Shown here: positions 1-64,000 of the stretch, piece by piece
How the letters are laid out: each line of letters begins with the position of its first letter
Position numbering within the stretch: position 1 is the stretch's first letter
Virus record (IMG/VR): IMGVR_UViG_3300046516_001816
Coordinates: 220,984-284,983 of that record
Strand: one strand, 5' to 3'
Length of the DNA: 64,000 nucleotides
Notes under the pieces: model-generated
The model's database searches: none
What the model saw: the letters and a program-made list of their open reading frames with translations, nothing else
Told to the model about the DNA's origin: nothing
Position numbers and translations under genes: made by a program

Positions 1-159
1 TTCCACGTGGGCACCATCCACAAGGACGTGCGCTATATGCGTGAGAAAACCACGCTGCTCGACGGCTACGTGTCCCGTGTCCCCAAGGACATCGTCGTGA
101 GCAAGATCCGTCGTGTGCGCGGCGGCATTCCTGAAGTCACCGTTCAACGTCTGCACTAA
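1..159 (+). CDS. hypothetical protein, 5'-truncated by window edge
   Basis: Frame 1 is open from base 1 to TAA at 157-159, with phage-like codon usage; the next gene's RBS follows. Confidence 0.7.
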   Translation, partial: FHVGTIHKDVRYMREKTTLLDGYVSRVPKDIVVSKIRRVRGGIPEVTVQRLH

Positions 160-168
160 GGAACAGAC

Positions 169-378
169 ATGTCGTTTCAACTGATCGCTGTCTTTGCCGT
201 TGTGGCTGCGCTTGCCCTCGCCCTGGGCATCTCGCTTCGCTGGAACACTCGCCAGAAGAAGCGCGCGCAGTTGATTGCGTCTCGCGACAGCGCGCTGTCG
301 ATGTTGTATTCGAAGTCCCCGCTCTCCGAGGCGGAGTACTTTCGTCGTCGAGTGGAACTCGCTCGTCAAGTGCATTAA
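169..378 (+). CDS. small membrane protein (N-terminal TM helix)
   Basis: AAGGA RBS; hydrophobic LIAVFAVVAALALALGISL followed by basic residues. Confidence 0.75.
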   Translation: MSFQLIAVFAVVAALALALGISLRWNTRQKKRAQLIASRDSALSMLYSKSPLSEAEYFRRRVELARQVH

Positions 379-441
379 GGTTTTTCAGTCGTACATTCCC
401 CGAAGTCGTACACACTAAACTCATTAAGAAGGAAACTGAAC

Positions 442-1422
442 ATGCATAAGAACGTCCAAATCGTCTCGATCGCTGACATCCAGGGCAAGCTGCCGCGTCT
501 GCCGTTCGTCAATATCCTCGGCACGATCGCACCGGCCGACACCCTCGATCGCCTGCCCACCCATATGGTCGAGCTGGCCAACACCAAGTCGGCGTCACGC
601 GCGGTCGTGTTCCTGCGTTTCGAAAAGAACACGCTGCGCAGCGGTGAGCACGACCTCGGCACCTCGGTGATGTTCGTCAAGGGCTGGCTGGAAAAGATGG
701 TCAAGGAACTGAACGCCACGCAAAACGGCGACAACCAGTTCACGATCGCCTACCAGGCAGCCTACGCGGGCTGGACGCCGCCGCAGTCGCGCTATCCGCA
801 CACGCCGGATACGTATCCGCACAACACGATGCCGGGTCAGCGTCCGTTGGCGTGGCCGGATACCCGCTATGGTGCGCCCGGTGGTTTCCGTCCGGCTGGA
901 TACGTGGGTATGGGTGGTCGTCCGGGTTATGCTCCGGATCAGGCCTTCCGTGCTGCGCCGGACTTTTCGGAACAAACGCTCTACGCGCTGGCCGAGGGCT
1001 TTGTGCAGCAGTTGACCGATCCGTACCCGATGGATCCGAAGCAAACCCACTTCGCGGTCAGCATGTACCCGACCAAGGACGGTGTACCGAATATCTCCGG
1101 CAGCGGACGCCTGGGTTATGGTGTGTCGTTCGAGTTCTCGGAAGTGGTCGACCTGGAAGCGCACGACCGGTCGGTGGAGGCGTACAAGGAAAACGAGCAC
1201 AACACGTACGACACGTACCTTGCTGTCTTCCAGCATCTCGGCAAGGGGTATACGGTGAGCTTCACGCACCAGATGCTCGGCGCGCGTCTGCCGGAATTCA
1301 TTACCGACGACGCATTGCAAACCGCGTTCAATACGCTGTGGTGTGACTTCTGGACCAAGCTCACGGGTGCAGAGGTCCGCGGTCCGAAGACGCTCACCTT
1401 CATCAAGCAGAATCAGAAGTAA
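442..1422 (+). CDS. hypothetical protein with central Pro/Gly/Tyr-rich linker
   Basis: 326 aa ORF, AAGGA RBS, followed by a terminator. Confidence 0.8.
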   Translation: MHKNVQIVSIADIQGKLPRLPFVNILGTIAPADTLDRLPTHMVELANTKSASRAVVFLRFEKNTLRSGEHDLGTSVMFVKGWLEKMVKELNATQNGDNQFTIAYQAAYAGWTPPQSRYPHTPDTYPHNTMPGQRPLAWPDTRYGAPGGFRPAGYVGMGGRPGYAPDQAFRAAPDFSEQTLYALAEGFVQQLTDPYPMDPKQTHFAVSMYPTKDGVPNISGSGRLGYGVSFEFSEVVDLEAHDRSVEAYKENEHNTYDTYLAVFQHLGKGYTVSFTHQMLGARLPEFITDDALQTAFNTLWCDFWTKLTGAEVRGPKTLTFIKQNQK

Positions 1423-1440
1423 GTAACACTCGTTGTAAGA

Positions 1441-1470
1441 GAGCGGCCTGACCAGCCGCTTTCTTTTTTT
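1441..1470 (+). terminator. rho-independent terminator
   Basis: AGCGGC/GCCGCT stem followed by a T-tract. Confidence 0.7.
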
Positions 1471-1495
1471 CTTACATCAATTCGAAGGCCGAGAT

Positions 1496-1912
1496 ATGTT
1501 AGCCGCCCCTCAAACTGCAAGCATTGTTCCCGGTAGATTTAATCGGGAGATTGAAGCACTCAATGATGACGCGCTGGACCATATCGAGACGCTCTGGTAC
1601 TCGGGCACGCCCCGTATCATCTTCTCGGGCTGGATCAAGCTCGCCTTGGATAGCCTCGCAGGCATTAAGGCATCCCATTGGGTCAAGCAGTTCCAACTCT
1701 ACAAAGCGCAAGACATCGCGCTGAAGTCGGGTGAGAAGGTTAGCGCTCTGCGCTTCGTGATGCTGGCGGTTCCTCCGGAATGCACCGGTGACCCCGTCGA
1801 CTTTACACGCGAGCAAGAACGCGAGTTTCACATGCGAATCCGTACCTATCAGTGCTTCCTCAGGGTAGACGACCTGGGCCGCATTGTGGAGATCGTTCAG
1901 TCGCCCCATTAA
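1496..1912 (+). CDS. hypothetical protein
   Basis: 138 aa ORF in the co-oriented gene string. Confidence 0.7.
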   Translation: MLAAPQTASIVPGRFNREIEALNDDALDHIETLWYSGTPRIIFSGWIKLALDSLAGIKASHWVKQFQLYKAQDIALKSGEKVSALRFVMLAVPPECTGDPVDFTREQEREFHMRIRTYQCFLRVDDLGRIVEIVQSPH

Positions 1913-1942
1913 ACGAAGCTAGAACAAGAGGAGAATAAACCA

Positions 1943-2461
1943 ATGCAGTCCACCGCCACTAAGCTGCGCATCAAGTTTAACAAAGTACGGCGGGACACCC
2001 GCTGGAAGAAACCCAATGCCCGTTTCATTTTGATCAGTCGTGATTTGCGTGAACCGACGGCGGTCCCGTGGCAACCGCTGATCGAGACATGCTACCAGGA
2101 TTACGCTGACTTTATGAAGCGGGGTTGGCACAAAGGACACGTCTACGTCTTCCCCATACGTGGACGTCAACCCGGTGTGGTGTATGACCAGCTGATGGAT
2201 CGGCTGGCACCGGAGCAATCGCCGGAAGAAGACCTCGACACTGATCTGTTAGGACTCGACGCACTTCATCCCTTCGCCTCCACAGGGGGTGAGCTTCGCA
2301 GTCGCAAGCAGATGTTGAGCACACAGGTGAAGGCACCGGTCGAAATCCTCAATGCCGATGGCACGAAAGGCGTCATCGTTCGCCAGGTTACCCCGAGCCT
2401 GGATGAAGAGATGGCACGTCTGAACGCCAGTCTTTCTATCAAAGGGCCGACCCGTGAGTGA
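1943..2461 (+). CDS. hypothetical protein with N-terminal basic motif KxRIxxNKxRR
   Basis: GAGGAG RBS; N-terminus KLRIKFNKVRR. Confidence 0.75.
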   Translation: MQSTATKLRIKFNKVRRDTRWKKPNARFILISRDLREPTAVPWQPLIETCYQDYADFMKRGWHKGHVYVFPIRGRQPGVVYDQLMDRLAPEQSPEEDLDTDLLGLDALHPFASTGGELRSRKQMLSTQVKAPVEILNADGTKGVIVRQVTPSLDEEMARLNASLSIKGPTRE

Positions 2462-2756
2462 CATCGCGAAGTTGTTTGTCTGGAATGGCGAGCCGGATCT
2501 GAAGCTCAAGAATCTGGACGTCGATATGGATAAGCTCTACGAGCGTCTTAAGGCAGAGATGGCCAAGCGCCATGCGATCGGTCAGTCGATGTTTTTCAGC
2601 AAGACGCTCCCCGATCTGTCTGAAATCTTCATCGGCGTGGACCCCGGTGATCAGGTCAACCGTCCCACGATCATGAAGGTGTTGAAAGCCAAGCCCCAGG
2701 GTGGCGAACGTCTCCAGTTCGTTGTCCTGGATTCGTATTGTGGTTTCAAGGAATAA
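2454..2756 (+). CDS. hypothetical protein
   Basis: GTG start overlapping the end of the previous ORF; 100 aa. Confidence 0.7.
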   Translation: MSDIAKLFVWNGEPDLKLKNLDVDMDKLYERLKAEMAKRHAIGQSMFFSKTLPDLSEIFIGVDPGDQVNRPTIMKVLKAKPQGGERLQFVVLDSYCGFKE

Positions 2757-2758
2757 TA

Positions 2759-3313
2759 ATGCTCAGCAAACAAACCAAGGAACGCATCCACAAGAACAAG
2801 CAACGTCGACGGATGTTTCGTAACAAGTCAGCACGGGATCTCTTTCTGTCGCTCTACAGCGATCCGCATATCGCTCGACCGAATCGCAACGGCCTGAATT
2901 TCATGGCGCATCTACGCGAGCACATCAAGGGCGGCATGATGTCGGGTGATCTGTTTGTGATGCCTGCATTGGTCCGTCCCAGTCAATGTAAGTCGGACCT
3001 CGTGGGGTCTGAGGGCCGTCGCGCCCTGATGACTGGTGGTAAGTCTCTCATCGCCACGAAAGACCCCTATTCGGTCGTACTCGACAACGACACGTTGCTC
3101 AAGGGTGGCGACCTCCGGCAGATTTTCACCCGCATGCACGCGCAGCAACAGGTGCGGATGTTGGATGAGGCGCATATGGCGCCGCGCATGATTGTCCATC
3201 CGGATGGCCGCAAAGAAATCATCGGCTGGAGTTACGTCGATGGTCCGTATGACAGGAATAACAAGGAAAACAAAGATGCTCAGCAGTCAAGTGAAAGCAC
3301 GAATCGCCCGTAA
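2759..3313 (+). CDS. hypothetical protein with N-terminal basic motif KxRIxxNKxRR
   Basis: AAGGA RBS before ATG 2759; MLSKQTKERIHKNKQRRR. Confidence 0.75.
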   Translation: MLSKQTKERIHKNKQRRRMFRNKSARDLFLSLYSDPHIARPNRNGLNFMAHLREHIKGGMMSGDLFVMPALVRPSQCKSDLVGSEGRRALMTGGKSLIATKDPYSVVLDNDTLLKGGDLRQIFTRMHAQQQVRMLDEAHMAPRMIVHPDGRKEIIGWSYVDGPYDRNNKENKDAQQSSESTNRP

Positions 3314-3677
3314 TAAGAACCGGCGGCGTTATCGCCTGAAGCTTAAGCAGGATGGTCAGGACTGGATGGACTTTAGCCAAACGTTGCGTTCACGGTTGCC
3401 TGCTGGTCTAGCCCGCATCAAAAGACAGGCGGACGGCGCCATGGAGATTGACTTCCCGCTCAGTACGTCAGACGACAGCACCAACCCCAACAACTGTCTG
3501 ACCTGTGACCATCACCAAAACCCCGACGGCGGGCACTGCTATATGTTCCGTGACGCCCCCACGGAAGTCTGCATGCAGCACACGGGTCGCCAGATGCCGG
3601 GCTTCTTGAAGGAGTTCTACGCTGACATGATGCCTCGGCTTCCGGATGACCAGTGGAAGGTGTTGTTCAAGGGTTAA
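3276..3677 (+). CDS. hypothetical protein with N-terminal basic motif and Cys/His cluster
   Basis: AAGGA RBS before ATG 3276; MLSSQVKARIARNKNRRR; CLTCDH..HC..C..H is a putative metal site. Confidence 0.7.
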   Translation: MLSSQVKARIARNKNRRRYRLKLKQDGQDWMDFSQTLRSRLPAGLARIKRQADGAMEIDFPLSTSDDSTNPNNCLTCDHHQNPDGGHCYMFRDAPTEVCMQHTGRQMPGFLKEFYADMMPRLPDDQWKVLFKG

Positions 3678-3713
3678 GCTGTTCTTTCAATTAAACTAAA
3701 CCAAGGAAACAGA

Positions 3714-5126
3714 GTGAAAAACGAACTCACGATCAGCAAATTGATGATGATGGAAATGCCGGGTTACCGTGAGCAGTACCGACGTATCTATACGGGCTCG
3801 GGTGATCACGTCGGGATTCACCAGTTCGCTGAAACGATCAATACCCTGGATGACGTCGAAGTCACCGGGGCGATCGCCGCGCAGCACGTCCACAAAGTGT
3901 TGCGCTTTGCGGACCAACCCGAACCGAGTGCGCCGATTCCCTTTGGCTGGGACGCGCCACGGTATTCGTTCTTGCTGGTGGTGGAAACGAAAACGCCGAT
4001 GGGCAGCAAAGAGATCACGCATCTGGCTGGTTACACCGACCGCGTGGCGCCGATTGGCGAGCTGGAGTTTCATATCAACAGCACAGCGACCTGGCGAGAA
4101 ATGCCTAATCGCGACGGCAGCGGCTACACGCTCATGTCGCAAGATCACCTGCACATGGATCCGAACGGTCAAGCGCTCTCGGGCGGGAATTACTCGGAGT
4201 TGATGCGCCCGAAGGATATCTTCTCGCGGCTGTCGCTGGGTGACGGACTGGCCATGGAAGAGGTGATCGATTTGCGCACCCGTGTCTCGGCGTATGCGAC
4301 GCGTTCGGACCGCTACAATGTCGTGCCGTCGGCGTGGCTTTCCAAGCTGGTGGAAGCATATCTGTCGGCGCTGCAAGATGAACTGGCCGCCAATGAAAGC
4401 ACGGGGCTCTGGCACGTGTGTCAGGTTCACGCTGAAGAAACCCCGATCCGTTACAATCCGGTCCTCAGTGCCTTGGCGCAATTGGCAGCCAAACAAAACG
4501 GCACGTTCACCTTCGACGATCTGAAACTCCTCGATAGCGAAGTCGCTGAGAAGACGACCGTTGCCAACCAGGGTAGTGATGACGCCAATGCAAAACTGAT
4601 CTACTCGAACAATTATGAGGACTGGGACGTCGCAGTCGGGGAAGGCGAAGTCAGTCACGCTACGATTGCTTATGCGGCTGGCATGGCGTTACCACCCGTG
4701 ATGAATGAGGCGGGGTTGTCCAGTGCGCATTTCGTGGTGCTGTATTCGCCGGACAGTCCGGCGAGCGTCGAAGTGCGCATCATCACAGTGAGCCCGATCT
4801 TTGCAACAAGCGATCTGAAAGCCGCGATTGATTTGTTTGTGTACGAGTTTGAAACGCTGGTCTTGCCGCAACTCGCGCCGCGCGATTACGAAGGCATCGA
4901 AACGTTGTTCCTCGAGATCGACGCGGATCTCTACGGCACCACTGCGGTACGGGTGGCGCTGGATAAGCCCGAGAACACCAAGACGTTTTTGTTGCCCTCG
5001 TTTGCGGATTCGCTGCTGAGCCCGCTGCTGACCATCGAAGCCTGCAACACCACCAAGGACTTTATGGATCTCACGATCCTCGCCCGGGAGCTGGAAGCCG
5101 GACTGTCTCGGTTGACGGTGAAGTAG
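3714..5126 (+). CDS. phiKZ gp68-like non-virion RNA polymerase specificity (sigma-like) subunit homolog
   Basis: Blocks ISKLMMMEMPGYREQYRRIY, RYSFLLVVE, LAGYTD, FHINS, LMRPKDIF and PSFADSLLSPLLT match the recalled pattern of gp68-family proteins; 470 aa. Confidence 0.6.
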   Translation: MKNELTISKLMMMEMPGYREQYRRIYTGSGDHVGIHQFAETINTLDDVEVTGAIAAQHVHKVLRFADQPEPSAPIPFGWDAPRYSFLLVVETKTPMGSKEITHLAGYTDRVAPIGELEFHINSTATWREMPNRDGSGYTLMSQDHLHMDPNGQALSGGNYSELMRPKDIFSRLSLGDGLAMEEVIDLRTRVSAYATRSDRYNVVPSAWLSKLVEAYLSALQDELAANESTGLWHVCQVHAEETPIRYNPVLSALAQLAAKQNGTFTFDDLKLLDSEVAEKTTVANQGSDDANAKLIYSNNYEDWDVAVGEGEVSHATIAYAAGMALPPVMNEAGLSSAHFVVLYSPDSPASVEVRIITVSPIFATSDLKAAIDLFVYEFETLVLPQLAPRDYEGIETLFLEIDADLYGTTAVRVALDKPENTKTFLLPSFADSLLSPLLTIEACNTTKDFMDLTILARELEAGLSRLTVK

Positions 5127-5235
5127 TGCGACCCCCGCTTGGTCTTTGACCCCCAAGCGGGTTAAGGGACTCCATGATAAGTCAATACTTTCATGGATCC
5201 CCTTTTTTTATGACGCACACTCACAAGGAGCTAGC

Positions 5236-5637
5236 ATGAATACCGGGATGTTGCAGTTTGTTCCTACGGCCGATACGTTAATTCCCACCACCGAGAGCGC
5301 GGTGTTAGCCGCGATCAGTACGTACGCCGGCGCTGAGATTGCGGGCAGCAGCGAGCATATCGACGAAGCGTTTCAGATGCTCAAATCGATGGCGATCACG
5401 CAGCTCAATCTAGTGGATGGCAGTTTCGCGTACTACTACTATTTTGATGATAACAACAATGCCTTTCTGGTGTTAGCGGGACCCGCCGGCATGCAGACCC
5501 TGGATCATCATCCGCCTCAGCACGTACGCTTGCAATTGATTCTCGACCCGACGGGCACGATCCTGGGAAGTGGTGAGTGCTATATCACCAACATGCCGTT
5601 CTCTCCAGCTTCTCCCTTCTCGCCTGTTTTTTCCTAA
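5236..5637 (+). CDS. hypothetical protein
   Basis: AAGGAG RBS before ATG 5236. Confidence 0.7.
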   Translation: MNTGMLQFVPTADTLIPTTESAVLAAISTYAGAEIAGSSEHIDEAFQMLKSMAITQLNLVDGSFAYYYYFDDNNNAFLVLAGPAGMQTLDHHPPQHVRLQLILDPTGTILGSGECYITNMPFSPASPFSPVFS

Positions 5638-5661
5638 CTGATCCGACAACGAGTTAAAAAC

Positions 5662-6015
5662 ATGTCAACCAAACGCGCAGGCTGGCTCATCGGGGCAGCA
5701 GCCGTCGCAACCATTCTTATAACGAACCATTACGAAGCAGGAGCCACCAGCCAGGTGGTGTTTCACTCTGCGTTGACGCAAGGGCCCCGAGATACGCTGG
5801 ATCAGATTGTGCAGGACGCAGCCAACGATGGCGGTCAGATCGTACGCTGTGACGCCATGCAACACTGTATCGATCTGGAGAGCAAAGAAGACATGGGGGA
5901 TGCGCAATCCGGTTATTACGTGGTCTTCCCGTCGGAGCCGAAATATAAAGGCAAGCTGCAACAGTATCAGCAACGCATTCAAAACTGGATGAAGAACCGG
6001 ACAGAAAACGAATGA
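5662..6015 (+). CDS. secreted or membrane-anchored hypothetical protein
   Basis: N-terminal KR plus a hydrophobic stretch; two Cys. Confidence 0.7.
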   Translation: MSTKRAGWLIGAAAVATILITNHYEAGATSQVVFHSALTQGPRDTLDQIVQDAANDGGQIVRCDAMQHCIDLESKEDMGDAQSGYYVVFPSEPKYKGKLQQYQQRIQNWMKNRTENE

Positions 6016-6121
6016 CATACAGGCTAGGCTGGGGGCAACCCTGGCCTAGCCTTTTATGCCCCCTTTTTTCTTTCTATAAATACAAGTATTTAACCCTAAA
6101 ACAACGATTCTAGAAAAAGTC

Positions 6122-6143
6122 AAACATATATACTACCCGTGAG
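6122..6143 (+). promoter_or_regulatory. putative phage early promoter (TATATTAC-like)
   Basis: AT-rich region with TATACTAC, one mismatch to the phiKZ early consensus TATATTAC; same TATAT-N8-TGAG layout as the 27214 site. Confidence 0.5.
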
Positions 6144-6202
6144 CTTAGTCCAATGAAGACAGCTCAAACCCTTTATAACGCAATAAACCAAGGAGTAGTA
6201 AA

Positions 6203-6658
6203 ATGAACGCACTTCAAATGATCGGTCGCCGTGGCTTTGACGCAGCAACAAACGGTGCAGCGCTGGCTGCTGAAGGCATCATCGAAGGTACGGTGACGCT
6301 GGTCGATACCGCCGGCAACGTGATTGCCGAAGGCGTGCCGGCTACCTTCACCGAGACGCTCGGTGACAAGGTGAAGAAGGTCGCCACCAACAAGTACGTC
6401 ATCGGCAGCGTGGCCGCTGTCGCTGTGGCGGCTGCTGCGTACGGTACGTACCGTTTCCTGAATCGTGACAAGAAGAAGGTCACGAAGAAGGACAAGGGTC
6501 ACGACTTCATGAAGTCCGCGGAGCACGTGGTCGAGATGACGGAAGATCAGGCTGCGGAAGCGGTCGAGCTTGCTCGTGCCAACCTGCAAGCCGCAGAAGC
6601 TGTCCTCACCAAGAGCAAGGCCAAGAAGGCAGGCAAGAAGGACACCGCAGCTGCGTAA
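6203..6658 (+). CDS. small Ala/Lys-rich single-TM membrane protein
   Basis: AAACCAAGGAG leader; TM VIGSVAAVAVAAAAYGTY; basic tail. Confidence 0.85.
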   Translation: MNALQMIGRRGFDAATNGAALAAEGIIEGTVTLVDTAGNVIAEGVPATFTETLGDKVKKVATNKYVIGSVAAVAVAAAAYGTYRFLNRDKKKVTKKDKGHDFMKSAEHVVEMTEDQAAEAVELARANLQAAEAVLTKSKAKKAGKKDTAAA

Positions 6659-6723
6659 GCTAGCGGAGTAGGAACGGGGGGAGCGCTGAGCTCCCCTTCT
6701 TTCAATCAGTTGGAGAAAAGAAC

Positions 6724-6921
6724 ATGAACGGTCTGAAGGCTTTTGGCATTGGCGTAGGCGCAACAGCAGGGATCATCATCGGCGTCTATGCAGGCGTCAA
6801 GGGCATCGAGATGATCGGTTACATGGCAGCAAAGCGCGAAGGCGCAATGCAAAAGCGCATGGATAAAGAGTTTGATCGTCGGGTCGACGAAGCAGTCAAG
6901 CAGAAGTTGTTCCAGGCTTAA
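6724..6921 (+). CDS. small Gly-rich membrane protein
   Basis: GGAG RBS; FGIGVGATAGIIIGVYAG. Confidence 0.75.
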   Translation: MNGLKAFGIGVGATAGIIIGVYAGVKGIEMIGYMAAKREGAMQKRMDKEFDRRVDEAVKQKLFQA

Positions 6922-6973
6922 CCTCAACACCAATAACACATCTAAACCAACTGTTAGGGAAAAGGAAATCATC

Positions 6974-7405
6974 ATGTCGAACGCACTCAAAGTAGCCGCA
7001 GCAGTCGCAGGTATCGCAGCCGTCGGTGCAGCCACGTACTACGGTCTGCGCAAGTACGAAGATCACAAGTTCAACAAGTGGGTCGATGAGAGCCACGGTA
7101 AGGCCAAGGCCAAGGTCGGCGGTGTGGAGGAGTTCAAGACCACGACCGAGAAGACGAAGGAAGATGGCAAGGTGTTCGTGAAGACGGTGTCGGTGCGCGA
7201 GACGGCGGATGCCACCACGACGATCGCGACGCATGCCACGCAGAATCGCAAGCTCGGTATGAACATGGCCAGCACGCTGACGGTCACGGTGCCGAAGGTG
7301 GAAGTGAAAGCAAAGCCGGTCGTGAAGCACGTGACCCGCAAGCCCGCCGCGAAGACCCCGGCTGTGAAGACCGCAGCCAAGCGCACCCTGAAGAAGGCTG
7401 CGTAA
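6974..7405 (+). CDS. single-TM protein with Lys/Ala-rich C-terminal tail
   Basis: AAGGA RBS; MSNALKVAAAVAGIAAVGAATYYG; KPAAKTPAVKTAAKR tail. Confidence 0.85.
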   Translation: MSNALKVAAAVAGIAAVGAATYYGLRKYEDHKFNKWVDESHGKAKAKVGGVEEFKTTTEKTKEDGKVFVKTVSVRETADATTTIATHATQNRKLGMNMASTLTVTVPKVEVKAKPVVKHVTRKPAAKTPAVKTAAKRTLKKAA

Positions 7406-7480
7406 CGTAAGCCGGCCACCTTCGGGTGGCCTTGTAGTTTTCTCCGCAATAAATCCAAACCAATCTTCAGGAGTAGCAAA

Positions 7481-7741
7481 ATGAAAGAAGCAATCAAGAC
7501 CTTCGCTTGTGTCGGTGCTTACGCAGCTGGTGTGGTAGTGGGCATGACGGTGGCAGGCCAGACCATCATCGCTATCGAAAAGCGCAGCGCGCGCAAGAAG
7601 CTGGAAAAGGCTGTGAAGGAAGGTCAGGCTGCTGCTGCGGATCTCGACACGCTCGAGAAGCGCGCCGCGATGGCCACGACCTTCGGTGGCAACGCACTCG
7701 CCATGATGGGTGCCGCCGTCGCCACGACGCACCGCAAGTAA
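7481..7741 (+). CDS. small Gly/Ala-rich membrane protein
   Basis: AGGAG RBS; FACVGAYAAGVVVGMTVAG. Confidence 0.8.
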   Translation: MKEAIKTFACVGAYAAGVVVGMTVAGQTIIAIEKRSARKKLEKAVKEGQAAAADLDTLEKRAAMATTFGGNALAMMGAAVATTHRK

Positions 7742-7824
7742 AGCGCAGTTCTCCCCCAACAACCCAGCATCCAAGCAGGCGTTCACGAAGAGCGCCTAGT
7801 TAAACACATTCAAGGAGTAGGAAC

Positions 7825-8025
7825 ATGTCGGCATTGAAAGACGTTGCAAAGTGCGCAGCCATTGGTGTAGCCGTGGGCGCAGGTGTGATCGGTGGTTTCT
7901 ACGTGGGTGGCAAGCTCTGCAATGCAAGCTTCAAGGCAGCAGACTGGACCAAGTCGAAGTTCTCGAAGAACAAGGCTGCCCAGGCCGACGCCGCACCCGC
8001 TGAGACGCAAGCCGCAGCGAGCTAA
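7825..8025 (+). CDS. small Gly-rich membrane protein
   Basis: AAGGAG RBS; AAIGVAVGAGVIGGFYVGG. Confidence 0.8.
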   Translation: MSALKDVAKCAAIGVAVGAGVIGGFYVGGKLCNASFKAADWTKSKFSKNKAAQADAAPAETQAAAS

Positions 8026-8088
8026 TCCCCCCTCTCGTAGCGTGCCGGGGTTCGCCCCGGCCGCTATGCCGTTAAACTGGAGAGCGTA

Positions 8089-8349
8089 ATGAATATCGTC
8101 TTATGGTGGTATGTGAATGATCCGCTGGGGACGATTCTCACTGCACTTTCGTTCCTGGCAGTTCTGGCAATGGTTCTGATCCCTCTGGCTATCGACCGCG
8201 TCTACGGTCATCAGACAGACGAAGAACTGGTCCAACAAATCCTGGCTGAGATTCAAGCCAAACTTAATAACAAATCCCAAACCAACGTCACTGATGAAAA
8301 CGTTCACGAACAACGAAGTCGCAACAACGATGCGCAGGTTGTACGATAG
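8089..8349 (+). CDS. single-TM hypothetical protein
   Basis: GGAG RBS; ILTALSFLAVLAMVLIPLAI. Confidence 0.65.
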   Translation: MNIVLWWYVNDPLGTILTALSFLAVLAMVLIPLAIDRVYGHQTDEELVQQILAEIQAKLNNKSQTNVTDENVHEQRSRNNDAQVVR

Positions 8350-8596
8350 CAAGGCTGTCTTTTCGCATGTGCTGAAACAGCTGACCCCGGTGGTGCAGGA
8401 CCCCACGCTGGATGACGAACTTATCACCAGCATGGAGCGTGACGCGATCGAGTTTCTGGACAAGGTCCTCCACTCGGTCGCCGGCAGTACCGTCTGGTGT
8501 AAGGCGATTGAGATTGCCTACACCCCCAACACCCTGGTGGGCTACAAGCGTGTCGCGGAATACTACCGCCGCGCTGAAGCCATCCAGGCGCTGTAA
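8294..8596 (+). CDS. hypothetical protein
   Basis: 100 aa ORF with phage-like codon usage. Confidence 0.7.
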   Translation: MKTFTNNEVATTMRRLYDSKAVFSHVLKQLTPVVQDPTLDDELITSMERDAIEFLDKVLHSVAGSTVWCKAIEIAYTPNTLVGYKRVAEYYRRAEAIQAL

Positions 8597-8662
8597 GCAG
8601 TAAGTCATAATACCCGGGCCTCTTCGGAGGTCCACACATAAACCAAGACTAGGAGCATCACC

Positions 8663-9274
8663 ATGAACGCAATCGTTAAGCAAGCTGCTGTGAAGAACGT
8701 GAAGAAGGCATCGGACGGCGTGCTGCGTATGGCCGCCAGCGCACTGAAGTTCCGTGAAGACGAATTCCGTATCGGCCAGACCACCACCGCGCAACTCGGT
8801 AACCCGGGTGACACGGACTGGACTGATGAAACGCACGCCAACGTGCCGGTCGTGATTATCGACAAGCAACGCTGCACCGTGACGTTCAAGATGTATTACC
8901 TGATCACCAAGGTGGGCGATCGGGAATACGTCGGCCGTGCGAGCGACTCACGCGGCAGCGACAGCGTCGAGGGTGACGTGTACTGCACGAACGCCCGGCG
9001 CTTTGGTAGCAAGGCGCAGAAATGGACGGGTATCACGACTTTCCTGGGCGCGGCGGACTCGCTGCATTTCACGTTGCCGATCTACGACGCGGAGATGAAC
9101 GCGCAGAAGATCACGAGCGCCCAGCTCGATGCCGCACTCCAGTGTCTGCGTGCTTACTTCGATCCGCTGATCGCGGAAGCAGAAGCCGAAGGCAACATGG
9201 AAGCGCGCCAACTGTGGGCACACGACTTCGCAGAGAAAGAGTTGATCGTGCGCCTGATGTGGCAAAACTCGTAA
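8663..9274 (+). CDS. hypothetical protein
   Basis: AGGAG RBS; 203 aa. Confidence 0.8.
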   Translation: MNAIVKQAAVKNVKKASDGVLRMAASALKFREDEFRIGQTTTAQLGNPGDTDWTDETHANVPVVIIDKQRCTVTFKMYYLITKVGDREYVGRASDSRGSDSVEGDVYCTNARRFGSKAQKWTGITTFLGAADSLHFTLPIYDAEMNAQKITSAQLDAALQCLRAYFDPLIAEAEAEGNMEARQLWAHDFAEKELIVRLMWQNS

Positions 9275-9320
9275 TTGCAGGGGTGTCATCCGGCACCCCC
9301 GTTCTTTTAAGGAGAACAAC

Positions 9321-9476
9321 ATGGACAAGTTCATGTGGTGGGTGCGGGAAGACGGCTCGGCCGAGTTGGTCGAGGTGTTGAAGCAGGTGCGTACGGGCGC
9401 TTTGGCGATACGCGATCGCAACGTGTATCACCTGGTGCTGGCGGATGAGCTCCAGAAGGAACATCCGTATTGGTAA
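9321..9476 (+). CDS. small hypothetical protein (51 aa, not in ORF track)
   Basis: AAGGAG RBS; MDKFMWWVREDGSAELVEVL...HPYW, followed by a hairpin. Confidence 0.7.
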   Translation: MDKFMWWVREDGSAELVEVLKQVRTGALAIRDRNVYHLVLADELQKEHPYW

Positions 9477-9532
9477 TCTCATGGGGGAACTTCGGTTCCC
9501 CTCTTATTACACTAAACCATTCGAGGCAGTTC

Positions 9533-9955
9533 ATGGATTACATTTTCGGTATTTCGTACGCGCAGTCAGTTTACCTGATGGGCGTGTCGTTGTGCATTCT
9601 GTTTCAGCTTGTGGTCGGCAGCTGGCTGCATTTCGGCAAGAGCGACATGGCAGTGGTTGCGCGCATGACGCGTGAGGAGAAGCTCGCCACGCTCTACCTG
9701 CGTGTGGGTTTGGTGGGCTACGTCTGCTGGATGCTGGTCGCCACCGCGTTCTTCACGTATTTCTTTCTCACGCTGGGTTGGTACGTCGCCCTCGTCGTGG
9801 GATTGATCGGTGGTGCAGTGCTCATGCCGTTCCAGTTCTACAAGCTGGTGAAGATCAGCAAGAATCAAGACGCACTCAATCGTGCGAAACTTTTCATGGA
9901 TTACGATCTGCAATGGCCGAGCATGCGCTCGCTGAGCGTAAAGCGCGGTCGTTAA
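9533..9955 (+). CDS. multi-pass membrane protein (about 3 TM)
   Basis: GAGG RBS; three hydrophobic segments. Confidence 0.75.
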   Translation: MDYIFGISYAQSVYLMGVSLCILFQLVVGSWLHFGKSDMAVVARMTREEKLATLYLRVGLVGYVCWMLVATAFFTYFFLTLGWYVALVVGLIGGAVLMPFQFYKLVKISKNQDALNRAKLFMDYDLQWPSMRSLSVKRGR

Positions 9956-9972
9956 ACGTTTAGGAGGTTGTC

Positions 9973-10182
9973 ATGGTCCGCCGCATCGATGCTATTCCCG
10001 CGTTTCAATCGTTTCAGCAATACCTGAATCAGGCGCCTGCACAACCTCTTGTGAAAGGTGTGGTAAAGGCGCAGTTGAACGAGCTTCCGAGCTCGACGCA
10101 TGTCGTGATTTCCGCTGAAGGTCGCCGTCGTTTGGCCGCCGCTCAGTTGGAAGCACGGGTGCCTTACGACATCGAACTGTAA
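9973..10182 (+). CDS. small hypothetical protein
   Basis: AGGAGG RBS; followed by a terminator. Confidence 0.75.
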   Translation: MVRRIDAIPAFQSFQQYLNQAPAQPLVKGVVKAQLNELPSSTHVVISAEGRRRLAAAQLEARVPYDIEL

Positions 10183-10204
10183 GAGTTTCCTCTGCTGTAT
10201 CTTT

Positions 10205-10231
10205 GAGGGGCCTTCGGGTCCCTCTTTTTTT
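10205..10231 (+). terminator. rho-independent terminator
   Basis: GAGGGGCC-TTCG-GGTCCCTC plus T-tract. Confidence 0.85.
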
Positions 10232-10266
10232 GTTTAATCCTGTGTCTTTTACAGGAGATCCTTGCT

Positions 10267-10629
10267 ATGTTTCAAAAGCTCCAGGCTTTATGGGCGCGTG
10301 TGCAACCACTCATCACCTTTGCGCAGACGCGTCGTCTGACAGCCAAGACCTTTAGCGATATGTTCACCAACTGGAACGGCGACGTCGATCCAGCACGCTT
10401 GGTGGGCTATGGTTTCGTGATGCTCGGTGGCATTCAGTTTCTGTCGCTCTCGCTCTACGACACCCTGAAAAATCACACGTTCAATTACATGGGGTTCTCC
10501 ACTGGCCTCGTGGCGATCTCCGGTGCCATCACAGCTGCGGCCGCTGGGGTGCGCTGGAAGCAACTGGCTGAAGCGCCGATGCCTCCGGCAGGTGACCCCG
10601 TGTTCAACCCGCCGAACGCGAATGGTTGA
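10267..10629 (+). CDS. two-TM membrane protein (holin-like topology)
   Basis: AGGAG RBS; two hydrophobic segments; function not established. Confidence 0.7.
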   Translation: MFQKLQALWARVQPLITFAQTRRLTAKTFSDMFTNWNGDVDPARLVGYGFVMLGGIQFLSLSLYDTLKNHTFNYMGFSTGLVAISGAITAAAAGVRWKQLAEAPMPPAGDPVFNPPNANG

Positions 10630-10639
10630 TAGTATTTAC

Positions 10640-11230
10640 CGCCGCCCAGTAGAAAGTTACTCGGGCGTTATGGTATGCGGAGAGAAATCTCTGGATCATG
10701 GAATGCGTTAGATAGGGTTAGACACTGTCTGATGAGCGGTGCAAGTCCGCAGCGGTTTTGGGGGGATGCGCAATGCTAACTCTTGAGGCCGCCCAGGTGC
10801 AACGCCTGCGAAACCTCGTGGCACAGACTCCCTGGGTCTGGTGGTGGTAGGGATGGCTTTAGCTCAGATACTGTCGGGATGACAGAAAAATGGCGGGCAG
10901 CGGAAGGAGAGAACGGGCCTTCTTTGATCCTTATCGGTTTAGCCGCGTTGTAACAGTCTGCTCACGAGTTACCGTGCTCGACTGCCAGGTTTACCAGACC
11001 TGGAACGGTACGCCCAGTATAGCTGGGAAGTTGTAGCCTAGTTGATGCTTCGGCTCCTAGGACGCAGCCTGCAAGAGATGATGGTGTTCGGTGCGTGGGT
11101 CATTCACGCAAGCGTCAGAGACTGGCTGTCTCTGGAACCAGGATAAACTTATCGAAACGGTCGTCTCCCCGGATGAGATAAGCGGAACTGCTTCACACCC
11201 GTCTCTTGTGGGATGCGGATCCCTTTTTTT
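10640..11230 (+). ncRNA. candidate large structured non-coding RNA (~590 nt)
   Basis: No credible ORF. More than 12 hairpins/stems, GAAA/GCAA/UUCG loops, two similar UGCAA T-loop-like hairpins, G-U-rich stems pointing to the + strand, and a 3' hairpin plus U-tract. Confidence 0.65.
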
Positions 11231-11251
11231 ATTTTGTCAACTTGCCATGAC

Positions 11252-11845
11252 ATGCAAACGTATACAAACGAAGCGTTGCTAGCCCGTATTCAAGTGATCG
11301 ACGGATTCTTTAGTGAGGCCGCGCTACGAGACCTGGAGTTCTTCTGGCGAGCGCCGATCTGGAAGTACGACTGGAAGACCAGTGGCACCGAGTATAACTT
11401 CTGGGGTACCCGACTGATGGGACTGGGGCAAGCCGAAACCCTCACCAACTGCGAGCACCAGTTTCAGGACAGTGCGATGAATGCGTTTCTGGGACGTGTC
11501 TGGTATGCGATTCGGGACCACTATCTGCCCGATCATGAACTCATTCGTTGTGCAGGAGCAGCGTACAACCAGGGGGCGGATGGCTTTATCCACACGGACA
11601 ATGCAGCGGAAGGTTACACGAGCATTCTGGTGTACACGCATCCGTACTGGGAAGCGCATTGGGGTGGCGAGATTGGCTATTACACTCTGGATCAGAGTGA
11701 GCTACTCACCATGATTGCCCCCAAGCCTGGACGCTTACTCATTGCCCCGGGGTTTATTCCGCATCGTCCGTTTGCCCCCGGTCGTAATGTCGATAGTTTG
11801 CGCGCCGCACTGAATTTTAGATCAAGACCAAAGGTAAACAAATGA
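11252..11845 (+). CDS. 2OG-Fe(II) oxygenase (prolyl-hydroxylase-like)
   Basis: HxD (IHTD), WGGE, distal His (IPHR) and Arg (LRAALNF). Confidence 0.85.
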   Translation: MQTYTNEALLARIQVIDGFFSEAALRDLEFFWRAPIWKYDWKTSGTEYNFWGTRLMGLGQAETLTNCEHQFQDSAMNAFLGRVWYAIRDHYLPDHELIRCAGAAYNQGADGFIHTDNAAEGYTSILVYTHPYWEAHWGGEIGYYTLDQSELLTMIAPKPGRLLIAPGFIPHRPFAPGRNVDSLRAALNFRSRPKVNK

Positions 11846-12465
11846 AACAATTGGGGAATCTGGAAGACGAGATCTGGGTGCTCGATGATCTGATTCCTAA
11901 GGATGTCCAGGCACGCTTATCCGCTACGGTCCAAAGTCCCGTCTGGGGGTATGATTGGCGCACGTCTTTGTCGGATCGCTATCCGGTCTGGGGTCGCAGT
12001 GTGGCTTCCCCGATGCGCGGGGACTTGAATGTCCAGGAGCAGTTACTCCAAGACACCCAGCAGCTCGACTCCGCTGAGATCTGGAAACTGTTCACGAAGA
12101 GCTTTCTGCGCGGACACAGTCTGCTGCGCGCCTTTGTGATTGGCTTTCACCATGGCTGCGAAGGCTACGCCCACGGGGACAACGTCGATCCGGAAACGGG
12201 CACCGAGATGGGTAACGGGCTGAACCTCACCAACTATCGCTCTACCATTGTGTTTGCCTTCAATGAGTGGGACGCCGCGTGGGGCGGGGAAATGGTGCTC
12301 TATAACCGGGAGATGACGGACATTGTCATGGCCGTTGAGCCCAAACCCTTTCGAGTGCTGAGCTTTCCGGGGTTCCTGCCGCATAAACCGAATGGTCCGA
12401 CCCGTGTCTCGGATCAGTTCCTGCCGCTTTTGTCGTATCGCTCCAAACAAATCCTTCGCAAGTGA
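11842..12465 (+). CDS. 2OG-Fe(II) oxygenase paralog
   Basis: AHGD, WDAAWGGE, LPHK; the Arg seen in the other two copies is replaced. Confidence 0.8.
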   Translation: MKQLGNLEDEIWVLDDLIPKDVQARLSATVQSPVWGYDWRTSLSDRYPVWGRSVASPMRGDLNVQEQLLQDTQQLDSAEIWKLFTKSFLRGHSLLRAFVIGFHHGCEGYAHGDNVDPETGTEMGNGLNLTNYRSTIVFAFNEWDAAWGGEMVLYNREMTDIVMAVEPKPFRVLSFPGFLPHKPNGPTRVSDQFLPLLSYRSKQILRK

Positions 12466-12472
12466 GACCACT

Positions 12473-13093
12473 GTGAGTATTATTCAAACGTCCCGTAAAG
12501 AGTTGGCCGACCGCGTACAAGTCCACGATGGACTGATTCCTGTCGGCCTGCAAGAACACCTCACCGCCCTGGTGACCAAGCCCATTTGGGCGCATGGCTG
12601 GAAGTCCAATGCCGAGAACGACAAGTATTCGTTCTGGCACGCCCACTTCGCCGGCGGCGATCTGCACAACCGTGTCAGCTGCGAAACCGAGCTTGACGAG
12701 AAGGGACCGGTGGCGGTGGCTCGCCTCTGGGATCTGCTGAGGAAGACGATTCTGCAAGGTCATGAGCCGTTGCGTGCGTACGGCAACGCCCACACGTTTG
12801 GCTGTGAGGGCTACATCCATGTCGACAATCGAGACAGCGACAACTATTTCTCGACCATCATCTATACCAACAAGAACTGGAAAGCCTGGTGGGGTGGTGA
12901 AACGCTCTTCTACGGACTGGACCAGAAGGACATTATCAAGGCCTGTGCCGCGCTGCCGTTTCGGATCGTGACCTTCCCGGGACATATCCCGCACAAGGCC
13001 AACGCGCCGGCGCGCGACGTGCCCGACCTGCGCACATGCATCGTGTTCAAGTCGCACCTGAAACAGGCCCCGGCACAACCGACGGAGGTGTAA
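12473..13093 (+). CDS. 2OG-Fe(II) oxygenase paralog
   Basis: IHVD, WWGGET, IPHK, LRTCIVFK; GTG start inferred. Confidence 0.85.
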   Translation: MSIIQTSRKELADRVQVHDGLIPVGLQEHLTALVTKPIWAHGWKSNAENDKYSFWHAHFAGGDLHNRVSCETELDEKGPVAVARLWDLLRKTILQGHEPLRAYGNAHTFGCEGYIHVDNRDSDNYFSTIIYTNKNWKAWWGGETLFYGLDQKDIIKACAALPFRIVTFPGHIPHKANAPARDVPDLRTCIVFKSHLKQAPAQPTEV

Positions 13094-13094
13094 C

Positions 13095-13610
13095 GTGCTT
13101 GTGGACCGTGAAAAAATCATGGCCTTTTTAGAGGCTCACCATGCCTCTACGGCCGGTCACAGTGGTAGGACCTTCCTGCGCCATTTGGAGGGCACTGAGC
13201 GCATTCTAAGGGACTGGGGATGCCCTCAACACTTGCAGCTGGCTGGATTGTTCCATTCGATCTATGGGACGAACATTTTCACGGTTCAAAGCGCGTCGTT
13301 TGGTGAGCGCGAAGTGATCTCGTCCTTGATTGGACCGATCGGCGAATGGTTGGCGTATCTGTTTTGTGTGACGGCGCGACCCGATGCCTTCTTCATTGCC
13401 AAGACCTCCAAGAGCATGCGGCATCGCTACACGCAGATGCCCATTGCGGTGCGTGACGATGATTTGCGTGATCTGTTTCTGCTCGAAGCGGCGAACCATA
13501 TCGAACAGAACATGAACCCTCCGCTCGTGAAACGCATCCACGACCTCTACCAAGACGATCCTACTGTTACCGACGCCGCCAAGTACGGGATGTGGGAATT
13601 CTTTAGCTAA
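13095..13610 (+). CDS. HD-like DUF6817-type protein
   Basis: HSGRTFLRHLEGT...WG...AGLFHSIYGT signature. Confidence 0.7.
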   Translation: MLVDREKIMAFLEAHHASTAGHSGRTFLRHLEGTERILRDWGCPQHLQLAGLFHSIYGTNIFTVQSASFGEREVISSLIGPIGEWLAYLFCVTARPDAFFIAKTSKSMRHRYTQMPIAVRDDDLRDLFLLEAANHIEQNMNPPLVKRIHDLYQDDPTVTDAAKYGMWEFFS

Positions 13611-13615
13611 GAACA

Positions 13616-14116
13616 ATGAAAACCATTCTCTACCATGGTTCTGGGTTTGACCAGGACGAACTGATGCCAGGCTTTTTACGCTCCGGCAAGCTGGTGCAGT
13701 GGGATCAAACGGAGTCGAACGAATGGCTCTACACGACGACCGACAAGCAAGAAGCGATCAGTCAGGCGTTCGCGTCGATGATCGAGAAAACCTACGAGAG
13801 CATGGGGTATGCCACCCACGGCAATCGGATCGAGATTCAGTTCCCGAAGGAAGTGGCGCCCAGTGTGGAGGAGTTGAAAAAGCTCCAGCTGTTCCTGTAC
13901 ACGATCCGTCTGGAGGACGAGGACGGGTGGGTCAAGAACAACAACGAACACAACCAGATCAAGACCGAGTGGAAAACGCAGTCGATTATCGATCGCAACA
14001 TCATCCACAAGGAACAGATCGATCTGGCTGGGTGGCTCGCAAACAAGCAATTGGATTTACGAGTGGGCGGTAAGGCGAATAATCCGAACGCCGCACCCGG
14101 TTGGTTACTCTGGTAA
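13616..14116 (+). CDS. jumbo-phage hypothetical protein (N-terminal LYHGS)
   Basis: 166 aa; the YHGS start resembles ADP-ribosyltransferase-fold proteins, unverified. Confidence 0.7.
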   Translation: MKTILYHGSGFDQDELMPGFLRSGKLVQWDQTESNEWLYTTTDKQEAISQAFASMIEKTYESMGYATHGNRIEIQFPKEVAPSVEELKKLQLFLYTIRLEDEDGWVKNNNEHNQIKTEWKTQSIIDRNIIHKEQIDLAGWLANKQLDLRVGGKANNPNAAPGWLLW

Positions 14117-14293
14117 TAGAGGTCAGGCTTCGGCCTGGCTTTTATGCCGACTGAAAGAAATCTCAGAAATATATAATGTCCTTGGTATCCCTGGATAAAA
14201 ATATACCCCAGGACCATCTATGAGAAGAGGGGGTTTCCCCTACCTATGCCGTCTCTTCATTCAATCAAGCAACGAAACCAAGGAGTCGTACAA

Positions 14294-16138
14294 ATGAAGC
14301 AAGAACAATTTGTGGTTGCAAAGCAGGAATTCGAAATGGGTCTGGTCGGTCAGTTCTGCTGGGCTGAGTTCCGCGACAATATGAAGGCGGTCGCTGTCGA
14401 CGAAGACCAGATGGAAAAGTGGTTCGACTGGCTCGCGAACCTGATGGCCAATGACATGACGGGCGCGGATGACGACGGTTTCCGGCCGCAGGAATTCGAG
14501 TACAAGCTCGACGTCGAAATCATGTATCGCGATGAAGCGAAAGAAAATTCGGACGAAGTCGATGTCTCGAAAGCGGGACTGGTGCTGCGTCTGGTGCCGA
14601 TGAGCGAGCGCGTGCAGGCAGTGATCCAAGAAGGCATGAGCATGACCGCGTTTCGTTGGCCGGTGATCAACAATGAGGGCGTGTTGATGATCGAAGCGTT
14701 CAGCTACGACATGCTCAGGTATGCGCGGCCGGTCGTCTCGAAACTGGTGCAGGGAGTGCAGGCGCCGGCGACCATGGCCGAAGACACGCTGGTGCAAGAG
14801 CGCGATCCGGATTGGGGTGAAGAGCCGGCAAGCCAGAAGAAACTGACGACGCGTCCGGTGTTTGGCTGGCTGAAGGAAGCCCTCACCAAGGGCGTGGTCT
14901 CGTACGAGGATTTGAAGGAGCTCCTCAAGCAGCCGCTGTTCTTCAGTCTGGCTCACAAGGAAGACACGTATGTTTCGTTCTTCCGCAAGCTGGACAAGTA
15001 TCTCGAAGGTGAATTCCCGGTGCTGAACAAGGAGCGCCCGCTCTTTGGTCTGCGTTTTTCCAACACTCAGGAGACCATGTATGGTCTGCTCACCATCACG
15101 TACCACTCGCAGCGTCACGACGCCGACGTCAAACGCAATACGCTGAACGTACTCTGCCCGCTATCCTGGGGCAATGACGCCGATTGGCCGGTGATCATCG
15201 ATCCGGAAGTGTCGTTCCAGCCGATGCACTACACAGGCACGTTGGCCGAACACGCGGCCACCGAAGTGCGCTTCAGTCTGCAACGCGCAGCGAGCCGCAT
15301 CAACCTGGAAGCACCGGTAGTGGATCAGCTGCAAAGCTTCCTGAACGACGGTACGTTGGCGCAGATTATCGATCGCCGTCTGGTGGAAGCCAATATCCAC
15401 CATGAAGTGAAAAGCGTCTTCGTGCAGCCGAAGGGAAGTTTTACCTACGTGCAAACCGAAGAGCCGCTGCAATTCCATGCTCAGGCGTTCTTCTTCCCCG
15501 CTCATGAGCCCTCGTGGGAGCCGAACGAAGCGATCGCACTCCTGGATCTGGTGATGGACTACACGGAGCCGTTTTTCGTGTGGCGCCATGACGCGGGGCA
15601 GGTGGAATTGTTGGAGCGCAAGCCGAGCAGCGACAAACATGCGGGTGTGTCGCAGACGCTGAAGTTCTCGGTGGGCGACGGAGCGAAGTTCCAGACCATG
15701 GCGGATCCTGCCCAGCAGGCTGAGAGCACGATGGATCTGAACGCACTGCGCGCCCAAGCGGCCAAGCATGCGATGGAAAGCAGTGCCAATGCTCGCCCCA
15801 TCGTCGGTCAGGCCGCGATGCCGATGGAAGCCGTGCATCAGGGTTTTGACATCGCCCTGGAAATGACCTTCCTGGATTCGCGTGTGCCCTATCCGGTGCT
15901 CAATGCCTTTATGGGTTTGTTCCCGGATCTGTTTGTAAAGTATGCGCGACTGCTGGAAGAGCTTAGCTATCGTGGCGTGCAGATCAATCAGGAACCGGTG
16001 ATGCTGGAACTGAGGGGGCAAGTCAGTGACATCCTGGGCGATCAGAAGACGGAGGTGGTGTTGCGGCTGGTCTGCGTCGATGTGTCCGATGATAGTATCG
16101 GCTCGTCGGTGGATGTGAAGTACTGTTTCAAGCGTTAA
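14294..16138 (+). CDS. large hypothetical protein
   Basis: AAACCAAGGAG leader before ATG 14294; upstream AT-rich TATATAAT at ~14170 is a possible early promoter. Confidence 0.8.
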   Translation: MKQEQFVVAKQEFEMGLVGQFCWAEFRDNMKAVAVDEDQMEKWFDWLANLMANDMTGADDDGFRPQEFEYKLDVEIMYRDEAKENSDEVDVSKAGLVLRLVPMSERVQAVIQEGMSMTAFRWPVINNEGVLMIEAFSYDMLRYARPVVSKLVQGVQAPATMAEDTLVQERDPDWGEEPASQKKLTTRPVFGWLKEALTKGVVSYEDLKELLKQPLFFSLAHKEDTYVSFFRKLDKYLEGEFPVLNKERPLFGLRFSNTQETMYGLLTITYHSQRHDADVKRNTLNVLCPLSWGNDADWPVIIDPEVSFQPMHYTGTLAEHAATEVRFSLQRAASRINLEAPVVDQLQSFLNDGTLAQIIDRRLVEANIHHEVKSVFVQPKGSFTYVQTEEPLQFHAQAFFFPAHEPSWEPNEAIALLDLVMDYTEPFFVWRHDAGQVELLERKPSSDKHAGVSQTLKFSVGDGAKFQTMADPAQQAESTMDLNALRAQAAKHAMESSANARPIVGQAAMPMEAVHQGFDIALEMTFLDSRVPYPVLNAFMGLFPDLFVKYARLLEELSYRGVQINQEPVMLELRGQVSDILGDQKTEVVLRLVCVDVSDDSIGSSVDVKYCFKR

Positions 16139-16257
16139 CGCGCGCTGGGCCCCGGGCTTCGGCTCGGGGCTGTATGCCGTTGGGTAGTTTTGTCCACCCC
16201 CGAGATCGTATGAAAAGGGGGTAAATATTATCTTACAACAAACCAAAGGAAACGAAC

Positions 16258-16833
16258 ATGTCCCACTCTCTCGAAAGTCAACACCTGGTGGAAGTCGATA
16301 AGCTTCTGAAGCTGTCGATGAGCGGAAGCTGGTTCTTTAAGAATCAGATGCAGGACTATGCAGACGAAAGCGAAATCGCTGAAATCGCCAAGCGCCTGGA
16401 TACGCTCTACGACCAGGGCGTGAAACACAACGCGGGTCGCAGCTTTAACCCGAAGTACCAGTTCCATCGGGTCGCCGATATGGACACGCAGACCCCCAAG
16501 GTCTACTTGCAATTGCTGCTGCCGGGCAACCATTTCAACGCTGCCAAGTTGGTCGGCGAGATTTGCCTGCATCTGAGTCTCGAAGACCACGGATGCATCC
16601 GACTCTCGCTGCCGCTGGAAACGGCTGCGCAGAAGTTGGCACGGGAGCATCACTGGAAGGTGTCAGAGGCTGAGTTGGAGGCACTCACCACGCTCATCGA
16701 AGCAGCAAAAGCGCTCCAGGACCTGGGCAGTAAGAATCTGCCCGTGACGCTGGATGTCGGTCGCGACGGTGTGAAGATCAGCACCGGCTATTATAATCCG
16801 GTTGACCAAGTGCGGGCTGCACTCGCTCGCTAG
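16258..16833 (+). CDS. hypothetical protein
   Basis: AAAGGA RBS; 191 aa. Confidence 0.8.
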   Translation: MSHSLESQHLVEVDKLLKLSMSGSWFFKNQMQDYADESEIAEIAKRLDTLYDQGVKHNAGRSFNPKYQFHRVADMDTQTPKVYLQLLLPGNHFNAAKLVGEICLHLSLEDHGCIRLSLPLETAAQKLAREHHWKVSEAELEALTTLIEAAKALQDLGSKNLPVTLDVGRDGVKISTGYYNPVDQVRAALAR

Positions 16834-16858
16834 GTTGACCACTTTCAACCATTCGGCC

Positions 16859-17248
16859 ATGATTACCAGAAAGGCGCAGTACTTCATGACCCTGGAGCAG
16901 TTCGAGCAATCGATCATCCAGGGTCTGGTGAAAAACAACACGGACTACCAGACGATCGTTACTGCTTTGAATAGCCTGATCGCCCAAGTCCAAGCCGCCC
17001 TTCCGGCCGTCACGTTGCACTTTGCTGCCATCGCGTATAACGATGGGACGGGTCAACTGGTGATGCAGTTGGAAGTCGGACATGCACTGTCCTCCCGCGT
17101 GATGCACTGGGATGCCGCGATCCTGATGAATGCCTATCTGGAGTCCGGTACGATTTACGCGAGCTTACCACTCACGACGAAGTTGTATACGCCGAATGCC
17201 TCGCCCATCAGCAGTGACGTGACGGGCTTGGCTCCGCAGTCCAATTAA
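16859..17248 (+). CDS. hypothetical protein
   Basis: ATG 16859; followed by a hairpin+TATGCCG element. Confidence 0.7.
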   Translation: MITRKAQYFMTLEQFEQSIIQGLVKNNTDYQTIVTALNSLIAQVQAALPAVTLHFAAIAYNDGTGQLVMQLEVGHALSSRVMHWDAAILMNAYLESGTIYASLPLTTKLYTPNASPISSDVTGLAPQSN

Positions 17249-17316
17249 GCTTTACCCAGGGGCTGCGGCTCCTGGGCTTTATGCCGTCTAATTAATCTAA
17301 ACCAAGGAGTAGAATC

Positions 17317-17553
17317 ATGGAAGACTATTTCGTGTTGTGCATTGGCGCCGGCTTTGTGTTGGGCTTGTTGGCCATCTGGTTGAAAGCATTCTGGTGGGAT
17401 CCCCGCCAGCGTAACAAGAAGATTCAGCAGCGCTTGTGTGAAGCCGTCCGGAATATCCCGGGCAAGATGCATCCCGATTGCTACCACCACGGCTGCCGTG
17501 GTCAGGGGCATTGCTTTCGCTGTGTGACGATGGCGAAACTGGATGCGCAGTAA
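17317..17553 (+). CDS. single-TM protein with C-terminal Cys/His cluster
   Basis: AAACCAAGGAG leader; TM; HPDCYHHGCRGQGHCFRC. Confidence 0.75.
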   Translation: MEDYFVLCIGAGFVLGLLAIWLKAFWWDPRQRNKKIQQRLCEAVRNIPGKMHPDCYHHGCRGQGHCFRCVTMAKLDAQ

Positions 17554-17700
17554 CGATCTCAGTGCGGGAGACCAGAGCCCCAGAGAGGGCCGTAGTAACC
17601 TTAGTGCCTGAGAGGCAGTAAGCAAGTGCAAGACGGCATAAAGCCCTCCCCGCAAGGGGAGGGCCTATGCTTAGCCTTCTTTTTTTGGTTTCAAACCCAA

Positions 17701-20238
17701 TTACTTCTTGAAGGCACGTGCAAAACGGGAACCAAAGGACTGCGGATCGATGCTTTCCGTTGCCGGCGCTTCTTCTGCATCCACTTGCTCCTGGTACTCC
17801 GCCAGCGCTTGCTGCATTTGCGCCACCAGGTTCTTCACCGCTTCCTTGGCCACGCCGTGCTTCTCAGGACTGTCCGCATCCTTCAGCAACTTCTGCTGTT
17901 GGTCGTGCGCGTCATTGAGTCGCTTCATGCGCTTGGCGTGCTTGGTGTGGATGTCCTCACCTTCGCTTTCACCTTCCGCTTCGCCTTCCGCCTTTTCCGC
18001 AGCGGGCGTCACGTCATCCGAAGCATTGGTGGCCGGCGCTGCGTCGGCCGGGGGCGCTTCGTCGTGGTTTTCCATCGACACCACTTTTTCCTTGCCCGTG
18101 AAGTTGTAGAGCGTCCGAGCCGCTTCGTCACTGTGCGACGAATGACGATGGGTGATCTTCAGGCTGTCGCCCGATTCTTCCGCCGTCGCGTACTCGTTCT
18201 TCTCTTCATCTTCCTTGACCAGGTATTGCAGCTTCGGGCCGTTCATGCGCACATCCACGATCCGACCGACACCAGCGACGTGCTGGCCCTTATGGAACTT
18301 GGCCTCGTCGAGGTTTTCCAGTGCCGGATGCGAGAGGTTGAACTTCTGACGAATGTTGAACTCTTCGTGCGCCTGTTCTTGCTTGAGCGCCTTGAACTTC
18401 GCTTCGTCATGCGCTGCGGCTTTCAGCTTGGCTTCGTACTTCACGTGCAGGGCGTCGAGCGCTTCGTCCATCTTGCGGATGTTTTCTTGCGCGTCTTCGT
18501 CCCGACCTTCGGTAGCGACTTCATGCTTGTCTGCCATCGTGAGCGGCCAGAGGTCATGGCCACGCAGTTCTCGGCTCAGACGGCTCAGATGCGCCTTGAC
18601 GACTTCCAGGCGGGCGCCCGTTGCGTGGGCTTCTTCAGCCTTCAGCTTGTCGTACTGGTGCTTCGTCTGCTCGTACTTGGCCTTCATCGCCGGCGACGGC
18701 TCTTCGTAATCTTCCGTGGAGACTTGCTTGCGATCAGCGTTGTACATCGCACGCAGGGCCAGGTAGTTACAGTACTTCGCGGCACGCAACGAACGCGCCG
18801 CTTCACCATGCACCGGCTTCTGGATCGCACGACGCAGCGCATTGGCAAACGCCATGATCTGCTCAAACACGTGGCAGGCTTCCTGGAATTCGTTCCAGCC
18901 CTTGTTCGCGCCATCCCGGTCGGTCTTCTCGAGCTTGATCAGCTCTTCAACCACGTCGTCCGAGCTGTTGTTCGCGCGTTCGATTGCTGCATCGAGCTCG
19001 TCCATCACGCGCACGATTTCACGCTCGTAACCCACGCAGGCGCGCACGTTGTCGAGGTAAGCTTCGGCGATGTCAAGCACCGTCTCGATTTCCTTGACCT
19101 TGAACGTAAACGCCATTTCCTTGGTGGACGTGAGCGCTGCCGTCGGCAAGGCTGTCGACAGCTTGTGCACGCCGTACATCATCGTGCCGATGCCGGGTGC
19201 GGCCACGTTCAGGGCGGTGGCGCCCGCTGCTGAAGACACTGCGCCAGAAGCCCGCAGGAACTTCATGTTGTTCGAGCCTTTGTAGCCGACGTGCTTGGCA
19301 CCGGCCATCTCGGCCATACGCGGCATTGCCTTGTAGGTCGTGGCCGGCGGCAGCTTGCGCGTGCGCGGTGCTTGGGCGTGCAGCTGCGCTGCCCCCAGGA
19401 GTTCCTGGCTGTGGTACTTCGAATCGAAGAGTTCGACCGGGGTCTTGAGCTTTTCGACTTGGCTAGCCATCTTGATGATGTCGCCCGAGCGCTTGAAGTT
19501 CGCGCTGCGCAGGATCGACGCCAGCGACTTCATTTCCTGCATCACGGCCTTCGGGTACTGCGTGAGGATGTACTTCGAGACCTTCACGTCTTCCTTCAGG
19601 GCCTCGAGCAGCTTGCCGGAACCGAGCAGCTTGCCCACCGTCGGGTCTTGCGTGCCCTTGGCGAAGAAGTAGAGCAGGCCGTTGGCGCCCACCGAGACGT
19701 CCGCACCGAGATCCACTTCCTTCTTGACGTCGACCCAGTGACGGGAATTCTCGAGCGTCTTCTTCTCGTACTTCGCGGTGATCTCCGACGTGGTGCGCAG
19801 GAACTCGCCGATCAGGTCCTTGTGGTGCTTGAAGCCCAACACGAACTCTTGCACGACGTTGTTCAGGAAGTTCTTGAAGCTTTCCAGCGCAATCGTGGAC
19901 TGCGCTTCGATCGAGATCGTTTCGACGTCTTCGAGGGCCGGCATCGTGAGTTCACGACCCATGCGGCGCGCTTGTTGCTGGACCGCGTGACGGATCAGAC
20001 CGAGGGCGACGGCATTGCATTCGCCGCAGTTGATCATCGAGGCGAGCTGGTCCGAGTGGTCTCGGATCGCTTCGAGCGCTTGCGACTGCACTTCGCTGTC
20101 TTCGAACTGGGCATCGCAGGCTTCTGCATACGAACCGAGCGCCGAATCCCCGCCTTCAGGCAGGTCGTCGTCCAGATTCTCCAACGTCAGACCCTTGCTG
20201 CCGTGGGCCGCCTTGTGGGCGAGGAGTGTGAAGTCCAT
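17701..20238 (-). CDS. internal head / ejection protein (phiKZ inner-head protein type), protease-processed
   Basis: 845 aa; acidic propeptide with repeated (A/S/T)xE sites (TLE, ALE, SIE, IALE-S), typical of phiKZ head-protease substrates. Confidence 0.65.
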   Translation of the reverse strand: MDFTLLAHKAAHGSKGLTLENLDDDLPEGGDSALGSYAEACDAQFEDSEVQSQALEAIRDHSDQLASMINCGECNAVALGLIRHAVQQQARRMGRELTMPALEDVETISIEAQSTIALESFKNFLNNVVQEFVLGFKHHKDLIGEFLRTTSEITAKYEKKTLENSRHWVDVKKEVDLGADVSVGANGLLYFFAKGTQDPTVGKLLGSGKLLEALKEDVKVSKYILTQYPKAVMQEMKSLASILRSANFKRSGDIIKMASQVEKLKTPVELFDSKYHSQELLGAAQLHAQAPRTRKLPPATTYKAMPRMAEMAGAKHVGYKGSNNMKFLRASGAVSSAAGATALNVAAPGIGTMMYGVHKLSTALPTAALTSTKEMAFTFKVKEIETVLDIAEAYLDNVRACVGYEREIVRVMDELDAAIERANNSSDDVVEELIKLEKTDRDGANKGWNEFQEACHVFEQIMAFANALRRAIQKPVHGEAARSLRAAKYCNYLALRAMYNADRKQVSTEDYEEPSPAMKAKYEQTKHQYDKLKAEEAHATGARLEVVKAHLSRLSRELRGHDLWPLTMADKHEVATEGRDEDAQENIRKMDEALDALHVKYEAKLKAAAHDEAKFKALKQEQAHEEFNIRQKFNLSHPALENLDEAKFHKGQHVAGVGRIVDVRMNGPKLQYLVKEDEEKNEYATAEESGDSLKITHRHSSHSDEAARTLYNFTGKEKVVSMENHDEAPPADAAPATNASDDVTPAAEKAEGEAEGESEGEDIHTKHAKRMKRLNDAHDQQQKLLKDADSPEKHGVAKEAVKNLVAQMQQALAEYQEQVDAEEAPATESIDPQSFGSRFARAFKK

Positions 20239-20290
20239 TATAAGCTCTTGTCGGAATTGTTAATAGGGTGACAACTGCATGTCAAAAGAT

Positions 20291-22384
20291 TTACCACAAT
20301 GCCCAAAACGGATCCAGCTCTTCGGTAAAGAAACCTTCCTCGGTAATGCCTTCCATGGCCATGCATTGATCGAACTCATCCATGACCACGCTGGTGATCG
20401 TTTCATAGTGCGCATGCTGAGCACCGGTGGGCATCTCGTCATACGCTTCGACCGCGATCAGGTTGGCGTTTTCAAAGCCCAGGATCTCATCGACCTGCTG
20501 GCGCGACCAGTTCATGATGTCGATCGTGCGACTAGAGATATTGGGTTCCTCGCCGGTATCCAAGACCACATCCCAAATCGTCACGTTTTCATCTTGCCCG
20601 AGTCGTTTCACCCGCGCCACCGCCTGATCGTATTCAAACGAGCGAAACGGCGAGTTCATCATGATCTCTTCGTTCGCCATGATCAAGGGCACCGCCGAGG
20701 AGAGCGACTGGTAAGTGGCAATCATCGGGTTGGCGTCTTCTGAGTTCTTATACTCAGTGACCATCGAGGCCAACTCATTGTTGGTTTCCCCGTACACGCG
20801 CAACGGATGGTAGCCCTTCGCCTTCAGGTAATCGCCCGCGGCATCTACCGCCCCCACGTAACTGGTAAAGATCAGCGTCTTTTTCAGCGCCTCATCGATG
20901 ATCTTCTCCAGCCCCATATGCGGGACCATGTCCATGATGCACTGCCCGCGCTTCTTACCGAGCACCTGTCCGAGCGCTTCGCCCTGCACCTTGAGCTTAT
21001 AGTACTTGACCACGGACTTGGAGGCCTTCAGGTCTTCCCTCAGCTTCTTGGGCAACGCCGGCTGAATCACGCTGCGCTCGTACTTGTTGCACCAGACCGC
21101 GGCTTCCTTGTGCAGCTTCGGATCGTAGCCCCGGCGAATCGACTTCATGAACTTTTCGTATTGCTTGAACTGGTCTTTCTGTTCGGAAGTGATAAGGGTG
21201 CGGTAGAAGGCGTCGATGGCGGCTTCATACATCCGTTCGTACACGCGCATATTGGTTCGGTAGTGCTGGACGCGCTCGTCGATGAATTTGCGCATCTCCC
21301 CACGAATCGAAGCAAGCGTGTAATCTTTGCCATTGGGAATCTCCACTTTGAGCGACACGTGCTTGACATCAATCTTGACGACCTGGTTGCTGTCGACCTT
21401 GTACGTGACCTTGCCCAGCCGATGCGCCAGCACGTCGTTGGCCCGTGCACTGTTCTTGCCATAGATCGCCTGGAAGCGACGCTGAGCATCCTCATCGAAC
21501 ATGGAGTCAATGGTGCGGAACAACGGCGCCATTTCGCCGCCAATGGCCTTCACGGGGGTGCCCGACTCCCACAGCACGTACTGACAGCGTGTGCGGTTGC
21601 AGAGCTCAATAAAGAGCTGCGTGCGCAAGGCTTCCATTTCATTCATACCGTGCGACTCGTCCAACAGAATCACGGGCTTGTTCCAGTGCTGCGTCTTGGC
21701 AAACTCCAGGAACTTAGGCAGGTAGTCGTAATGGACGATATAGAACTTCTTGCCGCGCACGGGCGGCGTGCCCATCTGCGAATGCCAATACGCCTGGGGA
21801 CGTTTAAACAACTCGACCACCGTGTCTTCCCAGACTTTCTTCACGGCCCGGGGTGGACACACCACAATCGTGACATCCGCATGCAAGCAGACGGTGAGCG
21901 CACAGCCCATAAAGGTCTTGCCCGTGCCGGGACCCGCGCCCAGCAACGCTCCTTTCAGTCGGAAGCGCGGCACCATCTCGTTGAACCATTTGAGGAACCC
22001 CATCTGGTGGTCCATCGCCGACCATTTCAACTGGTTGAGCTGGCCGAAGTCCAGGATGTCAGGATGCTTGATCAGCGTCTCTTTCATCCAGGTGTGTTCG
22101 TACATCCCCTCGACGACTTTTCGCAGCGCGCGGATATTGTGGCCGCGCTGCTTGTTATTGATAATGCGCGTGAACGCATAGACAATGTCCGGGGCAAAAA
22201 AGCGATTGAAGATAATCTCGTTGGGCGTGACCCGCGTGAACATATGTTCCGCGATCTTGGTCGTCCCCCAGATTTGCGCAATCGTGTTGGCAACCGAGTT
22301 GCCGGGTAAGCCTGTCACTTTAATCTGATCGCCACTTTCTTGGACTTGGATCAGACCGAGTACACGCCGTAAGGACGCGAACAT
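20291..22384 (-). CDS. SF2 (SNF2/DEAD-like) helicase
   Basis: Walker A GPGTGKT, motif II LLDESH, SGTP, motif VI QAVARVKRLGQ. Confidence 0.9.
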   Translation of the reverse strand: MFASLRRVLGLIQVQESGDQIKVTGLPGNSVANTIAQIWGTTKIAEHMFTRVTPNEIIFNRFFAPDIVYAFTRIINNKQRGHNIRALRKVVEGMYEHTWMKETLIKHPDILDFGQLNQLKWSAMDHQMGFLKWFNEMVPRFRLKGALLGAGPGTGKTFMGCALTVCLHADVTIVVCPPRAVKKVWEDTVVELFKRPQAYWHSQMGTPPVRGKKFYIVHYDYLPKFLEFAKTQHWNKPVILLDESHGMNEMEALRTQLFIELCNRTRCQYVLWESGTPVKAIGGEMAPLFRTIDSMFDEDAQRRFQAIYGKNSARANDVLAHRLGKVTYKVDSNQVVKIDVKHVSLKVEIPNGKDYTLASIRGEMRKFIDERVQHYRTNMRVYERMYEAAIDAFYRTLITSEQKDQFKQYEKFMKSIRRGYDPKLHKEAAVWCNKYERSVIQPALPKKLREDLKASKSVVKYYKLKVQGEALGQVLGKKRGQCIMDMVPHMGLEKIIDEALKKTLIFTSYVGAVDAAGDYLKAKGYHPLRVYGETNNELASMVTEYKNSEDANPMIATYQSLSSAVPLIMANEEIMMNSPFRSFEYDQAVARVKRLGQDENVTIWDVVLDTGEEPNISSRTIDIMNWSRQQVDEILGFENANLIAVEAYDEMPTGAQHAHYETITSVVMDEFDQCMAMEGITEEGFFTEELDPFWALW

Positions 22385-22528
22385 ATGAGTTGTCCTTCTT
22401 TTATTTTAGACCAGCCAGCCGACATAAACCAGGAGCCAGCCCAGGTAACCCCAAGTAGGAAAGGGTTACCTGGAGCTGACTCCCAACTAGAACTACTGTT
22501 TCACATTATTTACAAGCGAGTATGTTGC

Positions 22529-24109
22529 TTAGGCTGCCATGGGTGCCCAGAAGGGTGTTTCGTTTGCACTGCCGATCGCCCCACCCCCCACCTTGCGTCG
22601 CGTCGTATCCGCACGGCCCACGTCAAACGTGATGCCCCACTTGGAGAACGGCAGAACGCAGTACAGATCCTTCGGGTTGGTTTGACCGATAATACGATGC
22701 TTGCCACGTTGAACCGTGAGGAACGATTCGCCGTTGACCTTTTCGATGTGAATGAAAATCTCCAGGTCCACTTCCTGGTCAATCTGTTTACAGCCGCGAT
22801 AGTAACCCTTACCCGGCAACTCCTGCACGAAGTCCGCTTTACCGTCTCGGATCATCTGTTTGGCGTCGGTGGACAGCTGATGCGGCGTGACGATCGCGAT
22901 GTTCTTCGCTGACATAAAGTTGCGAATGCGGCGGAACATGTCCTGCACGTCAGTGCCGGTCGGACCCTGGATACAGCCCGTGGTCGGAATCATCGACAGG
23001 TAGTCGAGCATGCACATGTGGATTTCGAAGCCTTCCGCTTCAAACTCCAGAATCTTGTTCTGAATGCTGCGGTAGCTCCACTCCGACGGATTGACGCGCA
23101 GCATCTCCACGTGCCATCCGTTTTCCATCATGCGCTTACTGACGTACGACGCGATCGGCTTGACGAACTCGAGCTTCTCCTCCTCCGACATCGCCTTGAT
23201 TTCTTCCGGCGTCTTCGACGATGTGATCTCGTTGCCGCGGCCGTCATAGTCCATCAGCACTTCGTACATGTACTGGAAGTTCAGTTCCAGGTCATCTTCG
23301 AAGGAGATGCGCAAGAGCATCGGTTTGGCGTCGGGTCGTTTCGGGTTCGGCTCGGGCGTATTGAACAGCGCGACGCCCACAAACGTGCCGAGGCTGAAAC
23401 CGGTCTTGAAGTTGTGTTGCAGCGCGCCGATGACCGTCTCTTGTCCTCGCCGATAGCCGCCGCGCAACATCCGGTTAACACCTTGCCAGCCCGTTTGCAG
23501 AATGCCGCCGCCTTCCTCGTTCTTCTGGATGTTGGAGTAGATCCCCACCATCTCATCCATATTACCGAGGTTCACGCGCTTGGTGATGGCCGGATCGTTG
23601 GTTTCGCGGTCTTGCTGGTAGGGCTCCAGCATCGAGACCGTTTCGGCAATGAACTGCTTCCAGTTATTAATCTGGCCGCGCTGGAACCGGACTTTGTTCG
23701 TTGCTTCAAACAGAATCTTCTGCGCTTCTTCCTCACGAATGTGCTCGTGCAAGAACCGTTGCAGATTGACGGTGACCTTCTTCGTTTTGGCGTCGGTGAG
23801 TTCCTTATCGATACCATCCACAAATGTCTGGTACAGCGTCTCGTCTTCGGAGCAGTCGACTTTGAGCTGTTGCAGCAAATCGGTGGATTCGTGTTCGTAG
23901 TCCAACGGCATCTCGCACATCTTCAATGCCGTCTTTTTCAGCGCGACAATCACATCCCGCTCGTGGTCCAGACCAATGTTGACTTGGGGGTCCTTGATGG
24001 TATTCAGGATGCCACGAACCAGCCCCGAGGAGTTCTCACTCGAACTCGGCAGCTGTGACTCGCGGTAGAGCAAGGTGATCGCCTTCACCAGGAGTAGCTT
24101 ATGGTTCAT
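22529..24109 (-). CDS. dnaB: DnaB-like replicative helicase (phiKZ type)
   Basis: TGWQGVNRML, GALQHNFKT (variant Walker A), MLDYL, TPHQLS, QRGKHR; divergent from the capsid operon as in phiKZ-like phages. Confidence 0.85.
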   Translation of the reverse strand: MNHKLLLVKAITLLYRESQLPSSSENSSGLVRGILNTIKDPQVNIGLDHERDVIVALKKTALKMCEMPLDYEHESTDLLQQLKVDCSEDETLYQTFVDGIDKELTDAKTKKVTVNLQRFLHEHIREEEAQKILFEATNKVRFQRGQINNWKQFIAETVSMLEPYQQDRETNDPAITKRVNLGNMDEMVGIYSNIQKNEEGGGILQTGWQGVNRMLRGGYRRGQETVIGALQHNFKTGFSLGTFVGVALFNTPEPNPKRPDAKPMLLRISFEDDLELNFQYMYEVLMDYDGRGNEITSSKTPEEIKAMSEEEKLEFVKPIASYVSKRMMENGWHVEMLRVNPSEWSYRSIQNKILEFEAEGFEIHMCMLDYLSMIPTTGCIQGPTGTDVQDMFRRIRNFMSAKNIAIVTPHQLSTDAKQMIRDGKADFVQELPGKGYYRGCKQIDQEVDLEIFIHIEKVNGESFLTVQRGKHRIIGQTNPKDLYCVLPFSKWGITFDVGRADTTRRKVGGGAIGSANETPFWAPMAA

Positions 24110-24208
24110 GTTGTTTGCTTATAAATAATGTGATAACTTCATTTCCGGGGACATAGTGTTGTCCTCGTGTGTTTTTTCTTACTGCACATCCTCTACGGAG
24201 CCAGACAC

Positions 24209-24790
24209 GTGAACTCTGCTCGCCCCATGAAGAAGGTGGTTCTCATCCCATACTGGGTGCAAGAAGCACTTTCGCGTAACAACTGCGCCTTGGCAGATGC
24301 GTTGAACTTCGATCAAGTCATCAAGTGTGTTAACGTTAATGATTTGATTGGCTTCCTCGCGTTGCAGGAATACATGCTGGAGCTTGGCGGCTATGAAGTG
24401 TCGGGCAGCGCCCTGATGCTGTCGTGGTCGGCAAGTGCCAAAGACGAGGGGTCGGACTCTTTGCTCACGCAAACTATTATTCCGTTCACCTCGCAAGCGG
24501 AGTATATCGAGGACGTGCACAGTCGGTTGTTCACCCGGGACAGCCAATGTGACCGCCTTGCGCACCATGTAGAACCCTTTAATATGTATGACATTACGCA
24601 TGACGTTGCTGGCGTAGTGGTACATCCGGGTTTCTTCACGGAAGAAGTCGGTTCGAATGGGTACCGCGCGGCGCTCATTTGTGCAATTCTGAAAGTATTG
24701 TATGCGTACAACGCATACCACGAGGTGGCGAGCACGCCTCTGTTTAAGCGTTATCTTGGATTGCTAGCTGAGAAGCAGCTGTCAATTTGA
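24209..24790 (+). CDS. hypothetical protein upstream of major capsid
   Basis: GGAG RBS before GTG 24209; occupies the slot between the DnaB-like and capsid genes. Confidence 0.7.
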   Translation: MNSARPMKKVVLIPYWVQEALSRNNCALADALNFDQVIKCVNVNDLIGFLALQEYMLELGGYEVSGSALMLSWSASAKDEGSDSLLTQTIIPFTSQAEYIEDVHSRLFTRDSQCDRLAHHVEPFNMYDITHDVAGVVVHPGFFTEEVGSNGYRAALICAILKVLYAYNAYHEVASTPLFKRYLGLLAEKQLSI

Positions 24791-24843
24791 GGTTAACAAA
24801 GCCCCAGTAGTCTCTTTTTAACTGCAAAAGGTTGGGATCACTC

Positions 24844-27054
24844 ATGACCGCACTGTTCCAAAACAAGAGCCGCATCGGCTCGCAACCGGCGACTCAGCTG
24901 GACAAGCTGGTGGGCTCGCTGCGTGAAGAAATGAACGGCCACGGTGCCGCATTCGCAGACCGCCACATCTCGAAGGCAGCCCTGTCGCTCGAATCGATCG
25001 ACGCATCGCTTGCCCGCGAACTCGAAGGCTCGCTCTCGCAGCTGAACTCCGCCCTCGAAGGCATCGTCAACGAGCACGGCCTGTCGGGTGACCTGACGGC
25101 GTCGCAACGTGACGCAGCTCTGGCTGCCATGGCCATGACCGGCGACATGGGCTCGTTCCTGCACGGCCAGATCAAGCACGACATGGTCAGCACGGAATCG
25201 ATGAAGTTCATCACCGTCGGTGGCGAAGACCACATGTACGAGCGTGTCAAGCCGGCACTCGAAGCGTACGACGAGAAGGAAAACAAGAACGCGGTGGTGT
25301 ACTCCGTCGCGTACAACTTGCAAGCTGCACGCCAGGACGAATTCGGCGAAGCCTTCTACCCGACCGTCGTCGTGACGCCGGACCAAGTGGGCTACACGGT
25401 TTCGATCCGCCTGATCGAAGTGTACAACGAGCCGAAGCGCGCAATCAGCGGCGCTCCCTCGCAGAACTTCGGCCGCAAGAACATCGTGCAAGCCGTGATC
25501 GATCCGTCGATCCTGCGCAACGACCAAACGAAGATCGTTCCGGTCTATCGCACGGAAAGCGCACCGTACTTCGTGACGAACGCGGCCGTCGAGCCGTACA
25601 ACGTCATGATGACGGACAACACGTCGGTCCTGACCGCACCGCTGGCAGTGGGCCAGAAGTTCTCGCTGCTCGGCCTGTCGCAAACGGAAGCGCTGCTCGA
25701 AACGGGTATCCTCGACGTCACCGACGCCATCGACAGCTCGATCTACCTGTCGGCTGTGTACGTCCAGTTCACGACCGGTGGCGCAACGCCGACCGTGGAA
25801 ACGGTGAAGTTCAACACGCGTCAACTGCCGCTCGCGTCGTTCAACTACGCACAGCAGAACGTCTACCGTCAGATGAACCTCCAGTTCAAGACGGAAACGC
25901 TGCTCATCGGCGCGAACACGGTTCAAGCTGACGGCGCTGCATCGACGATCCTCGCACCGATCGTGTCGGGCGACTACGAAGCGCGTTTCGGCTTCTCGAT
26001 GTTCGGTTCGGTGAACCTCGAACTCGGCGACACCGAAATCAACGCATCGAACGTCGGCGTGAACACGATCAAGAATTCGAGCGATCAGTCGCTGGATCTG
26101 ACGACGGGCACGGGCGCGACGCTGGCTGCGCTGTTCGCAGGCGCGAAGGTCGTGGGTTACGACCTGGAAGCTCATCGTACCAACAGCAACCGTCGTCAAC
26201 GCGGCCAGCTGCTGAACACGAACTTCTACAACCAGATCTACACGGTGCCGCTGCTGGCTCCGATCTCGATTCCGCGTCCGATGGCTGTGGGCGATTCGAA
26301 CGACTCGAGCGATCTGGCTTCGCTGATCACGGCAACGCGTATCCGTACGTCGAACGCCGCAGTCGACGCCATCTTCACGATGCAAGACCTGCTCGCGGAA
26401 ACGACGTCGGCGCTGAACACCGGTGCTGCTCCGAATGCTGCTGCCGACACCCCGGAAATCCTGGGCGTGACGCGCTTCATCATTCAGCCGGCGTACATGA
26501 CGAAGAACCTGGCAATCGACACGCAGACGGACAGCCTCTCGGCTCACCAACGCGCGGCCGACATCCAAGCTTCGCTCATCAACTGCCTGCGCGACATGGC
26601 GTACACGCTGTACGTGCAATCGGGCTACAAGGCAGCTGCGGACGCACTCGCAGGTGGCGTGGGTCCGGTGCCGACGGTCATCATCGGTACGGATCCGTAC
26701 ATCGCGCGTTACCTGATGGTGACGGGCGACCTGCGTACGCTGGGTGGTCAGTTCGACGTGAAGATCGTGTCGACGCTGAACGAACGCATGACGGGCAAGA
26801 TCGTGATGAGCTTCGGCGACTTCTCGAACGAGCGCGCTGGCGTGCCCAACCCGCTGCACTTCGGTAACATGGCATGGAAGCCGGAAGTCACGGTCGTCCT
26901 GCCGATGATCCGCAACGGCGCACAATCGAAGGAACTCACGGTCCAGCCGTCGTTCCTGCACGTCACGAACCTGCCGGTTCTCGGCGTGGTCAACGTCTCC
27001 GGTATCAGCAACATTGCGTACAGCAAGGTGCCGGTCAACTTCCATACCGTTTAA
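24844..27054 (+). CDS. major capsid protein (phiKZ gp120-like)
   Basis: ~736 aa, strong high-expression codon bias, propeptide ending ALE-AYDE, motifs YNLQAARQDEFGEAFYPT, NSNRRQRG, VQPSFLHVTNLP. Confidence 0.9.
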   Translation: MTALFQNKSRIGSQPATQLDKLVGSLREEMNGHGAAFADRHISKAALSLESIDASLARELEGSLSQLNSALEGIVNEHGLSGDLTASQRDAALAAMAMTGDMGSFLHGQIKHDMVSTESMKFITVGGEDHMYERVKPALEAYDEKENKNAVVYSVAYNLQAARQDEFGEAFYPTVVVTPDQVGYTVSIRLIEVYNEPKRAISGAPSQNFGRKNIVQAVIDPSILRNDQTKIVPVYRTESAPYFVTNAAVEPYNVMMTDNTSVLTAPLAVGQKFSLLGLSQTEALLETGILDVTDAIDSSIYLSAVYVQFTTGGATPTVETVKFNTRQLPLASFNYAQQNVYRQMNLQFKTETLLIGANTVQADGAASTILAPIVSGDYEARFGFSMFGSVNLELGDTEINASNVGVNTIKNSSDQSLDLTTGTGATLAALFAGAKVVGYDLEAHRTNSNRRQRGQLLNTNFYNQIYTVPLLAPISIPRPMAVGDSNDSSDLASLITATRIRTSNAAVDAIFTMQDLLAETTSALNTGAAPNAAADTPEILGVTRFIIQPAYMTKNLAIDTQTDSLSAHQRAADIQASLINCLRDMAYTLYVQSGYKAAADALAGGVGPVPTVIIGTDPYIARYLMVTGDLRTLGGQFDVKIVSTLNERMTGKIVMSFGDFSNERAGVPNPLHFGNMAWKPEVTVVLPMIRNGAQSKELTVQPSFLHVTNLPVLGVVNVSGISNIAYSKVPVNFHTV

Positions 27055-27213
27055 CGACGGAGTGGAAAAGTGAAAGGGTGAGTGATTCGCAGTGGCTCGC
27101 TACACGGGAGTCGCTGCCCTTTCACAGTAGAATCAGACGTACGCTGGGGCTTGGCCTCTGTCTGCCCTTCGGGGTGGGCAGAGGCCTCTATGCCGTCAAT
27201 TTATTTTTGGTTA

Positions 27214-27230
27214 TATATTACCTACCTGAG
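27214..27230 (+). promoter_or_regulatory. putative phage early promoter TATATTAC
   Basis: Exact TATATTAC (phiKZ early consensus) upstream of the operon carrying the non-virion RNAP subunit. Confidence 0.6.
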
Positions 27231-27264
27231 CAGGATTAGAAGGGGAACATTGGGAGCTCAGGAA

Positions 27265-28446
27265 ATGAGTCTTGACTATTTTATTCCAGATGCGTTTTTC
27301 GGGAATACAGAGCTCAGTCAGATCAATGCCAGTGCGCACGCCGTCTTTTTAAAGGAGGACGTGTTTACGAAAACCACCCGGTATTTTAATTATACTGGAC
27401 AAGTGGTGACCGTAATTGAGCGCTCGGGCATCCAGCATGAGTTTGGGTCAATACCCAGCTACAGCCGGGCTGACTTTATGATCGTCACGGATTGGAAGAT
27501 TCATAAGTCCTTGCACTTGGGACTGGTGAATTTCCTCAAGGTAGAAAAGGAGAATGAAACCGCTGTGATTCGTAAGCTTCGGGAAGTGGTGCTTAAATAC
27601 CAGCCTACCATCCACGAAGAGTTCATCTTCCTCAGAACGGAAGAGAAGATATTATTAGGAGACTTGGAGAAGCATCGCAAGGAGATTTATGTCCATGATC
27701 ACGACGTCGTGGTATCGTTGTATCGGGGCATAGAAGCCGGACCTCATCCGTATAGTCCTCTGGGTCGTGCGTTGGATATGACCACCGCCATGGAGCGCGA
27801 TGCTGATAGCAAAGCGTTTTGTGAGACCATTCGGATTGTCGACAACCTGGGGACGTATGGAGATCGATTCATCAACCGGAATAAAAGTGTTTATCGAATC
27901 GAAGCCGTGCGGGACGCAACGCGTGAGGATGGCGTGTGGGTGATACGGAACAAACCGTTTGAAAACACCCGGTTGCCGTCGAAGGTGGGTTGGCGACGCT
28001 ACACATTTGAGGAAGCTGACGGAATCCTCGAATTGTACAAAACTTACGCAGAAGCGGAACATTGTGGTGATGCCGAGTATAAACGCAAGCAAGAACTGCT
28101 CGAACTTGAGACGAGGCTCACTCGGGAGAAGACAGAGCTTGCGGAACAGAAGCTGCGTCATCAAAGTCAACAGCAAGAATGGGACATGGATAAAGCACGT
28201 CAGTTGTCGCAGTTCGAGCGGCAACAGGCGGCTTATGCCGAAGAGGCATTCCGTGCTCGGCAGGAGCTGGATCGACAGAAACATTTCTACGAGCGGCAGA
28301 TGCTCGATCTGCGCAGCAGTGCGGAGCGTAGGAAGGATGTGTCGGACTGGCTGAAACACCTCCCCGCGATTATGGGTGCTGTCGGTGTAGCCTGGCTAAG
28401 CTACAAGACGGCCCAGTTTGCGGCCAATCGTGCGAGTGCCCCCTAA
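27265..28446 (+). CDS. hypothetical protein with C-terminal coiled coil and TM anchor
   Basis: AGGA before ATG 27265; E/Q/R-rich coiled coil then LPAIMGAVGVAWL. Confidence 0.75.
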   Translation: MSLDYFIPDAFFGNTELSQINASAHAVFLKEDVFTKTTRYFNYTGQVVTVIERSGIQHEFGSIPSYSRADFMIVTDWKIHKSLHLGLVNFLKVEKENETAVIRKLREVVLKYQPTIHEEFIFLRTEEKILLGDLEKHRKEIYVHDHDVVVSLYRGIEAGPHPYSPLGRALDMTTAMERDADSKAFCETIRIVDNLGTYGDRFINRNKSVYRIEAVRDATREDGVWVIRNKPFENTRLPSKVGWRRYTFEEADGILELYKTYAEAEHCGDAEYKRKQELLELETRLTREKTELAEQKLRHQSQQQEWDMDKARQLSQFERQQAAYAEEAFRARQELDRQKHFYERQMLDLRSSAERRKDVSDWLKHLPAIMGAVGVAWLSYKTAQFAANRASAP

Positions 28447-28483
28447 AGAAACGATAAACCTACTTTTACAAGGAAGAACTGGT

Positions 28484-30127
28484 ATGGATGATGGACTGAT
28501 CTATCGGATCGAAGAGTATATGCCGAAGCTGAATCCGGCGATAGCGAACGGCTTCGCATCTTACCAGATGACCGAACACAACGTCGTCAAGTATATCGAC
28601 AGCGTGTTTCGTTCGGCAGCCAAAGGGTTCCCCGAAGGTTTGACCTACGAAGGCTGCCGGCGCTGTACGCCCCTGGAAGACTTCAACGAGTCGTCCAAGA
28701 AAAAGGGCAATAACAAACGTACCTTCGATGTCGCGGTCTCGTACACGTACATGATGAAATATCTGTTCAAGTACAAGGGCGAAGACATCACGCGCTTTAT
28801 CAATCTGCCGTTTGTCGGCGATGCGGGCTCGATCGTGATGAGCGGCTCGCGCTTCAATATCTCACCCGTGCTCTCCGATCGGGTGATCTCCGTGGGCACC
28901 GAAACCGTCTTCGTGCGTCTGCTGCGCGATGTGCTCACCTTCCAGCGGGTTCCCCAGAACATCAACGTCAATGGCCTGCGTGAACAGGTCAACGTCGCGT
29001 GGGCGATGATTTACCACAAGTCCGCGAAAGACAAGCGCATTCGTCCGACGGTCAAGATGCATTCGACCATGGTGCATTACTTGTTCTGCAAGTACGGTCT
29101 CATGAAAACGTTCGAGATGTTTGCGCGCTGTACGCCGGTGATCGGTGGTCCGGAAATCAACACCAATACCTATCCGGCTGACGAGTGGGTGATCATTGCG
29201 TCGACTCAGATCAAACCGAAGGGCTGCGGCAAGGGCCTGTATGAACCGACCAATCTGCGTGTGGCGGTGCATAAAACGGATTGGTCGCGCATGATGGTGC
29301 GCAATCTGATTGGGGGGCTGTTCTATGTCGCCGATCACTTTCCGGGTCGCGTGCGCGCGGAGTATATCAACAACACGGACCCCAAGTGGATGGATAACAC
29401 CAGCACCTGGATCAGTCTGATGGGCTGGGTGATCTGGGGCGGCAACCAGCACGAAGGCGTGTTGCGCGAACGGGTAGAAGAACACCTGCGATCGCTGGAT
29501 GAATACATCGACAATATTGTCCTGGACAAGTTCCGTCAGATTGGAGTGCAAGCCACCGATCTGTATCAGTTCATGGCAGTTATCATCGAGAACATCACCG
29601 ATATGCTGCACAAAGCGAGTGATAAGGTCAACAGCATGTACGACAAGGAACTGTCGGTGCTGTACTTTGTGCTCAAAGATATCACGAGCGAGATCTTCAA
29701 GCTGTACTTCAAACTGAAGGCGGCGAGCAAGAAGGAGCTCACGAAGAAGGATATCGACGAGCGCATGAACAAGACCATCTCGATGGGGCGCATTTTCAGC
29801 ATCACCAAACAGCACCCAGAAGTCACGACCATCAGTAGTTCGGGTGACAATATGGCGCTGAAGATCACCGGGGTGTTGGTGCCACAGTCGAGTAGTTCCA
29901 AACAGTCGGGTCGCAAGGACCGGGTGGTGATTGATGATCCGTCGCGCTTTCTGCATGTGTCGTATGCAGAGATCGGTGGCTATTCGAATCTGCCCAAGTC
30001 CGACCCGATTGGTCAGTCGCGGATCAGCGGCTGGTGCGAGACCGACCCCGATGGGCTCGTGCTGCGTCGTCCGAAGTTCTACGACATGCTCAATGCGTAT
30101 CAAGACCAGATCCGCAGACGGCGTTAA
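28484..30127 (+). CDS. non-virion RNA polymerase beta subunit, N-terminal part (phiKZ gp123-like)
   Basis: INLPFV..GSRFNISPVLSDRVIS, LHVSYAEIGG, PIGQSRI; position downstream of the capsid gene. Confidence 0.8.
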   Translation: MDDGLIYRIEEYMPKLNPAIANGFASYQMTEHNVVKYIDSVFRSAAKGFPEGLTYEGCRRCTPLEDFNESSKKKGNNKRTFDVAVSYTYMMKYLFKYKGEDITRFINLPFVGDAGSIVMSGSRFNISPVLSDRVISVGTETVFVRLLRDVLTFQRVPQNINVNGLREQVNVAWAMIYHKSAKDKRIRPTVKMHSTMVHYLFCKYGLMKTFEMFARCTPVIGGPEINTNTYPADEWVIIASTQIKPKGCGKGLYEPTNLRVAVHKTDWSRMMVRNLIGGLFYVADHFPGRVRAEYINNTDPKWMDNTSTWISLMGWVIWGGNQHEGVLRERVEEHLRSLDEYIDNIVLDKFRQIGVQATDLYQFMAVIIENITDMLHKASDKVNSMYDKELSVLYFVLKDITSEIFKLYFKLKAASKKELTKKDIDERMNKTISMGRIFSITKQHPEVTTISSSGDNMALKITGVLVPQSSSSKQSGRKDRVVIDDPSRFLHVSYAEIGGYSNLPKSDPIGQSRISGWCETDPDGLVLRRPKFYDMLNAYQDQIRRRR

Positions 30128-30209
30128 GCAGTCTACAAGGAAAACGTAATAACCCGGTGAGTGAGCTGGGCTTCACTCACCCCAAGCTAAACCAAGGAAA
30201 ACAAACGTC

Positions 30210-32264
30210 ATGTACCAGCAACAACTCCCCTTCAGCCCGGATCAACTGCAACAAGGGTTCCTCCAGGGTATTGGGCCGGGCTGTCCCCCGTTCGTTCCGC
30301 AGCTCACGGGTATCCAGCCGTGGTTGCAGAACTACGTACCGGCCATCGCAGGTTATGTCGCCGCGGAGATTCAGAATCAGGCGGAAAAGAATCACTTGCG
30401 TCGGTTCTTCTTCAATATGTTCGGTCGCAACAACTTCGCCAACGAGGACTATATCTCGGTGGTGCAGGCCGCAGCCGACTATCTTCAGTCGCAAGTCGCA
30501 CAGAACCCCAATGTGCGGATTGAGGCGATGATCGATCAGATCGTGCCGCAGACGGTGGAATTGTTCACGTCGCAGATGACGCGTGCCTTTCCGCAGCTGA
30601 ACGCGTATCTCACGCCGAACATGCAGTACAGTGTGTCGCAACAACACGCTGCGTTCGATAACGTGAAGATGCAGATCGAGCGCTTCAAGGGCGGGATGCA
30701 GGCGCCCATGGGAATGCAGCCTCCGATGGGGATGGCGGCGCCCCAGCAAGGCATGATGATGATGCAGCCGACGGGCTATCAGCAGCCGGGCGCGATGATG
30801 CGTGGCGATCCGCGTCTGGGGGGCAATCCGGGCAGTCTCGGGGTGAGCCTCACGGGTCCGGTCACGAGCCTCGCACCGCAAGGTGTGGCGATGGCACCCA
30901 ATCCGCAAGGCAACAGCATGGCGGCCACGAGCCGTTGGGCCATGCCGGATTTGTCGACCCCGCCGGTGCGCACGATCTCGATCGCCCAGCAGGAACAGCA
31001 ACAAGATTCGGGCAATGTGCATATTGCACGCAGCGCGATGCCGGTCCAAAGCACTACCAATCAAACCACGGAGGCCAGCAGTATGAATACCCCGGTACAA
31101 GAACAGGCAGCGCCGCAGGAAGGTCCGATCGAGCCGCTGGCCACGACGTCGCTGAAATGGAAGCGTAGCGCCATTCAGCCGTATTTCCCGGCTTGGGATC
31201 CCCAGCAACAGGATCTGTATTTGCAACGCTTGGCCACCGGCGAGGTGGTGGTCAAGATGAAGGTGAAACAAAAAGGAGCGGAAGTGGAGTACGATCGTCA
31301 CAAAATCCCGAGCGTGTTCGGACCGGCCTTGCCGACGCTCGACCTGAGCAACACGGCGAAGACCCTGGAAATCGTGCAAAAGGGACTCACCGAAATCGAA
31401 CAGGAAAAGAAGGAACGCCTGGAATCGGTGGAACCGTCGTTCAGCACGCGCGTGAATCCGAACTGGTATGTCGATGTGTCGCCCGAGATGGTCTGGTTGA
31501 CGGGTTCGGTGAACTGGCTCGCGTCGATGGAAAACGGCAAGGTGCCCGACATCTATCGTCAGTACGGTCAGGTCGTCGAGATGATCGTCGGCACGGAAAA
31601 CGAAGACAACTACATCGAGTCGTTCCGCGATGCAGGGACCTTCGTGAACCTGCATCGCATGTTGAACGAAACCCAGGGCAAATGCAGCACCCAGCTCTGG
31701 TATCGTCTCAACGATCGGATCACGGAACTGGTGAACCGGGCCCTCGAATTCAACCTCTCGCTCACGGGTCTGACGATCGACTCGTTTGCGAACGACGGCT
31801 TGGATATCATCGAGTATCTGGGCAACCACTACGGTGATACGGTCAAGGGCGCGTTCTTGCACAACCAGGCGTATCTGATTCGCAGCATCTTCGAATCGAT
31901 CTCGCAGGAAAATGCTGACGCGCTCGACGGCAACTTCATCCCGCATCCGGAAGAAGGCGCCGAAGTCGACCCCGAAGCGAAGCCGCCGGTGTTCACGCAT
32001 CTGGTGTCCAACGGCAGCTTCACCTTCCTCAACTGCCTGGCACACGAACTGTCGCTGGAATTCGACAAGGATCACCCGGCGCTCCTGACGGACAGACTCA
32101 CCCCGGTCTTGTATCGTCTGGCCAAGGGCATCATCGAGGACGCCAAGAGCTACACGGGTGCCACCATCGGGCGTCATTTCGTCCAGACGCTCGACGGTCA
32201 CATCCTCGAAGTCGACACCGCGTTCCTGGGTGAAGAAGCGTACCTCGTACGCAAGCTGAAGTAG
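30210..32264 (+). CDS. hypothetical protein with Q/M/P-rich low-complexity region
   Basis: AAACCAAGGA leader; 684 aa; follows the RNAP subunit gene. Confidence 0.8.
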   Translation: MYQQQLPFSPDQLQQGFLQGIGPGCPPFVPQLTGIQPWLQNYVPAIAGYVAAEIQNQAEKNHLRRFFFNMFGRNNFANEDYISVVQAAADYLQSQVAQNPNVRIEAMIDQIVPQTVELFTSQMTRAFPQLNAYLTPNMQYSVSQQHAAFDNVKMQIERFKGGMQAPMGMQPPMGMAAPQQGMMMMQPTGYQQPGAMMRGDPRLGGNPGSLGVSLTGPVTSLAPQGVAMAPNPQGNSMAATSRWAMPDLSTPPVRTISIAQQEQQQDSGNVHIARSAMPVQSTTNQTTEASSMNTPVQEQAAPQEGPIEPLATTSLKWKRSAIQPYFPAWDPQQQDLYLQRLATGEVVVKMKVKQKGAEVEYDRHKIPSVFGPALPTLDLSNTAKTLEIVQKGLTEIEQEKKERLESVEPSFSTRVNPNWYVDVSPEMVWLTGSVNWLASMENGKVPDIYRQYGQVVEMIVGTENEDNYIESFRDAGTFVNLHRMLNETQGKCSTQLWYRLNDRITELVNRALEFNLSLTGLTIDSFANDGLDIIEYLGNHYGDTVKGAFLHNQAYLIRSIFESISQENADALDGNFIPHPEEGAEVDPEAKPPVFTHLVSNGSFTFLNCLAHELSLEFDKDHPALLTDRLTPVLYRLAKGIIEDAKSYTGATIGRHFVQTLDGHILEVDTAFLGEEAYLVRKLK

Positions 32265-32342
32265 TATCGGTGGGCGGGGCTGCGGCTCCGCCTCAGACAA
32301 CGCAATACAACTAAACCATCTTTAAGTACCAAGGAAAGAATC

Positions 32343-32765
32343 ATGACGACGCAAAAAGATCCGCTCGAAGTCATCGTGCAAGGTGGTGACGTCGAAGCTA
32401 ACACGCTCGTCTTCGGAGTGGTTCAGCACGCGCTGGATAACGCCGGATTCACGGACGTGTCGGTGCATTCGCCGCAAGGTGATGTGCCGTGCGATGTGGA
32501 AGAAGTCCCGACCCTGCTGGACGTCGTGCGCGCCAACCGACCGCACCTGTTCGATACGCCGATCCGTGTCGAGCAACGCGCGCTGGGTGAAGACGTGCTG
32601 GCAATGTCCACGGACGATCCGGGCGCGATTGGCCTGGCGAAGGTAGTCTACGGCGGTGGGCTGGAAGAAGCGGGTGTTGTGGCCACGGTCGAAGCAGAAG
32701 TACTCCAAGCGATGGAGCGCGATGACTTTGCCGATCCGGTGCAAGACGAAGACGTCGCCTATTAA
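32343..32765 (+). CDS. acidic hypothetical protein
   Basis: CCAAGGA RBS. Confidence 0.75.
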   Translation: MTTQKDPLEVIVQGGDVEANTLVFGVVQHALDNAGFTDVSVHSPQGDVPCDVEEVPTLLDVVRANRPHLFDTPIRVEQRALGEDVLAMSTDDPGAIGLAKVVYGGGLEEAGVVATVEAEVLQAMERDDFADPVQDEDVAY

Positions 32766-32786
32766 TCCATTATCCCCGGGACTGAT

Positions 32787-33125
32787 ATGGCCAAAACTGT
32801 CAAGATTCATCTGGGGCTCAGCGTTGTCTGTACCGTCGCTGACGATGTGGATGAGCAAGGACTCGTCGATGAATTTGTACGACGCACCGAAATCGCGATC
32901 GGTAACGGCATGATTGAAAGTGGGCCGAGCGTGGAGATTGATGAGCATTCACTCTGCGGCACGCTGATTCCGCTGGTGACGGATCCCCTGGAGGACTTTA
33001 TGCATCAGCGTATTGAAGATGGCGAGATGGAGCTCGAAAAAATTCCGGAGCGCCTCGTTCAGTACGGGTTGATGGAGCCGGCTGACTTCCTATCGGAAAT
33101 GACTGAACGCATGCAAGCGCAGTAA
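32787..33125 (+). CDS. acidic hypothetical protein
   Basis: GGGGA RBS; 112 aa. Confidence 0.75.
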   Translation: MAKTVKIHLGLSVVCTVADDVDEQGLVDEFVRRTEIAIGNGMIESGPSVEIDEHSLCGTLIPLVTDPLEDFMHQRIEDGEMELEKIPERLVQYGLMEPADFLSEMTERMQAQ

Positions 33126-33209
33126 GTTTGCCGCGGTCCTTTGATTCGAGGAGGCTTCGGCCTCCTTTTTCTTTTATGCTGGTCGCACAAATTTAAACCA
33201 AGGTTCGTC

Positions 33210-33803
33210 ATGAAAATCGTTCCCTTCTATACGCCTGAAGTCGCCAAGTATTTCTCCGAGTACGGCCCCGTGATGACCGTACCGCGCGGGCTGCAACTCT
33301 ATCAAACCAAGCTGCTACGGCCCGACGTAGCGATCCCGCTGCTGCACCTGGGGGAATCCACGGCGCTGCTGGAAACGTCGATTCTCGACACGACCGATTA
33401 TATCCAGATGGATCCGGCGCCGGCGGTCGACGGGCTGCTCTTCCGTATCATCAAGGAAGGCGAGCCGGACGAACTGTTTTATCAGGAGATCGACGAAACC
33501 GATCACCTCTCGGGACGCTTCCGACCGAATCCGGATGATTATTCGGTGGCCTTGCTGCATACCGACGTCAGCATCGTCCTGCACCGGGTGAACGAAGACA
33601 GCACGCTGGCGATTGCACAAATCAAGGGCACGTTCTTCGCCGATATGGCCACGGTCGAGCTCAAGGGGCGGGTAATCATCAAGGATGAAGACTTCGCCGA
33701 CGGCGTGGAGCTCGTGGGGTATTCTATCGATACGCATCGCTTCAATAGCAAGAGCAAACCTGCCAAGCATCAGATCACACCGACGCGTTACAAGAAGATT
33801 TAA
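33210..33803 (+). CDS. stand-alone paralog of an internal major capsid protein segment
   Basis: Aligns by eye to MCP: KIVPFY/KIVPVY, LLHLGESTALLETSILDTTD/LLGLSQTEALLETGILDVTD, VGYSIDTHRFNS/VGYDLEAHRTNS. Confidence 0.75.
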   Translation: MKIVPFYTPEVAKYFSEYGPVMTVPRGLQLYQTKLLRPDVAIPLLHLGESTALLETSILDTTDYIQMDPAPAVDGLLFRIIKEGEPDELFYQEIDETDHLSGRFRPNPDDYSVALLHTDVSIVLHRVNEDSTLAIAQIKGTFFADMATVELKGRVIIKDEDFADGVELVGYSIDTHRFNSKSKPAKHQITPTRYKKI

Positions 33804-33880
33804 GCTGACGGCATAGAGCCCGGCCCCCACATGGGGAGCCGGGCCTTTATGCCGCCTTCTTTTTTTGGCTTCAAACGAGC

Positions 33881-36799
33881 TTAGGACTTGGGTTGCTGAT
33901 CCTTGTCCTGGTTCTCGTCCTCTTCCCCTTCCTTCGGCTGCGCGTTAGCGTCGGCGCCAGGTGCTGCATTCTGGTCGGCGTTATCGCTCGGTGCCGCTTC
34001 GCCCGGGGCTGCGGGCATCGTATCACCCTGACCGTTGCCCGTATCGAGCTCGGGTGCGTCAAACCCGGTCTGATCTCCAAACCCACCACCGCTGTTCTCA
34101 TCGGTGCCCGACGTGTCCGTGGAACCGAAGTCCGTGCTACCCCCTGCGGCTGTGGTGGTGAGCTTGCCCTCGGTGTCCTTGAGCTCCTCGTTGGATTTGT
34201 TGGTGATCGAGACCAGATCCTTGAAGAACTCACCAAACGTCTTCTGCAACGTTTCGATGTGTTCCGATTGGATCTTGAAGACGTCCACCGCCGGCTTGCC
34301 GTCTTCGGTTTTCGTCGTGAGCTGCGAGAGTTCCGTCATCATGCCGTTCTCGCTCATCCATTGACGCAAGAAGTAGGCTTTCGCCACTTCCTTGAGCACC
34401 GTGATCTTCTCGGCGACATTGCCACCCGTATCCGGCGTGAAGAACTTCTCCGACAGCCAGGCATCGAGCGCCATGTCCAGGGCTTCACTGTAACTCTTGA
34501 ATGCGGCGAACTGGTTTTCCAGTGTCGTCGAATTTGGACGCGGCAGGGTCACTGTCACGTTCATCAAGAATTCATTGAGGACCTGGTTGACGATGTACTC
34601 CTGATCATCCTCGCTCAGGTTGCCGGTGCCGTCCGAGTTATCGCTGCGCTTTTCGTCGATGATCGGCACACCCGTGTTGTTGCCGTAGTTGCGCGGATCA
34701 CTTGACTTCCTTTTCGCGTTCTTCTTCTCGTCCTTCGTGATGGTGAGTTTCTTGAAGTTCTCACGGAGAATCTCTTTCAAGTCCTCCACGAGCTCTTCCG
34801 AATTCATCGCGTGCTGACGCATATGCGTGGCCAGCTGCGGATGGAACTCGTCCTGAATCTGCATCACGCGCTTGGAGAGCAGGATGTTGTTGGTCACCAC
34901 CGAGGTCGCCAACTCCGGCTGGTAGGCCGCGTCAATCGTTTCCGGCGGCACACCCGTCTTCATGATCGCCCGCTTGCGCAGGTTATCTTCAAGCTCGGTG
35001 TCGGGCTTGGTGTACTGGCTGTTCTTCTCGCCGAAGTCAATCGACACGTCCGGCATGCCCGGGTGCCCTTCGTACGTGAATTCAAAGCCTGCGCGCGTAA
35101 TGAAGTCCACCACTTCAGCCGGCGAATTCACCCCCAGCGGCAAGAAGTTCTGACGGCTGCGGATGATTTCATGCATCGCCGTCTCAAGCGTCTTCTCCGG
35201 ATTGGCGTCATCCTCGTCGAACTTGAGTTTGACTTCCGTGCGACCGATCGAGTTCTTGATGCCGGCCATCACGTTGGCAAACAGCAGCATCGAGCGCAGA
35301 CTGTTCAGGATCTTCAGCTCGTCGAGCAACGACTCCCCGATGCCATCCTTATTGAAGCGGAAGGCAAAGTACGTCATGAACTCCGCCGGGATAAAGAGCA
35401 ACTGCGTATGCTGACGGGCCAAGGCCCGTGCAAACATAATGCGGTAGATCTCTTCACGCTTGCCGATCGCCACGCTGTTGCCATACGGTCCGTTGCGCAG
35501 ACGGGCGAGCAAGTCCTGCTCCACCATGTCCCCGTAGACTCGCGACGAGTAATCGAGGTGGTCCCGGTTATGGACATCAAAGCCTTCCATCTGGCTTTTG
35601 ACCTTGGTGAGCATCGCACTGGGGAAGCTCCCCGACGTCGACATCCGTTGCTGCATCTGCTGGTAGTGGTCGGTGATCTGTTGACGCACCACCGGATGGC
35701 CGTCCTGATCGAGCAGCACAAAGAAGCCGATCTGGTTTTGCGGCGTGCCCGGCACGTGCACCGGAATGATGGCTTCCGAAGGGATATGCATCACCATCGG
35801 GTTGCCCACCATGCGACGATCCAGCTGCTCGTGGGTTTTGACAGTCGCCACCGGCTGGTAATTAAACCGGCGGTTGCGATACAGCAAGCCCGTGAGTTCC
35901 CGATCGTTCATCTTCTGCATCGGGCTATTGTTACCCACCCCCAGCGATTCCAACGCGGACGAGCCCCAGGCCTTGAGCGTCTTATGCTCGCGCAGCTTCT
36001 GGTTGATCAGTGGCACCTTGAGCGCGGTCGGATTGTCCGTGACGGTCAAGAACACGTCTTCCTTATTGAGCGGCTTCGAAAAGCTGCTCTCAAAACGCAC
36101 CAGCCCGATCTCCTGCTCGATGGCGATATTTTCGTCATTGAACTGCTCGATCGCCAAACCCGGACCGCGGGCTTCTTCGGTGGGCTTCTTCTTTTGCACC
36201 GGACCCAGCAAACCCACCGGACGGATCGTGCCATCGGGGTTGATATGCTCAGCGAGGTTTTCCATGGCCATGCGCACTTGGCCGTTGATCACTTCGTCGA
36301 CCGAGTTTTCCGGGATCACCGCAATGCCGTAGGAGCCCGTGCGGAACAGCGTGTCGCGCAGGATCTTGGGAATGAGCGGTTTAATCTTATGGACTTGTTC
36401 GAAATGCTGCCGGTAACGGTCGATCATGGCGCCGGCGACGTCGGGGGCCATGAGGCCTTCAGGCGCTGTGTAGGTCAGCTCCAGCGTCATCATGTCCTTG
36501 GGCGAACCCACGGATGACACCAGAATCTGCTGCGACAACTCCATGTCGGGCAAGAGCTGCATGACCGTTTCAGCGTCATTGACGTTTTGCGCGGTCTGTT
36601 CAGCAGCGTTTCGGAAACTGTACAAGTTAGGCTGCACCGGTTCACGGTTGCCCTTATCGTTGTACTGGTTGGGGTGCTGCGACGGAATCAGCTTAGCCAA
36701 AGTGGCGGCTGTACCCGGGTCCTGTCGCACCAATTGCATGACAGGAAATCTTTTACCGCTACCCGCCAATTCAATGGCTTTGTCGTATCCGTTAGACAT
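33881..36799 (-). CDS. portal protein (phiKZ gp129-like)
   Basis: 972 aa; LLPDMEL..QILVSS..SPKDM, IPSEAIIPVHVPG, GIGESLL; acidic C-tail; conserved gene order. Confidence 0.75.
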   Translation of the reverse strand: MSNGYDKAIELAGSGKRFPVMQLVRQDPGTAATLAKLIPSQHPNQYNDKGNREPVQPNLYSFRNAAEQTAQNVNDAETVMQLLPDMELSQQILVSSVGSPKDMMTLELTYTAPEGLMAPDVAGAMIDRYRQHFEQVHKIKPLIPKILRDTLFRTGSYGIAVIPENSVDEVINGQVRMAMENLAEHINPDGTIRPVGLLGPVQKKKPTEEARGPGLAIEQFNDENIAIEQEIGLVRFESSFSKPLNKEDVFLTVTDNPTALKVPLINQKLREHKTLKAWGSSALESLGVGNNSPMQKMNDRELTGLLYRNRRFNYQPVATVKTHEQLDRRMVGNPMVMHIPSEAIIPVHVPGTPQNQIGFFVLLDQDGHPVVRQQITDHYQQMQQRMSTSGSFPSAMLTKVKSQMEGFDVHNRDHLDYSSRVYGDMVEQDLLARLRNGPYGNSVAIGKREEIYRIMFARALARQHTQLLFIPAEFMTYFAFRFNKDGIGESLLDELKILNSLRSMLLFANVMAGIKNSIGRTEVKLKFDEDDANPEKTLETAMHEIIRSRQNFLPLGVNSPAEVVDFITRAGFEFTYEGHPGMPDVSIDFGEKNSQYTKPDTELEDNLRKRAIMKTGVPPETIDAAYQPELATSVVTNNILLSKRVMQIQDEFHPQLATHMRQHAMNSEELVEDLKEILRENFKKLTITKDEKKNAKRKSSDPRNYGNNTGVPIIDEKRSDNSDGTGNLSEDDQEYIVNQVLNEFLMNVTVTLPRPNSTTLENQFAAFKSYSEALDMALDAWLSEKFFTPDTGGNVAEKITVLKEVAKAYFLRQWMSENGMMTELSQLTTKTEDGKPAVDVFKIQSEHIETLQKTFGEFFKDLVSITNKSNEELKDTEGKLTTTAAGGSTDFGSTDTSGTDENSGGGFGDQTGFDAPELDTGNGQGDTMPAAPGEAAPSDNADQNAAPGADANAQPKEGEEDENQDKDQQPKS

Positions 36800-36823
36800 T
36801 GATGCTACCTCTTAGTTTTTAGG

Positions 36824-39136
36824 ATGACTGTCGTGGCTTCCACAAATTCAAATTACTTCCAGGTCTACCTGAACGCGTGCGTCGCGTTGGCCCAGACCAT
36901 GGTCATCAAATCGACCGAATCAGAACAAGGACTAAACCAATTCGTTATTGACAACTATGGCGCGGCGGCCTGGGACGAGACCGATCCGACGTCGTGGAAA
37001 TACTACATGAATCTTTCTGGCAAATATCATTTTACTGACCAGATGATGTATGTTATCTCCCTCGACACGATGGAGCGCATCGAGTTCACGCCGGCGAACC
37101 TGTTGATCCATACGGCGACCGCGCAAGCGTACCAGTTTGGCTCGACGTATTACCAGGCGCTGGTGGACCAGTACCCGCGTCAGGTCTCGTTGATTCTGGG
37201 CATTCTGTATCCCGTGGATCAAGCCACTGCCATCGCTGCAAAGGATGGACAGATCCTCGGTTGGCCCGCCCAGTATATCGAGGTGAACGAGTACAGCCTG
37301 GTGGAGAAACTGCAAGCGTGGATCTATGGCTTTAAACAGCGCTGGATCAACCCGCAATTTGGGCTGAGTGACGAATTGTATTTCACGGTGCAGCTGCACC
37401 ACATGTATCAGGGTTTGCTCCAGGCGATCATTGCGTACCGCGAAGAAGCGTGTCGCACTGCGGAGATGCACAGCTTTCATCAGCAGCAGTTTCTGGCCTC
37501 CCATCAGGGACTGGACCAGTACATGGACCAGCTGAGCTTGAACCAGATCGTCTGGCTGTGTCGCAATATCAACTATATCCAGCGCAATGTGGGCAAGCGC
37601 TCGACGTTTCAAACGCTGATCCAGAACATCTTGACGGTGCGCAATATTCCGCTGGCGGCGTACACCATGCGGCACAACACTGGCCACATGCCCACGCTGA
37701 CGAGCCCCGAAGTGTTCTTCCAGTCGGACCCGTTGAATTTCGACGAGAACCTGGTGGCTTCCACCAACTGGACGCTCGCCACGATGCTGGACACTGAGCA
37801 GCCGCTGGCGACCATGAACGCGCAGATTCAAACGGATCAGGCGGCGGACATTCAGTTGCGCATGGAAAACGCGCTGTCCAATACGCTGCAAACCAAGGTG
37901 CTCAATAGCGCCATGGTGGACGAAACCGATTCGACGCCGTACACGATGGAAGACATCCTCGTGAACCACTGGCTGCTCTTCTCGCAACAGGATCTGTACA
38001 CTGCCTTCTTGGTGGTGAACAATCCCGTGACGGGTGAGCCGATTGTGCCGATGAATGCGAAGGATGGCTTTGTGTTCATGTGGTACTGCTACTCGCGCAG
38101 CATTGGCATTGATTTGACCAACGCGGTAATCCCAGCGGTGCTGGCCCAGCGCGTTGTGCGTACCCCCCTCCCCAACGTGACCGACTTGATGTCAGTGGTC
38201 GATTGGAGCTTGGTCTCACAGGATATCGCCACGCAAATGCTCGGTTATATGCCTGCGATTAACCCGATGATCTCCACCACGTCGTTCTTTGCGACGTGTA
38301 AGGCGATCTGGACAGCGGCCAATAATCAGCGGGGACTGGTGTCGCGCCAAGAACATTACCTGCGCCGCGGGATGGTGTACGGCATGAGTGAGCGCTGCTA
38401 CCAGGACGTGATGATCCAGCTGGGTGACCAATCGGGTGAGACGTTCTACGAATGGTTCCATCTGCGCAATATCGATCTGGGCAACTTTAGCCAGAACGAC
38501 TGGGGGCTGATGTACACCTCGCTCGTGCAAGCGGCGACTGGCATTGACCTGCTCAATACAAACTCGGTGGCCAACCTCCAGAAAGCCATGATCGGCATCA
38601 TGGAGAAGCTCTCGAGCTATTCGGTGCAGTATCTGTACGAGATTAACAACGGCGCGATTCAGGACATCGACTGGCCGATGGTGCGCGTGGGCGACATCCA
38701 TACCGACGCGGCCATGGAGCTTTATGGCGAGCAAGTCCTCGATACGTACAACGAACGCGTGAGTGGCGTGCTCGGTGACGAGTTCGACATCGGGGCGGCA
38801 ACCTGTGAAGTCTTGAGCGTGGGGGCGAGCGTGCGCAAGGATGAAAACATCTGCATGAGCACCTGGCTCGGTGACAATGCGATGGTGTTTAAGATGCACA
38901 CGCATCAGCTGGTGGGGGTCCGGTCCGCCACGCCCTTGCAAGAAAACAGCCGCGGCATCATTCCGGTGATTGGCCTGGATAACTGGCTCGCCATGGACGA
39001 AGCCGCGCAAGATACATCGTTGGTCAGTATCTATCAGTCCAACTGGAATAACGCACCCAATGCACCGGTGAAACAACTGGCCAGCGTCTGGCCGGTGCGG
39101 AACTTGTCGGGCTTGACCTACACCCCGCCCAATTAA
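36824..39136 (+). CDS. virion structural protein (baseplate-related)
   Basis: DPTSWKYYMNLSGKYH, SLDTME, LSSYSVQ motifs; divergent from portal as in phiKZ-like genomes. Confidence 0.7.
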   Translation: MTVVASTNSNYFQVYLNACVALAQTMVIKSTESEQGLNQFVIDNYGAAAWDETDPTSWKYYMNLSGKYHFTDQMMYVISLDTMERIEFTPANLLIHTATAQAYQFGSTYYQALVDQYPRQVSLILGILYPVDQATAIAAKDGQILGWPAQYIEVNEYSLVEKLQAWIYGFKQRWINPQFGLSDELYFTVQLHHMYQGLLQAIIAYREEACRTAEMHSFHQQQFLASHQGLDQYMDQLSLNQIVWLCRNINYIQRNVGKRSTFQTLIQNILTVRNIPLAAYTMRHNTGHMPTLTSPEVFFQSDPLNFDENLVASTNWTLATMLDTEQPLATMNAQIQTDQAADIQLRMENALSNTLQTKVLNSAMVDETDSTPYTMEDILVNHWLLFSQQDLYTAFLVVNNPVTGEPIVPMNAKDGFVFMWYCYSRSIGIDLTNAVIPAVLAQRVVRTPLPNVTDLMSVVDWSLVSQDIATQMLGYMPAINPMISTTSFFATCKAIWTAANNQRGLVSRQEHYLRRGMVYGMSERCYQDVMIQLGDQSGETFYEWFHLRNIDLGNFSQNDWGLMYTSLVQAATGIDLLNTNSVANLQKAMIGIMEKLSSYSVQYLYEINNGAIQDIDWPMVRVGDIHTDAAMELYGEQVLDTYNERVSGVLGDEFDIGAATCEVLSVGASVRKDENICMSTWLGDNAMVFKMHTHQLVGVRSATPLQENSRGIIPVIGLDNWLAMDEAAQDTSLVSIYQSNWNNAPNAPVKQLASVWPVRNLSGLTYTPPN

Positions 39137-39210
39137 GACCGCAGTAGATTTTCACTTAGTAATTTTACATCTTGTGTAGGCTTTCTTTTTAAGACCGTTT
39201 AGGATTCGAC

Positions 39211-40056
39211 ATGGAACAAACCACCAGAACAGTTTGGGGCGCGTATTTGCAAACCTGCCTGCTGCTCAAGCTCCAATACCAGATGATGACGGACTCGACG
39301 CTGAACGAAAAGTTCAATGTCCAATCGGGGATTGCACCGGCCGCTTCGGTGATCCCGACGCAAGGCTACTACTGTATCGGCAACGGCGGCCACGCCATGA
39401 CCGTGGGTACCGACGGCCTCACCGCCCCGACGCCCCTGCAACACGAAGCGACCGACGCGGCGCTGTTCAACCACCTGCCGTTTATCATGCGTCCGGTCGC
39501 GAGTGACCTCTCGCAAAGCCAGATGGCGCAGTACGCGCTGCGCGTGGTGCAGCCGTTCAATGGCGTGCCCTACGCTTGCTACTACCTGCGTCGCATCAAC
39601 TTCACGAACGTCGCCGCGCAGATCCAGATGAACACGGTCGCCTCGGGCGTGACCACGGTGGCGCCGTACAGCGCGAACACGGCCAACCTGAACCCGACCC
39701 CGCCGGTGGTGGCCAATGGTCAATCGAATGTCGTGTCGCCGGACTACCTGACCGCGGCTGCGATTCTCGGCCTGTCGTTCTCGCAACAAGACGCTGCTGA
39801 GCTCGTGAACTGCGCGAACATCATCTACGGGGATCCGCGCTACGCGATCGTCTCGGAAGTCGGCCTCGTCTCGGGCGTGGACGCCGTCGTGCAAGTCCCG
39901 TCGGTGGCAGGCTCGTTCAATATGAACGAAGTCATCGCTGCGCAAATCGATTCGTTCATCAATACGTTCATTCCGATGAACTACCTGAACGATGGCACCA
40001 CCATCAATCTGAACGTGGGTTCCACCGAACCGCTGTTCCAGTTGCAAGCTGCCTAA
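39211..40056 (+). CDS. virion structural protein
   Basis: STLNEKF, YYCIGNGGH, LPFIMRP motifs recalled from a phiKZ-like structural family. Confidence 0.7.
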   Translation: MEQTTRTVWGAYLQTCLLLKLQYQMMTDSTLNEKFNVQSGIAPAASVIPTQGYYCIGNGGHAMTVGTDGLTAPTPLQHEATDAALFNHLPFIMRPVASDLSQSQMAQYALRVVQPFNGVPYACYYLRRINFTNVAAQIQMNTVASGVTTVAPYSANTANLNPTPPVVANGQSNVVSPDYLTAAAILGLSFSQQDAAELVNCANIIYGDPRYAIVSEVGLVSGVDAVVQVPSVAGSFNMNEVIAAQIDSFINTFIPMNYLNDGTTINLNVGSTEPLFQLQAA

Positions 40057-40067
40057 GAGGTGACAGG

Positions 40068-40673
40068 ATGCTCCGCGTGCCCTATGGTTCGGGGTCCATC
40101 ATCTCCATCGTAGGGATTGACCCGGGGAGCGACACCCTGGGTACCGCGATTCTTTGGGTCGATCTCGCTGCGATGCAGATTGTGTCGTCGTCTGCCAAGA
40201 CGTTTCGAGGGGAGAAGCTGCTCTCGAATGACTCATGGACCGAATCGCTTTATGGCAATCGCTTGGCGCGTATCTGGGCACTGGAGAATGAGCTGGTTCA
40301 TCTCTTCGAGCACGTGCAGCCGTTCATGATTGCCAGTGAGGCGCCGTTTGTAAACAAACGGTTTCCGCAAGCGGGCTTAGCGCTCACGGAAGTCGTCTGT
40401 GCTGTAAAGTCAGCTGTGATCCGGTTTGACAAATGGAAGCCACTGTATCTGATCGATCCTCCCACCGTAAAGCGGGCTATCAACGCGAAGGTGATGGGGG
40501 GTGAGAAAGGTAAAGAGGAAATGAAACGGGCGGTATTGGAAGTCTCTGATCTCCACTACGCCGGTGACACTCCACTCGACACTCTGGACGAGCACAGCGT
40601 TGATGCGCTAGCGGTGGCGTATAGCCGCTGGCACTCTTTTTTGAAGGAGATGAACTGTGTCGAAAATCCTTGA
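40068..40673 (+). CDS. ruvC: RuvC-like Holliday junction resolvase
   Basis: IVGIDPGS, IASEAPF, PPTVK, DEHSVDALAVA acidic catalytic motifs. Confidence 0.85.
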   Translation: MLRVPYGSGSIISIVGIDPGSDTLGTAILWVDLAAMQIVSSSAKTFRGEKLLSNDSWTESLYGNRLARIWALENELVHLFEHVQPFMIASEAPFVNKRFPQAGLALTEVVCAVKSAVIRFDKWKPLYLIDPPTVKRAINAKVMGGEKGKEEMKRAVLEVSDLHYAGDTPLDTLDEHSVDALAVAYSRWHSFLKEMNCVENP

Positions 40674-41220
40674 CCTGTTAGGGCTCGGGCAGATCAAACT
40701 GTCGGTGACCACGGTGGTGTGTATTGTCGCGGCGCTGGCGTTTGCAGGCGTCGTGGGCTACGGTGTGTATGAAGCGAAGCAAATCAAGACGCTGGAAACA
40801 GCAGCTGGAAAAGCCTCGCAGCAAATCACCGATCTCACCAATACCAACAAAGACTTGAGCACCCAGCTCAAGCTCGCGCAACAGTCCGCCAAAATCAATA
40901 CCGATGTCAGCACGGCGGACGTGCAAGCCAAACAGCAAGCGCAGAGCAGCTCGACGGCGATCGCGACCAACGCGCAAAAGCAAATCACCACCATCGTCAA
41001 GAAGTATCAACCGCAAGGTCCCGCGCAAGTGCTCACGCCCGTGCAGGCCAAAGCGGAACGCGATGAAATCAGTACGGTGCGATTGAATAGCGCATGGCAA
41101 ACTTACTGCCAGGCCGTGCCCAAGGAGTCCAAAGGCTGCGTGCTGGTGATGCCGGAGACGCCGCTTCAGGCGCCGGTGGACAACAACCATCCGCCGGCTC
41201 AAGTGGGGCCGAGCGCGTGA
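40657..41220 (+). CDS. putative i-spanin (Rz-like)
   Basis: N-terminal TM, long coiled coil, C-terminal Cys pair; followed by a lipoprotein gene. Confidence 0.6.
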   Translation: MSKILDLLGLGQIKLSVTTVVCIVAALAFAGVVGYGVYEAKQIKTLETAAGKASQQITDLTNTNKDLSTQLKLAQQSAKINTDVSTADVQAKQQAQSSSTAIATNAQKQITTIVKKYQPQGPAQVLTPVQAKAERDEISTVRLNSAWQTYCQAVPKESKGCVLVMPETPLQAPVDNNHPPAQVGPSA

Positions 41221-41255
41221 CGTAACAACACCAAGAAATCTCGGGGAAACCAATC

Positions 41256-41612
41256 ATGAAACGTATCGGACGTTGGGTCGCGCTGCTTGCGACCGTCGCA
41301 CTTGCTGCCTGTACCACCGCGCCTACGACGGTGGAGCATTACCAGATGTATTTGCCGGAATTCCCGAGTCTCTTGGTGGCCCACACGCAAGCGGCGCCGC
41401 CCCCGGATCTCTCGCAGTACCTCGCAGCCAATGCCGACGCACGTGAGCAGATGTGGACTGACGCGTATAACGCGCAAACCACCAACCTGTGGACTTGTAA
41501 TATCGACAAAGACAAGGTGCAGGACTGGTGGACTAAACAACAAGCAGCGGTGGCCGCCGCAAACGGGGCTAGCGCCTCCGTGGCGGCCTCGGCTGCGCAG
41601 GTGGGGCAATGA
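41256..41612 (+). CDS. putative o-spanin lipoprotein (Rz1-like)
   Basis: Signal peptide with lipobox LAAC, Pro-rich segment, second Cys (TCNID). Confidence 0.65.
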   Translation: MKRIGRWVALLATVALAACTTAPTTVEHYQMYLPEFPSLLVAHTQAAPPPDLSQYLAANADAREQMWTDAYNAQTTNLWTCNIDKDKVQDWWTKQQAAVAAANGASASVAASAAQVGQ

Positions 41613-42106
41613 GTCATACTGAGCGATGCGGCCTCCTGGAGGCCATTCTCGCAGGTATTAGCGATACTCGGACACTGGGTGATCATGATGGTGGTCCTTC
41701 GCCGCTCGATGAGCTGGTCAAGGGCTACCGTCGTGAAGCCAAGATCGACGATCGCTTGCCGGCGATTACCAGTGAGAGTACGGGTCGGGAGTTGAAAGAT
41801 GCAGTAGGGTTGTTGCGACCGGAAGTCCAAGTCGCACTACTGCAAGACTACAACCACGCGACCAAGAACCTCTCGACCCCAACTGAATACGACCCCAAGG
41901 TCCTGAAGGAGCAAACCAAGAGCCTGCGCAACCAAGTCTGGTGGTTGGCGGGGGCGCTGTTATTCTTTATGGTCGCCGTGTTGGTGGGTGCTACCATTGC
42001 GACGGCGGTTCACATGAACGTCGTGAGCGAAGGCGAAGTGCTCAAGAACCTGCTGGAAACGGCAAAAGAAATCATCATGCTCTTCCTGGACATGGAGGGC
42101 GGTTAA
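41609..42106 (+). CDS. membrane protein (C-terminal TM)
   Basis: VWWLAGALLFFMVAVLVGATIATAV; start overlaps the previous stop. Confidence 0.7.
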   Translation: MSHTERCGLLEAILAGISDTRTLGDHDGGPSPLDELVKGYRREAKIDDRLPAITSESTGRELKDAVGLLRPEVQVALLQDYNHATKNLSTPTEYDPKVLKEQTKSLRNQVWWLAGALLFFMVAVLVGATIATAVHMNVVSEGEVLKNLLETAKEIIMLFLDMEGG

Positions 42107-42116
42107 GGAATCGATT

Positions 42117-43241
42117 ATGGATGTGGATTTTCTGAAAGTCGCGCTCGGCGAACACGTCGCTGTGGAAGAACGCAGCGATGGCGAGGCGCAAAAAGAAATT
42201 GAGCTAGTCTACTACGCTCGCTTGGATGTGGCGAAGCTGCCTGCCACGCAGTTGCGCGAAGCGCAGGAGCAGTGGTCGATCAAGATTGCTCACTCCGACG
42301 AGAACGCCGCGAAGGGCGACATCCGGGTACGCAAAACGGACTTCTACGACGATGGTGATCTTGGTCGCACGGAGTACGTGCTCACCACCAAAGTGCGGCT
42401 GGAGGACGGCACGACCGATGAAATCCCGATTCAGTCAACTGTTGACCAGTTCGAGCATTTCAAGAAGCTCGCCGCCAACGGCATGCACAAGGTGCGCCAC
42501 ACCTATCCGATCGATGGCACGGACCTCGCCTGGGAAGTCGACTGCTTTGTGAATCCGCAAGGTGGCTTTCATCCCTGGGTGAAGATCGACCTGGAACTGC
42601 CGGAAGGCTACGCGGGTGGGATTCCCGAGCCGGAAGACATGTTCGAGATCGACGAGATCATCAAGGGTCAGAACGGTAAGCGTTTGCCGGCAGAAGAACA
42701 GCAGGTGCGTGATCTGTATGAAACGATGTTCTTGACCAAGAACCCGGGTGCCAAAGAGAAGACGCCGAAAGTCGACGCAGAGGACGAACAGGACGATAAC
42801 CCGGTGGGTCACAAGCCTGCGGTGGAATCCGAATGGACCGCGGCGTGGCCGGAGCTCGACGGTACCCCGGTGAGTCCGGATCTGGTGCCAGGGGCGGAGA
42901 TCTTTGAAGGCGAGAACGGTGAAGTGCGTTCAGAACCCGATGAGAGCAAACCCGTGGTGGGCGTTGAGCAGATGCAGGAGTTCAAGGACGAGCTCGTGCG
43001 CGGTGTCTCGGATCTCGGCGCGCGCCTCGTGAAGCTATCAGAAGGTCGCGGGTATTTACCTGTCGAAGAGATGATGGCGTTGCTCGCGCAGCGTGCACCG
43101 GAACGCGTCGTGATTGATCGAGGCGGGGTGGGTGGATCCAACTTCTACTATCTGAAGGACCCCGCACCGGGTGGTCTGATGATGGGCGTAGGGTTTCACA
43201 TGAATCATCCGACGCTTTCGAGCGATCAGGTGCAGTTCTAA
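42117..43241 (+). CDS. CYTH-like (triphosphate tunnel) domain protein with acidic C-terminal extension
   Basis: EIE, IRVRK, LTTK, KVRHTY, WEVD, IDLE pattern of the CYTH fold. Confidence 0.6.
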   Translation: MDVDFLKVALGEHVAVEERSDGEAQKEIELVYYARLDVAKLPATQLREAQEQWSIKIAHSDENAAKGDIRVRKTDFYDDGDLGRTEYVLTTKVRLEDGTTDEIPIQSTVDQFEHFKKLAANGMHKVRHTYPIDGTDLAWEVDCFVNPQGGFHPWVKIDLELPEGYAGGIPEPEDMFEIDEIIKGQNGKRLPAEEQQVRDLYETMFLTKNPGAKEKTPKVDAEDEQDDNPVGHKPAVESEWTAAWPELDGTPVSPDLVPGAEIFEGENGEVRSEPDESKPVVGVEQMQEFKDELVRGVSDLGARLVKLSEGRGYLPVEEMMALLAQRAPERVVIDRGGVGGSNFYYLKDPAPGGLMMGVGFHMNHPTLSSDQVQF

Positions 43242-43286
43242 GCAGACAGCATAGAAGCCCGGCCAAGCGCCGGGCCTTTATGCCGC

Positions 43287-43430
43287 TTAGCAGCCAGGAA
43301 TATTCGGGATGATATTGTCCTTCCAGTGATGGGTCCACATGGCCTCCCAATAGTCTTGGTAGGTCGGTCGCGGTAGCCACCAGAAAGCCCAGTCCGTTGC
43401 ATGCGCTAACAGGACGTTGTAATGATACAT
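43287..43430 (-). CDS. small Trp-rich protein (47 aa, not in ORF track)
   Basis: GGGGGAG RBS; MYHYNVLLAHATDWAFWWLPRPTYQDYWEAMWTHHWKDNIIPNIPGC; ends at a two-sided hairpin element. Confidence 0.55.
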   Translation of the reverse strand: MYHYNVLLAHATDWAFWWLPRPTYQDYWEAMWTHHWKDNIIPNIPGC

Positions 43431-43496
43431 GTCTCCCCCGGTCCAACAGAAGTTATGGTCTCAGAGCATAGCAAGGAAACCATAAGAAAAAACTGC

Positions 43497-44120
43497 TTAG
43501 AAGAATACTCCTGTCTGCCCATCGATGTTGTATGGATCGCCCTGAGGCGGCGGGGCCGTCCCATCACCGCCCGTGCCACCGGTGCCACCCCCCGAGGTAC
43601 CATCTCCACTCGTGCCATCGGAAGTCGGAGGCGGCGGCGGGGTCACGCCCGCGATATTTAGCACGACACTGCCACTGAACGCGGGGGAGGCCGGATTGGC
43701 AGTCATCGTGATCGGCCACACGGGCGCAGGGATCGGCGTATTGAGCACGTCCGCTTGCGTGAGCTGCAACCCGTAGTAGGCATTGATCAAGGGTAGCAGC
43801 GTCCAGATGTCCGTCGGGTAGGCGGTGATCGGAATCGGTACCACGGTCCCGCCTGACGCATTCGCCGCGGGCAGGAAGTCCGCGAGGTTCACCCGTTTAT
43901 ACAACAGGGTTTGCGTGCCGGTGAGTTGCTGCCAGGGCATCGCGGGATCCGCTTCGATGGTGATCACGGTGTCGCGCTGATAGCGATCGCCGGTCAACGG
44001 CGTCTGGGCAATCGGATTGCCGAAGAGAATGCCTTGTGGGGGCACCAGGAAACCATTCGTGGCAAAGATCAAATCCCGCAGAATCTGCTCGGCGGGTTTG
44101 TTGTAATTGAAGTACGACAT
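43497..44120 (-). CDS. virion structural protein (tail/baseplate-associated family)
   Basis: LLYKRVNLADF, LLPLINAYYGLQL, ANPASPAFSGS; AAGGAG RBS; G/P/T-rich tail. Confidence 0.6.
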   Translation of the reverse strand: MSYFNYNKPAEQILRDLIFATNGFLVPPQGILFGNPIAQTPLTGDRYQRDTVITIEADPAMPWQQLTGTQTLLYKRVNLADFLPAANASGGTVVPIPITAYPTDIWTLLPLINAYYGLQLTQADVLNTPIPAPVWPITMTANPASPAFSGSVVLNIAGVTPPPPPTSDGTSGDGTSGGGTGGTGGDGTAPPPQGDPYNIDGQTGVFF

Positions 44121-44175
44121 GGGGACTCCTTGGTAACAAAATAAAAGCCAGGGATTGCTCCCTGGCTCTCAAGCT

Positions 44176-46680
44176 TCAGGCAGCGATGCCCATCACTTCA
44201 GCCCGAGCAATACGCTCACCCGCAGCATGGGCTTGATGCAAGAAGCGCCAGTCCAGCTGCTCGTAATCGTAGTTCCACTCGTTAAAGAACGCCGCCGCCA
44301 CGTAACCGTTCACGATACAGGGCGGACCTTCCAACACCGGAATGTAGACCGGCGTCATCGGATCTTCATCCAGCTCGACCACGGTGCGTTTGACGAAGCC
44401 GTTCAGGTGCGCGTACTCGACTTCGCCCTCGTAGACACTGTTGATGTCCTTGAGGCCTTGAGTGAGCCCACCTTCGACTTCAGCGCGCATATACGCCGCG
44501 TCGCCCGACCACCACCACTGCTTGCCGCCCGCCGCCGGTCGACTCCAGAGCGGATGGTCAGCCACCCAGCGCGTGTGTGGATCTTCCTTCATGGTGAGCA
44601 TCTTGCGACCCGTACCCAGAATCGCTTCATGCAAGCGCAACATCTTCGCCGGACCCGTGGGCGTCATCAACAGATCCCCGGGTACCAGCGACTCGATCGG
44701 CTGCCAGGTATAGTCGCCCATCAGCACGCGCGAGCCCGCGACGAAACACGACACGGAGCAATGACTGCCAGTACCGCCACCGGTGCAGACCGGCGGAGGC
44801 GGAGGCGGCTGACCGTTGATATAACCAGCCGGCGGTTGACCCGACTGCGGCCAGCCCGAGATATGACAGTAGCCCGAACGCGGACCACCTTGCCACACAC
44901 CCGTGTATGCACCGTACGCCGTGTAGACCCCGTTGCCGTTGGCCAGCCAGCTGTACGACCAGCTGTTGGAGAGCGTGAAGTTATCGCCCAGACTCGAGGA
45001 GAACGTCATGCCATCGAGCGACCCGTTCAGCACAATCACCGTGATCACGTTGTTCCAGCGGTAAAAGCCCTGGACTTGTGCGCCACCCGGCGCATTGAAC
45101 CAGGTCCAATTCCCCGTGACCGTGTTGTCCCCGCCGGTGATCACCGGGCTGGTCCCCTGATAGATCAGCAAGTCACGACCAAAGTTCCCACCACACGCGC
45201 CCGAGTAGTTCACGTTGTAGTACTGCGTGCCTGTCTCATAGAACGCAAAGCCCGAGTTGTTAATCTGACCCTGGCCCCAGTTCAAGTCGGCTTCCAGCTG
45301 ACCGAGGTTCCACGGCCCCAACGCCCCGAGGTGATACTGCGCGGACGTGCCGTGCGGATTCGAGCGGTTGTTGATGTGGCCCCACATCACGTTGTAGTTC
45401 GAATTGAAATAATTCTGGTACGCCGTTTGGGCTGCGCTCAAGGCCGCATTGAACTGGTTCGCCGTGTAGCCACTGATCTGGCTGATATTCACCGCGTGCG
45501 GATTCGCGGTATTGGCGATGTGGTTGTTGAGCGTCGTCTGCAAGCTCGCCAGGGCGCTCGCCGTCCACGTACCAATCTGCGCCGGCGTCACTACGTGCGG
45601 GTTGGCCTTATTGGCAATGTGCGTATTGAGCGTCGTGGTGTCGGCACTCGCCTCGGTCGACACGGGGGTTGTTGCATTGGTGATCGCCGTCTGAATCTGC
45701 GAGATCGTCAACGTCCCCAATCCCGTGGTCGAATCCTGGTGGGGATTGTTCAGGTTGTTGATGTGCGCATTCATCGTGGTCGCATTCGTGCTGATCGTAC
45801 TGGTGATCGCCGTTTGCGCTGCACTGATGTTGCTGTTCACGGTGGACGTCGCATACATCCCCAACTGGACCAGGGTGACCTGGTGCGGATTGTTGGTGTT
45901 GGCTTCGTGGGTATTTAACGTCACCACCAACGCCGCATCGCCTGCCTGCATCGCGGTATGTTCCACCGCAATCGCGGCGGTTTCTTCCGCTTGCGTGTAG
46001 GCGCCCAACTGATGCGCCATCAACTGGTGCGGGTTGGTGCGATCCGCTTCGTGGGCTGCGAGCAGCGCCATCTGCGTATTGAGCGGACCCAGCGCCAGTT
46101 GTTCCTGCGCGTCAGCGTAGGCTTTAATCGCATCCTGCGAGATCGGGTCACCCATCAACGAGAGCTGCGTCATGCGTTGCAGCGTATGCACCACGTATTC
46201 AAACGTGATCATCCCCGCTTGCCCGATGTCATGATACTGCGCGGACACGGGGGTTGATTGCAGCGAATCAATCACTGAGGGCCACTTGGTCGGACGGGTA
46301 TCGGGTTCAGCTTGCAGCAGGTCAGCGACGATCCCATTTTGCGGCGTCTGATAACCCGCACCCAGGGCCTGATAGTCGATCTTCACATTGGCCGACACAG
46401 CCGGATCCAGAATCACCACCACACCACAGATCGTGTCGGCGTTGGGTTTACCGTACTTGGTCGTGGCTAAGTCATACACCACGGCAGCGAAGTACTGGGC
46501 ACTGGTGAGCTTCTGACCGCTCGCCACGTCCGTCACCACGAGCGTCGACGCGAAGAACGCCCCGTAGTTCGGCGCCAGCGCCCGAATCTTCGTGGTCCCA
46601 ATCGCATGCACTTCGCCCGTAATGTCGTTCGTTGTCGCCTTCCCCGTGGGGTCCAGCGGCAAAGTCAAAACGGTTGACAT
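44176..46680 (-). CDS. tail fibre protein with C-terminal Hint domain
   Basis: Shared N-terminal LPLDPTG domain; HxxNxxNPH repeats; C-terminal CFVAGSRVLM...VADHP...CIVNGYVA. Confidence 0.8.
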   Translation of the reverse strand: MSTVLTLPLDPTGKATTNDITGEVHAIGTTKIRALAPNYGAFFASTLVVTDVASGQKLTSAQYFAAVVYDLATTKYGKPNADTICGVVVILDPAVSANVKIDYQALGAGYQTPQNGIVADLLQAEPDTRPTKWPSVIDSLQSTPVSAQYHDIGQAGMITFEYVVHTLQRMTQLSLMGDPISQDAIKAYADAQEQLALGPLNTQMALLAAHEADRTNPHQLMAHQLGAYTQAEETAAIAVEHTAMQAGDAALVVTLNTHEANTNNPHQVTLVQLGMYATSTVNSNISAAQTAITSTISTNATTMNAHINNLNNPHQDSTTGLGTLTISQIQTAITNATTPVSTEASADTTTLNTHIANKANPHVVTPAQIGTWTASALASLQTTLNNHIANTANPHAVNISQISGYTANQFNAALSAAQTAYQNYFNSNYNVMWGHINNRSNPHGTSAQYHLGALGPWNLGQLEADLNWGQGQINNSGFAFYETGTQYYNVNYSGACGGNFGRDLLIYQGTSPVITGGDNTVTGNWTWFNAPGGAQVQGFYRWNNVITVIVLNGSLDGMTFSSSLGDNFTLSNSWSYSWLANGNGVYTAYGAYTGVWQGGPRSGYCHISGWPQSGQPPAGYINGQPPPPPPVCTGGGTGSHCSVSCFVAGSRVLMGDYTWQPIESLVPGDLLMTPTGPAKMLRLHEAILGTGRKMLTMKEDPHTRWVADHPLWSRPAAGGKQWWWSGDAAYMRAEVEGGLTQGLKDINSVYEGEVEYAHLNGFVKRTVVELDEDPMTPVYIPVLEGPPCIVNGYVAAAFFNEWNYDYEQLDWRFLHQAHAAGERIARAEVMGIAA

Positions 46681-46696
46681 GATTGTTTCCTATTCT

Positions 46697-48103
46697 TTAA
46701 TGGTACGAATTCGCGTACACCTGCGCATTCAACTGATTGACCCAGTCCTGATACAACCAGCCCCCGATCTGATACGCGGTCACCCCGTGCGGATTGCTAC
46801 CATTGCCTGTGTGACCATTGATCCAGTTCGCTTGGGAGTTCAACGCGTTGGCTGCCGGCGTCGAGTACCCGTTCTGAATCTGGGCCGTGATCTGGGCACC
46901 CGTCCACGTGCCCACTTGGGCGGCCGTCACCCCGTGCGGGTTCGAATGGTTCGCAATATGGTTGTTGATCGCGGTCTGCTCGGCGTTGATACTCGCCGTA
47001 TCCCATGCGCCGATTTGAGTCAGGGTCAACTGGTGCGGATTGGCGCGACTGGCCACGTGAGCCGTAAGCGCAGCATCCTGCGTATTCATCTGCGTCGAGA
47101 TCGGCGTGATCGCGGCACTGATCGTGGTGCTGATCTGCGCGGTGGTTTGCGCATTCAATTGAACCAAGGTGACCTGGTGCGGGTTACTGTGGTTGGCGAT
47201 GTGCTCGTTCATATCGAGCGAGTCCGACGCCAGCTGCGCATTGATCGCGTTTTTGATCGCGTTCAGGTTCGCATCCGTTTCCGCCGTGGTGTAGCCACCA
47301 ATGCTGTCCGCGGTATCGTGGTGCGGATTGTTGTGGTTGGTCGCATGCGCCTGAATGTCGTTGTTGACCCCCAGGTCAGCGCTTTGACGGTTGCTCGCTT
47401 CCACCGCAATCTGACTGTCCACATTGCTCGACGCGTACACATTCACCTGTGTAAGTGTCGTTTGGTGTGGATTGTTGTAGTTCTGGATATGGGCCTGCAA
47501 GGCGGCGGCAAACGTCGAGATGTCCAACGTGCGACCGGTCAACTGCTGGTCAATCCAGGTGAGCGTAGAGTCGTAGCTCGCGGTCTTGGCCAAAGCCATC
47601 GCATTCAAGCACAGCTCCAGTGCCGTGACGACGTAGTCCCAGTCGTACGTATCACCCAGCCAGTGCATATGCGGCACCACCGGGTAGGCGTTGGGCTTGC
47701 CTGTGATATTGTTCAGCGCCACCGCTCGATCATCGTTGGCGAGCGTCTCCAATTCCTGAAGCAAGGTGCCCGTCGGATTGGACTTCGGACCCCCCAGGGC
47801 TTGATACGAGAGCGACACATTGGGCGAGACCGTGGGGTCGGTGACGACGACCACGCCCCAGACTTCTTCGCCGGTGAGCTGCGTGGCTTCGGTGTCCAGA
47901 AACTGGAACTCAAACTGCGCGCTTGTCAGGGGCTTGTTGGTGAACAGGTCCCACAACTGCATGCTCGCGCCAAAGAACGCGCCTGCTTGCGGAGCGATCG
48001 CCCGGTTCGGCGCCGTCCCAATCGCGCGGTTTTCCCCCGTCACGTAGTTGTTATTGCTGTCCCCCGTCAAATCCAACGGGTAGCGGTAGATATTCGGAAT
48101 CAT
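46697..48103 (-). CDS. tail fibre protein paralog
   Basis: YPLDLTG N-domain and HxxNxxNPH repeats. Confidence 0.8.
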   Translation of the reverse strand: MIPNIYRYPLDLTGDSNNNYVTGENRAIGTAPNRAIAPQAGAFFGASMQLWDLFTNKPLTSAQFEFQFLDTEATQLTGEEVWGVVVVTDPTVSPNVSLSYQALGGPKSNPTGTLLQELETLANDDRAVALNNITGKPNAYPVVPHMHWLGDTYDWDYVVTALELCLNAMALAKTASYDSTLTWIDQQLTGRTLDISTFAAALQAHIQNYNNPHQTTLTQVNVYASSNVDSQIAVEASNRQSADLGVNNDIQAHATNHNNPHHDTADSIGGYTTAETDANLNAIKNAINAQLASDSLDMNEHIANHSNPHQVTLVQLNAQTTAQISTTISAAITPISTQMNTQDAALTAHVASRANPHQLTLTQIGAWDTASINAEQTAINNHIANHSNPHGVTAAQVGTWTGAQITAQIQNGYSTPAANALNSQANWINGHTGNGSNPHGVTAYQIGGWLYQDWVNQLNAQVYANSYH

Positions 48104-48116
48104 CTCGTCTTCCTAC

Positions 48117-49589
48117 TTAGTTGTGCACGCTGGCCAAGTAGTTGATCGCGTTGGCCGCCGACCCACCCGGACCCTGCAAAAGACTGATGGCATACGCCAG
48201 CTGACCCGACGTGTACGCGCCTCCGGTGTTGGAGACGTTATCGCCGTGGGGGTTGCTGTAGTTCGTCACGTGCGACTGGATCGTCCCGTTCAACGAGTTG
48301 ATCTGATTGGCCAGTGACGTCCACGCGGAGTTGATGCTGTTGTTCATCGTCGTCGCACTGTAGACGCCGGAGCCGTCCACGTTCGAGGTGACGATATTGG
48401 AATACACATCGCCGTGCGGATTGCCTGCGTTATTGGCATGCGAGTTAAACGGCACGATGATATTGGTGCTGATCGTATTGTACGTCCACGTGCCCACGTT
48501 CGCCGCGGTGTCGCCGTGCGGATTGTTCGTGTTGCCCGTGTGCGCTTGCAATGCGCTTTGAAACGTATTGACCTGCGACTGCAAGGTATTGGCAGCGGCC
48601 GTGACAGCGGCCGCAATCTGCGGGGTCGTCCACGTGCCGATCTGGGCAGCGGTGACCTGGTGCGGATTGTTGTAGTTCTGGATGTGCGCGTGTTGCGTGC
48701 TTTCATTGGCCGCAATCGTGGCTTCCAGCGCCGTTTGCATCGCTGTCATCGCGGCATCGGACTGCGCGCGCGTCATGCCACCGACTTGCGCCGGGGTCAA
48801 AGCGTGCGGGTTATTGCCGTTGTTGATGTGCGCGGTGAGCGAGGCTTCCACCGCCGCATCGCCTGCCTGACGGGTGGTGGTTTCCCCGGCGATATTCGCA
48901 ACCGTTTCCGTGGTGGTGAACGAACCGATCTGATGCGCGCTCACTTGGTGCGGATTGGTAAAGTCACTTTCGTGCGCTTGCAGTGCCGCATTGGCCGTGG
49001 CAATGTAGTTCTGCAATTCGGCGACCACGCCCTGGGCATAGGCGAGCAGAGCTTCTTGCGCTGCGCCCTGACCTTGCGTAATCGCTTTACCCAGCGTGTC
49101 GGTGGCCGAAACCAGATACTCGGTCCCAAACACATCATCGGCGTGGTGCTTGTGGGGTGCAGGCGGATACACACTTTGCTTGGCCTGTACTTCATCCCAC
49201 GTCACCGGTGCATCATTGAGATCGAGTCCCGCCAACGCTGCTTGGGCGGCAACACTGTTGAGGCTATTGATGCCACCCACAGCCTGATAGGTGACGCTCA
49301 CTTGATTGCTGACCGTGGTGTCTACAATCAGAATCACGGCATCGACTTGCTGACCGTATGCCACCGAGCTATCCAGATCCATCTCAGCCGGATAATACTG
49401 CACGTCTTTGGTGAGCGTGAGTCCCGAGGTGAGGTCTTTCACCACCACCGAGTCGCGAAAGAACAACCCGTAGTTCAACGGGAAGGCGCGCGTACCGACG
49501 GTGCCGATGCTGTGTACTTCGTTTTGAATGAGGTTGCTTGACGCCGAACCCGTGGGATCCAGCGGCAACACTAAATTCGGCGTGCTCAT
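48117..49589 (-). CDS. tail fibre protein paralog
   Basis: LPLDPTG N-domain and HxxNxxNPH repeats; GGAG RBS before ATG 49589. Confidence 0.8.
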   Translation of the reverse strand: MSTPNLVLPLDPTGSASSNLIQNEVHSIGTVGTRAFPLNYGLFFRDSVVVKDLTSGLTLTKDVQYYPAEMDLDSSVAYGQQVDAVILIVDTTVSNQVSVTYQAVGGINSLNSVAAQAALAGLDLNDAPVTWDEVQAKQSVYPPAPHKHHADDVFGTEYLVSATDTLGKAITQGQGAAQEALLAYAQGVVAELQNYIATANAALQAHESDFTNPHQVSAHQIGSFTTTETVANIAGETTTRQAGDAAVEASLTAHINNGNNPHALTPAQVGGMTRAQSDAAMTAMQTALEATIAANESTQHAHIQNYNNPHQVTAAQIGTWTTPQIAAAVTAAANTLQSQVNTFQSALQAHTGNTNNPHGDTAANVGTWTYNTISTNIIVPFNSHANNAGNPHGDVYSNIVTSNVDGSGVYSATTMNNSINSAWTSLANQINSLNGTIQSHVTNYSNPHGDNVSNTGGAYTSGQLAYAISLLQGPGGSAANAINYLASVHN

Positions 49590-49667
49590 CTGAATGAACT
49601 CCAGACCCTTATTAACAGACAAAAGGGCTCAAGGTGCCCGAAAGCACCCTGAGCCCCAAAGAGAGAT

Positions 49668-52556
49668 TTACGACGAGAGGTTCCAAGCCGAGAAGCCCGA
49701 CGGCACTGCGTTGGTAAACGCATTGACGCCTGGATTGAGCGTGAGCGTATCGCCCTTCTCGGAGATCGACACGCCGAGGTACACCGGACCGGTCGTGCCG
49801 CCCGGGGCGAGAATCGCCGCGATCGAGATACCGCCCGTACCGGTGGCCGGGTTTTGGTTCGCGAGGATGTCGCCATTCCACTGACCCGAAGCCGGGTTGT
49901 AGAACCACACCTTCTGCGCGGCGAAGTCCACCGCTACGCCGAGTTCGTCGCCTGTGGCGGGCAGGGTGGCCCCGATGCCGCCATTGGTGAACGCACCGTT
50001 GTAGCTGATGCCGCTGGTGGCGGTCGACGGCTGCGTGAACATCATGATCGAGTTCGTATCGAAGCCGAGCGAGTGCGTGCCGGCGGTGCTGGCATTGCCC
50101 AGACCGAAACCCACCCCGCCATCGAGACTGTTGATCGACACTTCTGCGTAGACCTTGCCCGTGGTGCGACCGTAGGTGGCGAGCTCCGTGCGCCAGGCAT
50201 TGCTGGTATTGCTGGTGACCGTCATGTTGCCATTGGAGAGCACCATGTCGGACGGCAACACCGTCACGTTGAAGCTCATCGCGGTCGTCGCCGGCGGCGT
50301 CGTACCCGAGTTGTTCACAGCCTGGACCACGGTCTTGAACGCGGTGGTCAGCTGCGACACGACGTTGTTCAATTCCGACACGGTGGCAAAGGTTTCGGCC
50401 ACCGCGTAGATGATCCCAGCCGGTGCGGTGTTTTGCACCGAGATCGAGCCCAGGAAGTTGTTGTTGTACTCGCTGAAGCCATTGACCGTGATCTGGTTGG
50501 CGCCGCCCGGCGTTTGCATCCACAGCGTGGCGAGCTTGGTCCCGGAATTCACCGTGTAGCCAAACTTCACCGTCGTGGTGTTGCGTCCCGTGAGCGAGAG
50601 CACTTGCAGCTCCACGCTATCCGCCGAGGCGGTGTTACGCACCGACATGCGCACGTACCACGAACCCGATTGCGTGTCGCCCGTGGCATCGCCACCGGTC
50701 ACCAGCATCTGCAAGTCCGGATAGACGGTTTGACCCGCCGTGCCTTGCATCGCCATTTGCGCGATCGGGGTCCAGAGCAACGGATCCGTCGTATCAACTG
50801 CGGCCGGAATCGTGTCCTGCGGGGTGACCATTTGACTGGTCCACAACTGAGCATTGGTCGACGCCGTGATCGAGCTCGAGAGGGCTGCTTGCGACAGACC
50901 ATTCAAAGCCGTCGCGTTGGCTGCCGTCCCACTCAGAATCGCCGAGGTCAGCTGCGCTTGCGTGAGACCAAACGCTTGCGTGGCATTGGCTGCGGTGCCC
51001 GACAGGATCTGTGTGGTGAGCGCCGCAATCGTCATGCCGCCCAGCTGGTTAGCGTTCGCCGCCGTACCGTTCAGGATCTGCGTGGTCAACTGCGCCACCG
51101 TCATGCCGTTGAGCTCCGTGGCGTTGGCCACCGTCGCATTCGCAATGTAGGTATCCCATTGCGCCGGGGTCATGCCGCCGAACATTTCCGAGTCGCTTGC
51201 CGTGCCACCGGAGACGTACGAGATCAGCTGCGCGGGCGTCATGCCGCCCACCATCGTCGCGTTGTTCGCCGTACCAGCCAGAATAGCGGACGTCACCTGC
51301 GCCATCGTCTGGCCACAGAAGAGCGACGTGTCCGCTGCCTTACCCGTCTTGAGCAAGTAGCTCGCCAGCGTGCTGTCCATCTGAGCCGTCGAGTAGGCTC
51401 CGACTTGCGCTGCCGTCACCTGGTGAGGGTTGGCATAGTTCGTAATGTGGGTGTTGAGCACCGCATTCGAACCCTGGTTCGCAATGGCCGCCGCGGTTGC
51501 CGCCGGCGTCATGAACAGGTTGTTGGCCGTGCCTGCGACCGCATCGCTATTTTGCGCGACACTGAAGTTCGGCACATTGCCCAAGCCCACTTGCGCCGCA
51601 CTGGTTTGGTGCGGGTTGTTGTAGTTGAGAATGTGCGCTTGCAGGTTATTGCCCACCGAACTGTTGATCGCGACCATGGTGGTGGCCGGGGTCATATACA
51701 GATTCGTGGCCGTGCCCGTCTGGGCATCGGTGTTGCTCGCCGGTGCGTAGTTCGCGACATTGCCCAGCCCGACCTGCGTTTGCGTTACGCGGTGCGGATT
51801 GTTGTAATTGGCAATGTGAGCGTTAAACGAACCCAGCACCTGCGTTTGGATCGCCGCGGCGGTGGCCGCCGGTGTCATATACAGCGTCGTCGACGTGCCC
51901 GCTGCCGCGTCGCTGTTTTGCGCCACCGCGTAGTTCTGGACATTGCCCAGCCCGACTTGCGCGGAGCTCACATGGTGCGGGTTGCCGAAGTCGGCTTCGT
52001 GCGCAGCCAAGCCCGTGGAGCCGGTCGATTGCAGTGCGGTCGTGACGCTGTTAATCGCCCCCACCACGCTACCCATATTAACCATGTCATTCACGTCCCA
52101 CGCATGCGCGGTGGGCGGGAACGCATAGGGCGTACCACTGACTTCTTCCCACGACGTGATGCGCGGGTTGTCCGCGACGTCGGCGAGAATCGTGTTGATC
52201 TGGGAGGTCGCCACCGTCCACTGTCCACCAACGGTTTGGTAGTTCAGCTTAACGATGCCAGCCAGATTCGTGTTGATAAACAAAAGCGAACCGTAGACGC
52301 GCATAGCGGTCGAACGGCTGGCCGAGATAAACCAATGCGCCGGGTAATAATCGACGCCTTCCTCCAAGGTGTGCAGGGTACCCTGCGTGTCTTGATAGGT
52401 AACAGCGAGCGTATCAGCGAAGTACGGGGCAAACTCCGGCACGATGATGTGCTGATCCCGAAAGTTCTGCGCGACCAGTTGCTGCTGTTCCCCTGAAATC
52501 AGGTTCGAAACCAACGAACCCGTCGGGTCGAACGGATATGAGATGGGTGTTGTCAT
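49668..52556 (-). CDS. tail fibre protein with C-terminal SPRY/B30.2-like domain
   Basis: YPFDPTG N-domain; NPH..QVGLGNV.N repeats; GTA.NA repeats; GKVYAEV..GFGLG..LGVAVD..VWFYN. Confidence 0.8.
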   Translation of the reverse strand: MTTPISYPFDPTGSLVSNLISGEQQQLVAQNFRDQHIIVPEFAPYFADTLAVTYQDTQGTLHTLEEGVDYYPAHWFISASRSTAMRVYGSLLFINTNLAGIVKLNYQTVGGQWTVATSQINTILADVADNPRITSWEEVSGTPYAFPPTAHAWDVNDMVNMGSVVGAINSVTTALQSTGSTGLAAHEADFGNPHHVSSAQVGLGNVQNYAVAQNSDAAAGTSTTLYMTPAATAAAIQTQVLGSFNAHIANYNNPHRVTQTQVGLGNVANYAPASNTDAQTGTATNLYMTPATTMVAINSSVGNNLQAHILNYNNPHQTSAAQVGLGNVPNFSVAQNSDAVAGTANNLFMTPAATAAAIANQGSNAVLNTHITNYANPHQVTAAQVGAYSTAQMDSTLASYLLKTGKAADTSLFCGQTMAQVTSAILAGTANNATMVGGMTPAQLISYVSGGTASDSEMFGGMTPAQWDTYIANATVANATELNGMTVAQLTTQILNGTAANANQLGGMTIAALTTQILSGTAANATQAFGLTQAQLTSAILSGTAANATALNGLSQAALSSSITASTNAQLWTSQMVTPQDTIPAAVDTTDPLLWTPIAQMAMQGTAGQTVYPDLQMLVTGGDATGDTQSGSWYVRMSVRNTASADSVELQVLSLTGRNTTTVKFGYTVNSGTKLATLWMQTPGGANQITVNGFSEYNNNFLGSISVQNTAPAGIIYAVAETFATVSELNNVVSQLTTAFKTVVQAVNNSGTTPPATTAMSFNVTVLPSDMVLSNGNMTVTSNTSNAWRTELATYGRTTGKVYAEVSINSLDGGVGFGLGNASTAGTHSLGFDTNSIMMFTQPSTATSGISYNGAFTNGGIGATLPATGDELGVAVDFAAQKVWFYNPASGQWNGDILANQNPATGTGGISIAAILAPGGTTGPVYLGVSISEKGDTLTLNPGVNAFTNAVPSGFSAWNLSS

Positions 52557-52651
52557 GCTGTGGACTCCCGAGCCGGCAAGTTCATCGTATGGGGTTTTTA
52601 AAGTCGATACTGACTATACGATGTACGATCAAATTTATCGGAGAAAGCGTT

Positions 52652-53902
52652 ATGTACACATTGCAGAGCGCGCTCGGAAAGTCACTTTCTGGCGGCCAAC
52701 AGTGGAGCGCAATCGATTTGAGTGGCATGACGTTCGCTACCGTCGTTGAAAACTATTCCGTGGTTTACGCTGTACTCACCAATCCGTTCCTTGCGGGACC
52801 GGTGAGTTTGAACCTGAATAGCATTCTGCCCACAATCACTAACCAGCAACAAACCTTCGGCGCGTATCTGGCGAGCCTGGGCAATAAGGCCTTGCCCACC
52901 TCTACCAGCATTCCGTCGATCAAGACGCAATACGCACGCTATCAGGATGGCGTGAAGGCAGGCTACACGATTCAGCCAATTGGCACCACGCAGTCCTTGC
53001 AGTATGGGGCGACCATTGCCAACAAGCCCGATGTGTTGCTCACCCGGGCCAACACCAACTACACGACGTTCTACCAGAGTTGTCTGGTGTCGATCAATGG
53101 ATTCTTCCATATGACCGATACCGATGGCAAGACGGGCGTGTGGGTGACCAACGGCATGGCGAGTTGCGTGAAGTCTAAAAAGAACAAGCTCGGCATTCTG
53201 AATTTTCAGGATCTGGGTAAGCTTACGATGATCCCGATTACGGGCGACATGATCTACAAGCAGAACACGAGCCAGGCGCTCAAGAACCGCGCGTATCTGA
53301 ATGTCGGCAAGGATCTGTCCAACTCGACCGTGATGGTGGTGATTGGCGGCTACTTGCATATCCTCGATGGCAAGACGTTCAAGCTGGTGGGTAAGCAGTC
53401 GCTAATGATCGATTTCAACAACTACCCGCTCTTTGAACGCTACTACGAGTCGAAGGATTTCATTGACCTCTCGACGCTCGCGTTCACGGCCTACCCGACC
53501 AATGCGCAAGCGGTGGCGGTCGACGAGATCACCTCCGACGCCGCGATCAAGGCGCTGCTGACACTCTCGCAATCCTTTATCGTGCTGCTGGATAACACCC
53601 AGATCTCGGTGCAGTTGGAGAAAGTGCGCGCGGCCAAGATTCCCGGGCAGTACGTGAGCTACGTGGAACCGATCTGGCCGTTGATTACGGGCTACGGCAA
53701 GGTGAACGAATACTGGTCGGTGCAAGATGCCGGGCAGTGGGCGCTCTACGTGGAGGACAATATCCAGCCGAATTACGTCTTCAATACGGTGGATACCTCA
53801 CGCAAGCAAGAGACTATCACGGATCAACGCGATCCGATGCGACCCACCAGGGTGAGCCTCGGGCATTACTTGCAGATCAGCTGTGATGTGAGTTTTAGCT
53901 AA
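52652..53902 (+). CDS. virion structural protein
   Basis: GGAG RBS; CLVSINGFFH, VVIGGYLH, LTLSQSF motifs recalled from a phiKZ-like structural family. Confidence 0.7.
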   Translation: MYTLQSALGKSLSGGQQWSAIDLSGMTFATVVENYSVVYAVLTNPFLAGPVSLNLNSILPTITNQQQTFGAYLASLGNKALPTSTSIPSIKTQYARYQDGVKAGYTIQPIGTTQSLQYGATIANKPDVLLTRANTNYTTFYQSCLVSINGFFHMTDTDGKTGVWVTNGMASCVKSKKNKLGILNFQDLGKLTMIPITGDMIYKQNTSQALKNRAYLNVGKDLSNSTVMVVIGGYLHILDGKTFKLVGKQSLMIDFNNYPLFERYYESKDFIDLSTLAFTAYPTNAQAVAVDEITSDAAIKALLTLSQSFIVLLDNTQISVQLEKVRAAKIPGQYVSYVEPIWPLITGYGKVNEYWSVQDAGQWALYVEDNIQPNYVFNTVDTSRKQETITDQRDPMRPTRVSLGHYLQISCDVSFS

Positions 53903-53941
53903 CGGCATAGAGGGCGGGCTGCGGCCCGCCCCTTATGACCC

Positions 53942-54931
53942 TTAGTTGTACCGCAGGTTCGGTGCGGTAATCGAGGCGGTCGCGGCAATCGTGACTGCCG
54001 ACACGCCCCCCTTGACGTCCATATCGCCCAGCAGTTCGGTCTGACCCGCAATGGTGATCTTGCCCGTGCCCGCGGTGGATCCTTCTCCACCGCCGGCTTT
54101 CGTGGTCATATCGCCATTCAGACCCAGCGCACCATTTTCCGTGAAGTCCCCGGTGTGCGTGGTGGTGGCCTTGATGCCAAACGTATTGCTATTGATCGTG
54201 GCGGTTTGCGTGTCGAGGCTGAACCGCTTGGTCTTCAGGGCAATCGAGTCCTGCGTGGTGAGCGCCATCTGCTGCTTCAAGATTTGCAGCACCGACTGGT
54301 CACCATTGCCAAATTCAAAATGGTTCTGGGTGGAGTCCAGCAGCGCGTAATTCCCGATGTCGTCCTGCATCCGGAAATATCCTTCCTTGGTGTTCAACTG
54401 GATGTCGTACCCATAAGGCTCCCCATTGGCTTTGGACGTGTGCAGCGTAATCATCCCCGTATGCGTGCTGATTTCAATATAGTAGCTGGAGTCCGCATCG
54501 GTGGATTTGCTTTCATCGCTGGTCCCACTGAAGGCCCACACCACGGTTTCCAGCTTGCGCAGGCTCGAATCATCGAGCATGGTGGTCCAGTAATACGTGT
54601 CGGCATCCCCAAACTGGTAGAGGGCGACCTGCGCGCCGCGCCGAATATCGGGACTGGTCTTGCGATTGCCCTGACCGAGCTTAAGCCACGTGGCTTTGAT
54701 GGTCACGGAAGAGGCAACTTGGGTGCTGTACTGACCCCCAGCATTGTCCGTGCCTTGCGCTTGCACGGGGGTGCCGGCGTCGGTCAGCTGACCATCCACA
54801 AACGGCAAATGTTCGATCGGTGTGACTTCCACTTCATCACTGGACATGGGTTTGTTATTGGCGACCACGCCGACGCTATAGAAGCGCAGCTGCGACGCTT
54901 GCGGGTGCTGATTGGTTGGGCGACTGGCCAT
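53942..54931 (-). CDS. baseplate central spike-like protein (phiKZ gp164-like)
   Basis: YSVGVVANNK, ATWL...NRKTSPDIRRG, LRKLET, beta-helix-like C-terminus; divergent from sbcC. Confidence 0.65.
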   Translation of the reverse strand: MASRPTNQHPQASQLRFYSVGVVANNKPMSSDEVEVTPIEHLPFVDGQLTDAGTPVQAQGTDNAGGQYSTQVASSVTIKATWLKLGQGNRKTSPDIRRGAQVALYQFGDADTYYWTTMLDDSSLRKLETVVWAFSGTSDESKSTDADSSYYIEISTHTGMITLHTSKANGEPYGYDIQLNTKEGYFRMQDDIGNYALLDSTQNHFEFGNGDQSVLQILKQQMALTTQDSIALKTKRFSLDTQTATINSNTFGIKATTTHTGDFTENGALGLNGDMTTKAGGGEGSTAGTGKITIAGQTELLGDMDVKGGVSAVTIAATASITAPNLRYN

Positions 54932-54999
54932 TGTTGTCTCTTAGATAAAAGATACACCATCGCGGCATGGTGTGGAAAACAGATAAACGGGTGTGCAAA

Positions 55000-57525
55000 A
55001 TGCGATACACCGCTTTGATTTTGAAGCATTTCAAGCGCTTTGCGCTCAATCAGATCTCGCTGTTCGATCTGCGTCCCACGGAGCAAATCCAGCTGATCCT
55101 CGGCACCAATGGGTCAGGCAAGTCCTCGCTGCTCGGTGAGCTCACGCCCCTGCCCGCGAACGCCGCGGACTATCTCAAAGGGGGCAGCAAAGAGATCCAT
55201 ATCTCGCATCGGGGTTCGACCTATGTGCTCATCAGTTCGTTTGAATCGGGTAACAAACACTACTTCCGTAAAGACGACGAAGAGCTGAATCCGGGTGGCA
55301 CCCAAGCGGTGCAAAAGGAACTGTGCAAACAGGAATTCGGCGTCACACCGGATACGCACGAATTGTCCACAGGATTGTTGCGCTTCACGGGCATGGGTCC
55401 GTCTCATCGTAGGGAATGGTACACCCGGATGTCCGACGTCTCGTTCGACTATGCCATTGGAGTCTATGACAAACTGCGTAAGGAACACCGCAGTGTGGTC
55501 GGGGCGCTGGATCTGGATAAGAAACAACTGGTCACCGAGCAGTCCAAGATCATCACCGAAGAAGAGCAGCAGTTGCTTGTGAATGACGTGAAGGATCTGC
55601 ACCGGGAACTGGAACGTTTGCTGGAAATCAAACGCCGCCCAGATCGCCCGATGGACGTCGTGGAAGAGCAACGCCGCTTAACCGAACGCGATCTGCTGGA
55701 GCTCTCCAATAAGCTGCTGAACCTCAAGGTCGAATCGCCCGCGCACCTATACCGGGACGAGTGGGGCATTCTCCAACCGCTGGAGTTTAAGTCGATCGAT
55801 GGCGTCAATGCCTATATCGACGATCTGCGTGAACAGATTGCCGCACAGAACGCGGTGATGGAAAAGCTGGTGGCCGATCACAGCAAGCAGAAAGACACGG
55901 TCGAAGTCCTCAAGAAGCAAGGGGCGGACGGGATCGAGTCGGTGCGCAAGAAGATCAATGAGTGGGCTGAGAAACGCGTGGAGGCCATGAAGGGCCTGCG
56001 TCTGAAGCTGGACTTTAGTCATACTGACCCCGTGCAAGCCAAACGCACGATTGAAGCCATCAAGCACGATCTGGAAGCCTTGGTGTTTGAGCTACCGGTG
56101 AATACCAGCAAGACGTTTGGATCAGCGGTGCTCGGCGAGCTGAAACAATCGGCGCAGACCCTGAAGGACCAGCACCGGCGTAAGGTGAATGAGCAAGCGC
56201 AACTCAGCGCGCGTAAGCAACACGCGGAAGAACATCGCGAGAAGGGCGTCACTACCTGTCCGAAGTGCAATCATTCTTTCCATATGGGCATGTCCGATGC
56301 GCAGATGGACGAGCTCAAAAAGCGACTCGTGATCGTGGGGCAAGAGATCGAGAAGCTCGAGGAACATCTCAAGAAGCTCGAGGCAGCCATTGCGGAACAG
56401 GAAGAGTACGGGGCACGGTATCGAGCGATTATTCAGTTGACGCGTTCCACCCCGGCGCTGAAACCGTTCTGGGAGTACGTGGCCGAGAAGGAACTCTTGG
56501 TGAATGCGCCGCGCAGCGTGATGAGCACGATGCAGATCCTTGAGAACGACGTCGACCTCGAGTGCATGATCGATGCGATGAATGCAGAGATCGAGGAGTT
56601 GAAGAAACTCCTGGCGAAATCCGAAGAGCTCGGCGATCAGAATCTGGGCGAAGCGGTGGAGAAGCTTAACACCCTCACCACGGAAATCGAAGCCCACACC
56701 AAAGCACTGGCGCAGTCACGGCGCGAACTCAACGACTTCCATACCTATCGCAAGCAGTTGCAAGAAGCGATGGCGTTGGAGTTGAAGATCAATGTGGCGA
56801 TGGTGACGTTTGAAAACCTCACGCATGAAGCCGTGGAGACGCTGCGCCTCAGCACGATCGAACAGTGTTTCCGCCAAACCCAGTCGACACTCGCCCGTAA
56901 GGAAGAAGTACTCAAAGCGGTGCATCAGCAAAAGGCCATTGTCGAGCATCTGAAGACGACCATTGTGCGCCGGACGATGGAAGAAGAAGCGCTTAAGCAT
57001 TGTGTGCGCGAACTCTCCCCCACGGACGGGCTCATTGCAGAGGGCTTACTCGGGTTCATTAAGAATTTTACCCACCAGATGAATCAATTGATTCGCAAGA
57101 TCTGGGCGTACCCGTTGGAAGTCCTGCCGTGCGGGATCTCCAGCGAACGCGGCGCGGAACTGGATTATAAGTTTCCGCTGATGGTCGGCACACGGGACAA
57201 TATCGTCTCGGATGTCAGCCGCGGCAGCTCTGGAATGCAAGAGATCGTGGACCTGGCGTTTAAGGTGATCGGTCTTAAGTATCTGGGACTGGAGCACGGC
57301 ACGTTGATGCTGGATGAATTCGGCAAGACGCTCGACTTGGAGCACCGCACAGCGGCCGTCATGGCCATTAAGATGCTGATGGAAACGAAACCGTTCTCGC
57401 AGCTCTTTATGATCTCGCACTACGAATCGCATTACGGAGCTTTCTCGAACGCGCAGGTCTGTGTTCTCGATGCTCGCAATATCGCTGTTCCTAAAACCCA
57501 TAACACTCACGTCACCATTCAGTAA
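55000..57525 (+). CDS. sbcC: SbcC/Rad50-like SMC ATPase
   Basis: Walker A GTNGSGKS, coiled coils, zinc hook CPKC, signature SSGM, Walker B LMLDE, ISH. Confidence 0.9.
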   Translation: MRYTALILKHFKRFALNQISLFDLRPTEQIQLILGTNGSGKSSLLGELTPLPANAADYLKGGSKEIHISHRGSTYVLISSFESGNKHYFRKDDEELNPGGTQAVQKELCKQEFGVTPDTHELSTGLLRFTGMGPSHRREWYTRMSDVSFDYAIGVYDKLRKEHRSVVGALDLDKKQLVTEQSKIITEEEQQLLVNDVKDLHRELERLLEIKRRPDRPMDVVEEQRRLTERDLLELSNKLLNLKVESPAHLYRDEWGILQPLEFKSIDGVNAYIDDLREQIAAQNAVMEKLVADHSKQKDTVEVLKKQGADGIESVRKKINEWAEKRVEAMKGLRLKLDFSHTDPVQAKRTIEAIKHDLEALVFELPVNTSKTFGSAVLGELKQSAQTLKDQHRRKVNEQAQLSARKQHAEEHREKGVTTCPKCNHSFHMGMSDAQMDELKKRLVIVGQEIEKLEEHLKKLEAAIAEQEEYGARYRAIIQLTRSTPALKPFWEYVAEKELLVNAPRSVMSTMQILENDVDLECMIDAMNAEIEELKKLLAKSEELGDQNLGEAVEKLNTLTTEIEAHTKALAQSRRELNDFHTYRKQLQEAMALELKINVAMVTFENLTHEAVETLRLSTIEQCFRQTQSTLARKEEVLKAVHQQKAIVEHLKTTIVRRTMEEEALKHCVRELSPTDGLIAEGLLGFIKNFTHQMNQLIRKIWAYPLEVLPCGISSERGAELDYKFPLMVGTRDNIVSDVSRGSSGMQEIVDLAFKVIGLKYLGLEHGTLMLDEFGKTLDLEHRTAAVMAIKMLMETKPFSQLFMISHYESHYGAFSNAQVCVLDARNIAVPKTHNTHVTIQ

Positions 57526-57644
57526 TGAATCAAGACTATTATTCAGGCCTCTCGTCGGTTGCTGTTTTACCGGACGGACGAGAGGTCGTGACGCACTATC
57601 CGATCCTTGGACCGGAGTCTTTTGAAATCAGAAACGGAAAAAAC

Positions 57645-58703
57645 ATGGCCATCACGAAAGAAGAACTTTTTAAAGAACTGAGCGCAGCGCATCAGCAATT
57701 CACCGAAGCCACCCGGCGCGTCTTTATGTTGATGATGCAGGTGCAGAACATGCCGGACTTCGACGCTGCGTTGGAATTCGTGCGTCAACACAAGGCGGGA
57801 CTCACGCAGCTTCCGCCGATGGGATCGGCCTCGGCGCAAGCGGCACCGGGGCTGTCGTTCAATCCGACCAGCCATCCGCATGATCGTTCGGGTCATACAG
57901 ACGGTGTCGGGGTTCAACCGACGGCTGCCGCCGCCGCAGCCGCCGCCTCGTCGGCCGCCGCGACCAAGCTCTTCGAGACACAAGCGATCGTCGCCCCGGC
58001 GGAAACGATCACGAACCTGACGGGTCAGAAGCCGGCCGAAGCACACGTGTGGCAACTGAATACGGCAGAAACGGTGAACGCCGGTGCTGCGGAGCAGGTC
58101 CCGCAAGGCAACGAGGTGGTAGCCGGCGCACTGGCCGATGCCAAGGGTGTTGTCACGCAACTCCTGAAGGACAAAGGACTGCCCGCTGAAGTCATTGCGA
58201 TGGTTGAGCAGGTCAGCGTGCAAGATCTTCTCAATCGCGGCAAAGTGGTCACGCCCCCGCAACTGCCGGCCGGTCCGACTGAAGTCGTCGATGCCGTGCA
58301 AGAACCCAGTCCGTTGCAACTGCTGGTGGGCATGGGTAGTGTCTTCTGTGAGTATCTGCATCCGGATGTGATTCGCGGCGGTCAGGGTGAGATTCAGCCC
58401 AAGTGCAACGATGACATCAAGCGTTACTCGCAGGACGCGATGATCACGGAGATCAAGACGCTCATCGGCTACCCGACCGGTTTCTACACGAACTCGCAAA
58501 GCAAGGCGATGCAGTTCTTCGTGAAGACCGATCAGTTCCTGGCCGTGGTCGACGGGTTGCCCTCGGAAGTCGCGCCGCTGTACATCCACTTCCTGGGTGA
58601 CCCGACCGGCTGGACGCATGCTCAAAACCTGGGACCGAGCGAGCTGCGCCTGATTCATTCGAAGCTCGACTTCGTGTTGGGCGGCGTAAAAAAAAAGAAC
58701 TGA
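57645..58703 (+). CDS. hypothetical protein with Ala-rich linker
   Basis: Start at ATG 57645 inferred (ORF opens at 57525). Confidence 0.7.
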   Translation: MAITKEELFKELSAAHQQFTEATRRVFMLMMQVQNMPDFDAALEFVRQHKAGLTQLPPMGSASAQAAPGLSFNPTSHPHDRSGHTDGVGVQPTAAAAAAAASSAAATKLFETQAIVAPAETITNLTGQKPAEAHVWQLNTAETVNAGAAEQVPQGNEVVAGALADAKGVVTQLLKDKGLPAEVIAMVEQVSVQDLLNRGKVVTPPQLPAGPTEVVDAVQEPSPLQLLVGMGSVFCEYLHPDVIRGGQGEIQPKCNDDIKRYSQDAMITEIKTLIGYPTGFYTNSQSKAMQFFVKTDQFLAVVDGLPSEVAPLYIHFLGDPTGWTHAQNLGPSELRLIHSKLDFVLGGVKKKN

Positions 58704-58741
58704 CTGGCACCCCACGCGCGCTCGGTGAAAGCATTGACGCA

Positions 58742-59167
58742 GTGAACTACGCGGGGCGACCCGCGGAGCTCGGTCAGGCGTACTTGCCGTACTTCGGTGA
58801 GGGGGGCATTTTCGAACGCTACCTCTCGCCGAATCTGATTGAAAATGGCAAGGGTACCATTCAGGCCTTTGGTGACCTCAAGCAGTACTCGTACGACGTC
58901 TTTGAGATGATCAAGCACGCGGGCATTGGTGAGGTGCGCACGGGCTTTTATCTGTCACCGGAGAACCAGATCCAGTTGTTCGTGAATCTGGGCATGGGCG
59001 CGGTAATCTATGAGGGCCTGCCGAGTAGCCAGGGCAAGGTCACGTTCGATTACTACGGGGACGCGTTGGGACTGCGTGGGTTTGATGTCACGCCCTATCA
59101 CATCAAAGCGGAACTGCTGAGGGATCTGAACGAAGCGTTCAAGATGCTGACGCAAGAAATGGAGTAA
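58742..59167 (+). CDS. hypothetical protein, similar to the C-terminal domain of the upstream gene
   Basis: Shared YS.D...TGFY...Q.FV pattern. Confidence 0.65.
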   Translation: MNYAGRPAELGQAYLPYFGEGGIFERYLSPNLIENGKGTIQAFGDLKQYSYDVFEMIKHAGIGEVRTGFYLSPENQIQLFVNLGMGAVIYEGLPSSQGKVTFDYYGDALGLRGFDVTPYHIKAELLRDLNEAFKMLTQEME

Positions 59168-59170
59168 TGG

Positions 59171-59287
59171 ATGTCGTTTTTCAAGAAGTCGTTTTTCAAG
59201 AAGCGTAGGAATGTCGTGGATGTAGCGGTTCTGTCGACTTGGGTGGTGTTGATTGCGGTGGTGATTCAATCCGGTCATCACATCTGA
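59171..59287 (+). CDS. small single-TM peptide (38 aa, not in ORF track)
   Basis: GGAG RBS; MSFFKKSFFKKRRNVVDVAVLSTWVVLIAVVIQSGHHI; 15-bp tandem duplication at the start. Confidence 0.5.
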   Translation: MSFFKKSFFKKRRNVVDVAVLSTWVVLIAVVIQSGHHI

Positions 59288-59335
59288 GTTAGCGGCATAG
59301 AAGCCCGGCTTGTGGCCGGGCCTTTATGCCGTCGA

Positions 59336-60631
59336 TTAGATGCCTGTGACTTGGGTGTTCCAAGCCAGGTAGCCTGTCGGGAGCGGATTGACAAACGTGC
59401 TGCTACCAGGATTAAACGTGACCGAGTCAGTGACCTGCCAGAGTGAGGCGGCTGGGAACACTTGCGCGGACAAGTTATTCTGTTTACAGATGCTGTTAAT
59501 CGAGATCCCGCCGACATTGCCGACTGGGTTTTGCTTGGCTGGGGTGTCGCCGTTCCACTGCTTGGTGATCGGGTTATAGAACCAGACCAAGCCGAGGTTC
59601 AGATTCACCGCCATACCCATGGTCGAGCCTTGGACCGGGGCTTGCGAGCCAATCGTGTCGATGTTGCCCCCCAGGTAATAAATCCCGGAGGTGACCTTGG
59701 CCAGATTGCTGAACATCATGATACTGTTCGCATCCGCGCCGAGCTCGCCGTTGGCGGCCGCCAGCTGGTTGCACAGACCAAAACCCACGGCGCCGGTGAG
59801 GCGATTGATCGTGAGTTCGGCGTAGAACAAGCCTGCGGTTTGCGCGTAGGTCGTGCGGGCGGTCTGCCACTGGTTGAGCGTAGAGACCACCTGCATATTG
59901 CTCGCTTGAAGCTGCAAGCCTGCCGGCAAGGTTGCCGGATCGAAGGTCGCCGTCACCGTAACGGTCTGCGGCGGGGTGGTGCCGTCGCCTCCGCCACCCA
60001 AGACCGTGCCTGCCGCAATCGCTTGTTGAATCCAGGTGACAAGGGCAGAGTACTGCTGCTGCAATGTCGCGTGCTGGGCCTGCAAGGCGGTGAGTTGCGC
60101 AGTAGGCGTGCCGCTCTTACTCATATTCGCCTGACGCTGCGCGGTCATCGACTGATCTTCCGCGGGACTCACCAGCGTCTTGGCCGATACTGCCACGGCT
60201 TTCACCGTCGGGTTCGCAATGCCCAACGAATCCTTCACGGCTGCGGCGACGGCGGACTTCACATAGGTGAGGTCCAGCTTATCGGGCAGCGGTCCCAGAT
60301 TCACCCCGAGCACGATGGACGTGTACGGGATGTTGTTCTGGTTCGGCATCGCGGTGATATACGTATTGGGCAGATACAGCCACTGCCCACCGGATGCTTG
60401 CAAGGACACAATCGACGCACCGGCGGCAATGTCTGCCTGGTAGTCCGACTGCTGAAGGTTGTTGGGTTTGTAATACAGCGTGTAGGGGTCTCCCCCTGCG
60501 GCGACAATATCTGCGAGCAACCGAACGGCCACCACCGAGTACGACACGTTCGTTTGAAGCTGAGCAGCGAAGGGCGCCTTAAGCGTCCACAAGCCCCCCA
60601 TTCCAATACTGGGTGAAAGTACAGTAGCCAT
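59336..60631 (-). CDS. virion-associated protein with C-terminal SPRY-like domain
   Basis: Jumbo-phage-type N-domain (LKAPF, LGPLP), coiled coil, and a SPRY-like C-domain similar to that of 49668-52556. Confidence 0.7.
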   Translation of the reverse strand: MATVLSPSIGMGGLWTLKAPFAAQLQTNVSYSVVAVRLLADIVAAGGDPYTLYYKPNNLQQSDYQADIAAGASIVSLQASGGQWLYLPNTYITAMPNQNNIPYTSIVLGVNLGPLPDKLDLTYVKSAVAAAVKDSLGIANPTVKAVAVSAKTLVSPAEDQSMTAQRQANMSKSGTPTAQLTALQAQHATLQQQYSALVTWIQQAIAAGTVLGGGGDGTTPPQTVTVTATFDPATLPAGLQLQASNMQVVSTLNQWQTARTTYAQTAGLFYAELTINRLTGAVGFGLCNQLAAANGELGADANSIMMFSNLAKVTSGIYYLGGNIDTIGSQAPVQGSTMGMAVNLNLGLVWFYNPITKQWNGDTPAKQNPVGNVGGISINSICKQNNLSAQVFPAASLWQVTDSVTFNPGSSTFVNPLPTGYLAWNTQVTGI

Positions 60632-60641
60632 GCTTTACCTT

Positions 60642-62045
60642 TTATTGCCCTTGCGGTGTGCTGCCGTCGCTGGACGTGCTGGTGCCATCGGCACCAAAGA
60701 GCGGCACATCGGCCAAGGGGAAGTTCGAAGCGCAGGCCATGAGATAATTCACGTTCTCAAAAGTCTGCACCAAATAGAAGATGCCGTCACGCGTGAGCGT
60801 CGACATCCCGGCGGGCACGTTGCCGTAGAGCGTGAGCGTTTCGGCCGCAATCAGCATCGAGCCCAGCATCAGGAAGAAGTTCTGCGTGTCCGTCCCCATG
60901 CGGGCAAAGTCGGTCGACTGACTCGGCACTGACAGCAGATCCGGGAAGACGTCTTCGAGCTGATACCAGGCGTTCTTGTTGTTGGGTGAGCCGCACGAGA
61001 TCACCGGGGTGCATTTCCAGGGGTACGTCTGGACGCACGTGTTGGAATTAATATGAGCGCTCGGATAGCTCTGTGCGACCTGCGTCATCATCTTGAGGAC
61101 GCGGGAGGCATTGGCCACCGGCGAGTAAATCCCGCTCTTCTGATTGCGGTTCGGAATCGCAAACTGGTCCCACATCGGCACCAGAATGAACTCCGTCTGC
61201 TTAAACAGATCGGGCAGGATCGCCGTCCACTCGGCCTGGGTGTGCGTGCTGTTGGCGAGGATATAGCCGATCAACGCATTTTGAATCGCGTCGATATTGT
61301 TGCCGGCCGCACCATAGATCAGCACACTCCAGTTCGTCGGAATGAGGTTGGTGTCATTCGTCGGATCCACGTAGTTGTACGACTCACCCACGTAGAGCGT
61401 TTCCGGGTTGTTGCCCTTGGCGGCCTGGATATTGGCCACCGTGGTCGGGAACGTCGCCGCGTCGATCAAGGCCCGCACATTCGCTGACGGCGTGAAGAAG
61501 TCGTCGAGGTTCGCAATCGGGGGCACGATCACAAAGCTGTACTGATCGTACTGACCCTTAAACGAATTGTCGGCAAACCAAATCTTGATCAGATTCTGAC
61601 CGCCCGTGGCAATCGAGCCATAGGTGGGGTCGGTGGTGTTTTCCCACTGGATCCATTCCGGCACCCAGTAGGTCCCATCCGTCACCATGTTACCGGCGCT
61701 GAAATTCGTGGCGCTGGATTCAAACTGGGCGAGCAGACCATTGAGGATCGTGGCCTGAGCAATCTCACCCGGGTTGGGCAGGGCTTGCGTTTGGGCAAAG
61801 ATCCACGCCGCAATTTGCAAGACCTGCTGAGCCAGATTCGTCGGCACCGCAACTTGACCGCGCACCGAATCATTGCTCGTCATGGCGACCAGCGTCAGAT
61901 CCGGAGCAACCGATTCCTTGAAGTATTCGGACTTGGTTGTTGAATAGGTGCTCGACAGCGTGGAGAGTTCACCGATGGTGGATGTGCCCCCAGGGACAGC
62001 ATCCAGAAAGGTGTTGTTCTCAATAAACCCTTTTAAGACGTACAT
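60642..62045 (-). CDS. virion structural protein (phiKZ gp157-like)
   Basis: MYVLKGF, IGELST, IKIWFAD..F..QY, YGAAGNN, W..ILPDLFK.TEF; GAGGA RBS before ATG 62045. Confidence 0.7.
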   Translation of the reverse strand: MYVLKGFIENNTFLDAVPGGTSTIGELSTLSSTYSTTKSEYFKESVAPDLTLVAMTSNDSVRGQVAVPTNLAQQVLQIAAWIFAQTQALPNPGEIAQATILNGLLAQFESSATNFSAGNMVTDGTYWVPEWIQWENTTDPTYGSIATGGQNLIKIWFADNSFKGQYDQYSFVIVPPIANLDDFFTPSANVRALIDAATFPTTVANIQAAKGNNPETLYVGESYNYVDPTNDTNLIPTNWSVLIYGAAGNNIDAIQNALIGYILANSTHTQAEWTAILPDLFKQTEFILVPMWDQFAIPNRNQKSGIYSPVANASRVLKMMTQVAQSYPSAHINSNTCVQTYPWKCTPVISCGSPNNKNAWYQLEDVFPDLLSVPSQSTDFARMGTDTQNFFLMLGSMLIAAETLTLYGNVPAGMSTLTRDGIFYLVQTFENVNYLMACASNFPLADVPLFGADGTSTSSDGSTPQGQ

Positions 62046-62153
62046 CCTGTCCTCTCTGCAAAGTCGGGCTAAGAAATAGGGAAGGCAAGGGGGTTGATCT
62101 GTCCCCTTTACCTGTGTTAAACTCAAACTATAAAATTAACCACGAGGACCATT

Positions 62154-62567
62154 GTGAATCCGCTCGAGTTTGTCTTTAAGCTCCTCTGGAACGCGTGGCC
62201 GTTTGTCAAGGAAATGGTGCTGGATGGCCGGTCTTTGAAACACGCATTCCAGTTCAACCGCCGCCGTGCCATTTTCAGTGTAGTGGTAATGGCAAGTTTT
62301 GCGTTTAACATGCTCAACTTTGGCATCGATGGCCGCATGGTGTCGGTCATGATGAAGTATGTCAAGTTGGAGAAAGACCATGTCGCTATGGGTAAGGAGC
62401 TTGACCGTTTGAAGACGTCGATGGTGACCAACAACTGCCCGTTGCCAGCGCCTGCTGAACCGGCTTCGGCGCCCGCGCCTGAAGTGATCACGGTGCCGGA
62501 TACGGCTGGTCAACAAAACCGGTACGATGCGCTGCAAAGTACCTTCACAAATCTGAACCGTCAATAA
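62154..62567 (+). CDS. membrane protein with coiled coil (second i-spanin candidate)
   Basis: GAGGA RBS; TM AIFSVVVMASFAFNML, short coiled coil, Cys and Pro-rich tail. Confidence 0.5.
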   Translation: MNPLEFVFKLLWNAWPFVKEMVLDGRSLKHAFQFNRRRAIFSVVVMASFAFNMLNFGIDGRMVSVMMKYVKLEKDHVAMGKELDRLKTSMVTNNCPLPAPAEPASAPAPEVITVPDTAGQQNRYDALQSTFTNLNRQ

Positions 62568-62607
62568 AACGAAGGGGAGGCTTGGACCTCCCCGACCAGG
62601 GGTTATC

Positions 62608-63090
62608 ATGCATAAACGTACCAGACTGGCGATTGTGATTGGCGTGTTATCGCTCGGCGCGTGTGACAGCTTCACGCTTTCGTACACGCACGGGGACCGC
62701 CCCGATCCATCGCCGCAAGCCCCGGCTCCCACCAATCCCGCAAGCGGTGTGGTCCAAACCGATCCGGTGCAAACCCAATCGAGTGTGATTAAAAGCCTCA
62801 CCGACATTCAACAGAAACAGCAAGGCGTGCAGAACCAGGTCATGCAGAGCTGGTGTCCGAAATGGAACCCGCCGCGGCTGCCCGCCGTGCCGGCCGCCCC
62901 CGCCGCGGCGCTGGCGCAGCTCAAGCCCAATGAGACCGATGCGATCGCTGCCTTGACCCGACAACACATTGTGGAGCTGCACGCATGGGCAAGTCGCGCG
63001 CAGGCGATCTACGCGCAGTCGTACCGCGAGTATCTCACCAACTGTGCCAAAGCCAAGCAGCAGGTGGCGATCGACGCACCGAATATGTAA
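62608..63090 (+). CDS. lipoprotein (second o-spanin candidate)
   Basis: Lipobox LGAC, Pro-rich linker, two further Cys. Confidence 0.55.
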   Translation: MHKRTRLAIVIGVLSLGACDSFTLSYTHGDRPDPSPQAPAPTNPASGVVQTDPVQTQSSVIKSLTDIQQKQQGVQNQVMQSWCPKWNPPRLPAVPAAPAAALAQLKPNETDAIAALTRQHIVELHAWASRAQAIYAQSYREYLTNCAKAKQQVAIDAPNM

Positions 63091-63142
63091 AAAACACTGT
63101 TCGGAGGTATGGTTTAGTACCCGAACAGATTAGGATCACACC

Positions 63143-64000
63143 GTGAGTGAAATCAATAACCTCGAAGAACAGGTTGTCACCGCCCTGGAAATCAAAGACA
63201 CGGAAGTTGTAGAGTCCGTTGAAATTATTCCGGCCAAAGAAGCCGAGAGTAACCAGGGACTGATGATCTATGCAGACGGATCGGCCGCGCCCACCAATCC
63301 CGGTCCGACCGGCTGGGGGATTCACGGCTTTCTCTATGCAGATGTCAAACCCAAAAAGGGCACCGGCAACAGTGGTTGGAACCTGACCAAGAATGGCTAC
63401 GTCGCTAAGACCGACGCCAGTCAGAAAGGCACCTTCGGCGACATCACGCCGATTCACTATGTCGATGGCTTTGGCTCCATTCCCGATCCGGGTTGGGGCG
63501 CACCGAACCGACCGAGCAATAACGTCGGTGAACTGATGGGTGCCACCCGTGCTCTCGAACACGCCTTGAACTACAGCGTGAAGTTCGTGCATGTGCGCAC
63601 TGACAGCGAGTATGTCCGTAAGGGCATCGAAGGCTGGGTCGAGAACTGGGAGCGCAATAACTGGCTCAAGCGTGACGGCAGTCCGCCGGCGAATATTGAC
63701 TACTGGAAGAACCTGTGGTCCATTCGCAACCAGCTGACTGATCGCGGTGTCGATGTGAAGTTCTCCTGGGTCAAGGGGCACAACAATCACATCGGCAATG
63801 AGCTCGCCGATAAGCTGGCGGGTCTGGGCTCGATGATGGCCAAGAGCACGGGTGAGCATCGCAACGAAATCAATATCAAGGTGGCCGAAGGCTACTGGAA
63901 GTATGATAGCGAGCGCCACCCGTTCGTGTCCCAGCAGCGGATGTATTTCAATACGCTCAAAGAGTACTGCAAGCCGGGTGAGTACTACCTGGGCAACCAC
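63143..64000 (+). CDS. rnhA: ribonuclease HI, 3'-truncated by window edge (not in ORF track)
   Basis: GTG 63143 after AGGA; IYADGS..NPGPTGWG, SNNVGEL, TDSEYV, WVKGH, GNELADKLA. Confidence 0.9.
   Translation, partial: MSEINNLEEQVVTALEIKDTEVVESVEIIPAKEAESNQGLMIYADGSAAPTNPGPTGWGIHGFLYADVKPKKGTGNSGWNLTKNGYVAKTDASQKGTFGDITPIHYVDGFGSIPDPGWGAPNRPSNNVGELMGATRALEHALNYSVKFVHVRTDSEYVRKGIEGWVENWERNNWLKRDGSPPANIDYWKNLWSIRNQLTDRGVDVKFSWVKGHNNHIGNELADKLAGLGSMMAKSTGEHRNEINIKVAEGYWKYDSERHPFVSQQRMYFNTLKEYCKPGEYYLGNH

What the first reader, a model, noticed from the sequence alone, without database searches (positions are those of the whole stretch)
6021..59331. Window-wide hairpin+TATGCCG element with orientation logic
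Seen: about 13 intergenic GC-rich hairpins with unrelated stem sequences are followed within a few nt by TATGCCG or a close variant rather than a long U-tract (6021, 8044, 14121, 14228, 16149, 17255, 27153; minus strand at 22419). Between convergent genes the motif occurs on both sides (GCATA...hairpin...TATG at 17634, 33809, 43247, 53903, 59293), so each strand reads hairpin then TATG. Knowledge: TATG is the phiKZ late-promoter core. Inference: a phage-RNAP-specific terminator, RNA processing/stability signal or protein-binding site, distinct from the host-type U-tract terminators also present (1441, 10205).
Basis: partly seen in the sequence, partly recalled or inferred. Interest (0 to 1): 0.6.

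Follow-up and report, generated by a model that had tools for sequence, protein, structure and literature searches.

The report
phiKZ-type hairpin-TTATGCCGT transcription terminators
The hairpin-plus-TATGCCG elements are real and are this jumbo phage's version of the conserved transcription terminator already mapped in phages phiKZ and 201phi2-1, so the finding is correct but largely ordinary.

Summary
The window is the last 64 kb of a 285-kb, 57% GC, phiKZ-like jumbo phage genome.

TATGCCG occurs 15 times in the window against 6 expected. Thirteen of those follow a GC-rich hairpin directly, in the context YTT-TATGCCG-T.

Genome-wide there are 56 intergenic elements:
- 52 lie about 27-70 nt after the stop of a same-strand gene.
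- 15 of 17 convergent gene junctions carry one.
- 0 of 17 divergent junctions do.
- The mirrored, two-sided form is largely confined to convergent junctions.

The tail matches the published phiKZ terminator motif (hairpin + YTTATKYYGT, Putzeys 2024) and 201phi2-1 "motif A". It is the top enriched post-hairpin word in this genome, FLC9, RP12, phiKZ and Goslar. It sits at orthologous places, for example after the major head gene in nine phages.

In phiKZ, mapped RNA 3' ends fall 0-6 nt into TATGYY. Late transcription starts map to other TATGs further downstream. The orthologous 201phi2-1 terminator also stops host RNA polymerase in a reporter assay.

So this is a terminator, not a promoter, and phage-polymerase specificity is not supported. 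Why the tail is conserved remains open; a sequence-specific pause is my inference. It is a new member of a known kind. No RNA data were available for this phage.

The parts
6021..6061 (+). Terminator element: 14-bp GC-rich hairpin, then TT, then the tail TATGCCC, then a T-run. It lies 40 nt after the stop of gene 5755-6015.
   Evidence: Fold energy -28.5 kcal/mol. Context.
8040..8071 (+). Terminator element: hairpin plus tail TATGCCGT, 40 nt after gene 7825-8025.
14122..14149 (+). Terminator element: hairpin with a TTCG loop, then TTT-TATGCCG, 27 nt after gene 13664-14116.
   Evidence: It is the only one of these elements that the generic U-tract scan also flagged.
14228..14251 (+). Doubtful copy. 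TATGCCGT follows only a 4-5 bp GGGG/CCCC stem, about 100 nt after the previous element and just upstream of gene 14294-16138.
   Evidence: The minimum-energy fold places the tail inside a larger loop. It fell below the -14 kcal/mol cut-off.
16148..16179 (+). Terminator element: 10-bp hairpin with a TTCG loop, then G-TATGCCGT, 35 nt after gene 14294-16138.
17255..17286 (+). Terminator element: hairpin, then CTT-TATGCCGT, 32 nt after gene 16886-17248. The motif TAAACCAAGGA and the next gene follow it.
17634..17672 (.). Two-sided terminator between convergent genes 17317-17553 (+) and 17701-20238 (-). The minus strand reads hairpin then TATGCCGT. The plus strand reads hairpin then CTATGCTT, followed by a T-run.
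22420..22470 (-). Doubtful copy. The tail TTTATGTCG lies 17 nt downstream of the hairpin at 22444-22470, between the tandem minus-strand genes 22529-24073 and 20291-22384.
   Evidence: It does not meet the spacing seen in the other elements.
27153..27195 (+). Terminator element after the major head protein gene (24844-27054): 15-bp hairpin with a TTCG loop, then TC-TATGCCGT. It is positionally orthologous to phiKZ T057 and to the 201phi2-1 3' end at 132,419.
27213..27220 (+). Early-promoter-like box ATATATTA(C), 18 nt after the terminator tail. The same terminator-then-TATATTAC arrangement stands after the major head gene in phiKZ, Phabio and others.
   Evidence: The phiKZ early promoters P017 and P028 show the same layout.
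33148..33181 (+). Variant element: hairpin, then TTTCTTT, then the tail TATGCTG, 50 nt after gene 32787-33125.
33809..33854 (.). Two-sided terminator between convergent genes 33210-33803 (+) and 33881-36799 (-, virion protein). TATGCCG is read after the hairpin on both strands, and a T-run follows on the plus strand.
43247..43285 (.). Two-sided terminator between convergent genes 42117-43241 (+) and 43497-44120 (-). The plus-strand tail is TATGCCG and the minus-strand tail is TATGCTG.
53903..53940 (.). Two-sided terminator between convergent genes 52652-53902 (+) and 53942-54931 (-). The minus-strand tail is TATGCCG and the plus-strand tail is TATGACC. The phiKZ orthologue of the plus-strand gene is flanked by the mapped terminator pair T059/T060.
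59293..59331 (.). Two-sided terminator between convergent genes 59171-59287 (+) and 59336-60601 (-), with TATGCCG on both strands.
1437..1475 (+). U-run terminator (hairpin plus T-run) after gene 442-1422. It represents the second tail class.
10205..10232 (+). U-run terminator (hairpin with a TTCG loop, then T7) after gene 9973-10182.
28484..30127 (+). Gene for the homologue of phiKZ GP123, the beta-like subunit of the non-virion RNA polymerase. GP123 holds the pocket that binds non-template TATG at promoters. This is context for the mechanism, not part of the element.
   Evidence: tblastn gave 30% identity, E = 4e-79. Pocket residues are partly conserved. The structural source is PMC12809450.

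Best explanation
These are the transcription terminators of a phiKZ-like (nucleus-forming, Chimalliviridae-type) jumbo phage. They belong to the conserved class first mapped in phiKZ and 201phi2-1.

Anatomy. Each has a GC-rich stem-loop of arbitrary sequence, often with a UUCG loop. A short U-rich stretch containing a fixed A (YUUUAU) follows directly, and then G-Y-Y-G-U, which here is nearly always GCCGU.

How it works. The transcript folds into the hairpin while the polymerase sits on the weak UUUAU hybrid. RNA is released within or just after UAUGYY, about 7-10 nt past the stem.

Placement. Where two genes converge, the tail is present on both strands, so a single palindrome stops both transcripts. 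Where genes run in tandem, the tail is present only on the transcribed strand. A promoter for the next unit often follows within 10-40 nt.

What is shown and what is inferred.
- Shown here: the anatomy, the enrichment, the orientation rule, conservation across phages, and orthologous placement.
- Shown elsewhere for orthologous elements: RNA 3' ends in the tail, and termination in a reporter assay.
- Inferred: that the GYYG part acts as a sequence-specific pause that compensates for the short U-tract.
For: (1) Anatomy and enrichment. Of 96 strong hairpins within 150 nt after a same-strand gene end, 48 carry a TATG tail and 21 a U-run.

(2) Orientation.
- 52 of 56 intergenic elements follow a same-strand stop codon (p = 1e-11).
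- 15 of 17 convergent junctions carry one against 0 of 17 divergent.
- The mirrored CATA is present at 16 of 19 convergent elements but only 6 of 33 tandem ones (p = 5e-6).

(3) Same motif as the published terminators. The tail fits the phiKZ motif BCCYCCCCHWWDGGGRRGGBYTTATKYYGT and the six reported bidirectional terminators (PMC10914365). It also fits 201phi2-1 motif A.

(4) Unbiased word enrichment. Among 5-mers found after hairpins, TTATG and TATGC rank top in this genome, FLC9, RP12, phiKZ and Goslar.

(5) Orthologous placement. Genes followed by an element here have orthologues followed by one in the relatives:
- FLC9: 8 of 16 against 9 of 85
- RP12: 6 of 9 against 10 of 48
- phiKZ: 6 of 12 against 5 of 31
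The element after the major head gene is present in nine phages, each with a different stem.

(6) Mapped RNA 3' ends in phiKZ. In the 70-168 kb stretch, 18 of 42 hairpin+TATG elements have a mapped 3' end. All lie 0 to +6 nt from the T of TATG, with the mode at +5.

(7) Reporter assay in 201phi2-1. The mapped 3' end at 132,419 is base 7 of TTATGTTGT after the major head gene. That terminator outperformed lambda T0 in vivo.

(8) Conservation past the RNA end. It extends to G at +6 and T at +7, beyond the mapped 3' end. This points to recognition during transcription rather than in the released RNA.
Against: - No RNA data exist for this phage in the tools. No sequencing run was listed, so termination at these exact sites is inferred by homology and placement.
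- My gene calls are a home-made codon-usage caller, not a curated annotation.
- Long-read 3' ends cannot separate termination from processing.
- The tail has too few U's for a textbook intrinsic terminator. A generic U-tract scan flags only one of the thirteen.
- Four of the 56 elements point against the local gene direction.
- The pause mechanism has no direct support.
Confidence: 0.85

Rival explanations
1. The tail's TATG is a late promoter. The element is then a terminator-promoter cassette in which the non-virion polymerase starts at the G of TATG, directly after the hairpin.
For: - TATG with G as +1 is the phiKZ late-promoter core. It is bound in a pocket of GP123.
- The GP123 homologue is encoded in the window and keeps part of that pocket.
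Against: - 0 of 17 divergent junctions carry the element. At convergent junctions a start there would only make antisense RNA.
- None of the 59 mapped phiKZ promoters I read starts at the tail's G. Late starts lie at a second TATG 5-25 nt downstream, as in P016, P049 and P054.
- This genome shows the same layout. A separate ATTTTATG stands 10-20 nt after six terminators.
- The GC-rich hairpin DNA occupies the stretch that must melt at a late promoter.
Confidence: 0.05
2. The element is an RNA processing or stability signal rather than a terminator. A nuclease cuts in the single-stranded UUAUG, and the hairpin then protects the new 3' end.
For: - ONT 3' ends and reporter read-through assays do not separate cleavage from termination.
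- UUAU is A/U-rich single-stranded RNA next to a stem, the kind of site RNase E prefers (my own knowledge).
Against: - The strict one-strand or two-strand logic tracks the direction of transcription.
- Conservation extends past the mapped 3' end, to G at +6 and T at +7.
- ARNold classed most phiKZ copies as intrinsic terminators.
- The motif is conserved across phages of Pseudomonas, Burkholderia, Ralstonia, Xanthomonas, Escherichia and Erwinia, which argues for a phage-borne or universal reader.
- In these phages transcription is thought to take place inside a protein shell that excludes most host proteins (my own knowledge).
Confidence: 0.08
3. The palindromes are binding sites for a DNA- or RNA-binding phage protein, for example one involved in anti-termination, genome organisation or mRNA export. 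Termination would then be incidental.
For: - The conserved, non-U tail and the frequent palindromic symmetry would suit a sequence-specific binder.
- The authors of the 201phi2-1 paper speculate about anti-termination.
Against: - Symmetry is largely confined to convergent junctions, 16 of 19 against 6 of 33. It therefore reflects two transcripts rather than a dimeric binder.
- The orthologous element terminates in uninfected cells with no phage protein present.
- Stem sequences are unrelated.
Confidence: 0.04
4. The elements are a mobile or repeated palindromic family (REP- or MITE-like) that has spread through intergenic DNA.
For: There are many copies, all intergenic and all palindromic.
Against: - Stems differ completely in sequence, length (7-15 bp) and loop. 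Only the 9-10 nt tail is shared.
- Copies sit at orthologous positions in phages that share only 28-53% protein identity.
Confidence: 0.01

Closest known systems
phiKZ conserved terminator motif (Putzeys et al. 2024, microLife, PMC10914365): BCCYCCCCHWWDGGGRRGGBYTTATKYYGT, 61 copies, 6 bidirectional pairs
   Same: - It has a GC-rich stem-loop followed directly by YTTATKYYGT. The window's CTT-TATGCCGT fits that tail letter for letter.
- It has two-sided versions between convergent genes.
- It has the same position after the major head gene and other orthologues.
- A promoter follows within tens of nucleotides.

   Different: - YY is almost always CC here, in a 57% GC genome, but T-rich in phiKZ at 37% GC.
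- Stems here do not follow the CCYCCCC/GGGRRGG preference.
- No RNA 3' ends have been mapped for this phage.
201phi2-1 terminator 'motif A' (PMC11512511)
   Same: - The hairpin-plus-TTATG tail is the same.
- The copy after the major head gene, with its 3' end at 132,419, is the positional orthologue of window 27153-27195.
- That copy was validated in a terminator trap.

   Different: In 201phi2-1, motif A often co-occurs with a second motif that lengthens the stem. I did not look for that here.
Canonical bacterial intrinsic (Rho-independent) terminators, including bidirectional ones
   Same: - Both have a GC-rich hairpin followed by a U-rich stretch.
- Release occurs about 7-10 nt past the stem.
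- Both have palindromic two-way versions between convergent genes.
- The orthologous phage element works with host polymerase.
   Different: - The U-tract is only 3-4 U long and is interrupted by an invariant A.
- It is followed by a conserved G-C-C-G-T, which has no counterpart in the bacterial consensus.
- Generic scanners miss 12 of the 13.
phiKZ late promoter core TATG (Yakunina 2015, PMC4666361; GP123 pocket, PMC12809450)
   Same: It has the same four letters, which the phage's own polymerase reads in the non-template strand.
   Different: - Starts do not map to the tail's G in phiKZ.
- No copies lie at divergent junctions.
- A GC hairpin lies upstream, not AT-rich DNA.

Membership tests
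phiKZ-type conserved terminator (hairpin + YTTATKYYGT) | A GC-rich stem-loop is followed within 0-4 nt by the tail YTTATKYYGT. | tested here: met
   - 13 of 15 TATGCCG in the window, and 46 of 65 in the genome, follow a strong hairpin.
- The logo is YTT-TATG-CCGT.
- The spacing between stem and tail is 0-4 nt.

phiKZ-type conserved terminator (hairpin + YTTATKYYGT) | The element lies downstream of gene 3' ends, in the sense orientation, and is mostly intergenic. | tested here: met
   52 of 56 intergenic elements lie 27-207 nt after a same-strand stop codon, mostly 27-70 nt. Gene calls are my own.
phiKZ-type conserved terminator (hairpin + YTTATKYYGT) | Overlapping bidirectional pairs occur between convergent genes. 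| tested here: met
   - All 5 convergent junctions in the window carry the element, and 15 of 17 in the genome do.
- The mirrored tail is present at 16 of 19 convergent elements against 6 of 33 tandem ones.

phiKZ-type conserved terminator (hairpin + YTTATKYYGT) | The carrier is a phiKZ-like jumbo phage with its own multisubunit RNA polymerases. | tested here: met
   - The virion protein and the major head protein match FLC9, RP12, phiKZ and others.
- A homologue of the GP123 polymerase subunit lies at window 28484-30127.
phiKZ-type conserved terminator (hairpin + YTTATKYYGT) | RNA 3' ends accumulate in the tail and read-through drops. | not testable with these tools
   No sequencing run was listed for this genome. 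This is shown only for orthologous elements in phiKZ and 201phi2-1.
phiKZ-type conserved terminator (hairpin + YTTATKYYGT) | The stem follows the published consensus CCYCCCC...GGGRRGG. | tested here: not met
   Stems here vary: GCCCGGC, GGGCGGGC, CCCAGGGGC, GGCCTCTGTCTGCCC and others. I take the stem consensus to be a phiKZ habit and not a defining feature, because the stems also differ among the nine phages compared.
Canonical intrinsic terminator | A U-tract of about 7-9 nt, rich in U, stands directly after the stem. | tested here: not met
   The tail has 3-4 U in CUUUAUGCCGU. The generic scan (at least 5 T in 8) flags one of the thirteen.
Canonical intrinsic terminator | Termination is factor-independent with a multisubunit RNA polymerase. 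| not testable with these tools
   The 201phi2-1 orthologue terminates host polymerase in vivo. No in vitro test is known to me.
phiKZ late promoter (TATG, G = +1) | A primary 5' end lies at the G of TATG. | not testable with these tools
   There are no RNA data here. In phiKZ, none of the 59 promoters I read starts at a terminator-tail G.
phiKZ late promoter (TATG, G = +1) | The element stands upstream of the genes it drives, including at divergent junctions. | tested here: not met
   0 of 17 divergent junctions carry the element. At convergent junctions it faces the ends of genes.
REP/MITE-like repeated palindrome | Copies share the sequence of the palindrome. | tested here: not met
   Only the tail aligns; the stems do not.

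The most novel reading that the evidence does not exclude
The conserved tail may not be a degenerate U-tract. It could be a sequence-specific pause and release signal read by the phage's own multisubunit polymerases.

Two mechanisms are possible, alone or together:
- The non-template TATG drops into the same beta-lobe pocket (GP123; homologue at window 28484-30127) that recognises late promoters. The polymerase would then stall with the weak UUUAU hybrid just behind a finished hairpin.
- YY|G acts as a Y(-1)/G(+1) elemental pause.

This would be a terminator that borrows the promoter-recognition pocket. It would explain why the tail resembles the late-promoter core and why it stays constant from 37% to 57% GC genomes.
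Probability: 0.15. Interest if true: 0.65.

Novelty: new member of a known kind. Interest (0 to 1): 0.27.

Why it matters
Practical use:
- The motif gives a ready rule for annotating transcription-unit ends in phiKZ-like phages. Standard terminator finders miss most of these sites.
- In this genome the motif, together with the early-like ATATATCA boxes and the late-like ATTTTATG boxes that follow it, lets one sketch the operon map without RNA data.

Biology:
- The same 9-nt tail survives in phages of at least six host genera and across a 20-point GC range.
- It is replaced by TTTATTTT in SPN3US-like phages.
- This pattern suggests a constraint from the phage transcription machinery that has not been explained. 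It is worth a biochemical test, but it is not a new kind of element.

Tried and rejected
- Public RNA or DNA runs. None was listed for window 13000-18500, so read laying could not be used.
- Near-identical phage record. megablast found none. The record of this genome may have been left out of the collection.
- RNAalifold on 13 window elements aligned without gaps on the tail. It found no consensus stem, because stem length and register vary. I used per-sequence folding against random 40-mers instead.
- Rfam and tRNA scans of the window found nothing.
- The sigma70 promoter and U-tract terminator scans were not enriched over shuffles.
- A literature search for the literal motif returned only a primer in a Klebsiella jumbo-phage announcement, not a description.
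- No paper was found for phage FLC9, and the RP12 paper does not discuss terminators.
- Small-ORF reading of the tail (AUG CCG ...). I rejected it because no ribosome-binding site is possible inside the hairpin, the downstream frames are inconsistent, and the motif also reads on the antisense strand.
- Tail conserved as the 3' half of a longer stem. I rejected it because 27 of 33 tandem elements lack the complementary upstream half.
- Specificity for the non-virion polymerase. It is weakened because the phiKZ early unit TU018, which starts at early promoter P012, ends at a TATG-type terminator at 25242. That is a single direct case.


Full report
WHAT THE WINDOW IS

The window is bases 220,984-284,983 of a single 284,983-bp contig with 56.7% GC. 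Its large proteins match phiKZ-like jumbo phages.
- The virion protein encoded at 33881-36799 (minus strand) is 51% identical to Burkholderia phage FLC9 and 38% to Ralstonia phages RP12 and RP31. It also matches about 290 Pseudomonas, Erwinia, Salmonella and Vibrio jumbo phages.
- Gene 24844-27054 is the major head protein.
- Gene 28484-30127 is the homologue of phiKZ GP123, a beta-like subunit of the non-virion RNA polymerase.
- Two helicases lie at 20291-24073 on the minus strand.

No annotation was available. I called genes with a simple codon-usage model, which gave 307 genes at 90% coding. All placement statistics below rest on those calls.

TATGCCG occurs 15 times in the window against 6.1 expected, and no shuffle reached 15. 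Thirteen of these follow a GC-rich stem-loop directly, in the context YYT-TATGCCG-T/C. The other two, at 28234 and 28519, lie inside genes. The stems have unrelated sequences, 7-15 bp, often with TTCG loops, and fold at -17 to -31 kcal/mol.

- 14228 has only a 4-5 bp stem.
- 22419 on the minus strand has its tail 17 nt from the hairpin.

I found one extra variant at 33148-33181.

Genome-wide there are 65 exact TATGCCG. For 46 of them the 40 nt upstream fold below the 5th percentile of random 40-mers, against about 3 expected. No downstream flank folds that well.

I also started from hairpins instead of from the motif. Of 96 strong intergenic hairpins within 150 nt after a same-strand gene end, 48 have a TATG tail, 21 have a U-run and 27 have neither. 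Several of the last group are stems that swallowed the motif. The TATG-tailed hairpin is therefore the main class in this genome.

THE ORIENTATION LOGIC HOLDS AND POINTS TO TERMINATION

I counted 56 intergenic elements, defined as a hairpin followed by a tail within one mismatch of TATGCCG.
- 52 lie after the stop codon of a gene on the same strand, mostly 27-70 nt away. Four point against the local genes.
- 15 of 17 convergent junctions carry an element. None of the 17 divergent junctions does. About one in eight tandem junctions does (p = 1.5e-7).
- The mirrored half, CATA upstream of the stem, makes the other strand also read hairpin-then-TATG. It is present at 16 of 19 convergent elements but only 6 of 33 tandem ones, against a background of 3.5% (p = 5e-6).

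The tail is therefore put exactly on the strand or strands from which a transcript arrives. A promoter would be expected at divergent junctions and would make no sense facing the ends of two genes.

THE ELEMENT IS ALREADY KNOWN IN MODEL PHAGES

Putzeys et al. mapped 133 RNA 3' ends in phiKZ by ONT-cappable-seq. They reported a conserved terminator motif, a stem-loop followed by a TTAT region (BCCYCCCCHWWDGGGRRGGBYTTATKYYGT; 61 copies), and six overlapping bidirectional terminators between convergent genes (PMC10914365). The 201phi2-1 study found the same thing as its "motif A". The window's CTT-TATGCCGT fits YTTATKYYGT exactly.

I fetched the whole genomes of FLC9, RP12, phiKZ, Goslar and SEGD1 and asked, without using the motif, which 5-mers are enriched just after hairpins.
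- TTATG and TATGC rank top in this genome, FLC9, RP12, phiKZ and Goslar.
- In the SPN3US-like phage SEGD1 the top words are TTATT, TATTT and TTTTT, and TATG is not enriched.

Logos anchored on TATG give these tails:
- this genome: YTT-TATG-CCGT
- FLC9: YY-TATG-CC(G/C)T
- RP12: TT-TATG-C(C/T)G
- phiKZ: TT-TATG-YYGT

Pattern counts agree for Ea35-70 and Xoo-sp14. They show no enrichment in SEGD1 or in a Vibrio phage.

PLACEMENT IS CONSERVED WHILE THE STEMS ARE NOT

Genes that are followed by an element here have orthologues that are followed by one in the relatives:
- FLC9: 8 of 16, against 9 of 85 for genes without an element here
- RP12: 6 of 9, against 10 of 48
- phiKZ: 6 of 12, against 5 of 31

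The clearest case is the major head gene. A hairpin plus TTATG-YYGT lies about 100-135 nt after it in this genome, FLC9, phiKZ, 201phi2-1, RSF1, Xoo-sp14, Goslar, Ea35-70 and Phabio, each with a different stem. In most of these an early-type TATATTAC or TATATCA box follows. Kodama, SEGD1 and the Vibrio phage have TTTATTTT or U-run tails at the same place.

WHAT THE ELEMENT DOES IN THE MODEL PHAGES

I used the phiKZ supplementary tables (bioRxiv 10.1101/2023.10.13.562163, supplement 1) together with the genome sequence.
- In the 70-168 kb stretch, 18 of the 42 hairpin+TATG elements have a mapped 3' end. Every one lies 0 to +6 nt from the T of TATG, with the mode at +5, so the RNA ends ...UAUGYY.
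- Most of the unmatched elements are the antisense halves of palindromes.
- The element after the phiKZ major head gene is terminator T057, with its 3' end at 120,629.
- The phiKZ orthologue of window gene 52652-53902 is flanked by the bidirectional pair T059/T060.

In 201phi2-1 the 3' end at 132,419 is base 7 of TTATGTTGT after the major head gene. That terminator beat lambda T0 in a reporter driven by a host sigma70 promoter in uninfected P. chlororaphis. The element therefore does not need a phage polymerase.

None of the 59 phiKZ promoters I read (P008-P066) starts at a terminator-tail G.
- Late starts lie at a second TATG 5-25 nt downstream (P016, P049, P054).
- Early TATATTAC promoters lie about 30 nt downstream (P017, P028).

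This genome shows the same layout. ATTTTATG stands 10-20 nt after six terminators, and ATATAT(C/T)A boxes stand after several others, including the one at window 27213.

One phiKZ early unit, TU018 from promoter P012, ends at a TATG-type terminator. The virion polymerase therefore appears to use this terminator too.

HOW IT MOST LIKELY WORKS

The element works like an intrinsic terminator. The hairpin forms behind a weak rU:dA-rich hybrid (YUUUAU), and the RNA is released about 7-10 nt past the stem.

Two features are unusual: the fixed A, and the conserved G-Y-Y-G-T where more U's would be expected. Conservation reaches G at +6 and T at +7, beyond the mapped RNA end. In 27 of 33 tandem elements the tail has no complementary partner upstream. 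I therefore infer that the tail is read as sequence during transcription and does not act as part of an RNA structure. A pause signal is the simplest idea.

Two versions are possible, and both are inference:
- YY|G resembles the Y(-1)/G(+1) elemental pause of multisubunit polymerases. This rests on my own knowledge and was not tested.
- The non-template TATG could enter the GP123 pocket that binds the same four letters at late promoters (PMC12809450). The window's GP123 homologue keeps Ser144, Phe151, His331, Ser334 and Gln466, and aromatic residues at positions 185 and 406, but not Tyr399 or Asn398.

Use by early units and by host polymerase argues against a mechanism exclusive to the non-virion polymerase.

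VERDICT

The element is a new member of a known kind, the phiKZ-type terminator. It is described here for a Burkholderia/Ralstonia-phage-like lineage and shown to be shared by several other genera. The open question, why this tail and not a U-run, is modestly interesting.

LIMITS

- There are no RNA data for this phage.
- The gene calls are my own.
- I read only part of the phiKZ tables.
- ONT ends have a resolution of about 2 nt.

Noticed in passing
window 27213-27220; also G000 31165, 49725, 54584, 69247, 71395, 78749, 84025, 127658, 194034, 203254, 219488: The box ATATAT(C/T)A(C/T) occurs about 14 times in intergenic DNA. It reads on the plus strand at every site; at three palindromic sites it also reads on the minus strand. 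CCTNNCTGA often follows it, and GATTCAAAG often stands about 15 nt upstream. It resembles the phiKZ early promoter TATATTAC and the 201phi2-1 and RSF1 box TATATCATT. It is probably this phage's early (virion polymerase) promoter.
   Followed up: partly
G000 74002, 119649, 148595, 152694, 156815, 158943 (outside the window); window 5205: A second motif, ATT(T/C)TATG, stands 10-20 nt downstream of terminator tails and upstream of genes. This is the arrangement of the phiKZ late promoters P049 and P054, so it is a candidate late promoter of this phage.
   Followed up: partly
window 3697, 6184, 17298, 30188 (exact); 2771, 14274, 33194, 52757 (one mismatch): TAAACCAAGGA stands just upstream of many start codons: 8 copies against 0.5 expected. 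The conserved (C)TAAACC extends well beyond the ribosome-binding site AAGGA. It could be a leader or a start-site element.
   Followed up: partly
window 6063, 17679, 33860; genome-wide list: Runs of six or more T within 35 nt after intergenic hairpins occur 20 times on the plus strand and never on the minus strand. Intergenic runs of T7 or longer number 22, against 3 for A7 or longer. In nine of the 20 cases the run stands 7-27 nt after a TATG tail (consensus CTTCTTTTTTTGG), and several of these are at convergent junctions. The run may be a second release signal for units on the main strand, or an upstream element of the early promoters that follow. I did not resolve this.
   Followed up: partly
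window 14160-14265: A TATATAAT box at 14170 lies between the terminator at 14122-14149 and the weak hairpin+TATGCCGT at 14228-14251. About 65 nt of structured, non-coding sequence lies between the box and the weak element. This may be a small RNA unit.
   Followed up: no
window 44176-46680 (-) and 49668-52556 (-): Two large minus-strand genes share an N-terminal virion or tail-fibre-like domain (phrog_2163) and carry different repeat-rich C-terminal parts. They look like paralogous tail fibres.
   Followed up: no
many hairpins, e.g. window 14122-14139, 16148-16171, 27153-27186, 10205-10224: The loops are very often TTCG (the UUCG tetraloop), in both tail classes.
   Followed up: no
G000 65042, 128767, 158904, 203200 (minus-strand elements between plus-strand genes): Four elements point against the local direction of the genes. 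They may stop antisense transcripts, or my gene calls may be wrong at these places.
   Followed up: no

Follow-up and report, generated by a model that had tools for sequence, protein, structure and literature searches.

A conserved large RNA of phiKZ-like jumbo phages contains a predicted, unusual hammerhead ribozyme core

We analyzed a 64,000-nucleotide stretch (here, the window) of a 285-kb IMG/VR contig, IMGVR_UViG_3300046516_001816. Its genes are those of a phiKZ-like jumbo phage and include virion structural proteins, a helicase, an SbcC-like protein, and a 166-aa protein with homologues in phiKZ, PA7, and Noxifer. Positions 10630-11212 (583 nt) are the longest stretch not covered by any ORF of at least 70 aa on either strand. 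The next-largest stretches free of long ORFs are 9956-10266 and 7787-8100, and the first of these ends with a strong terminator-like hairpin plus T-run at 10205-10234. Just downstream of that hairpin, and upstream of the long gap, is a 120-aa membrane-like ORF (10267-10629). Downstream of the gap are three tandem paralogous 2OG-Fe(II) oxygenase genes and a DUF6817 (HD-like) gene (11252-13610). All of these are on the + strand. The first oxygenase gene has no obvious Shine-Dalgarno sequence and starts about 20 nt after a U7 tract. PHROGs labels the oxygenase family "DNA endonuclease V," which looks like a misnomer.

An earlier note, made from the sequence alone, had proposed that this gap encodes a large structured RNA of about 590 nt. 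To test this, we first examined the single sequence. Rfam covariance models returned nothing at gathering score in the whole window and only chance hits at E values up to 10 for 10400-11450. ARAGORN found no tRNA or tmRNA. The + strand folded to -232.4 kcal/mol (z = -2.3, 20 shuffles) and the - strand to -187.3 kcal/mol (z = -2.5). Therefore, single-sequence folding is only mildly better than chance, and the real support comes from homologues.

A blastn search of the gap and its flanks against 50,697 phage records found no relative. However, the 120-aa protein has a 59%-identical homologue in the cultured Burkholderia phage FLC9. About 2 kb downstream of that gene, FLC9 has an unannotated 508-nt gap that shares short blocks with the window, including the first 7-nt-loop hairpin (10736-10750 in the window) with a compensatory stem change (the FLC9 copy is at LC667451 137457-137953, - strand). 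The FLC9 copy matched only itself by blastn. Further members were found by pattern scans of viral, metagenome, and genome collections, by a protein-guided scan, by a covariance model of the conserved block, and by examining contigs that encode homologues of the 120-aa protein. Together these gave 15 distinct sequences in four types, designated here by the L numbers of the sequences that carry them. Type A/D comprises the window, L032 (its closest relative, 74% identity), L026/L039, L007 (an IMG/VR contig), and L016. Type B comprises FLC9 (L003), L012, L034, L035, L037, L005/L010, L006, L008, and L038, and type C is L011/L013. All lie in the same syntenic accessory region, on the same strand as their neighbors. 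L016 is a 22.6-kb contig in a Caballeronia arationis LMG 29324 assembly (NZ_FCOG02000098.1). It is jumbo-phage DNA and is 88% identical to L007 in the RNA, which suggests carriage or contamination and hints at the host genus.

Some candidates were rejected. L009, L014, and L015 were chance pattern hits, and weak covariance-model hits at window positions 37398-37495 (E = 0.45) and 16306-16375 (E = 4.1) are also chance. L025, L027-L030, and L036 carry a homologue of the 120-aa protein but no RNA. This protein is conserved (invariant NWNGD.DPARL.GYGF) and occurs in this phage clade, in unrelated low-GC phage contigs (L025 and L027-L030), and in Paraburkholderia genome contigs, and none of the low-GC or Paraburkholderia contigs carry the RNA. 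phiKZ and Noxifer carry the 166-aa protein homologue but have no gap or RNA.

We next asked if the RNA structure is conserved. The window RNA is 54-74% identical to its four A/D relatives. In the five A/D sequences, RNAalifold predicted 139 pairs, in which 91.6% of cells are canonical. Forty-four pairs carry compensatory double changes, against 8-11 in controls in which the 3' partners were slid by 1-3 columns. The + strand gave the lower consensus energy (-123.9 against -100.8). Indels are not multiples of three, and no ORF is shared. The observation in the earlier note therefore held: this is an ORF-free region that encodes a conserved, heavily folded RNA.

Most of the individual elements listed in the note are conserved and/or covary in relatives. 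These are the leader hairpin (10678-10693), two hairpins with 7-nt loops (10736-10750 and 10794-10808), a G-U-rich stem whose true register is 10753-10764/10780-10791 (one base off that in the note), hairpins at 10824-10840, 10871-10885, 10985-11003, 11013-11027, 11092-11110, and 11115-11135, the 10970-75/11005-10 pair, and above all the long-range helix at 11073-80/11200-07, which is part of a 15-22-bp closing helix. The terminal hairpin plus U tract at 11210-11230 is present. However, a hairpin proposed at 10643-10667 is not conserved as a hairpin and overlaps a promoter-like motif. A proposed long-range pair, 10815-21/10962-68, exists only in this sequence and competes with a conserved helix described below (hammerhead stem III).

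The most conserved block of the family reads ACUGU, CUGAUGA, G, three hairpins, C, GAAA, and this is the core of a type I hammerhead ribozyme. In the window, the core strand C3 U4 G5 A6 U7 G8 A9 (CUGAUGA) is at 10729-10735. It is invariant in 14 of 15 members. The exception, L026/L039, has CUGAAGA, a change at N7, which is the one free position of the hammerhead core and the only core change in the family. The second core strand, C11.1 G12 A13 A14 A15.1 (CGAAA, 10809-10813), is invariant in all 15 members, as is U16.1 (10951) opposite A15.1. The next nucleotide, H17 (A10952 in the window), is A, C, or U in the 15 members and never G. Predicted cleavage falls between A10952 and A10953.

Stems I and III flank this core in the right register. 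Stem I pairs 10724-10728 (ACUGU, positions 2.5-2.1) with 10953-10957 (ACAGU, positions 1.1-1.5). It is exactly 5 bp in all 15 members and changes as ACUGU/ACAGU (types A and D), GCUCU/AGAGC (type B), and GCUGU/ACAGC (type C), so that 2 of its 5 pairs show compensatory changes across types. Stem III lies within 10813-10951. In the window it consists of 10813-14/10950-51, a 2x2 internal loop, and 10817-22/10942-47 (CGUGGC/GCCGCG), and it encloses a 119-nt insert with the hairpins at 10824-10840 and 10871-10885. Stem III is 7-12 bp in every member, with unrelated sequences between types: 12 contiguous bp in L007 and L016, GGGGG/CCCCC in type B, and CGAUAGC/GCUAUCG in L032.

To assess how often such an arrangement arises by chance, we used a descriptor requiring U16.1, H17 not G, a stem I of at least 5 bp against the bases just 5' of C3, and a stem III of at least 7 pairs from A15.1. 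It found exactly one site in each of the 15 members. Only 0.2-1.3% of dinucleotide-shuffled tails yielded any such site, and the 64-kb window has a single hit on both strands, at 10729. Folded alone, the domain 10724-10957 adopted the hammerhead secondary structure, including stem III, as its unconstrained MFE in the window, and the corresponding domain did so in L007. In the other members the hammerhead shape lies within 0.8-4.8 kcal/mol of the MFE. Forcing the core open costs 0.3 kcal/mol in the window and L007 and 0.8-4.8 kcal/mol in the other members.

The region that would normally form stem II is unusual. G and C are invariant at 10.1 and 11.1, but three hairpins lie between them. The first (HP1, 10736-10750) is GCGG-UGCAAGU-CCGC, and its first G occupies position 10.1. 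Its stem variants are all Watson-Crick (GCGG/CCGC, GUGG/CCAC, GGAG/CUCC, and GCCG/CGGC), and its loop is UGCAAGU in 14 of 15 members and UGGAGU in L032. The second (10753-10791) is a long hairpin of variable length and sequence that is present in every member and that in the window has 12 bp, 6 of them G-U. The third (HP2, 10794-10808) is CAGG-UGCAACG-CCUG, directly followed by C11.1. Its loop pattern is (U)G-N-A-A-M-G with N free, and its stem varies (CAGG/CCUG, UGGG/CCCG, UAGG/CCUG, and GGG/CCC). An extended stem II formed by the HP1 5' strand and the HP2 3' strand fails in types B and C. Therefore, stem II is at most one pair plus a four-way junction. Because HP1 itself uses G10.1, the G10.1-C11.1 pair is not demonstrable, although published hammerheads include stem II as short as 1-2 bp (PMC3088659). 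Alternatively, HP1 is stem II, with a large insertion before G12. The earlier note had described the two 7-nt loops as T-loop-like. The T-loop motif is a five-nucleotide U-N-N-R-A fold with a base intercalated between positions 4 and 5. Its sequence pattern occurs in HP1 in 14 of 15 members and in HP2 in 11 of 15 (FLC9, L012, L034, and L035 lack the U), but the G-N-A-A of HP2 fits GNRA equally well. Therefore, the T-loop reading is possible but not provable from sequence.

Downstream of the predicted cleavage site, the middle region (10958-11062) contains the helix 10970-75/11005-10, the hairpin 10985-11003, a pentaloop hairpin (11013-11027), an invariant AAGUUGU (11028-11034), and the helix 11037-41/11057-61. 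AAGUUGU occurs once in all 15 members, downstream of the predicted cleavage site, and its flanking hairpins covary. The HP1 loop has a 5-bp complementarity to AAGUUGU, and about 40% of published hammerheads use a pseudoknot between stems I and II (PMC3088659). However, this pairing is not supported, because L032 changed the loop to UGGAGU while AAGUUGU stayed. Pairing of AAGUUGU with the HP2 loop is inconsistent across members. The HP2 loop is a candidate for a tertiary contact between the stem I and stem II regions. A k-turn reading of CUGAUGA/GA was also rejected, because no GA lies next to stem I on the partner strand.

The 3' domain (11063-11217) is closed by a long helix (11063-66 and 11068-78 with 11202-12 and 11214-17) and contains hairpins at 11089-11114, 11116-11134, and 11135-11194. 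This 15-22-bp closing helix is the best-supported element of the RNA. It has 22 pairs in the A/D alignment, with 104 of 109 cells canonical and 8 compensatory pairs. In a nine-sequence alignment, 12 of 22 pairs carry compensatory changes. It is kept, with further compensatory changes, in types B and C, and L026 and L038 add more. Inside the 3' domain, 11148-11182 is nearly invariant in A/D (CUUAUC-GAAA-CGG-UCGUCUCC-CCG-GAUGA-GAUAAG). It is a hairpin with a GAAA/GAUGA internal loop, a possible tandem G-A motif, and a conserved 8-nt loop.

We also examined the ends of the RNA. Upstream, the window has AAAGTTACT (10653-10661), followed by TATG (10674-10677). L032 has AAAATTACT at the same spacing. 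The motif lies 12 nt before a TATGCG that is conserved in the A/D members (16 nt before the G of TATG). phiKZ middle promoters carry AAanTTACc at about -24, and late promoters carry TATG with the G as +1 (PMC4666361). By analogy with phiKZ only, the window RNA would start at G10677, which is why the region of the proposed 10643-10667 hairpin is probably not part of the RNA. The leader hairpin that follows (10678-10693, CGGAGA-GAAA-UCUCUG) has counterparts of different sequence at the same place in L007, L016, L026, and L032. At the 3' end, a terminator-like hairpin (GGGAU-GCGG-AUCCC, from 11210) is followed by U7 (11224-11230), as in an intrinsic terminator, and its 5' arm overlaps the 3' strand of the closing helix. 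The U7 tract is conserved in L032, L026, and L039, but the local hairpin is not. The terminator is absent in L007/L016 and in types B and C. In type B, the upstream ORF stops 6 nt before stem I, and an RBS with a start codon follows the 3' domain.

The earlier note had suggested a link to the oxygenase/HD cluster. The order 120-aa gene, RNA, U tract, three 2OG oxygenase genes, and DUF6817 recurs in the window, L032 (cassette at 2700-5091), L026 (7036-8880), L039 (7042-9440), and one further contig. However, the cluster is absent next to the RNA in L007, L016, all FLC9-type members, and L011. Therefore, an obligatory link was rejected, and an association holds in only one sublineage. The neighbors of the type B RNA (FLC9, 7412-10594 of L003; L034, L035, and L038) include a cpYpsA SLOG protein, a BubE-domain protein, a 250-aa PhiKZ_MCP-like fragment, and a cyclophilin fused to an Acb2/Tad1-type hairpin domain. 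The RNA therefore sits in what looks like an accessory or counter-defense island.

Overall, the interpretation in the earlier note was partly supported. It was right that this is a phage-encoded, + strand, large structured RNA that matches no Rfam family or tRNA/tmRNA model. The note had seen no tRNA, tmRNA, or RNase P hallmarks, but a reading of the RNA as lacking known hallmark sequences is wrong, because a hammerhead core is there, and this was the key feature that the note missed.

Our preferred explanation, to which we assign a probability of about 0.6, is that the window encodes one member of an undescribed family of 400-650-nt structured RNAs, found in a clade of phiKZ-like jumbo phages that infect Burkholderiaceae and built around an unusual hammerhead variant. 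The alignments establish that the RNA is conserved, noncoding, on the + strand, and folded into many covarying helices and that its most conserved part has the sequence and helix layout of a type I hammerhead, apart from the noncanonical stem II. What follows from this, including self-cleavage itself, is inferred from sequence alone. In this view, the window RNA is transcribed from the TATG-type start near 10677 to the U7 tract, giving about 550 nt. The 5' half folds into the hammerhead, with the usual stem II replaced by a four-way junction (G10.1/C11.1 plus the three hairpins). HP2 joins C11.1 without a linker and so probably stacks on the core like a tRNA T-arm, with its GNRA/T-loop-like loop stabilizing the active fold. 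The RNA would then cut itself between A10952 and A10953, yielding a 276-nt 5' piece ending in a 2',3'-cyclic phosphate and a 3' piece of about 278 nt starting with a 5'-OH. Locked by its long closing helix, the 3' piece should be a stable RNA. In FLC9-type phages, the same cut would separate an upstream ORF from a structured leader fused to the next gene. We are nearly certain that this is a real conserved structured RNA and confident that the hammerhead motif is genuinely there. Self-cleavage is more likely than not, whereas release of a stable 5'-OH RNA or leader as its role is tentative.

Several features weigh against this explanation. The Rfam hammerhead models match neither the window at gathering score or at E values up to 10 nor even the compact FLC9 version, although this is expected given the 60-80-nt insert in stem II. 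To our knowledge, a stem II made of one possible base pair plus three hairpins is unprecedented. Stem I is only 5 bp, and the window's stem III has the 2x2 internal loop. In the A/D members, the 3' strand of stem I has a competing local partner at 10980-10985, which RNAalifold prefers. The motifs ACUGUC and GACAGU/GACUG recur in the window (10711-10729, 10871-10885, 10953-10958, and 10980-10985) and give alternative pairings that would sequester either strand of stem I (an upstream GAUAG with CUGUC, and ACAGUC with GACUGC). This may be a folding switch or postcleavage refolding, but it is seen in the A/D members only and shows no covariation.

The RNA might instead be a large noncleaving structural RNA, in which the hammerhead-like three-way junction is only an architectural element (a tandem G-A junction) and the RNA acts intact, for example, as a scaffold, a decoy, or an RNP component in infection. 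The noncanonical stem II and the lack of an Rfam hammerhead hit fit this, the whole RNA covaries rather than only the core, AAGUUGU and the 3' domain are as conserved as the core, and inactive hammerhead-like RNAs are known (PMC3088659). However, a purely structural junction gives no reason for every catalytic nucleotide to be invariant, for the only core change to fall on N7, or for position 17 to vary among A, C, and U but never G in 15 members, and we consider this reading unlikely. About as unlikely is that the RNA is chiefly a cis-acting leader or processing-and-regulation element, in which the hammerhead cut and/or the choice between closing helix and terminator hairpin sets expression of the oxygenase operon (window type) or the capsid-like gene (FLC9 type), possibly in response to a ligand or protein. 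The RNA is always on the same strand as its neighbors and directly upstream of a gene, and the type B gene arrangement, the overlap of terminator hairpin and closing helix in the window, and the RNA-U7-oxygenase order conserved in one lineage are all consistent with this. However, the downstream gene differs between lineages (2OG oxygenase, PhiKZ_MCP-like, RNase H-like, or the 166-aa protein), no ligand-type conservation was identified, and the A/D members carry their own promoter-like start.

Very unlikely is a diverged member of a known large RNA class (group I/II intron, RNase P, tmRNA, GOLLD, ROOL, OLE, HEARO, or 6S) or a decayed or short protein-coding region. The size, phage context, and T-loop/GNRA-like loops recall such RNAs; the earlier note had remarked that T-loops and GNRA loops are tertiary-contact modules in large RNAs such as RNase P, GOLLD, and ROOL. 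However, Rfam models, including those for tRNA and riboswitches, gave only chance hits at E values up to 10 in the window region and in part of the FLC9 copy (up to 1 over the whole FLC9 locus). The flanking ORFs are complete and unrelated, so the RNA is not an intron, and the absence of a shared ORF or any ORF of 70 aa or more, together with the frame-breaking indels, speaks against coding. More speculatively, and with low probability, the hammerhead core could be the catalytic or regulatory heart of a self-standing, roughly 550-nt multidomain RNA. Either the cloverleaf-like stem II and the 3' domain would sense a ligand or protein and gate cleavage, which would make it a natural allosteric hammerhead, or the two halves would stay together after cleavage as a bipartite RNA that acts in jumbo-phage infection or counter-defense.

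Among known systems, type I hammerheads (Rfam Hammerhead_1 and relatives) include phage intergenic examples, PaP3 and Bcep176, with a Burkholderia phage among those known (PMC3088659). They share with this RNA the CUGANGA and GAAA strands, A15.1-U16.1, an NUH cleavage triplet, a three-helix order with stem I open, and an intergenic position in a phage. Here, however, stem II appears to be replaced by three hairpins (60-80 nt), two of them with 7-nt T-loop/GNRA-like loops, stem III carries up to about 230 nt, stem I is a bare 5 bp, and the motif is embedded in a 400-650-nt covarying RNA that Rfam models do not detect. Discontinuous hammerheads of mammalian 3' UTRs also keep the core while hundreds of nucleotides are inserted in a peripheral stem, but those inserts are unstructured spacers in stem I, whereas here they are conserved, structured domains in stems II and III. 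GOLLD and ROOL are of similar size class, lie in phages or prophages, have many hairpins, and have no known function. We found no sequence or structure match to either in Rfam, neither is known to contain a hammerhead core, and no tRNA genes lie near this RNA. The stem II junction resembles a tRNA cloverleaf in that the last hairpin (4-6 bp, 7-nt loop U-G-N-A-A-N-G) joins the closing pair without a linker, as the T-arm joins the acceptor stem. However, ARAGORN found no tRNA, the middle arm is 12 bp or longer, and the first arm has a T-loop-like loop rather than a D-loop, so this is a resemblance only.

No paper in the literature we could search describes this RNA, and we found no structured RNA or ribozyme described for nucleus-forming-type jumbo phages, in which it would be a large conserved noncoding RNA. 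It would add a structurally new hammerhead form, with a four-way-junction stem II and T-loop/GNRA-like caps, showing that current covariance models miss ornate ribozyme variants. One member sits in a cultured phage, FLC9 on Burkholderia glumae, in which cleavage, RNA ends, and a knockout phenotype are directly testable. Furthermore, the RNA lies in an accessory region rich in candidate counter-defense genes, so its function may bear on phage-host conflict.

What the first reader, a model, noticed from the sequence alone, without database searches (positions are those of the whole stretch)
11252..13610. Operon of three tandem 2OG-Fe(II) oxygenases plus a DUF6817-type HD-like protein
Seen: three closely spaced paralogs, each with HxD...H and WGGE, followed 1 nt later by a His-rich protein (HSGRTFLRHL, AGLFHSIYGT). 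The middle copy has Leu (DQFLPLL) where the others have the likely 2OG-binding Arg (DSLRAAL, PDLRTCI), so it may have altered chemistry or be a non-catalytic partner. Inference: a multi-step modification pathway. Candidate substrates are the Asn-Pro-His repeats of the tail fibres, the neighbouring structured RNA, host proteins or a small metabolite. The substrate cannot be determined from sequence.
Basis: partly seen in the sequence, partly recalled or inferred. Interest (0 to 1): 0.65.

Follow-up and report, generated by a model that had tools for sequence, protein, structure and literature searches.

The report
Phage aspartate-to-aminomalonate enzyme operon
A 285-kb phage carries close relatives of the bacterial enzyme pair SmaO/SmaX, which turns aspartate in a peptide into hydroxy-aspartate and then aminomalonate, with the first enzyme in three diverged copies; the pair had been described only in bacterial peptide-antibiotic gene clusters, and its target in this phage is unknown.

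Summary
Four co-directional genes lie at 11252-13610. Three are paralogous Fe(II)/2OG oxygenase-like genes (A, B, C). The fourth (D) is a DUF6817 gene.

The pair C+D matches the SmaO/SmaX cascade described in 2025 (PMC12186529), which converts peptidyl Asp to beta-hydroxy-Asp and then to aminomalonate:
- C is 48% identical to SmaO from the Stenotrophomonas sma cluster.
- D is 39% identical to SmaX and keeps all seven residues shown by mutagenesis to be essential, at identical spacing.
- D is modelled as an HD fold without the canonical HD aspartate.

Oxygenase and DUF6817 genes are adjacent in 78 of 80 viral contigs, and fused in several.

A and B are duplicates specific to the jumbo-phage lineage. 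B alone, in 4 of 79 family members, has Leu at an otherwise invariant Arg. It keeps HxD...H and is under purifying selection.

The transcription unit probably also includes gene E (13616-14116), which has an ADP-ribosyltransferase fold. It follows a conserved structured RNA of about 600 nt.

The substrate here is unresolved. The genome has no Asp-Gly tract, precursor peptide or peptidase-transporter. In about 40-kb phages the gene next to the pair often encodes a virion-module protein with an extreme Asp/Gly tract.

Verdict: a new variant of a known kind.

The parts
10640..11235 (+). Conserved non-coding element of about 600 nt, a candidate structured RNA, directly upstream of the operon. Whether it belongs functionally to the operon is unknown.
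   Evidence: It has islands of invariant sequence across four loci whose proteins are only about 50% identical. Indels are not multiples of three and conserved strings shift frame. nhmmer finds it in an independent locus, L014, at E 7e-97, and only in jumbo-clade loci. RNAalifold predicts 113 pairs, 51 with compensatory changes. There is no Rfam match.
11210..11233 (+). Intrinsic-terminator-like hairpin plus T-run that ends the upstream RNA, 19 nt before gene A
   Evidence: The hairpin and T-run are conserved in L004, L007 and L014.
11252..11845 (+). Gene A, 197 aa: SmaO-like Fe(II)/2OG oxygenase paralog with the canonical motif set, and the fastest-evolving copy
   Evidence: It has HxD, WGGE, distal His, and basic residues at +7, +13 and +19 (R, R, R) after that His. 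It is 29% identical to SmaO (E 3e-30). Orthologues in L004 and L007 are 41-42% identical.
11842..12465 (+). Gene B, 207 aa: SmaO-like paralog with Leu in place of the family-invariant Arg at +13, and a 12-13 aa insertion after HxD
   Evidence: Arg at +13 occurs in 75 of 79 unique family members. The four exceptions are the B orthologues of the window, L004, L007 and L014, and all have Leu. Orthologues are 67-68% identical. dN/dS is 0.08-0.14, with dS saturated.
12473..13093 (+). Gene C, 206 aa: the orthologue of SmaO (Asp beta-hydroxylase) that sits next to the SmaX-like gene
   Evidence: It is 48% identical to the oxygenase of the Stenotrophomonas sma cluster (E 2e-59) and 46% identical to that of a second sma-type cluster, L010. 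It is 60-73% identical to the single or third copy in related phage loci.
13095..13610 (+). Gene D, 169-171 aa: SmaX-like DUF6817 protein, an atypical mono-iron HD-fold oxygenase
   Evidence: Pfam PF20680 E 6.5e-24. It is 39% identical to SmaX (E 6e-37). H20, H28, H52, T57, R93, N132 and Q136 correspond to SmaX H31, H39, H63, T68, R104, N143 and Q147 at a constant offset of 11. The model has pLDDT 97.8. Its HD-fold matches reach Z 12 against small alarmone hydrolases and Z 7.8 against PhnZ.
13616..14116 (+). Gene E, 166 aa: ADP-ribosyltransferase-fold protein, the last gene before the terminator-like site
   Evidence: PHROG 13483 E 1.5e-44. Invariant H7-x-S9, Y39 and E118 in 36 homologues. The model has pLDDT 88.6. 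All fold matches are ART-fold proteins: Tpt1/KptA at Z 8.9 with rmsd 1.9 over 82 residues, then Arr and the toxin A subunits. The Atlas gives Arr and DUF6886. It follows D in the window, L004, L007, L014 and L009/L013, but stands alone in phage Noxifer.
14120..14146 (+). Terminator-like hairpin with a T-rich tail after gene E
   Evidence: This is a consensus scan only.

Best explanation
Genes C and D are a phage-borne version of the SmaO/SmaX two-enzyme cascade.

C is an Fe(II)/2-oxoglutarate oxygenase that hydroxylates the beta-carbon of an aspartate residue in a peptide or protein. D is a single-iron, atypical HD-fold oxygenase (two His and one Asn as ligands, with Ser where the HD aspartate would be). 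[quoted passage not shown] The net change on Asp is -14.016 Da.

A and B are lineage-specific duplicates of C. They most likely hydroxylate other sites or other targets. B keeps the iron triad but has lost a basic residue that every other member keeps. That residue is probably either the 2OG C5-carboxylate ligand or a ligand of the substrate carboxylate. B is therefore expected to have altered co-substrate or substrate chemistry rather than to be decaying.

Shown here:
- homology to the characterised enzymes;
- conservation of the catalytic residues;
- the HD fold of D;
- obligate pairing of the two gene families in phages;
- purifying selection on all copies.

Inferred:
- the chemistry in this phage;
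- a peptide or protein substrate;
- the roles of A and B.

Unknown: the substrate in this phage.
For: 1. One search found the only paper that mentions DUF6817, PMC12186529. It shows in vitro that SmaO (Fe(II)/2OG) makes beta-hydroxy-Asp in a DGDG motif and that SmaX (DUF6817) converts it to aminomalonate with one Fe. The mutants H31, H39, H63, T68, R104, N143 and Q147 are inactive.
2. Locus L093, from a Stenotrophomonas maltophilia group assembly, encodes a 57-aa precursor with the paper's core, GDGDGIPTL. It also has an ATP-grasp gene and a C39-peptidase transporter. Its DUF6817 protein carries the seven residues at exactly the paper's numbers. Window C is 48% identical to its oxygenase (E 2e-59). 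Window D is 39% identical to its DUF6817 protein (E 6e-37).
3. All seven residues are present in D and are invariant or nearly so in 62 homologues.
4. The model of D is very confident (pLDDT 97.8) and matches HD-domain structures only. The sequence has FHS where HD enzymes have HD.
5. 78 of 80 viral loci with a DUF6817 gene have a SmaO-like gene adjacent on the same strand. The other two are cut at the contig end. Eight loci carry fusions.
6. The cassette of three oxygenases, DUF6817 and gene E is conserved in L004 (177-kb contig), L007 (320 kb) and L014 (324 kb). The version with one oxygenase is in L009/L013.
7. In the tree, A, B, C and L009 form one clade (support 0.98). The bacterial sma-type oxygenase is its sister (0.95). 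A and B are sisters (0.94).
8. dN/dS is 0.08-0.16 for A, B and C.
9. In about 40-kb phages the large ORF next to the pair carries an extreme Asp/Gly tract in 19 of 66 dereplicated loci. That is 19 of 113 adjacent large ORFs against 1 of 245 non-adjacent ones. This fits SmaO's requirement for Asp followed by Gly and points to proteins as substrates in phages.
Against: - No enzyme of this phage has been assayed, and 39-48% identity does not fix substrate specificity.
- The 285-kb genome encodes no Asp/Gly tract, no DGDG peptide outside spurious frames and no C39 peptidase. An ATP-grasp search was uninformative because its control did not ring. So the known substrate type is missing here.
- A, B and C reach Pfam 2OG models only below the gathering score.
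- Which of the conserved basic residues (+7, +13, +19) binds 2OG could not be settled. The PDB profile alignments stop before +13, and no oxygenase model was made.
- Co-occurrence counts rest on related loci that are not independent.
Confidence: 0.66

Rival explanations
1. The chemistry is the same, but the substrate is a free amino acid or another small molecule (for example free Asp or a carrier-bound Asp, as proposed for the NRPS-linked SmaX homologues). The phage would then alter a metabolite pool rather than a protein.
For: PMC12186529 reports 52 NRPS clusters with SmaX homologues and leaves open whether the conversion there occurs on an amino acid or a peptide. No candidate peptide or protein substrate was found in this genome.
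Against: In those NRPS clusters the partner is a TauD-like oxygenase. Window C belongs to the SmaO type, at 48% identity, and that type acts on a ribosomal peptide. In other phages the pair sits beside Asp/Gly-tract proteins.
Confidence: 0.12
2. B is a non-catalytic partner or regulatory subunit of A or C. It has lost 2OG binding but keeps its fold and contacts.
For: B alone lacks the Arg at +13 that 75 of 79 relatives keep. A and B always occur together, in four loci. B is conserved.
Against: B retains HxD...H, WGGE, and the basic residues at +7 and +19. A pure scaffold would have no reason to keep these. Enzymes of this PHD/P4H-like type are often monomers (general knowledge). No evidence of binding was obtained.
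Confidence: 0.2
3. The oxygenases are nucleic-acid-modifying enzymes (AlkB, TET or JBP-like) that act on phage DNA or on the neighbouring large RNA, and D processes the oxidised product.
For: The RNA element directly precedes the operon in five distinct jumbo-phage loci. PHROG 274 is filed under nucleotide metabolism.
Against: The PHROG label 'DNA endonuclease V' is contradicted by the GenBank annotations of the same genes as 2OG oxygenases. The nearest solved relatives are protein prolyl hydroxylases. C is an orthologue of a peptide Asp hydroxylase. The RNA is absent from the other ~75 viral loci and from the bacterial clusters that have the pair.
Confidence: 0.04
4. D is a phosphohydrolase of the HD superfamily (an alarmone hydrolase like SAH or Mesh1, or a nucleotidase) that manipulates host (p)ppGpp. 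The oxygenases would be unrelated host-protein hydroxylases.
For: The best structural matches of D are small alarmone hydrolases and Rel/SpoT hydrolase domains (Z 11-12 over 140 of 169 residues).
Against: D lacks the HD aspartate (it has FHS) and has an invariant Asn as third ligand, as in SmaX. Identity to the hydrolases is 12-14%, against 39% to SmaX. Adjacency or fusion to an oxygenase is near-universal.
Confidence: 0.03
5. The genes form a PhnY/PhnZ-type or TmpA/TmpB-type pathway that hydroxylates and then cleaves a phosphonate, to obtain phosphate.
For: The enzyme logic is the same: a 2OG oxygenase followed by an HD oxygenase. PhnZ and TmpB appear among the fold matches (Z 7.4-7.8). Relatives occur in marine cyanophages.
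Against: The four-His, two-Asp diiron site of PhnZ and TmpB is absent. D has only the SmaX-type ligands. The oxygenases are of the PHD/P4H-like SmaO type, not the PhyH/TauD type.
Confidence: 0.02

Closest known systems
SmaO/SmaX cascade of the group-18 graspetide cluster of Stenotrophomonas (PMC12186529, J Am Chem Soc 2025)
   Same: The gene order is the same: an oxygenase followed directly by a DUF6817 gene. C is 48% identical to SmaO and D is 39% identical to SmaX. D keeps the iron ligands H/H/N and the four substrate-contact residues at identical spacing. Oxygenase-DUF6817 fusions exist in relatives, as the paper reports.
   Different: The setting is a 285-kb phage genome with no precursor peptide, no ATP-grasp ligase found and no peptidase-transporter. 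There are three oxygenase paralogs instead of one, and one of them lacks a family-invariant Arg. The genes are co-transcribed with an ART-fold gene and follow a large conserved RNA. The paper's survey lists RiPP and NRPS clusters only and does not mention phages.
PhnY/PhnZ and TmpA/TmpB (2OG oxygenase plus mixed-valent diiron HD oxygenase, C-P bond cleavage)
   Same: The two-step logic is the same: hydroxylation next to an acid group, then four-electron oxidative bond cleavage by an HD-fold enzyme. The fold is shared (Z 7.4-7.8).
   Different: D has one metal site, not two, with Asn instead of Asp as a ligand. The expected reaction cleaves a C-C bond, not a C-P bond. The oxygenase partner belongs to a different 2OG subfamily.
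Prolyl-hydroxylase-like 2OG oxygenases (PHD2/EGLN1, Pseudomonas PPHD, P4H; Pfam 2OG-FeII_Oxy_3)
   Same: These are the nearest solved structures by profile (E 0.005-0.1). They share the HxD...H triad and a basic residue at the start of the last strand.
   Different: The matches fall below the family thresholds. The N-terminal half is unrelated. The expected target residue is Asp, not Pro.
Tandem 2OG-Fe(II) oxygenase genes of T4-like cyanophages (PHROG 274)
   Same: They belong to the same PHROG. In Synechococcus phage ACG-2014g, two such genes are followed by a DUF6817 gene whose start overlaps the end of the second.
   Different: Identity to C is only 23-30%. In P-TIM68 the DUF6817 gene is not next to an oxygenase. 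No function has been tested.
Small alarmone hydrolases and Mesh1 (HD_4)
   Same: These are the best structural superpositions of D (Z 11-12).
   Different: The HD dyad and the other hydrolase metal ligands are not conserved in D. Sequence identity is 12-14%.

Membership tests
SmaX-type DUF6817 mono-iron HD oxygenase (gene D) | Match to Pfam PF20680 above the gathering score | tested here: met
   84.3 bits against a cut-off of 25.2, E 6.5e-24, covering profile positions 1-85 of 85. Confirmed in the genome search.
SmaX-type DUF6817 mono-iron HD oxygenase (gene D) | Iron ligands His39, His63 and Asn143 of SmaX | tested here: met
   They correspond to H28, H52 and N132 of the 169-aa product, with the same 24 and 80 residue spacings. 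All three are invariant in 62 homologues.
SmaX-type DUF6817 mono-iron HD oxygenase (gene D) | Substrate-contact residues His31, Thr68, Arg104 and Gln147, each essential in mutagenesis | tested here: met
   H20, T57, R93 and Q136 are present. Among 62 homologues H is found in 61, T in 62, R in 61 and Q in 54.
SmaX-type DUF6817 mono-iron HD oxygenase (gene D) | HD-domain fold without the HD aspartate and without ligands for a second metal | tested here: met
   Model pLDDT 97.8. The matches are HD-fold proteins. Ser53 is invariant where HD enzymes have Asp. Absence of a second site is read from the sequence only.
SmaX-type DUF6817 mono-iron HD oxygenase (gene D) | Fe(II)-dependent conversion of beta-hydroxy-Asp to aminomalonate | not testable with these tools
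   This needs an enzyme assay and mass spectrometry.
SmaO-type Fe(II)/2OG aspartyl beta-hydroxylase (genes A, B, C) | HxD...H iron-binding triad | tested here: met
   The triad is invariant in A, B and C and in 78-79 of 79 unique relatives.
SmaO-type Fe(II)/2OG aspartyl beta-hydroxylase (genes A, B, C) | Conserved basic residue at the start of the last strand (+13 after the distal His), the presumed 2OG C5-carboxylate ligand | tested here: inconclusive
   Arg is present in A and C, and Leu in B and its three orthologues. So the feature is met for A and C and not met for B. The role of this residue is inferred from its position relative to PHD2 and PPHD. The profile alignments to solved structures end before it.
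SmaO-type Fe(II)/2OG aspartyl beta-hydroxylase (genes A, B, C) | Full-length homology to the characterised SmaO | tested here: met
   C is 48% identical over 174 aa (E 2e-59). A is 29% identical (E 3e-30) and B is 29% identical (E 6e-24). All three fall in one clade with the sma-type enzyme as sister.
SmaO-type Fe(II)/2OG aspartyl beta-hydroxylase (genes A, B, C) | Match to a Pfam 2OG-Fe(II) oxygenase model above the gathering score | tested here: not met
   20-23 bits against a cut-off of 27. The characterised family itself is only weakly detected by these models: the precomputed hits of the sma-cluster oxygenases are marked 'weak'.
SmaO-type Fe(II)/2OG aspartyl beta-hydroxylase (genes A, B, C) | A substrate with Asp-Gly motifs encoded nearby | tested here: not met
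   The 285-kb genome has no Asp/Gly tract and no DGDG peptide in a plausible gene. The feature is met in 19 of 66 other phage loci.
RiPP (graspetide) biosynthetic gene cluster | Precursor peptide with leader and double-Gly site, an ATP-grasp macrocyclase and a C39 peptidase-transporter | tested here: not met
   No precursor was found. There is no Peptidase_C39 match, and that search's control rang in 7 genomes. There is no ATPgraspMvdD match, but that control rang nowhere, so the result is weak.
PhnZ/TmpB mixed-valent diiron HD oxygenases | Four His and two Asp that coordinate two irons | tested here: not met
   D has only the two His and one Asn of SmaX. Fold similarity to these enzymes is lower than to other HD proteins.
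ADP-ribosyltransferase fold, H-Y-E type (gene E) | ART fold with conserved His, Tyr and acidic residue | tested here: inconclusive
   All PDB matches are ART-fold proteins, but Z is only 7-9. H7, S9, Y39 and E118 are invariant. Their placement in the NAD pocket was not checked, because no coordinates were available.

The most novel reading that the evidence does not exclude
Phages use the SmaO/SmaX chemistry to install beta-hydroxy-aspartate or aminomalonate in proteins rather than in secreted peptides.

In many ~40-kb phages the target would be a long Asp/Gly tract of a virion-module protein. Modification would turn that tract into a dense, Gla-like metal-chelating polyanion.

The jumbo-phage lineage has expanded the hydroxylase to three specialised paralogs. 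One is an Arg-less form with new co-substrate or residue specificity. These would act on host or phage proteins that carry no recognisable tract.
Probability: 0.3. Interest if true: 0.8.

Novelty: new variant of a known kind. Interest (0 to 1): 0.62.

Why it matters
Aminomalonate has been reported in protein hydrolysates for decades without a known biosynthetic route. The first route, SmaO/SmaX, was described in 2025 and only for secreted peptide natural products.

If phages carry the same enzyme pair, aminomalonate or beta-hydroxy-Asp could be a viral protein modification. At least 80 viral contigs have the pair, often inside the virion gene module and beside proteins with extreme Asp/Gly tracts. 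Such a modification could affect metal binding, particle stability, DNA ejection or host manipulation.

The jumbo-phage operon adds a natural experiment in enzyme evolution. It has three paralogs, and one of them has lost a residue that the rest of the family never changes. All of this is directly testable with recombinant proteins and mass spectrometry.

Tried and rejected
- Rfam, at gathering thresholds on the whole window and at E up to 1 on 10500-11300, and tRNA scans gave nothing.
- Single-sequence PDB searches gave only insignificant hits.
- Profile searches against the PDB, with the whole family and with its C-terminal half, reached prolyl hydroxylases. The alignments stop before the +13 position, so the 2OG-binding assignment could not be tested residue by residue.
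- Complex prediction on A+B+C with B as partner returned 'no answer', and controls were not run. This is no evidence either way.
- The look-up of sequencing runs listed no run, so expression could not be examined.
- I searched for a substrate in this genome with DG..DG patterns in all six frames and with sliding Asp/Gly windows. The only hits are in short frames that overlap longer genes, or are isolated motifs in a 2537-aa and a 331-aa protein.
- The 630-aa gene downstream (14246-16138) is poorly conserved among related loci and has no conserved Asp-Gly site.
- PADLOC gave only a generic 2OG model.
- The PHROG label 'DNA endonuclease V' was rejected as an annotation artefact.
- The alarmone-hydrolase and PhnZ readings of D were rejected on ligand content.
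- The large protein-representative search was not run, because the word search and family scans had already placed the proteins.
Full report
**Setting.** The window is the last 64 kb of a 284,983-bp IMG/VR virus record that CheckV rates as complete. G+C content is 54-60%. The only cultured relative detectable at DNA level is Pseudomonas phage Noxifer, and only over 77 bases. The genome is therefore a jumbo phage without close isolates.

**Observation.** Between 11252 and 13610 lie four tightly packed genes on the + strand.
- A is 11252-11845. The upstream ATG at 11213 lies inside a terminator hairpin.
- B is 11842-12465 and overlaps A by 4 nt.
- C is 12473-13093 and starts with GTG, 8 nt after B's stop. 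An 87%-identical 206-aa homologue supports this start.
- D is 13095 or 13101-13610, beginning 1 nt after C's stop.

A, B and C are 27-35% identical to one another. They share HxD, WGGE and a distal Pro-His. They reach the Pfam 2OG-Fe(II) oxygenase models only below threshold (E 1e-4 to 1e-3). They also match PHROG 274 and the NCBIfam FlmC-type 2OG oxygenase model (E 1e-14 to 2e-10). A family profile finds PHD2, Pseudomonas PPHD and other prolyl hydroxylases in the PDB (E 0.005-0.1). D is a clear DUF6817 protein (E 6.5e-24).

**What D and C are.** A full-text search for DUF6817 returned one paper, PMC12186529.
- SmaO is an Fe(II)/2OG oxygenase that beta-hydroxylates the two Asp of a DGDG motif in the precursor SmaA.
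- SmaX uses a single iron held by His39, His63 and Asn143.
- His31, Thr68, Arg104 and Gln147 are also essential.

Among the homologues of C was an oxygenase from a Stenotrophomonas maltophilia group assembly. Its locus, L093, encodes a 57-aa peptide with the paper's core, GDGDGIPTL. It also encodes an ATP-grasp enzyme and a C39 peptidase-transporter. Its DUF6817 protein has the seven residues at exactly the published numbers. This locus is the sma cluster or an equivalent of it. A second cluster of the same type is L010.

Window C is 48% identical to the L093 oxygenase (E 2e-59), and window D is 39% identical to the L093 DUF6817 protein (E 6e-37). In D the seven residues are H20, H28, H52, T57, R93, N132 and Q136, a constant offset of 11. 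They are invariant or nearly so in 62 homologues. With that alignment D folds at pLDDT 97.8. The model matches HD-domain proteins only: small alarmone hydrolases and Rel/SpoT at Z 11-12 over 140 residues, PhnZ at Z 7.8 and TmpB at Z 7.4. The paper reports the same pattern for SmaX. D has Ser where HD enzymes have the metal-binding Asp. On this basis D is not an alarmone hydrolase and not a diiron PhnZ-type enzyme.

**Is the pairing real?** A scan of IMG/VR with the DUF6817 alignment returned 89 confirmed loci, of which 80 were fetched. Searches with HMMs of the oxygenase family and of DUF6817 gave these results:
- 78 of the 80 loci have a SmaO-like gene on the same strand directly beside the DUF6817 gene;
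- the other two (L064, L082) are cut at the contig end;
- in eight loci the two are one open frame.

The same order also appears in Synechococcus phage ACG-2014g, where two PHROG-274 genes are followed by an overlapping DUF6817 gene. It does not appear in P-TIM68.

**The three copies.**
- The full cassette (three oxygenases, DUF6817 and a gene of about 165 aa) recurs in contigs of 177, 320 and 324 kb: L004, L007 and L014.
- A more distant relative is L009/L013. Its proteins are named from Paraburkholderia sp. BCC1886 on a 286-kb contig. It has only the C-type copy.
- C orthologues are 70-73% identical, B 67-68% and A 41-42%.
- In a maximum-likelihood tree of 73 family members, A, B, C and L009 form one clade (support 0.98), with the bacterial sma-type oxygenase as sister (0.95). 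A and B are sisters (0.94).
- A and B are thus duplicates that arose within this jumbo-phage lineage.
- dN/dS is 0.08-0.16 for all three, with synonymous sites saturated. None of them is decaying.

**The Leu in B.** Aligned to the family HMM, 79 unique sequences give the following counts.

| Position | Residues found |
|---|---|
| First His and Asp of HxD | 78 each |
| Distal His | 79 |
| +7 after the distal His | Arg 76, Lys 2, His 1 |
| +13 | Arg 75, Leu 4 |
| +19 | Lys 70, Arg 9 |

The four Leu are exactly the B orthologues of the window, L004, L007 and L014. B also has a 12-13 residue insertion after HxD.

Its interpretation is less certain. The +13 Arg follows two prolines and opens a strand-like segment, Arg-Thr-x-Ile-Val-Phe-Lys. 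That segment resembles the strand carrying the 2OG-binding Arg of PHD2 and PPHD. This comparison rests on my own knowledge of those structures, not on a test. The profile alignments to solved structures end before this position, and I had no oxygenase model. The Arg could instead bind the substrate's carboxylate. In either case B should differ in co-substrate or substrate handling while still binding iron.

**Transcription unit and neighbours.** A hairpin plus T-run at 11210-11233 precedes A, and a weaker terminator-like site at 14120 follows gene E. The unit is therefore probably A-B-C-D-E.

Gene E (13616-14116, PHROG 13483) has invariant His7-x-Ser9, Tyr39 and Glu118. It folds at pLDDT 88.6. 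It matches only ADP-ribosyltransferase-fold proteins: Tpt1/KptA at Z 8.9, then Arr and bacterial toxin A subunits at Z 6.5-7.8. The Atlas search agrees. E is not tied to the enzyme pair. Noxifer has a homologue of E in another context and has no DUF6817 gene.

Upstream, 10640-11235 is a conserved non-coding element. It shows compensatory base changes in several helices and has no Rfam match. It is found only in the jumbo-clade loci, including one not used to build the model. These loci are also syntenic beyond the block. Its linkage to the operon may therefore reflect common descent only.

**Substrate.** The genome has no Asp/Gly tract, no plausible DGDG peptide and no C39 peptidase. The ATP-grasp search was uninformative. 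The Asn-Pro-His tail-fibre genes (44176-52556) are about 30 kb away and have 0-1 Asp-Gly each.

In the ~40-kb phage contigs the pair lies inside the virion module, next to portal, major head, terminase and internal lytic proteins. In those contigs the large ORF immediately beside the pair very often has an extreme Asp/Gly tract. It sits either at the C-terminus of the upstream gene or near residue 80-100 of the downstream gene.
- 19 of 66 dereplicated loci have such a tract.
- That is 19 of 113 adjacent large ORFs against 1 of 245 non-adjacent ones (Fisher p 1.5e-9; the loci are not independent).
- Two of these proteins carry a lysozyme-like domain or collagen-like fibre repeats.

SmaO needs Asp followed by Gly, so these tracts are the obvious substrate candidates. 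This supports a protein substrate in phages generally. It leaves the jumbo-phage target open.

**Comparison and novelty.** The chemistry and the enzyme pair are known (2025). The published survey lists RiPP and NRPS clusters only, and the paper does not contain the word phage. Literature searches found no phage report. Three things are new here:
- the phage setting without RiPP machinery;
- the triplicated hydroxylase with a conserved Arg-less member;
- the operon partners.

I file C+D as members of the SmaO/SmaX kind and the operon as a new variant of it.

Noticed in passing
window 10640-11235 (+); also L004:3502-4200, L007:3431-4118, L014:3468-4111, L009:3695-4404: A conserved non-coding element of about 600 nt ends in a terminator just before gene A. 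Sequence islands are invariant across loci whose proteins are about 50% identical. 51 of 113 predicted pairs show compensatory changes, including a long-range helix. There is no Rfam match. It contains CUGAUGAG...CGAAAC strings reminiscent of a hammerhead core, but no hammerhead model matches. It is a single copy in the genome and is restricted to the jumbo-phage clade.
   Followed up: partly
IMG/VR loci, e.g. L028:3453-5387, L022:3595-5406, L067:6438-8270, L078:6593-8380, L080:5633-7675: In ~40-kb phages the large gene immediately next to the SmaO-like/SmaX-like pair encodes a protein with an extreme Asp/Gly tract: (DGG)n, GDGDGGDGG and similar, sometimes after a (GC)n run. Counts are 19 of 66 dereplicated loci, or 19/113 adjacent against 1/245 non-adjacent large ORFs. 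These are likely substrates for poly-hydroxy-Asp or aminomalonate formation in virion-module proteins.
   Followed up: partly
window 13616-14116 (+): Gene E has an ADP-ribosyltransferase fold (best match the Tpt1/KptA NAD-binding domain, Z 8.9) with invariant H-x-S, Y and E. It is widespread in jumbo-phage contigs and present in Pseudomonas phage Noxifer (gp232) without the oxygenase cassette. Its target is unknown.
   Followed up: partly
PHROG 274; RefSeq cyanophage records such as NC_026924.1 (L002:2774-3962): PHROG 274 and the RefSeq annotations derived from it call these proteins 'DNA endonuclease V'. The GenBank versions of the same genes, and the homology found here, say 2OG-Fe(II) oxygenase. 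This is probably a propagated mislabel.
   Followed up: partly
L066, L084-L086, L089-L092: In these viral contigs the SmaO-like and SmaX-like domains are fused in one open reading frame of about 320-415 aa.
   Followed up: no
window 44176-52556 (-): Four tandem tail-fibre-like paralogs (468-962 aa) share PLDPTG-type N-termini and repeated H-x(6-7)-NPH motifs, 4-6 per protein. No link to the operon was found.
   Followed up: partly
P0017, P0081, P0114; L009 / L013: Homologues of C, D and E are named from Paraburkholderia sp. BCC1886 on a 286-kb contig. IMG/VR holds the same block on a 172-kb viral contig. This suggests a related jumbo phage carried in that isolate and offers a host clue for the clade.
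   Followed up: no
L011:5001-6697: In an Aliidongia genome bin a DUF6817 gene lies tail to tail with a 380-aa TPR plus 2OG-FeII_Oxy_5 protein, among housekeeping genes. This is a third type of context for the pairing.
   Followed up: no
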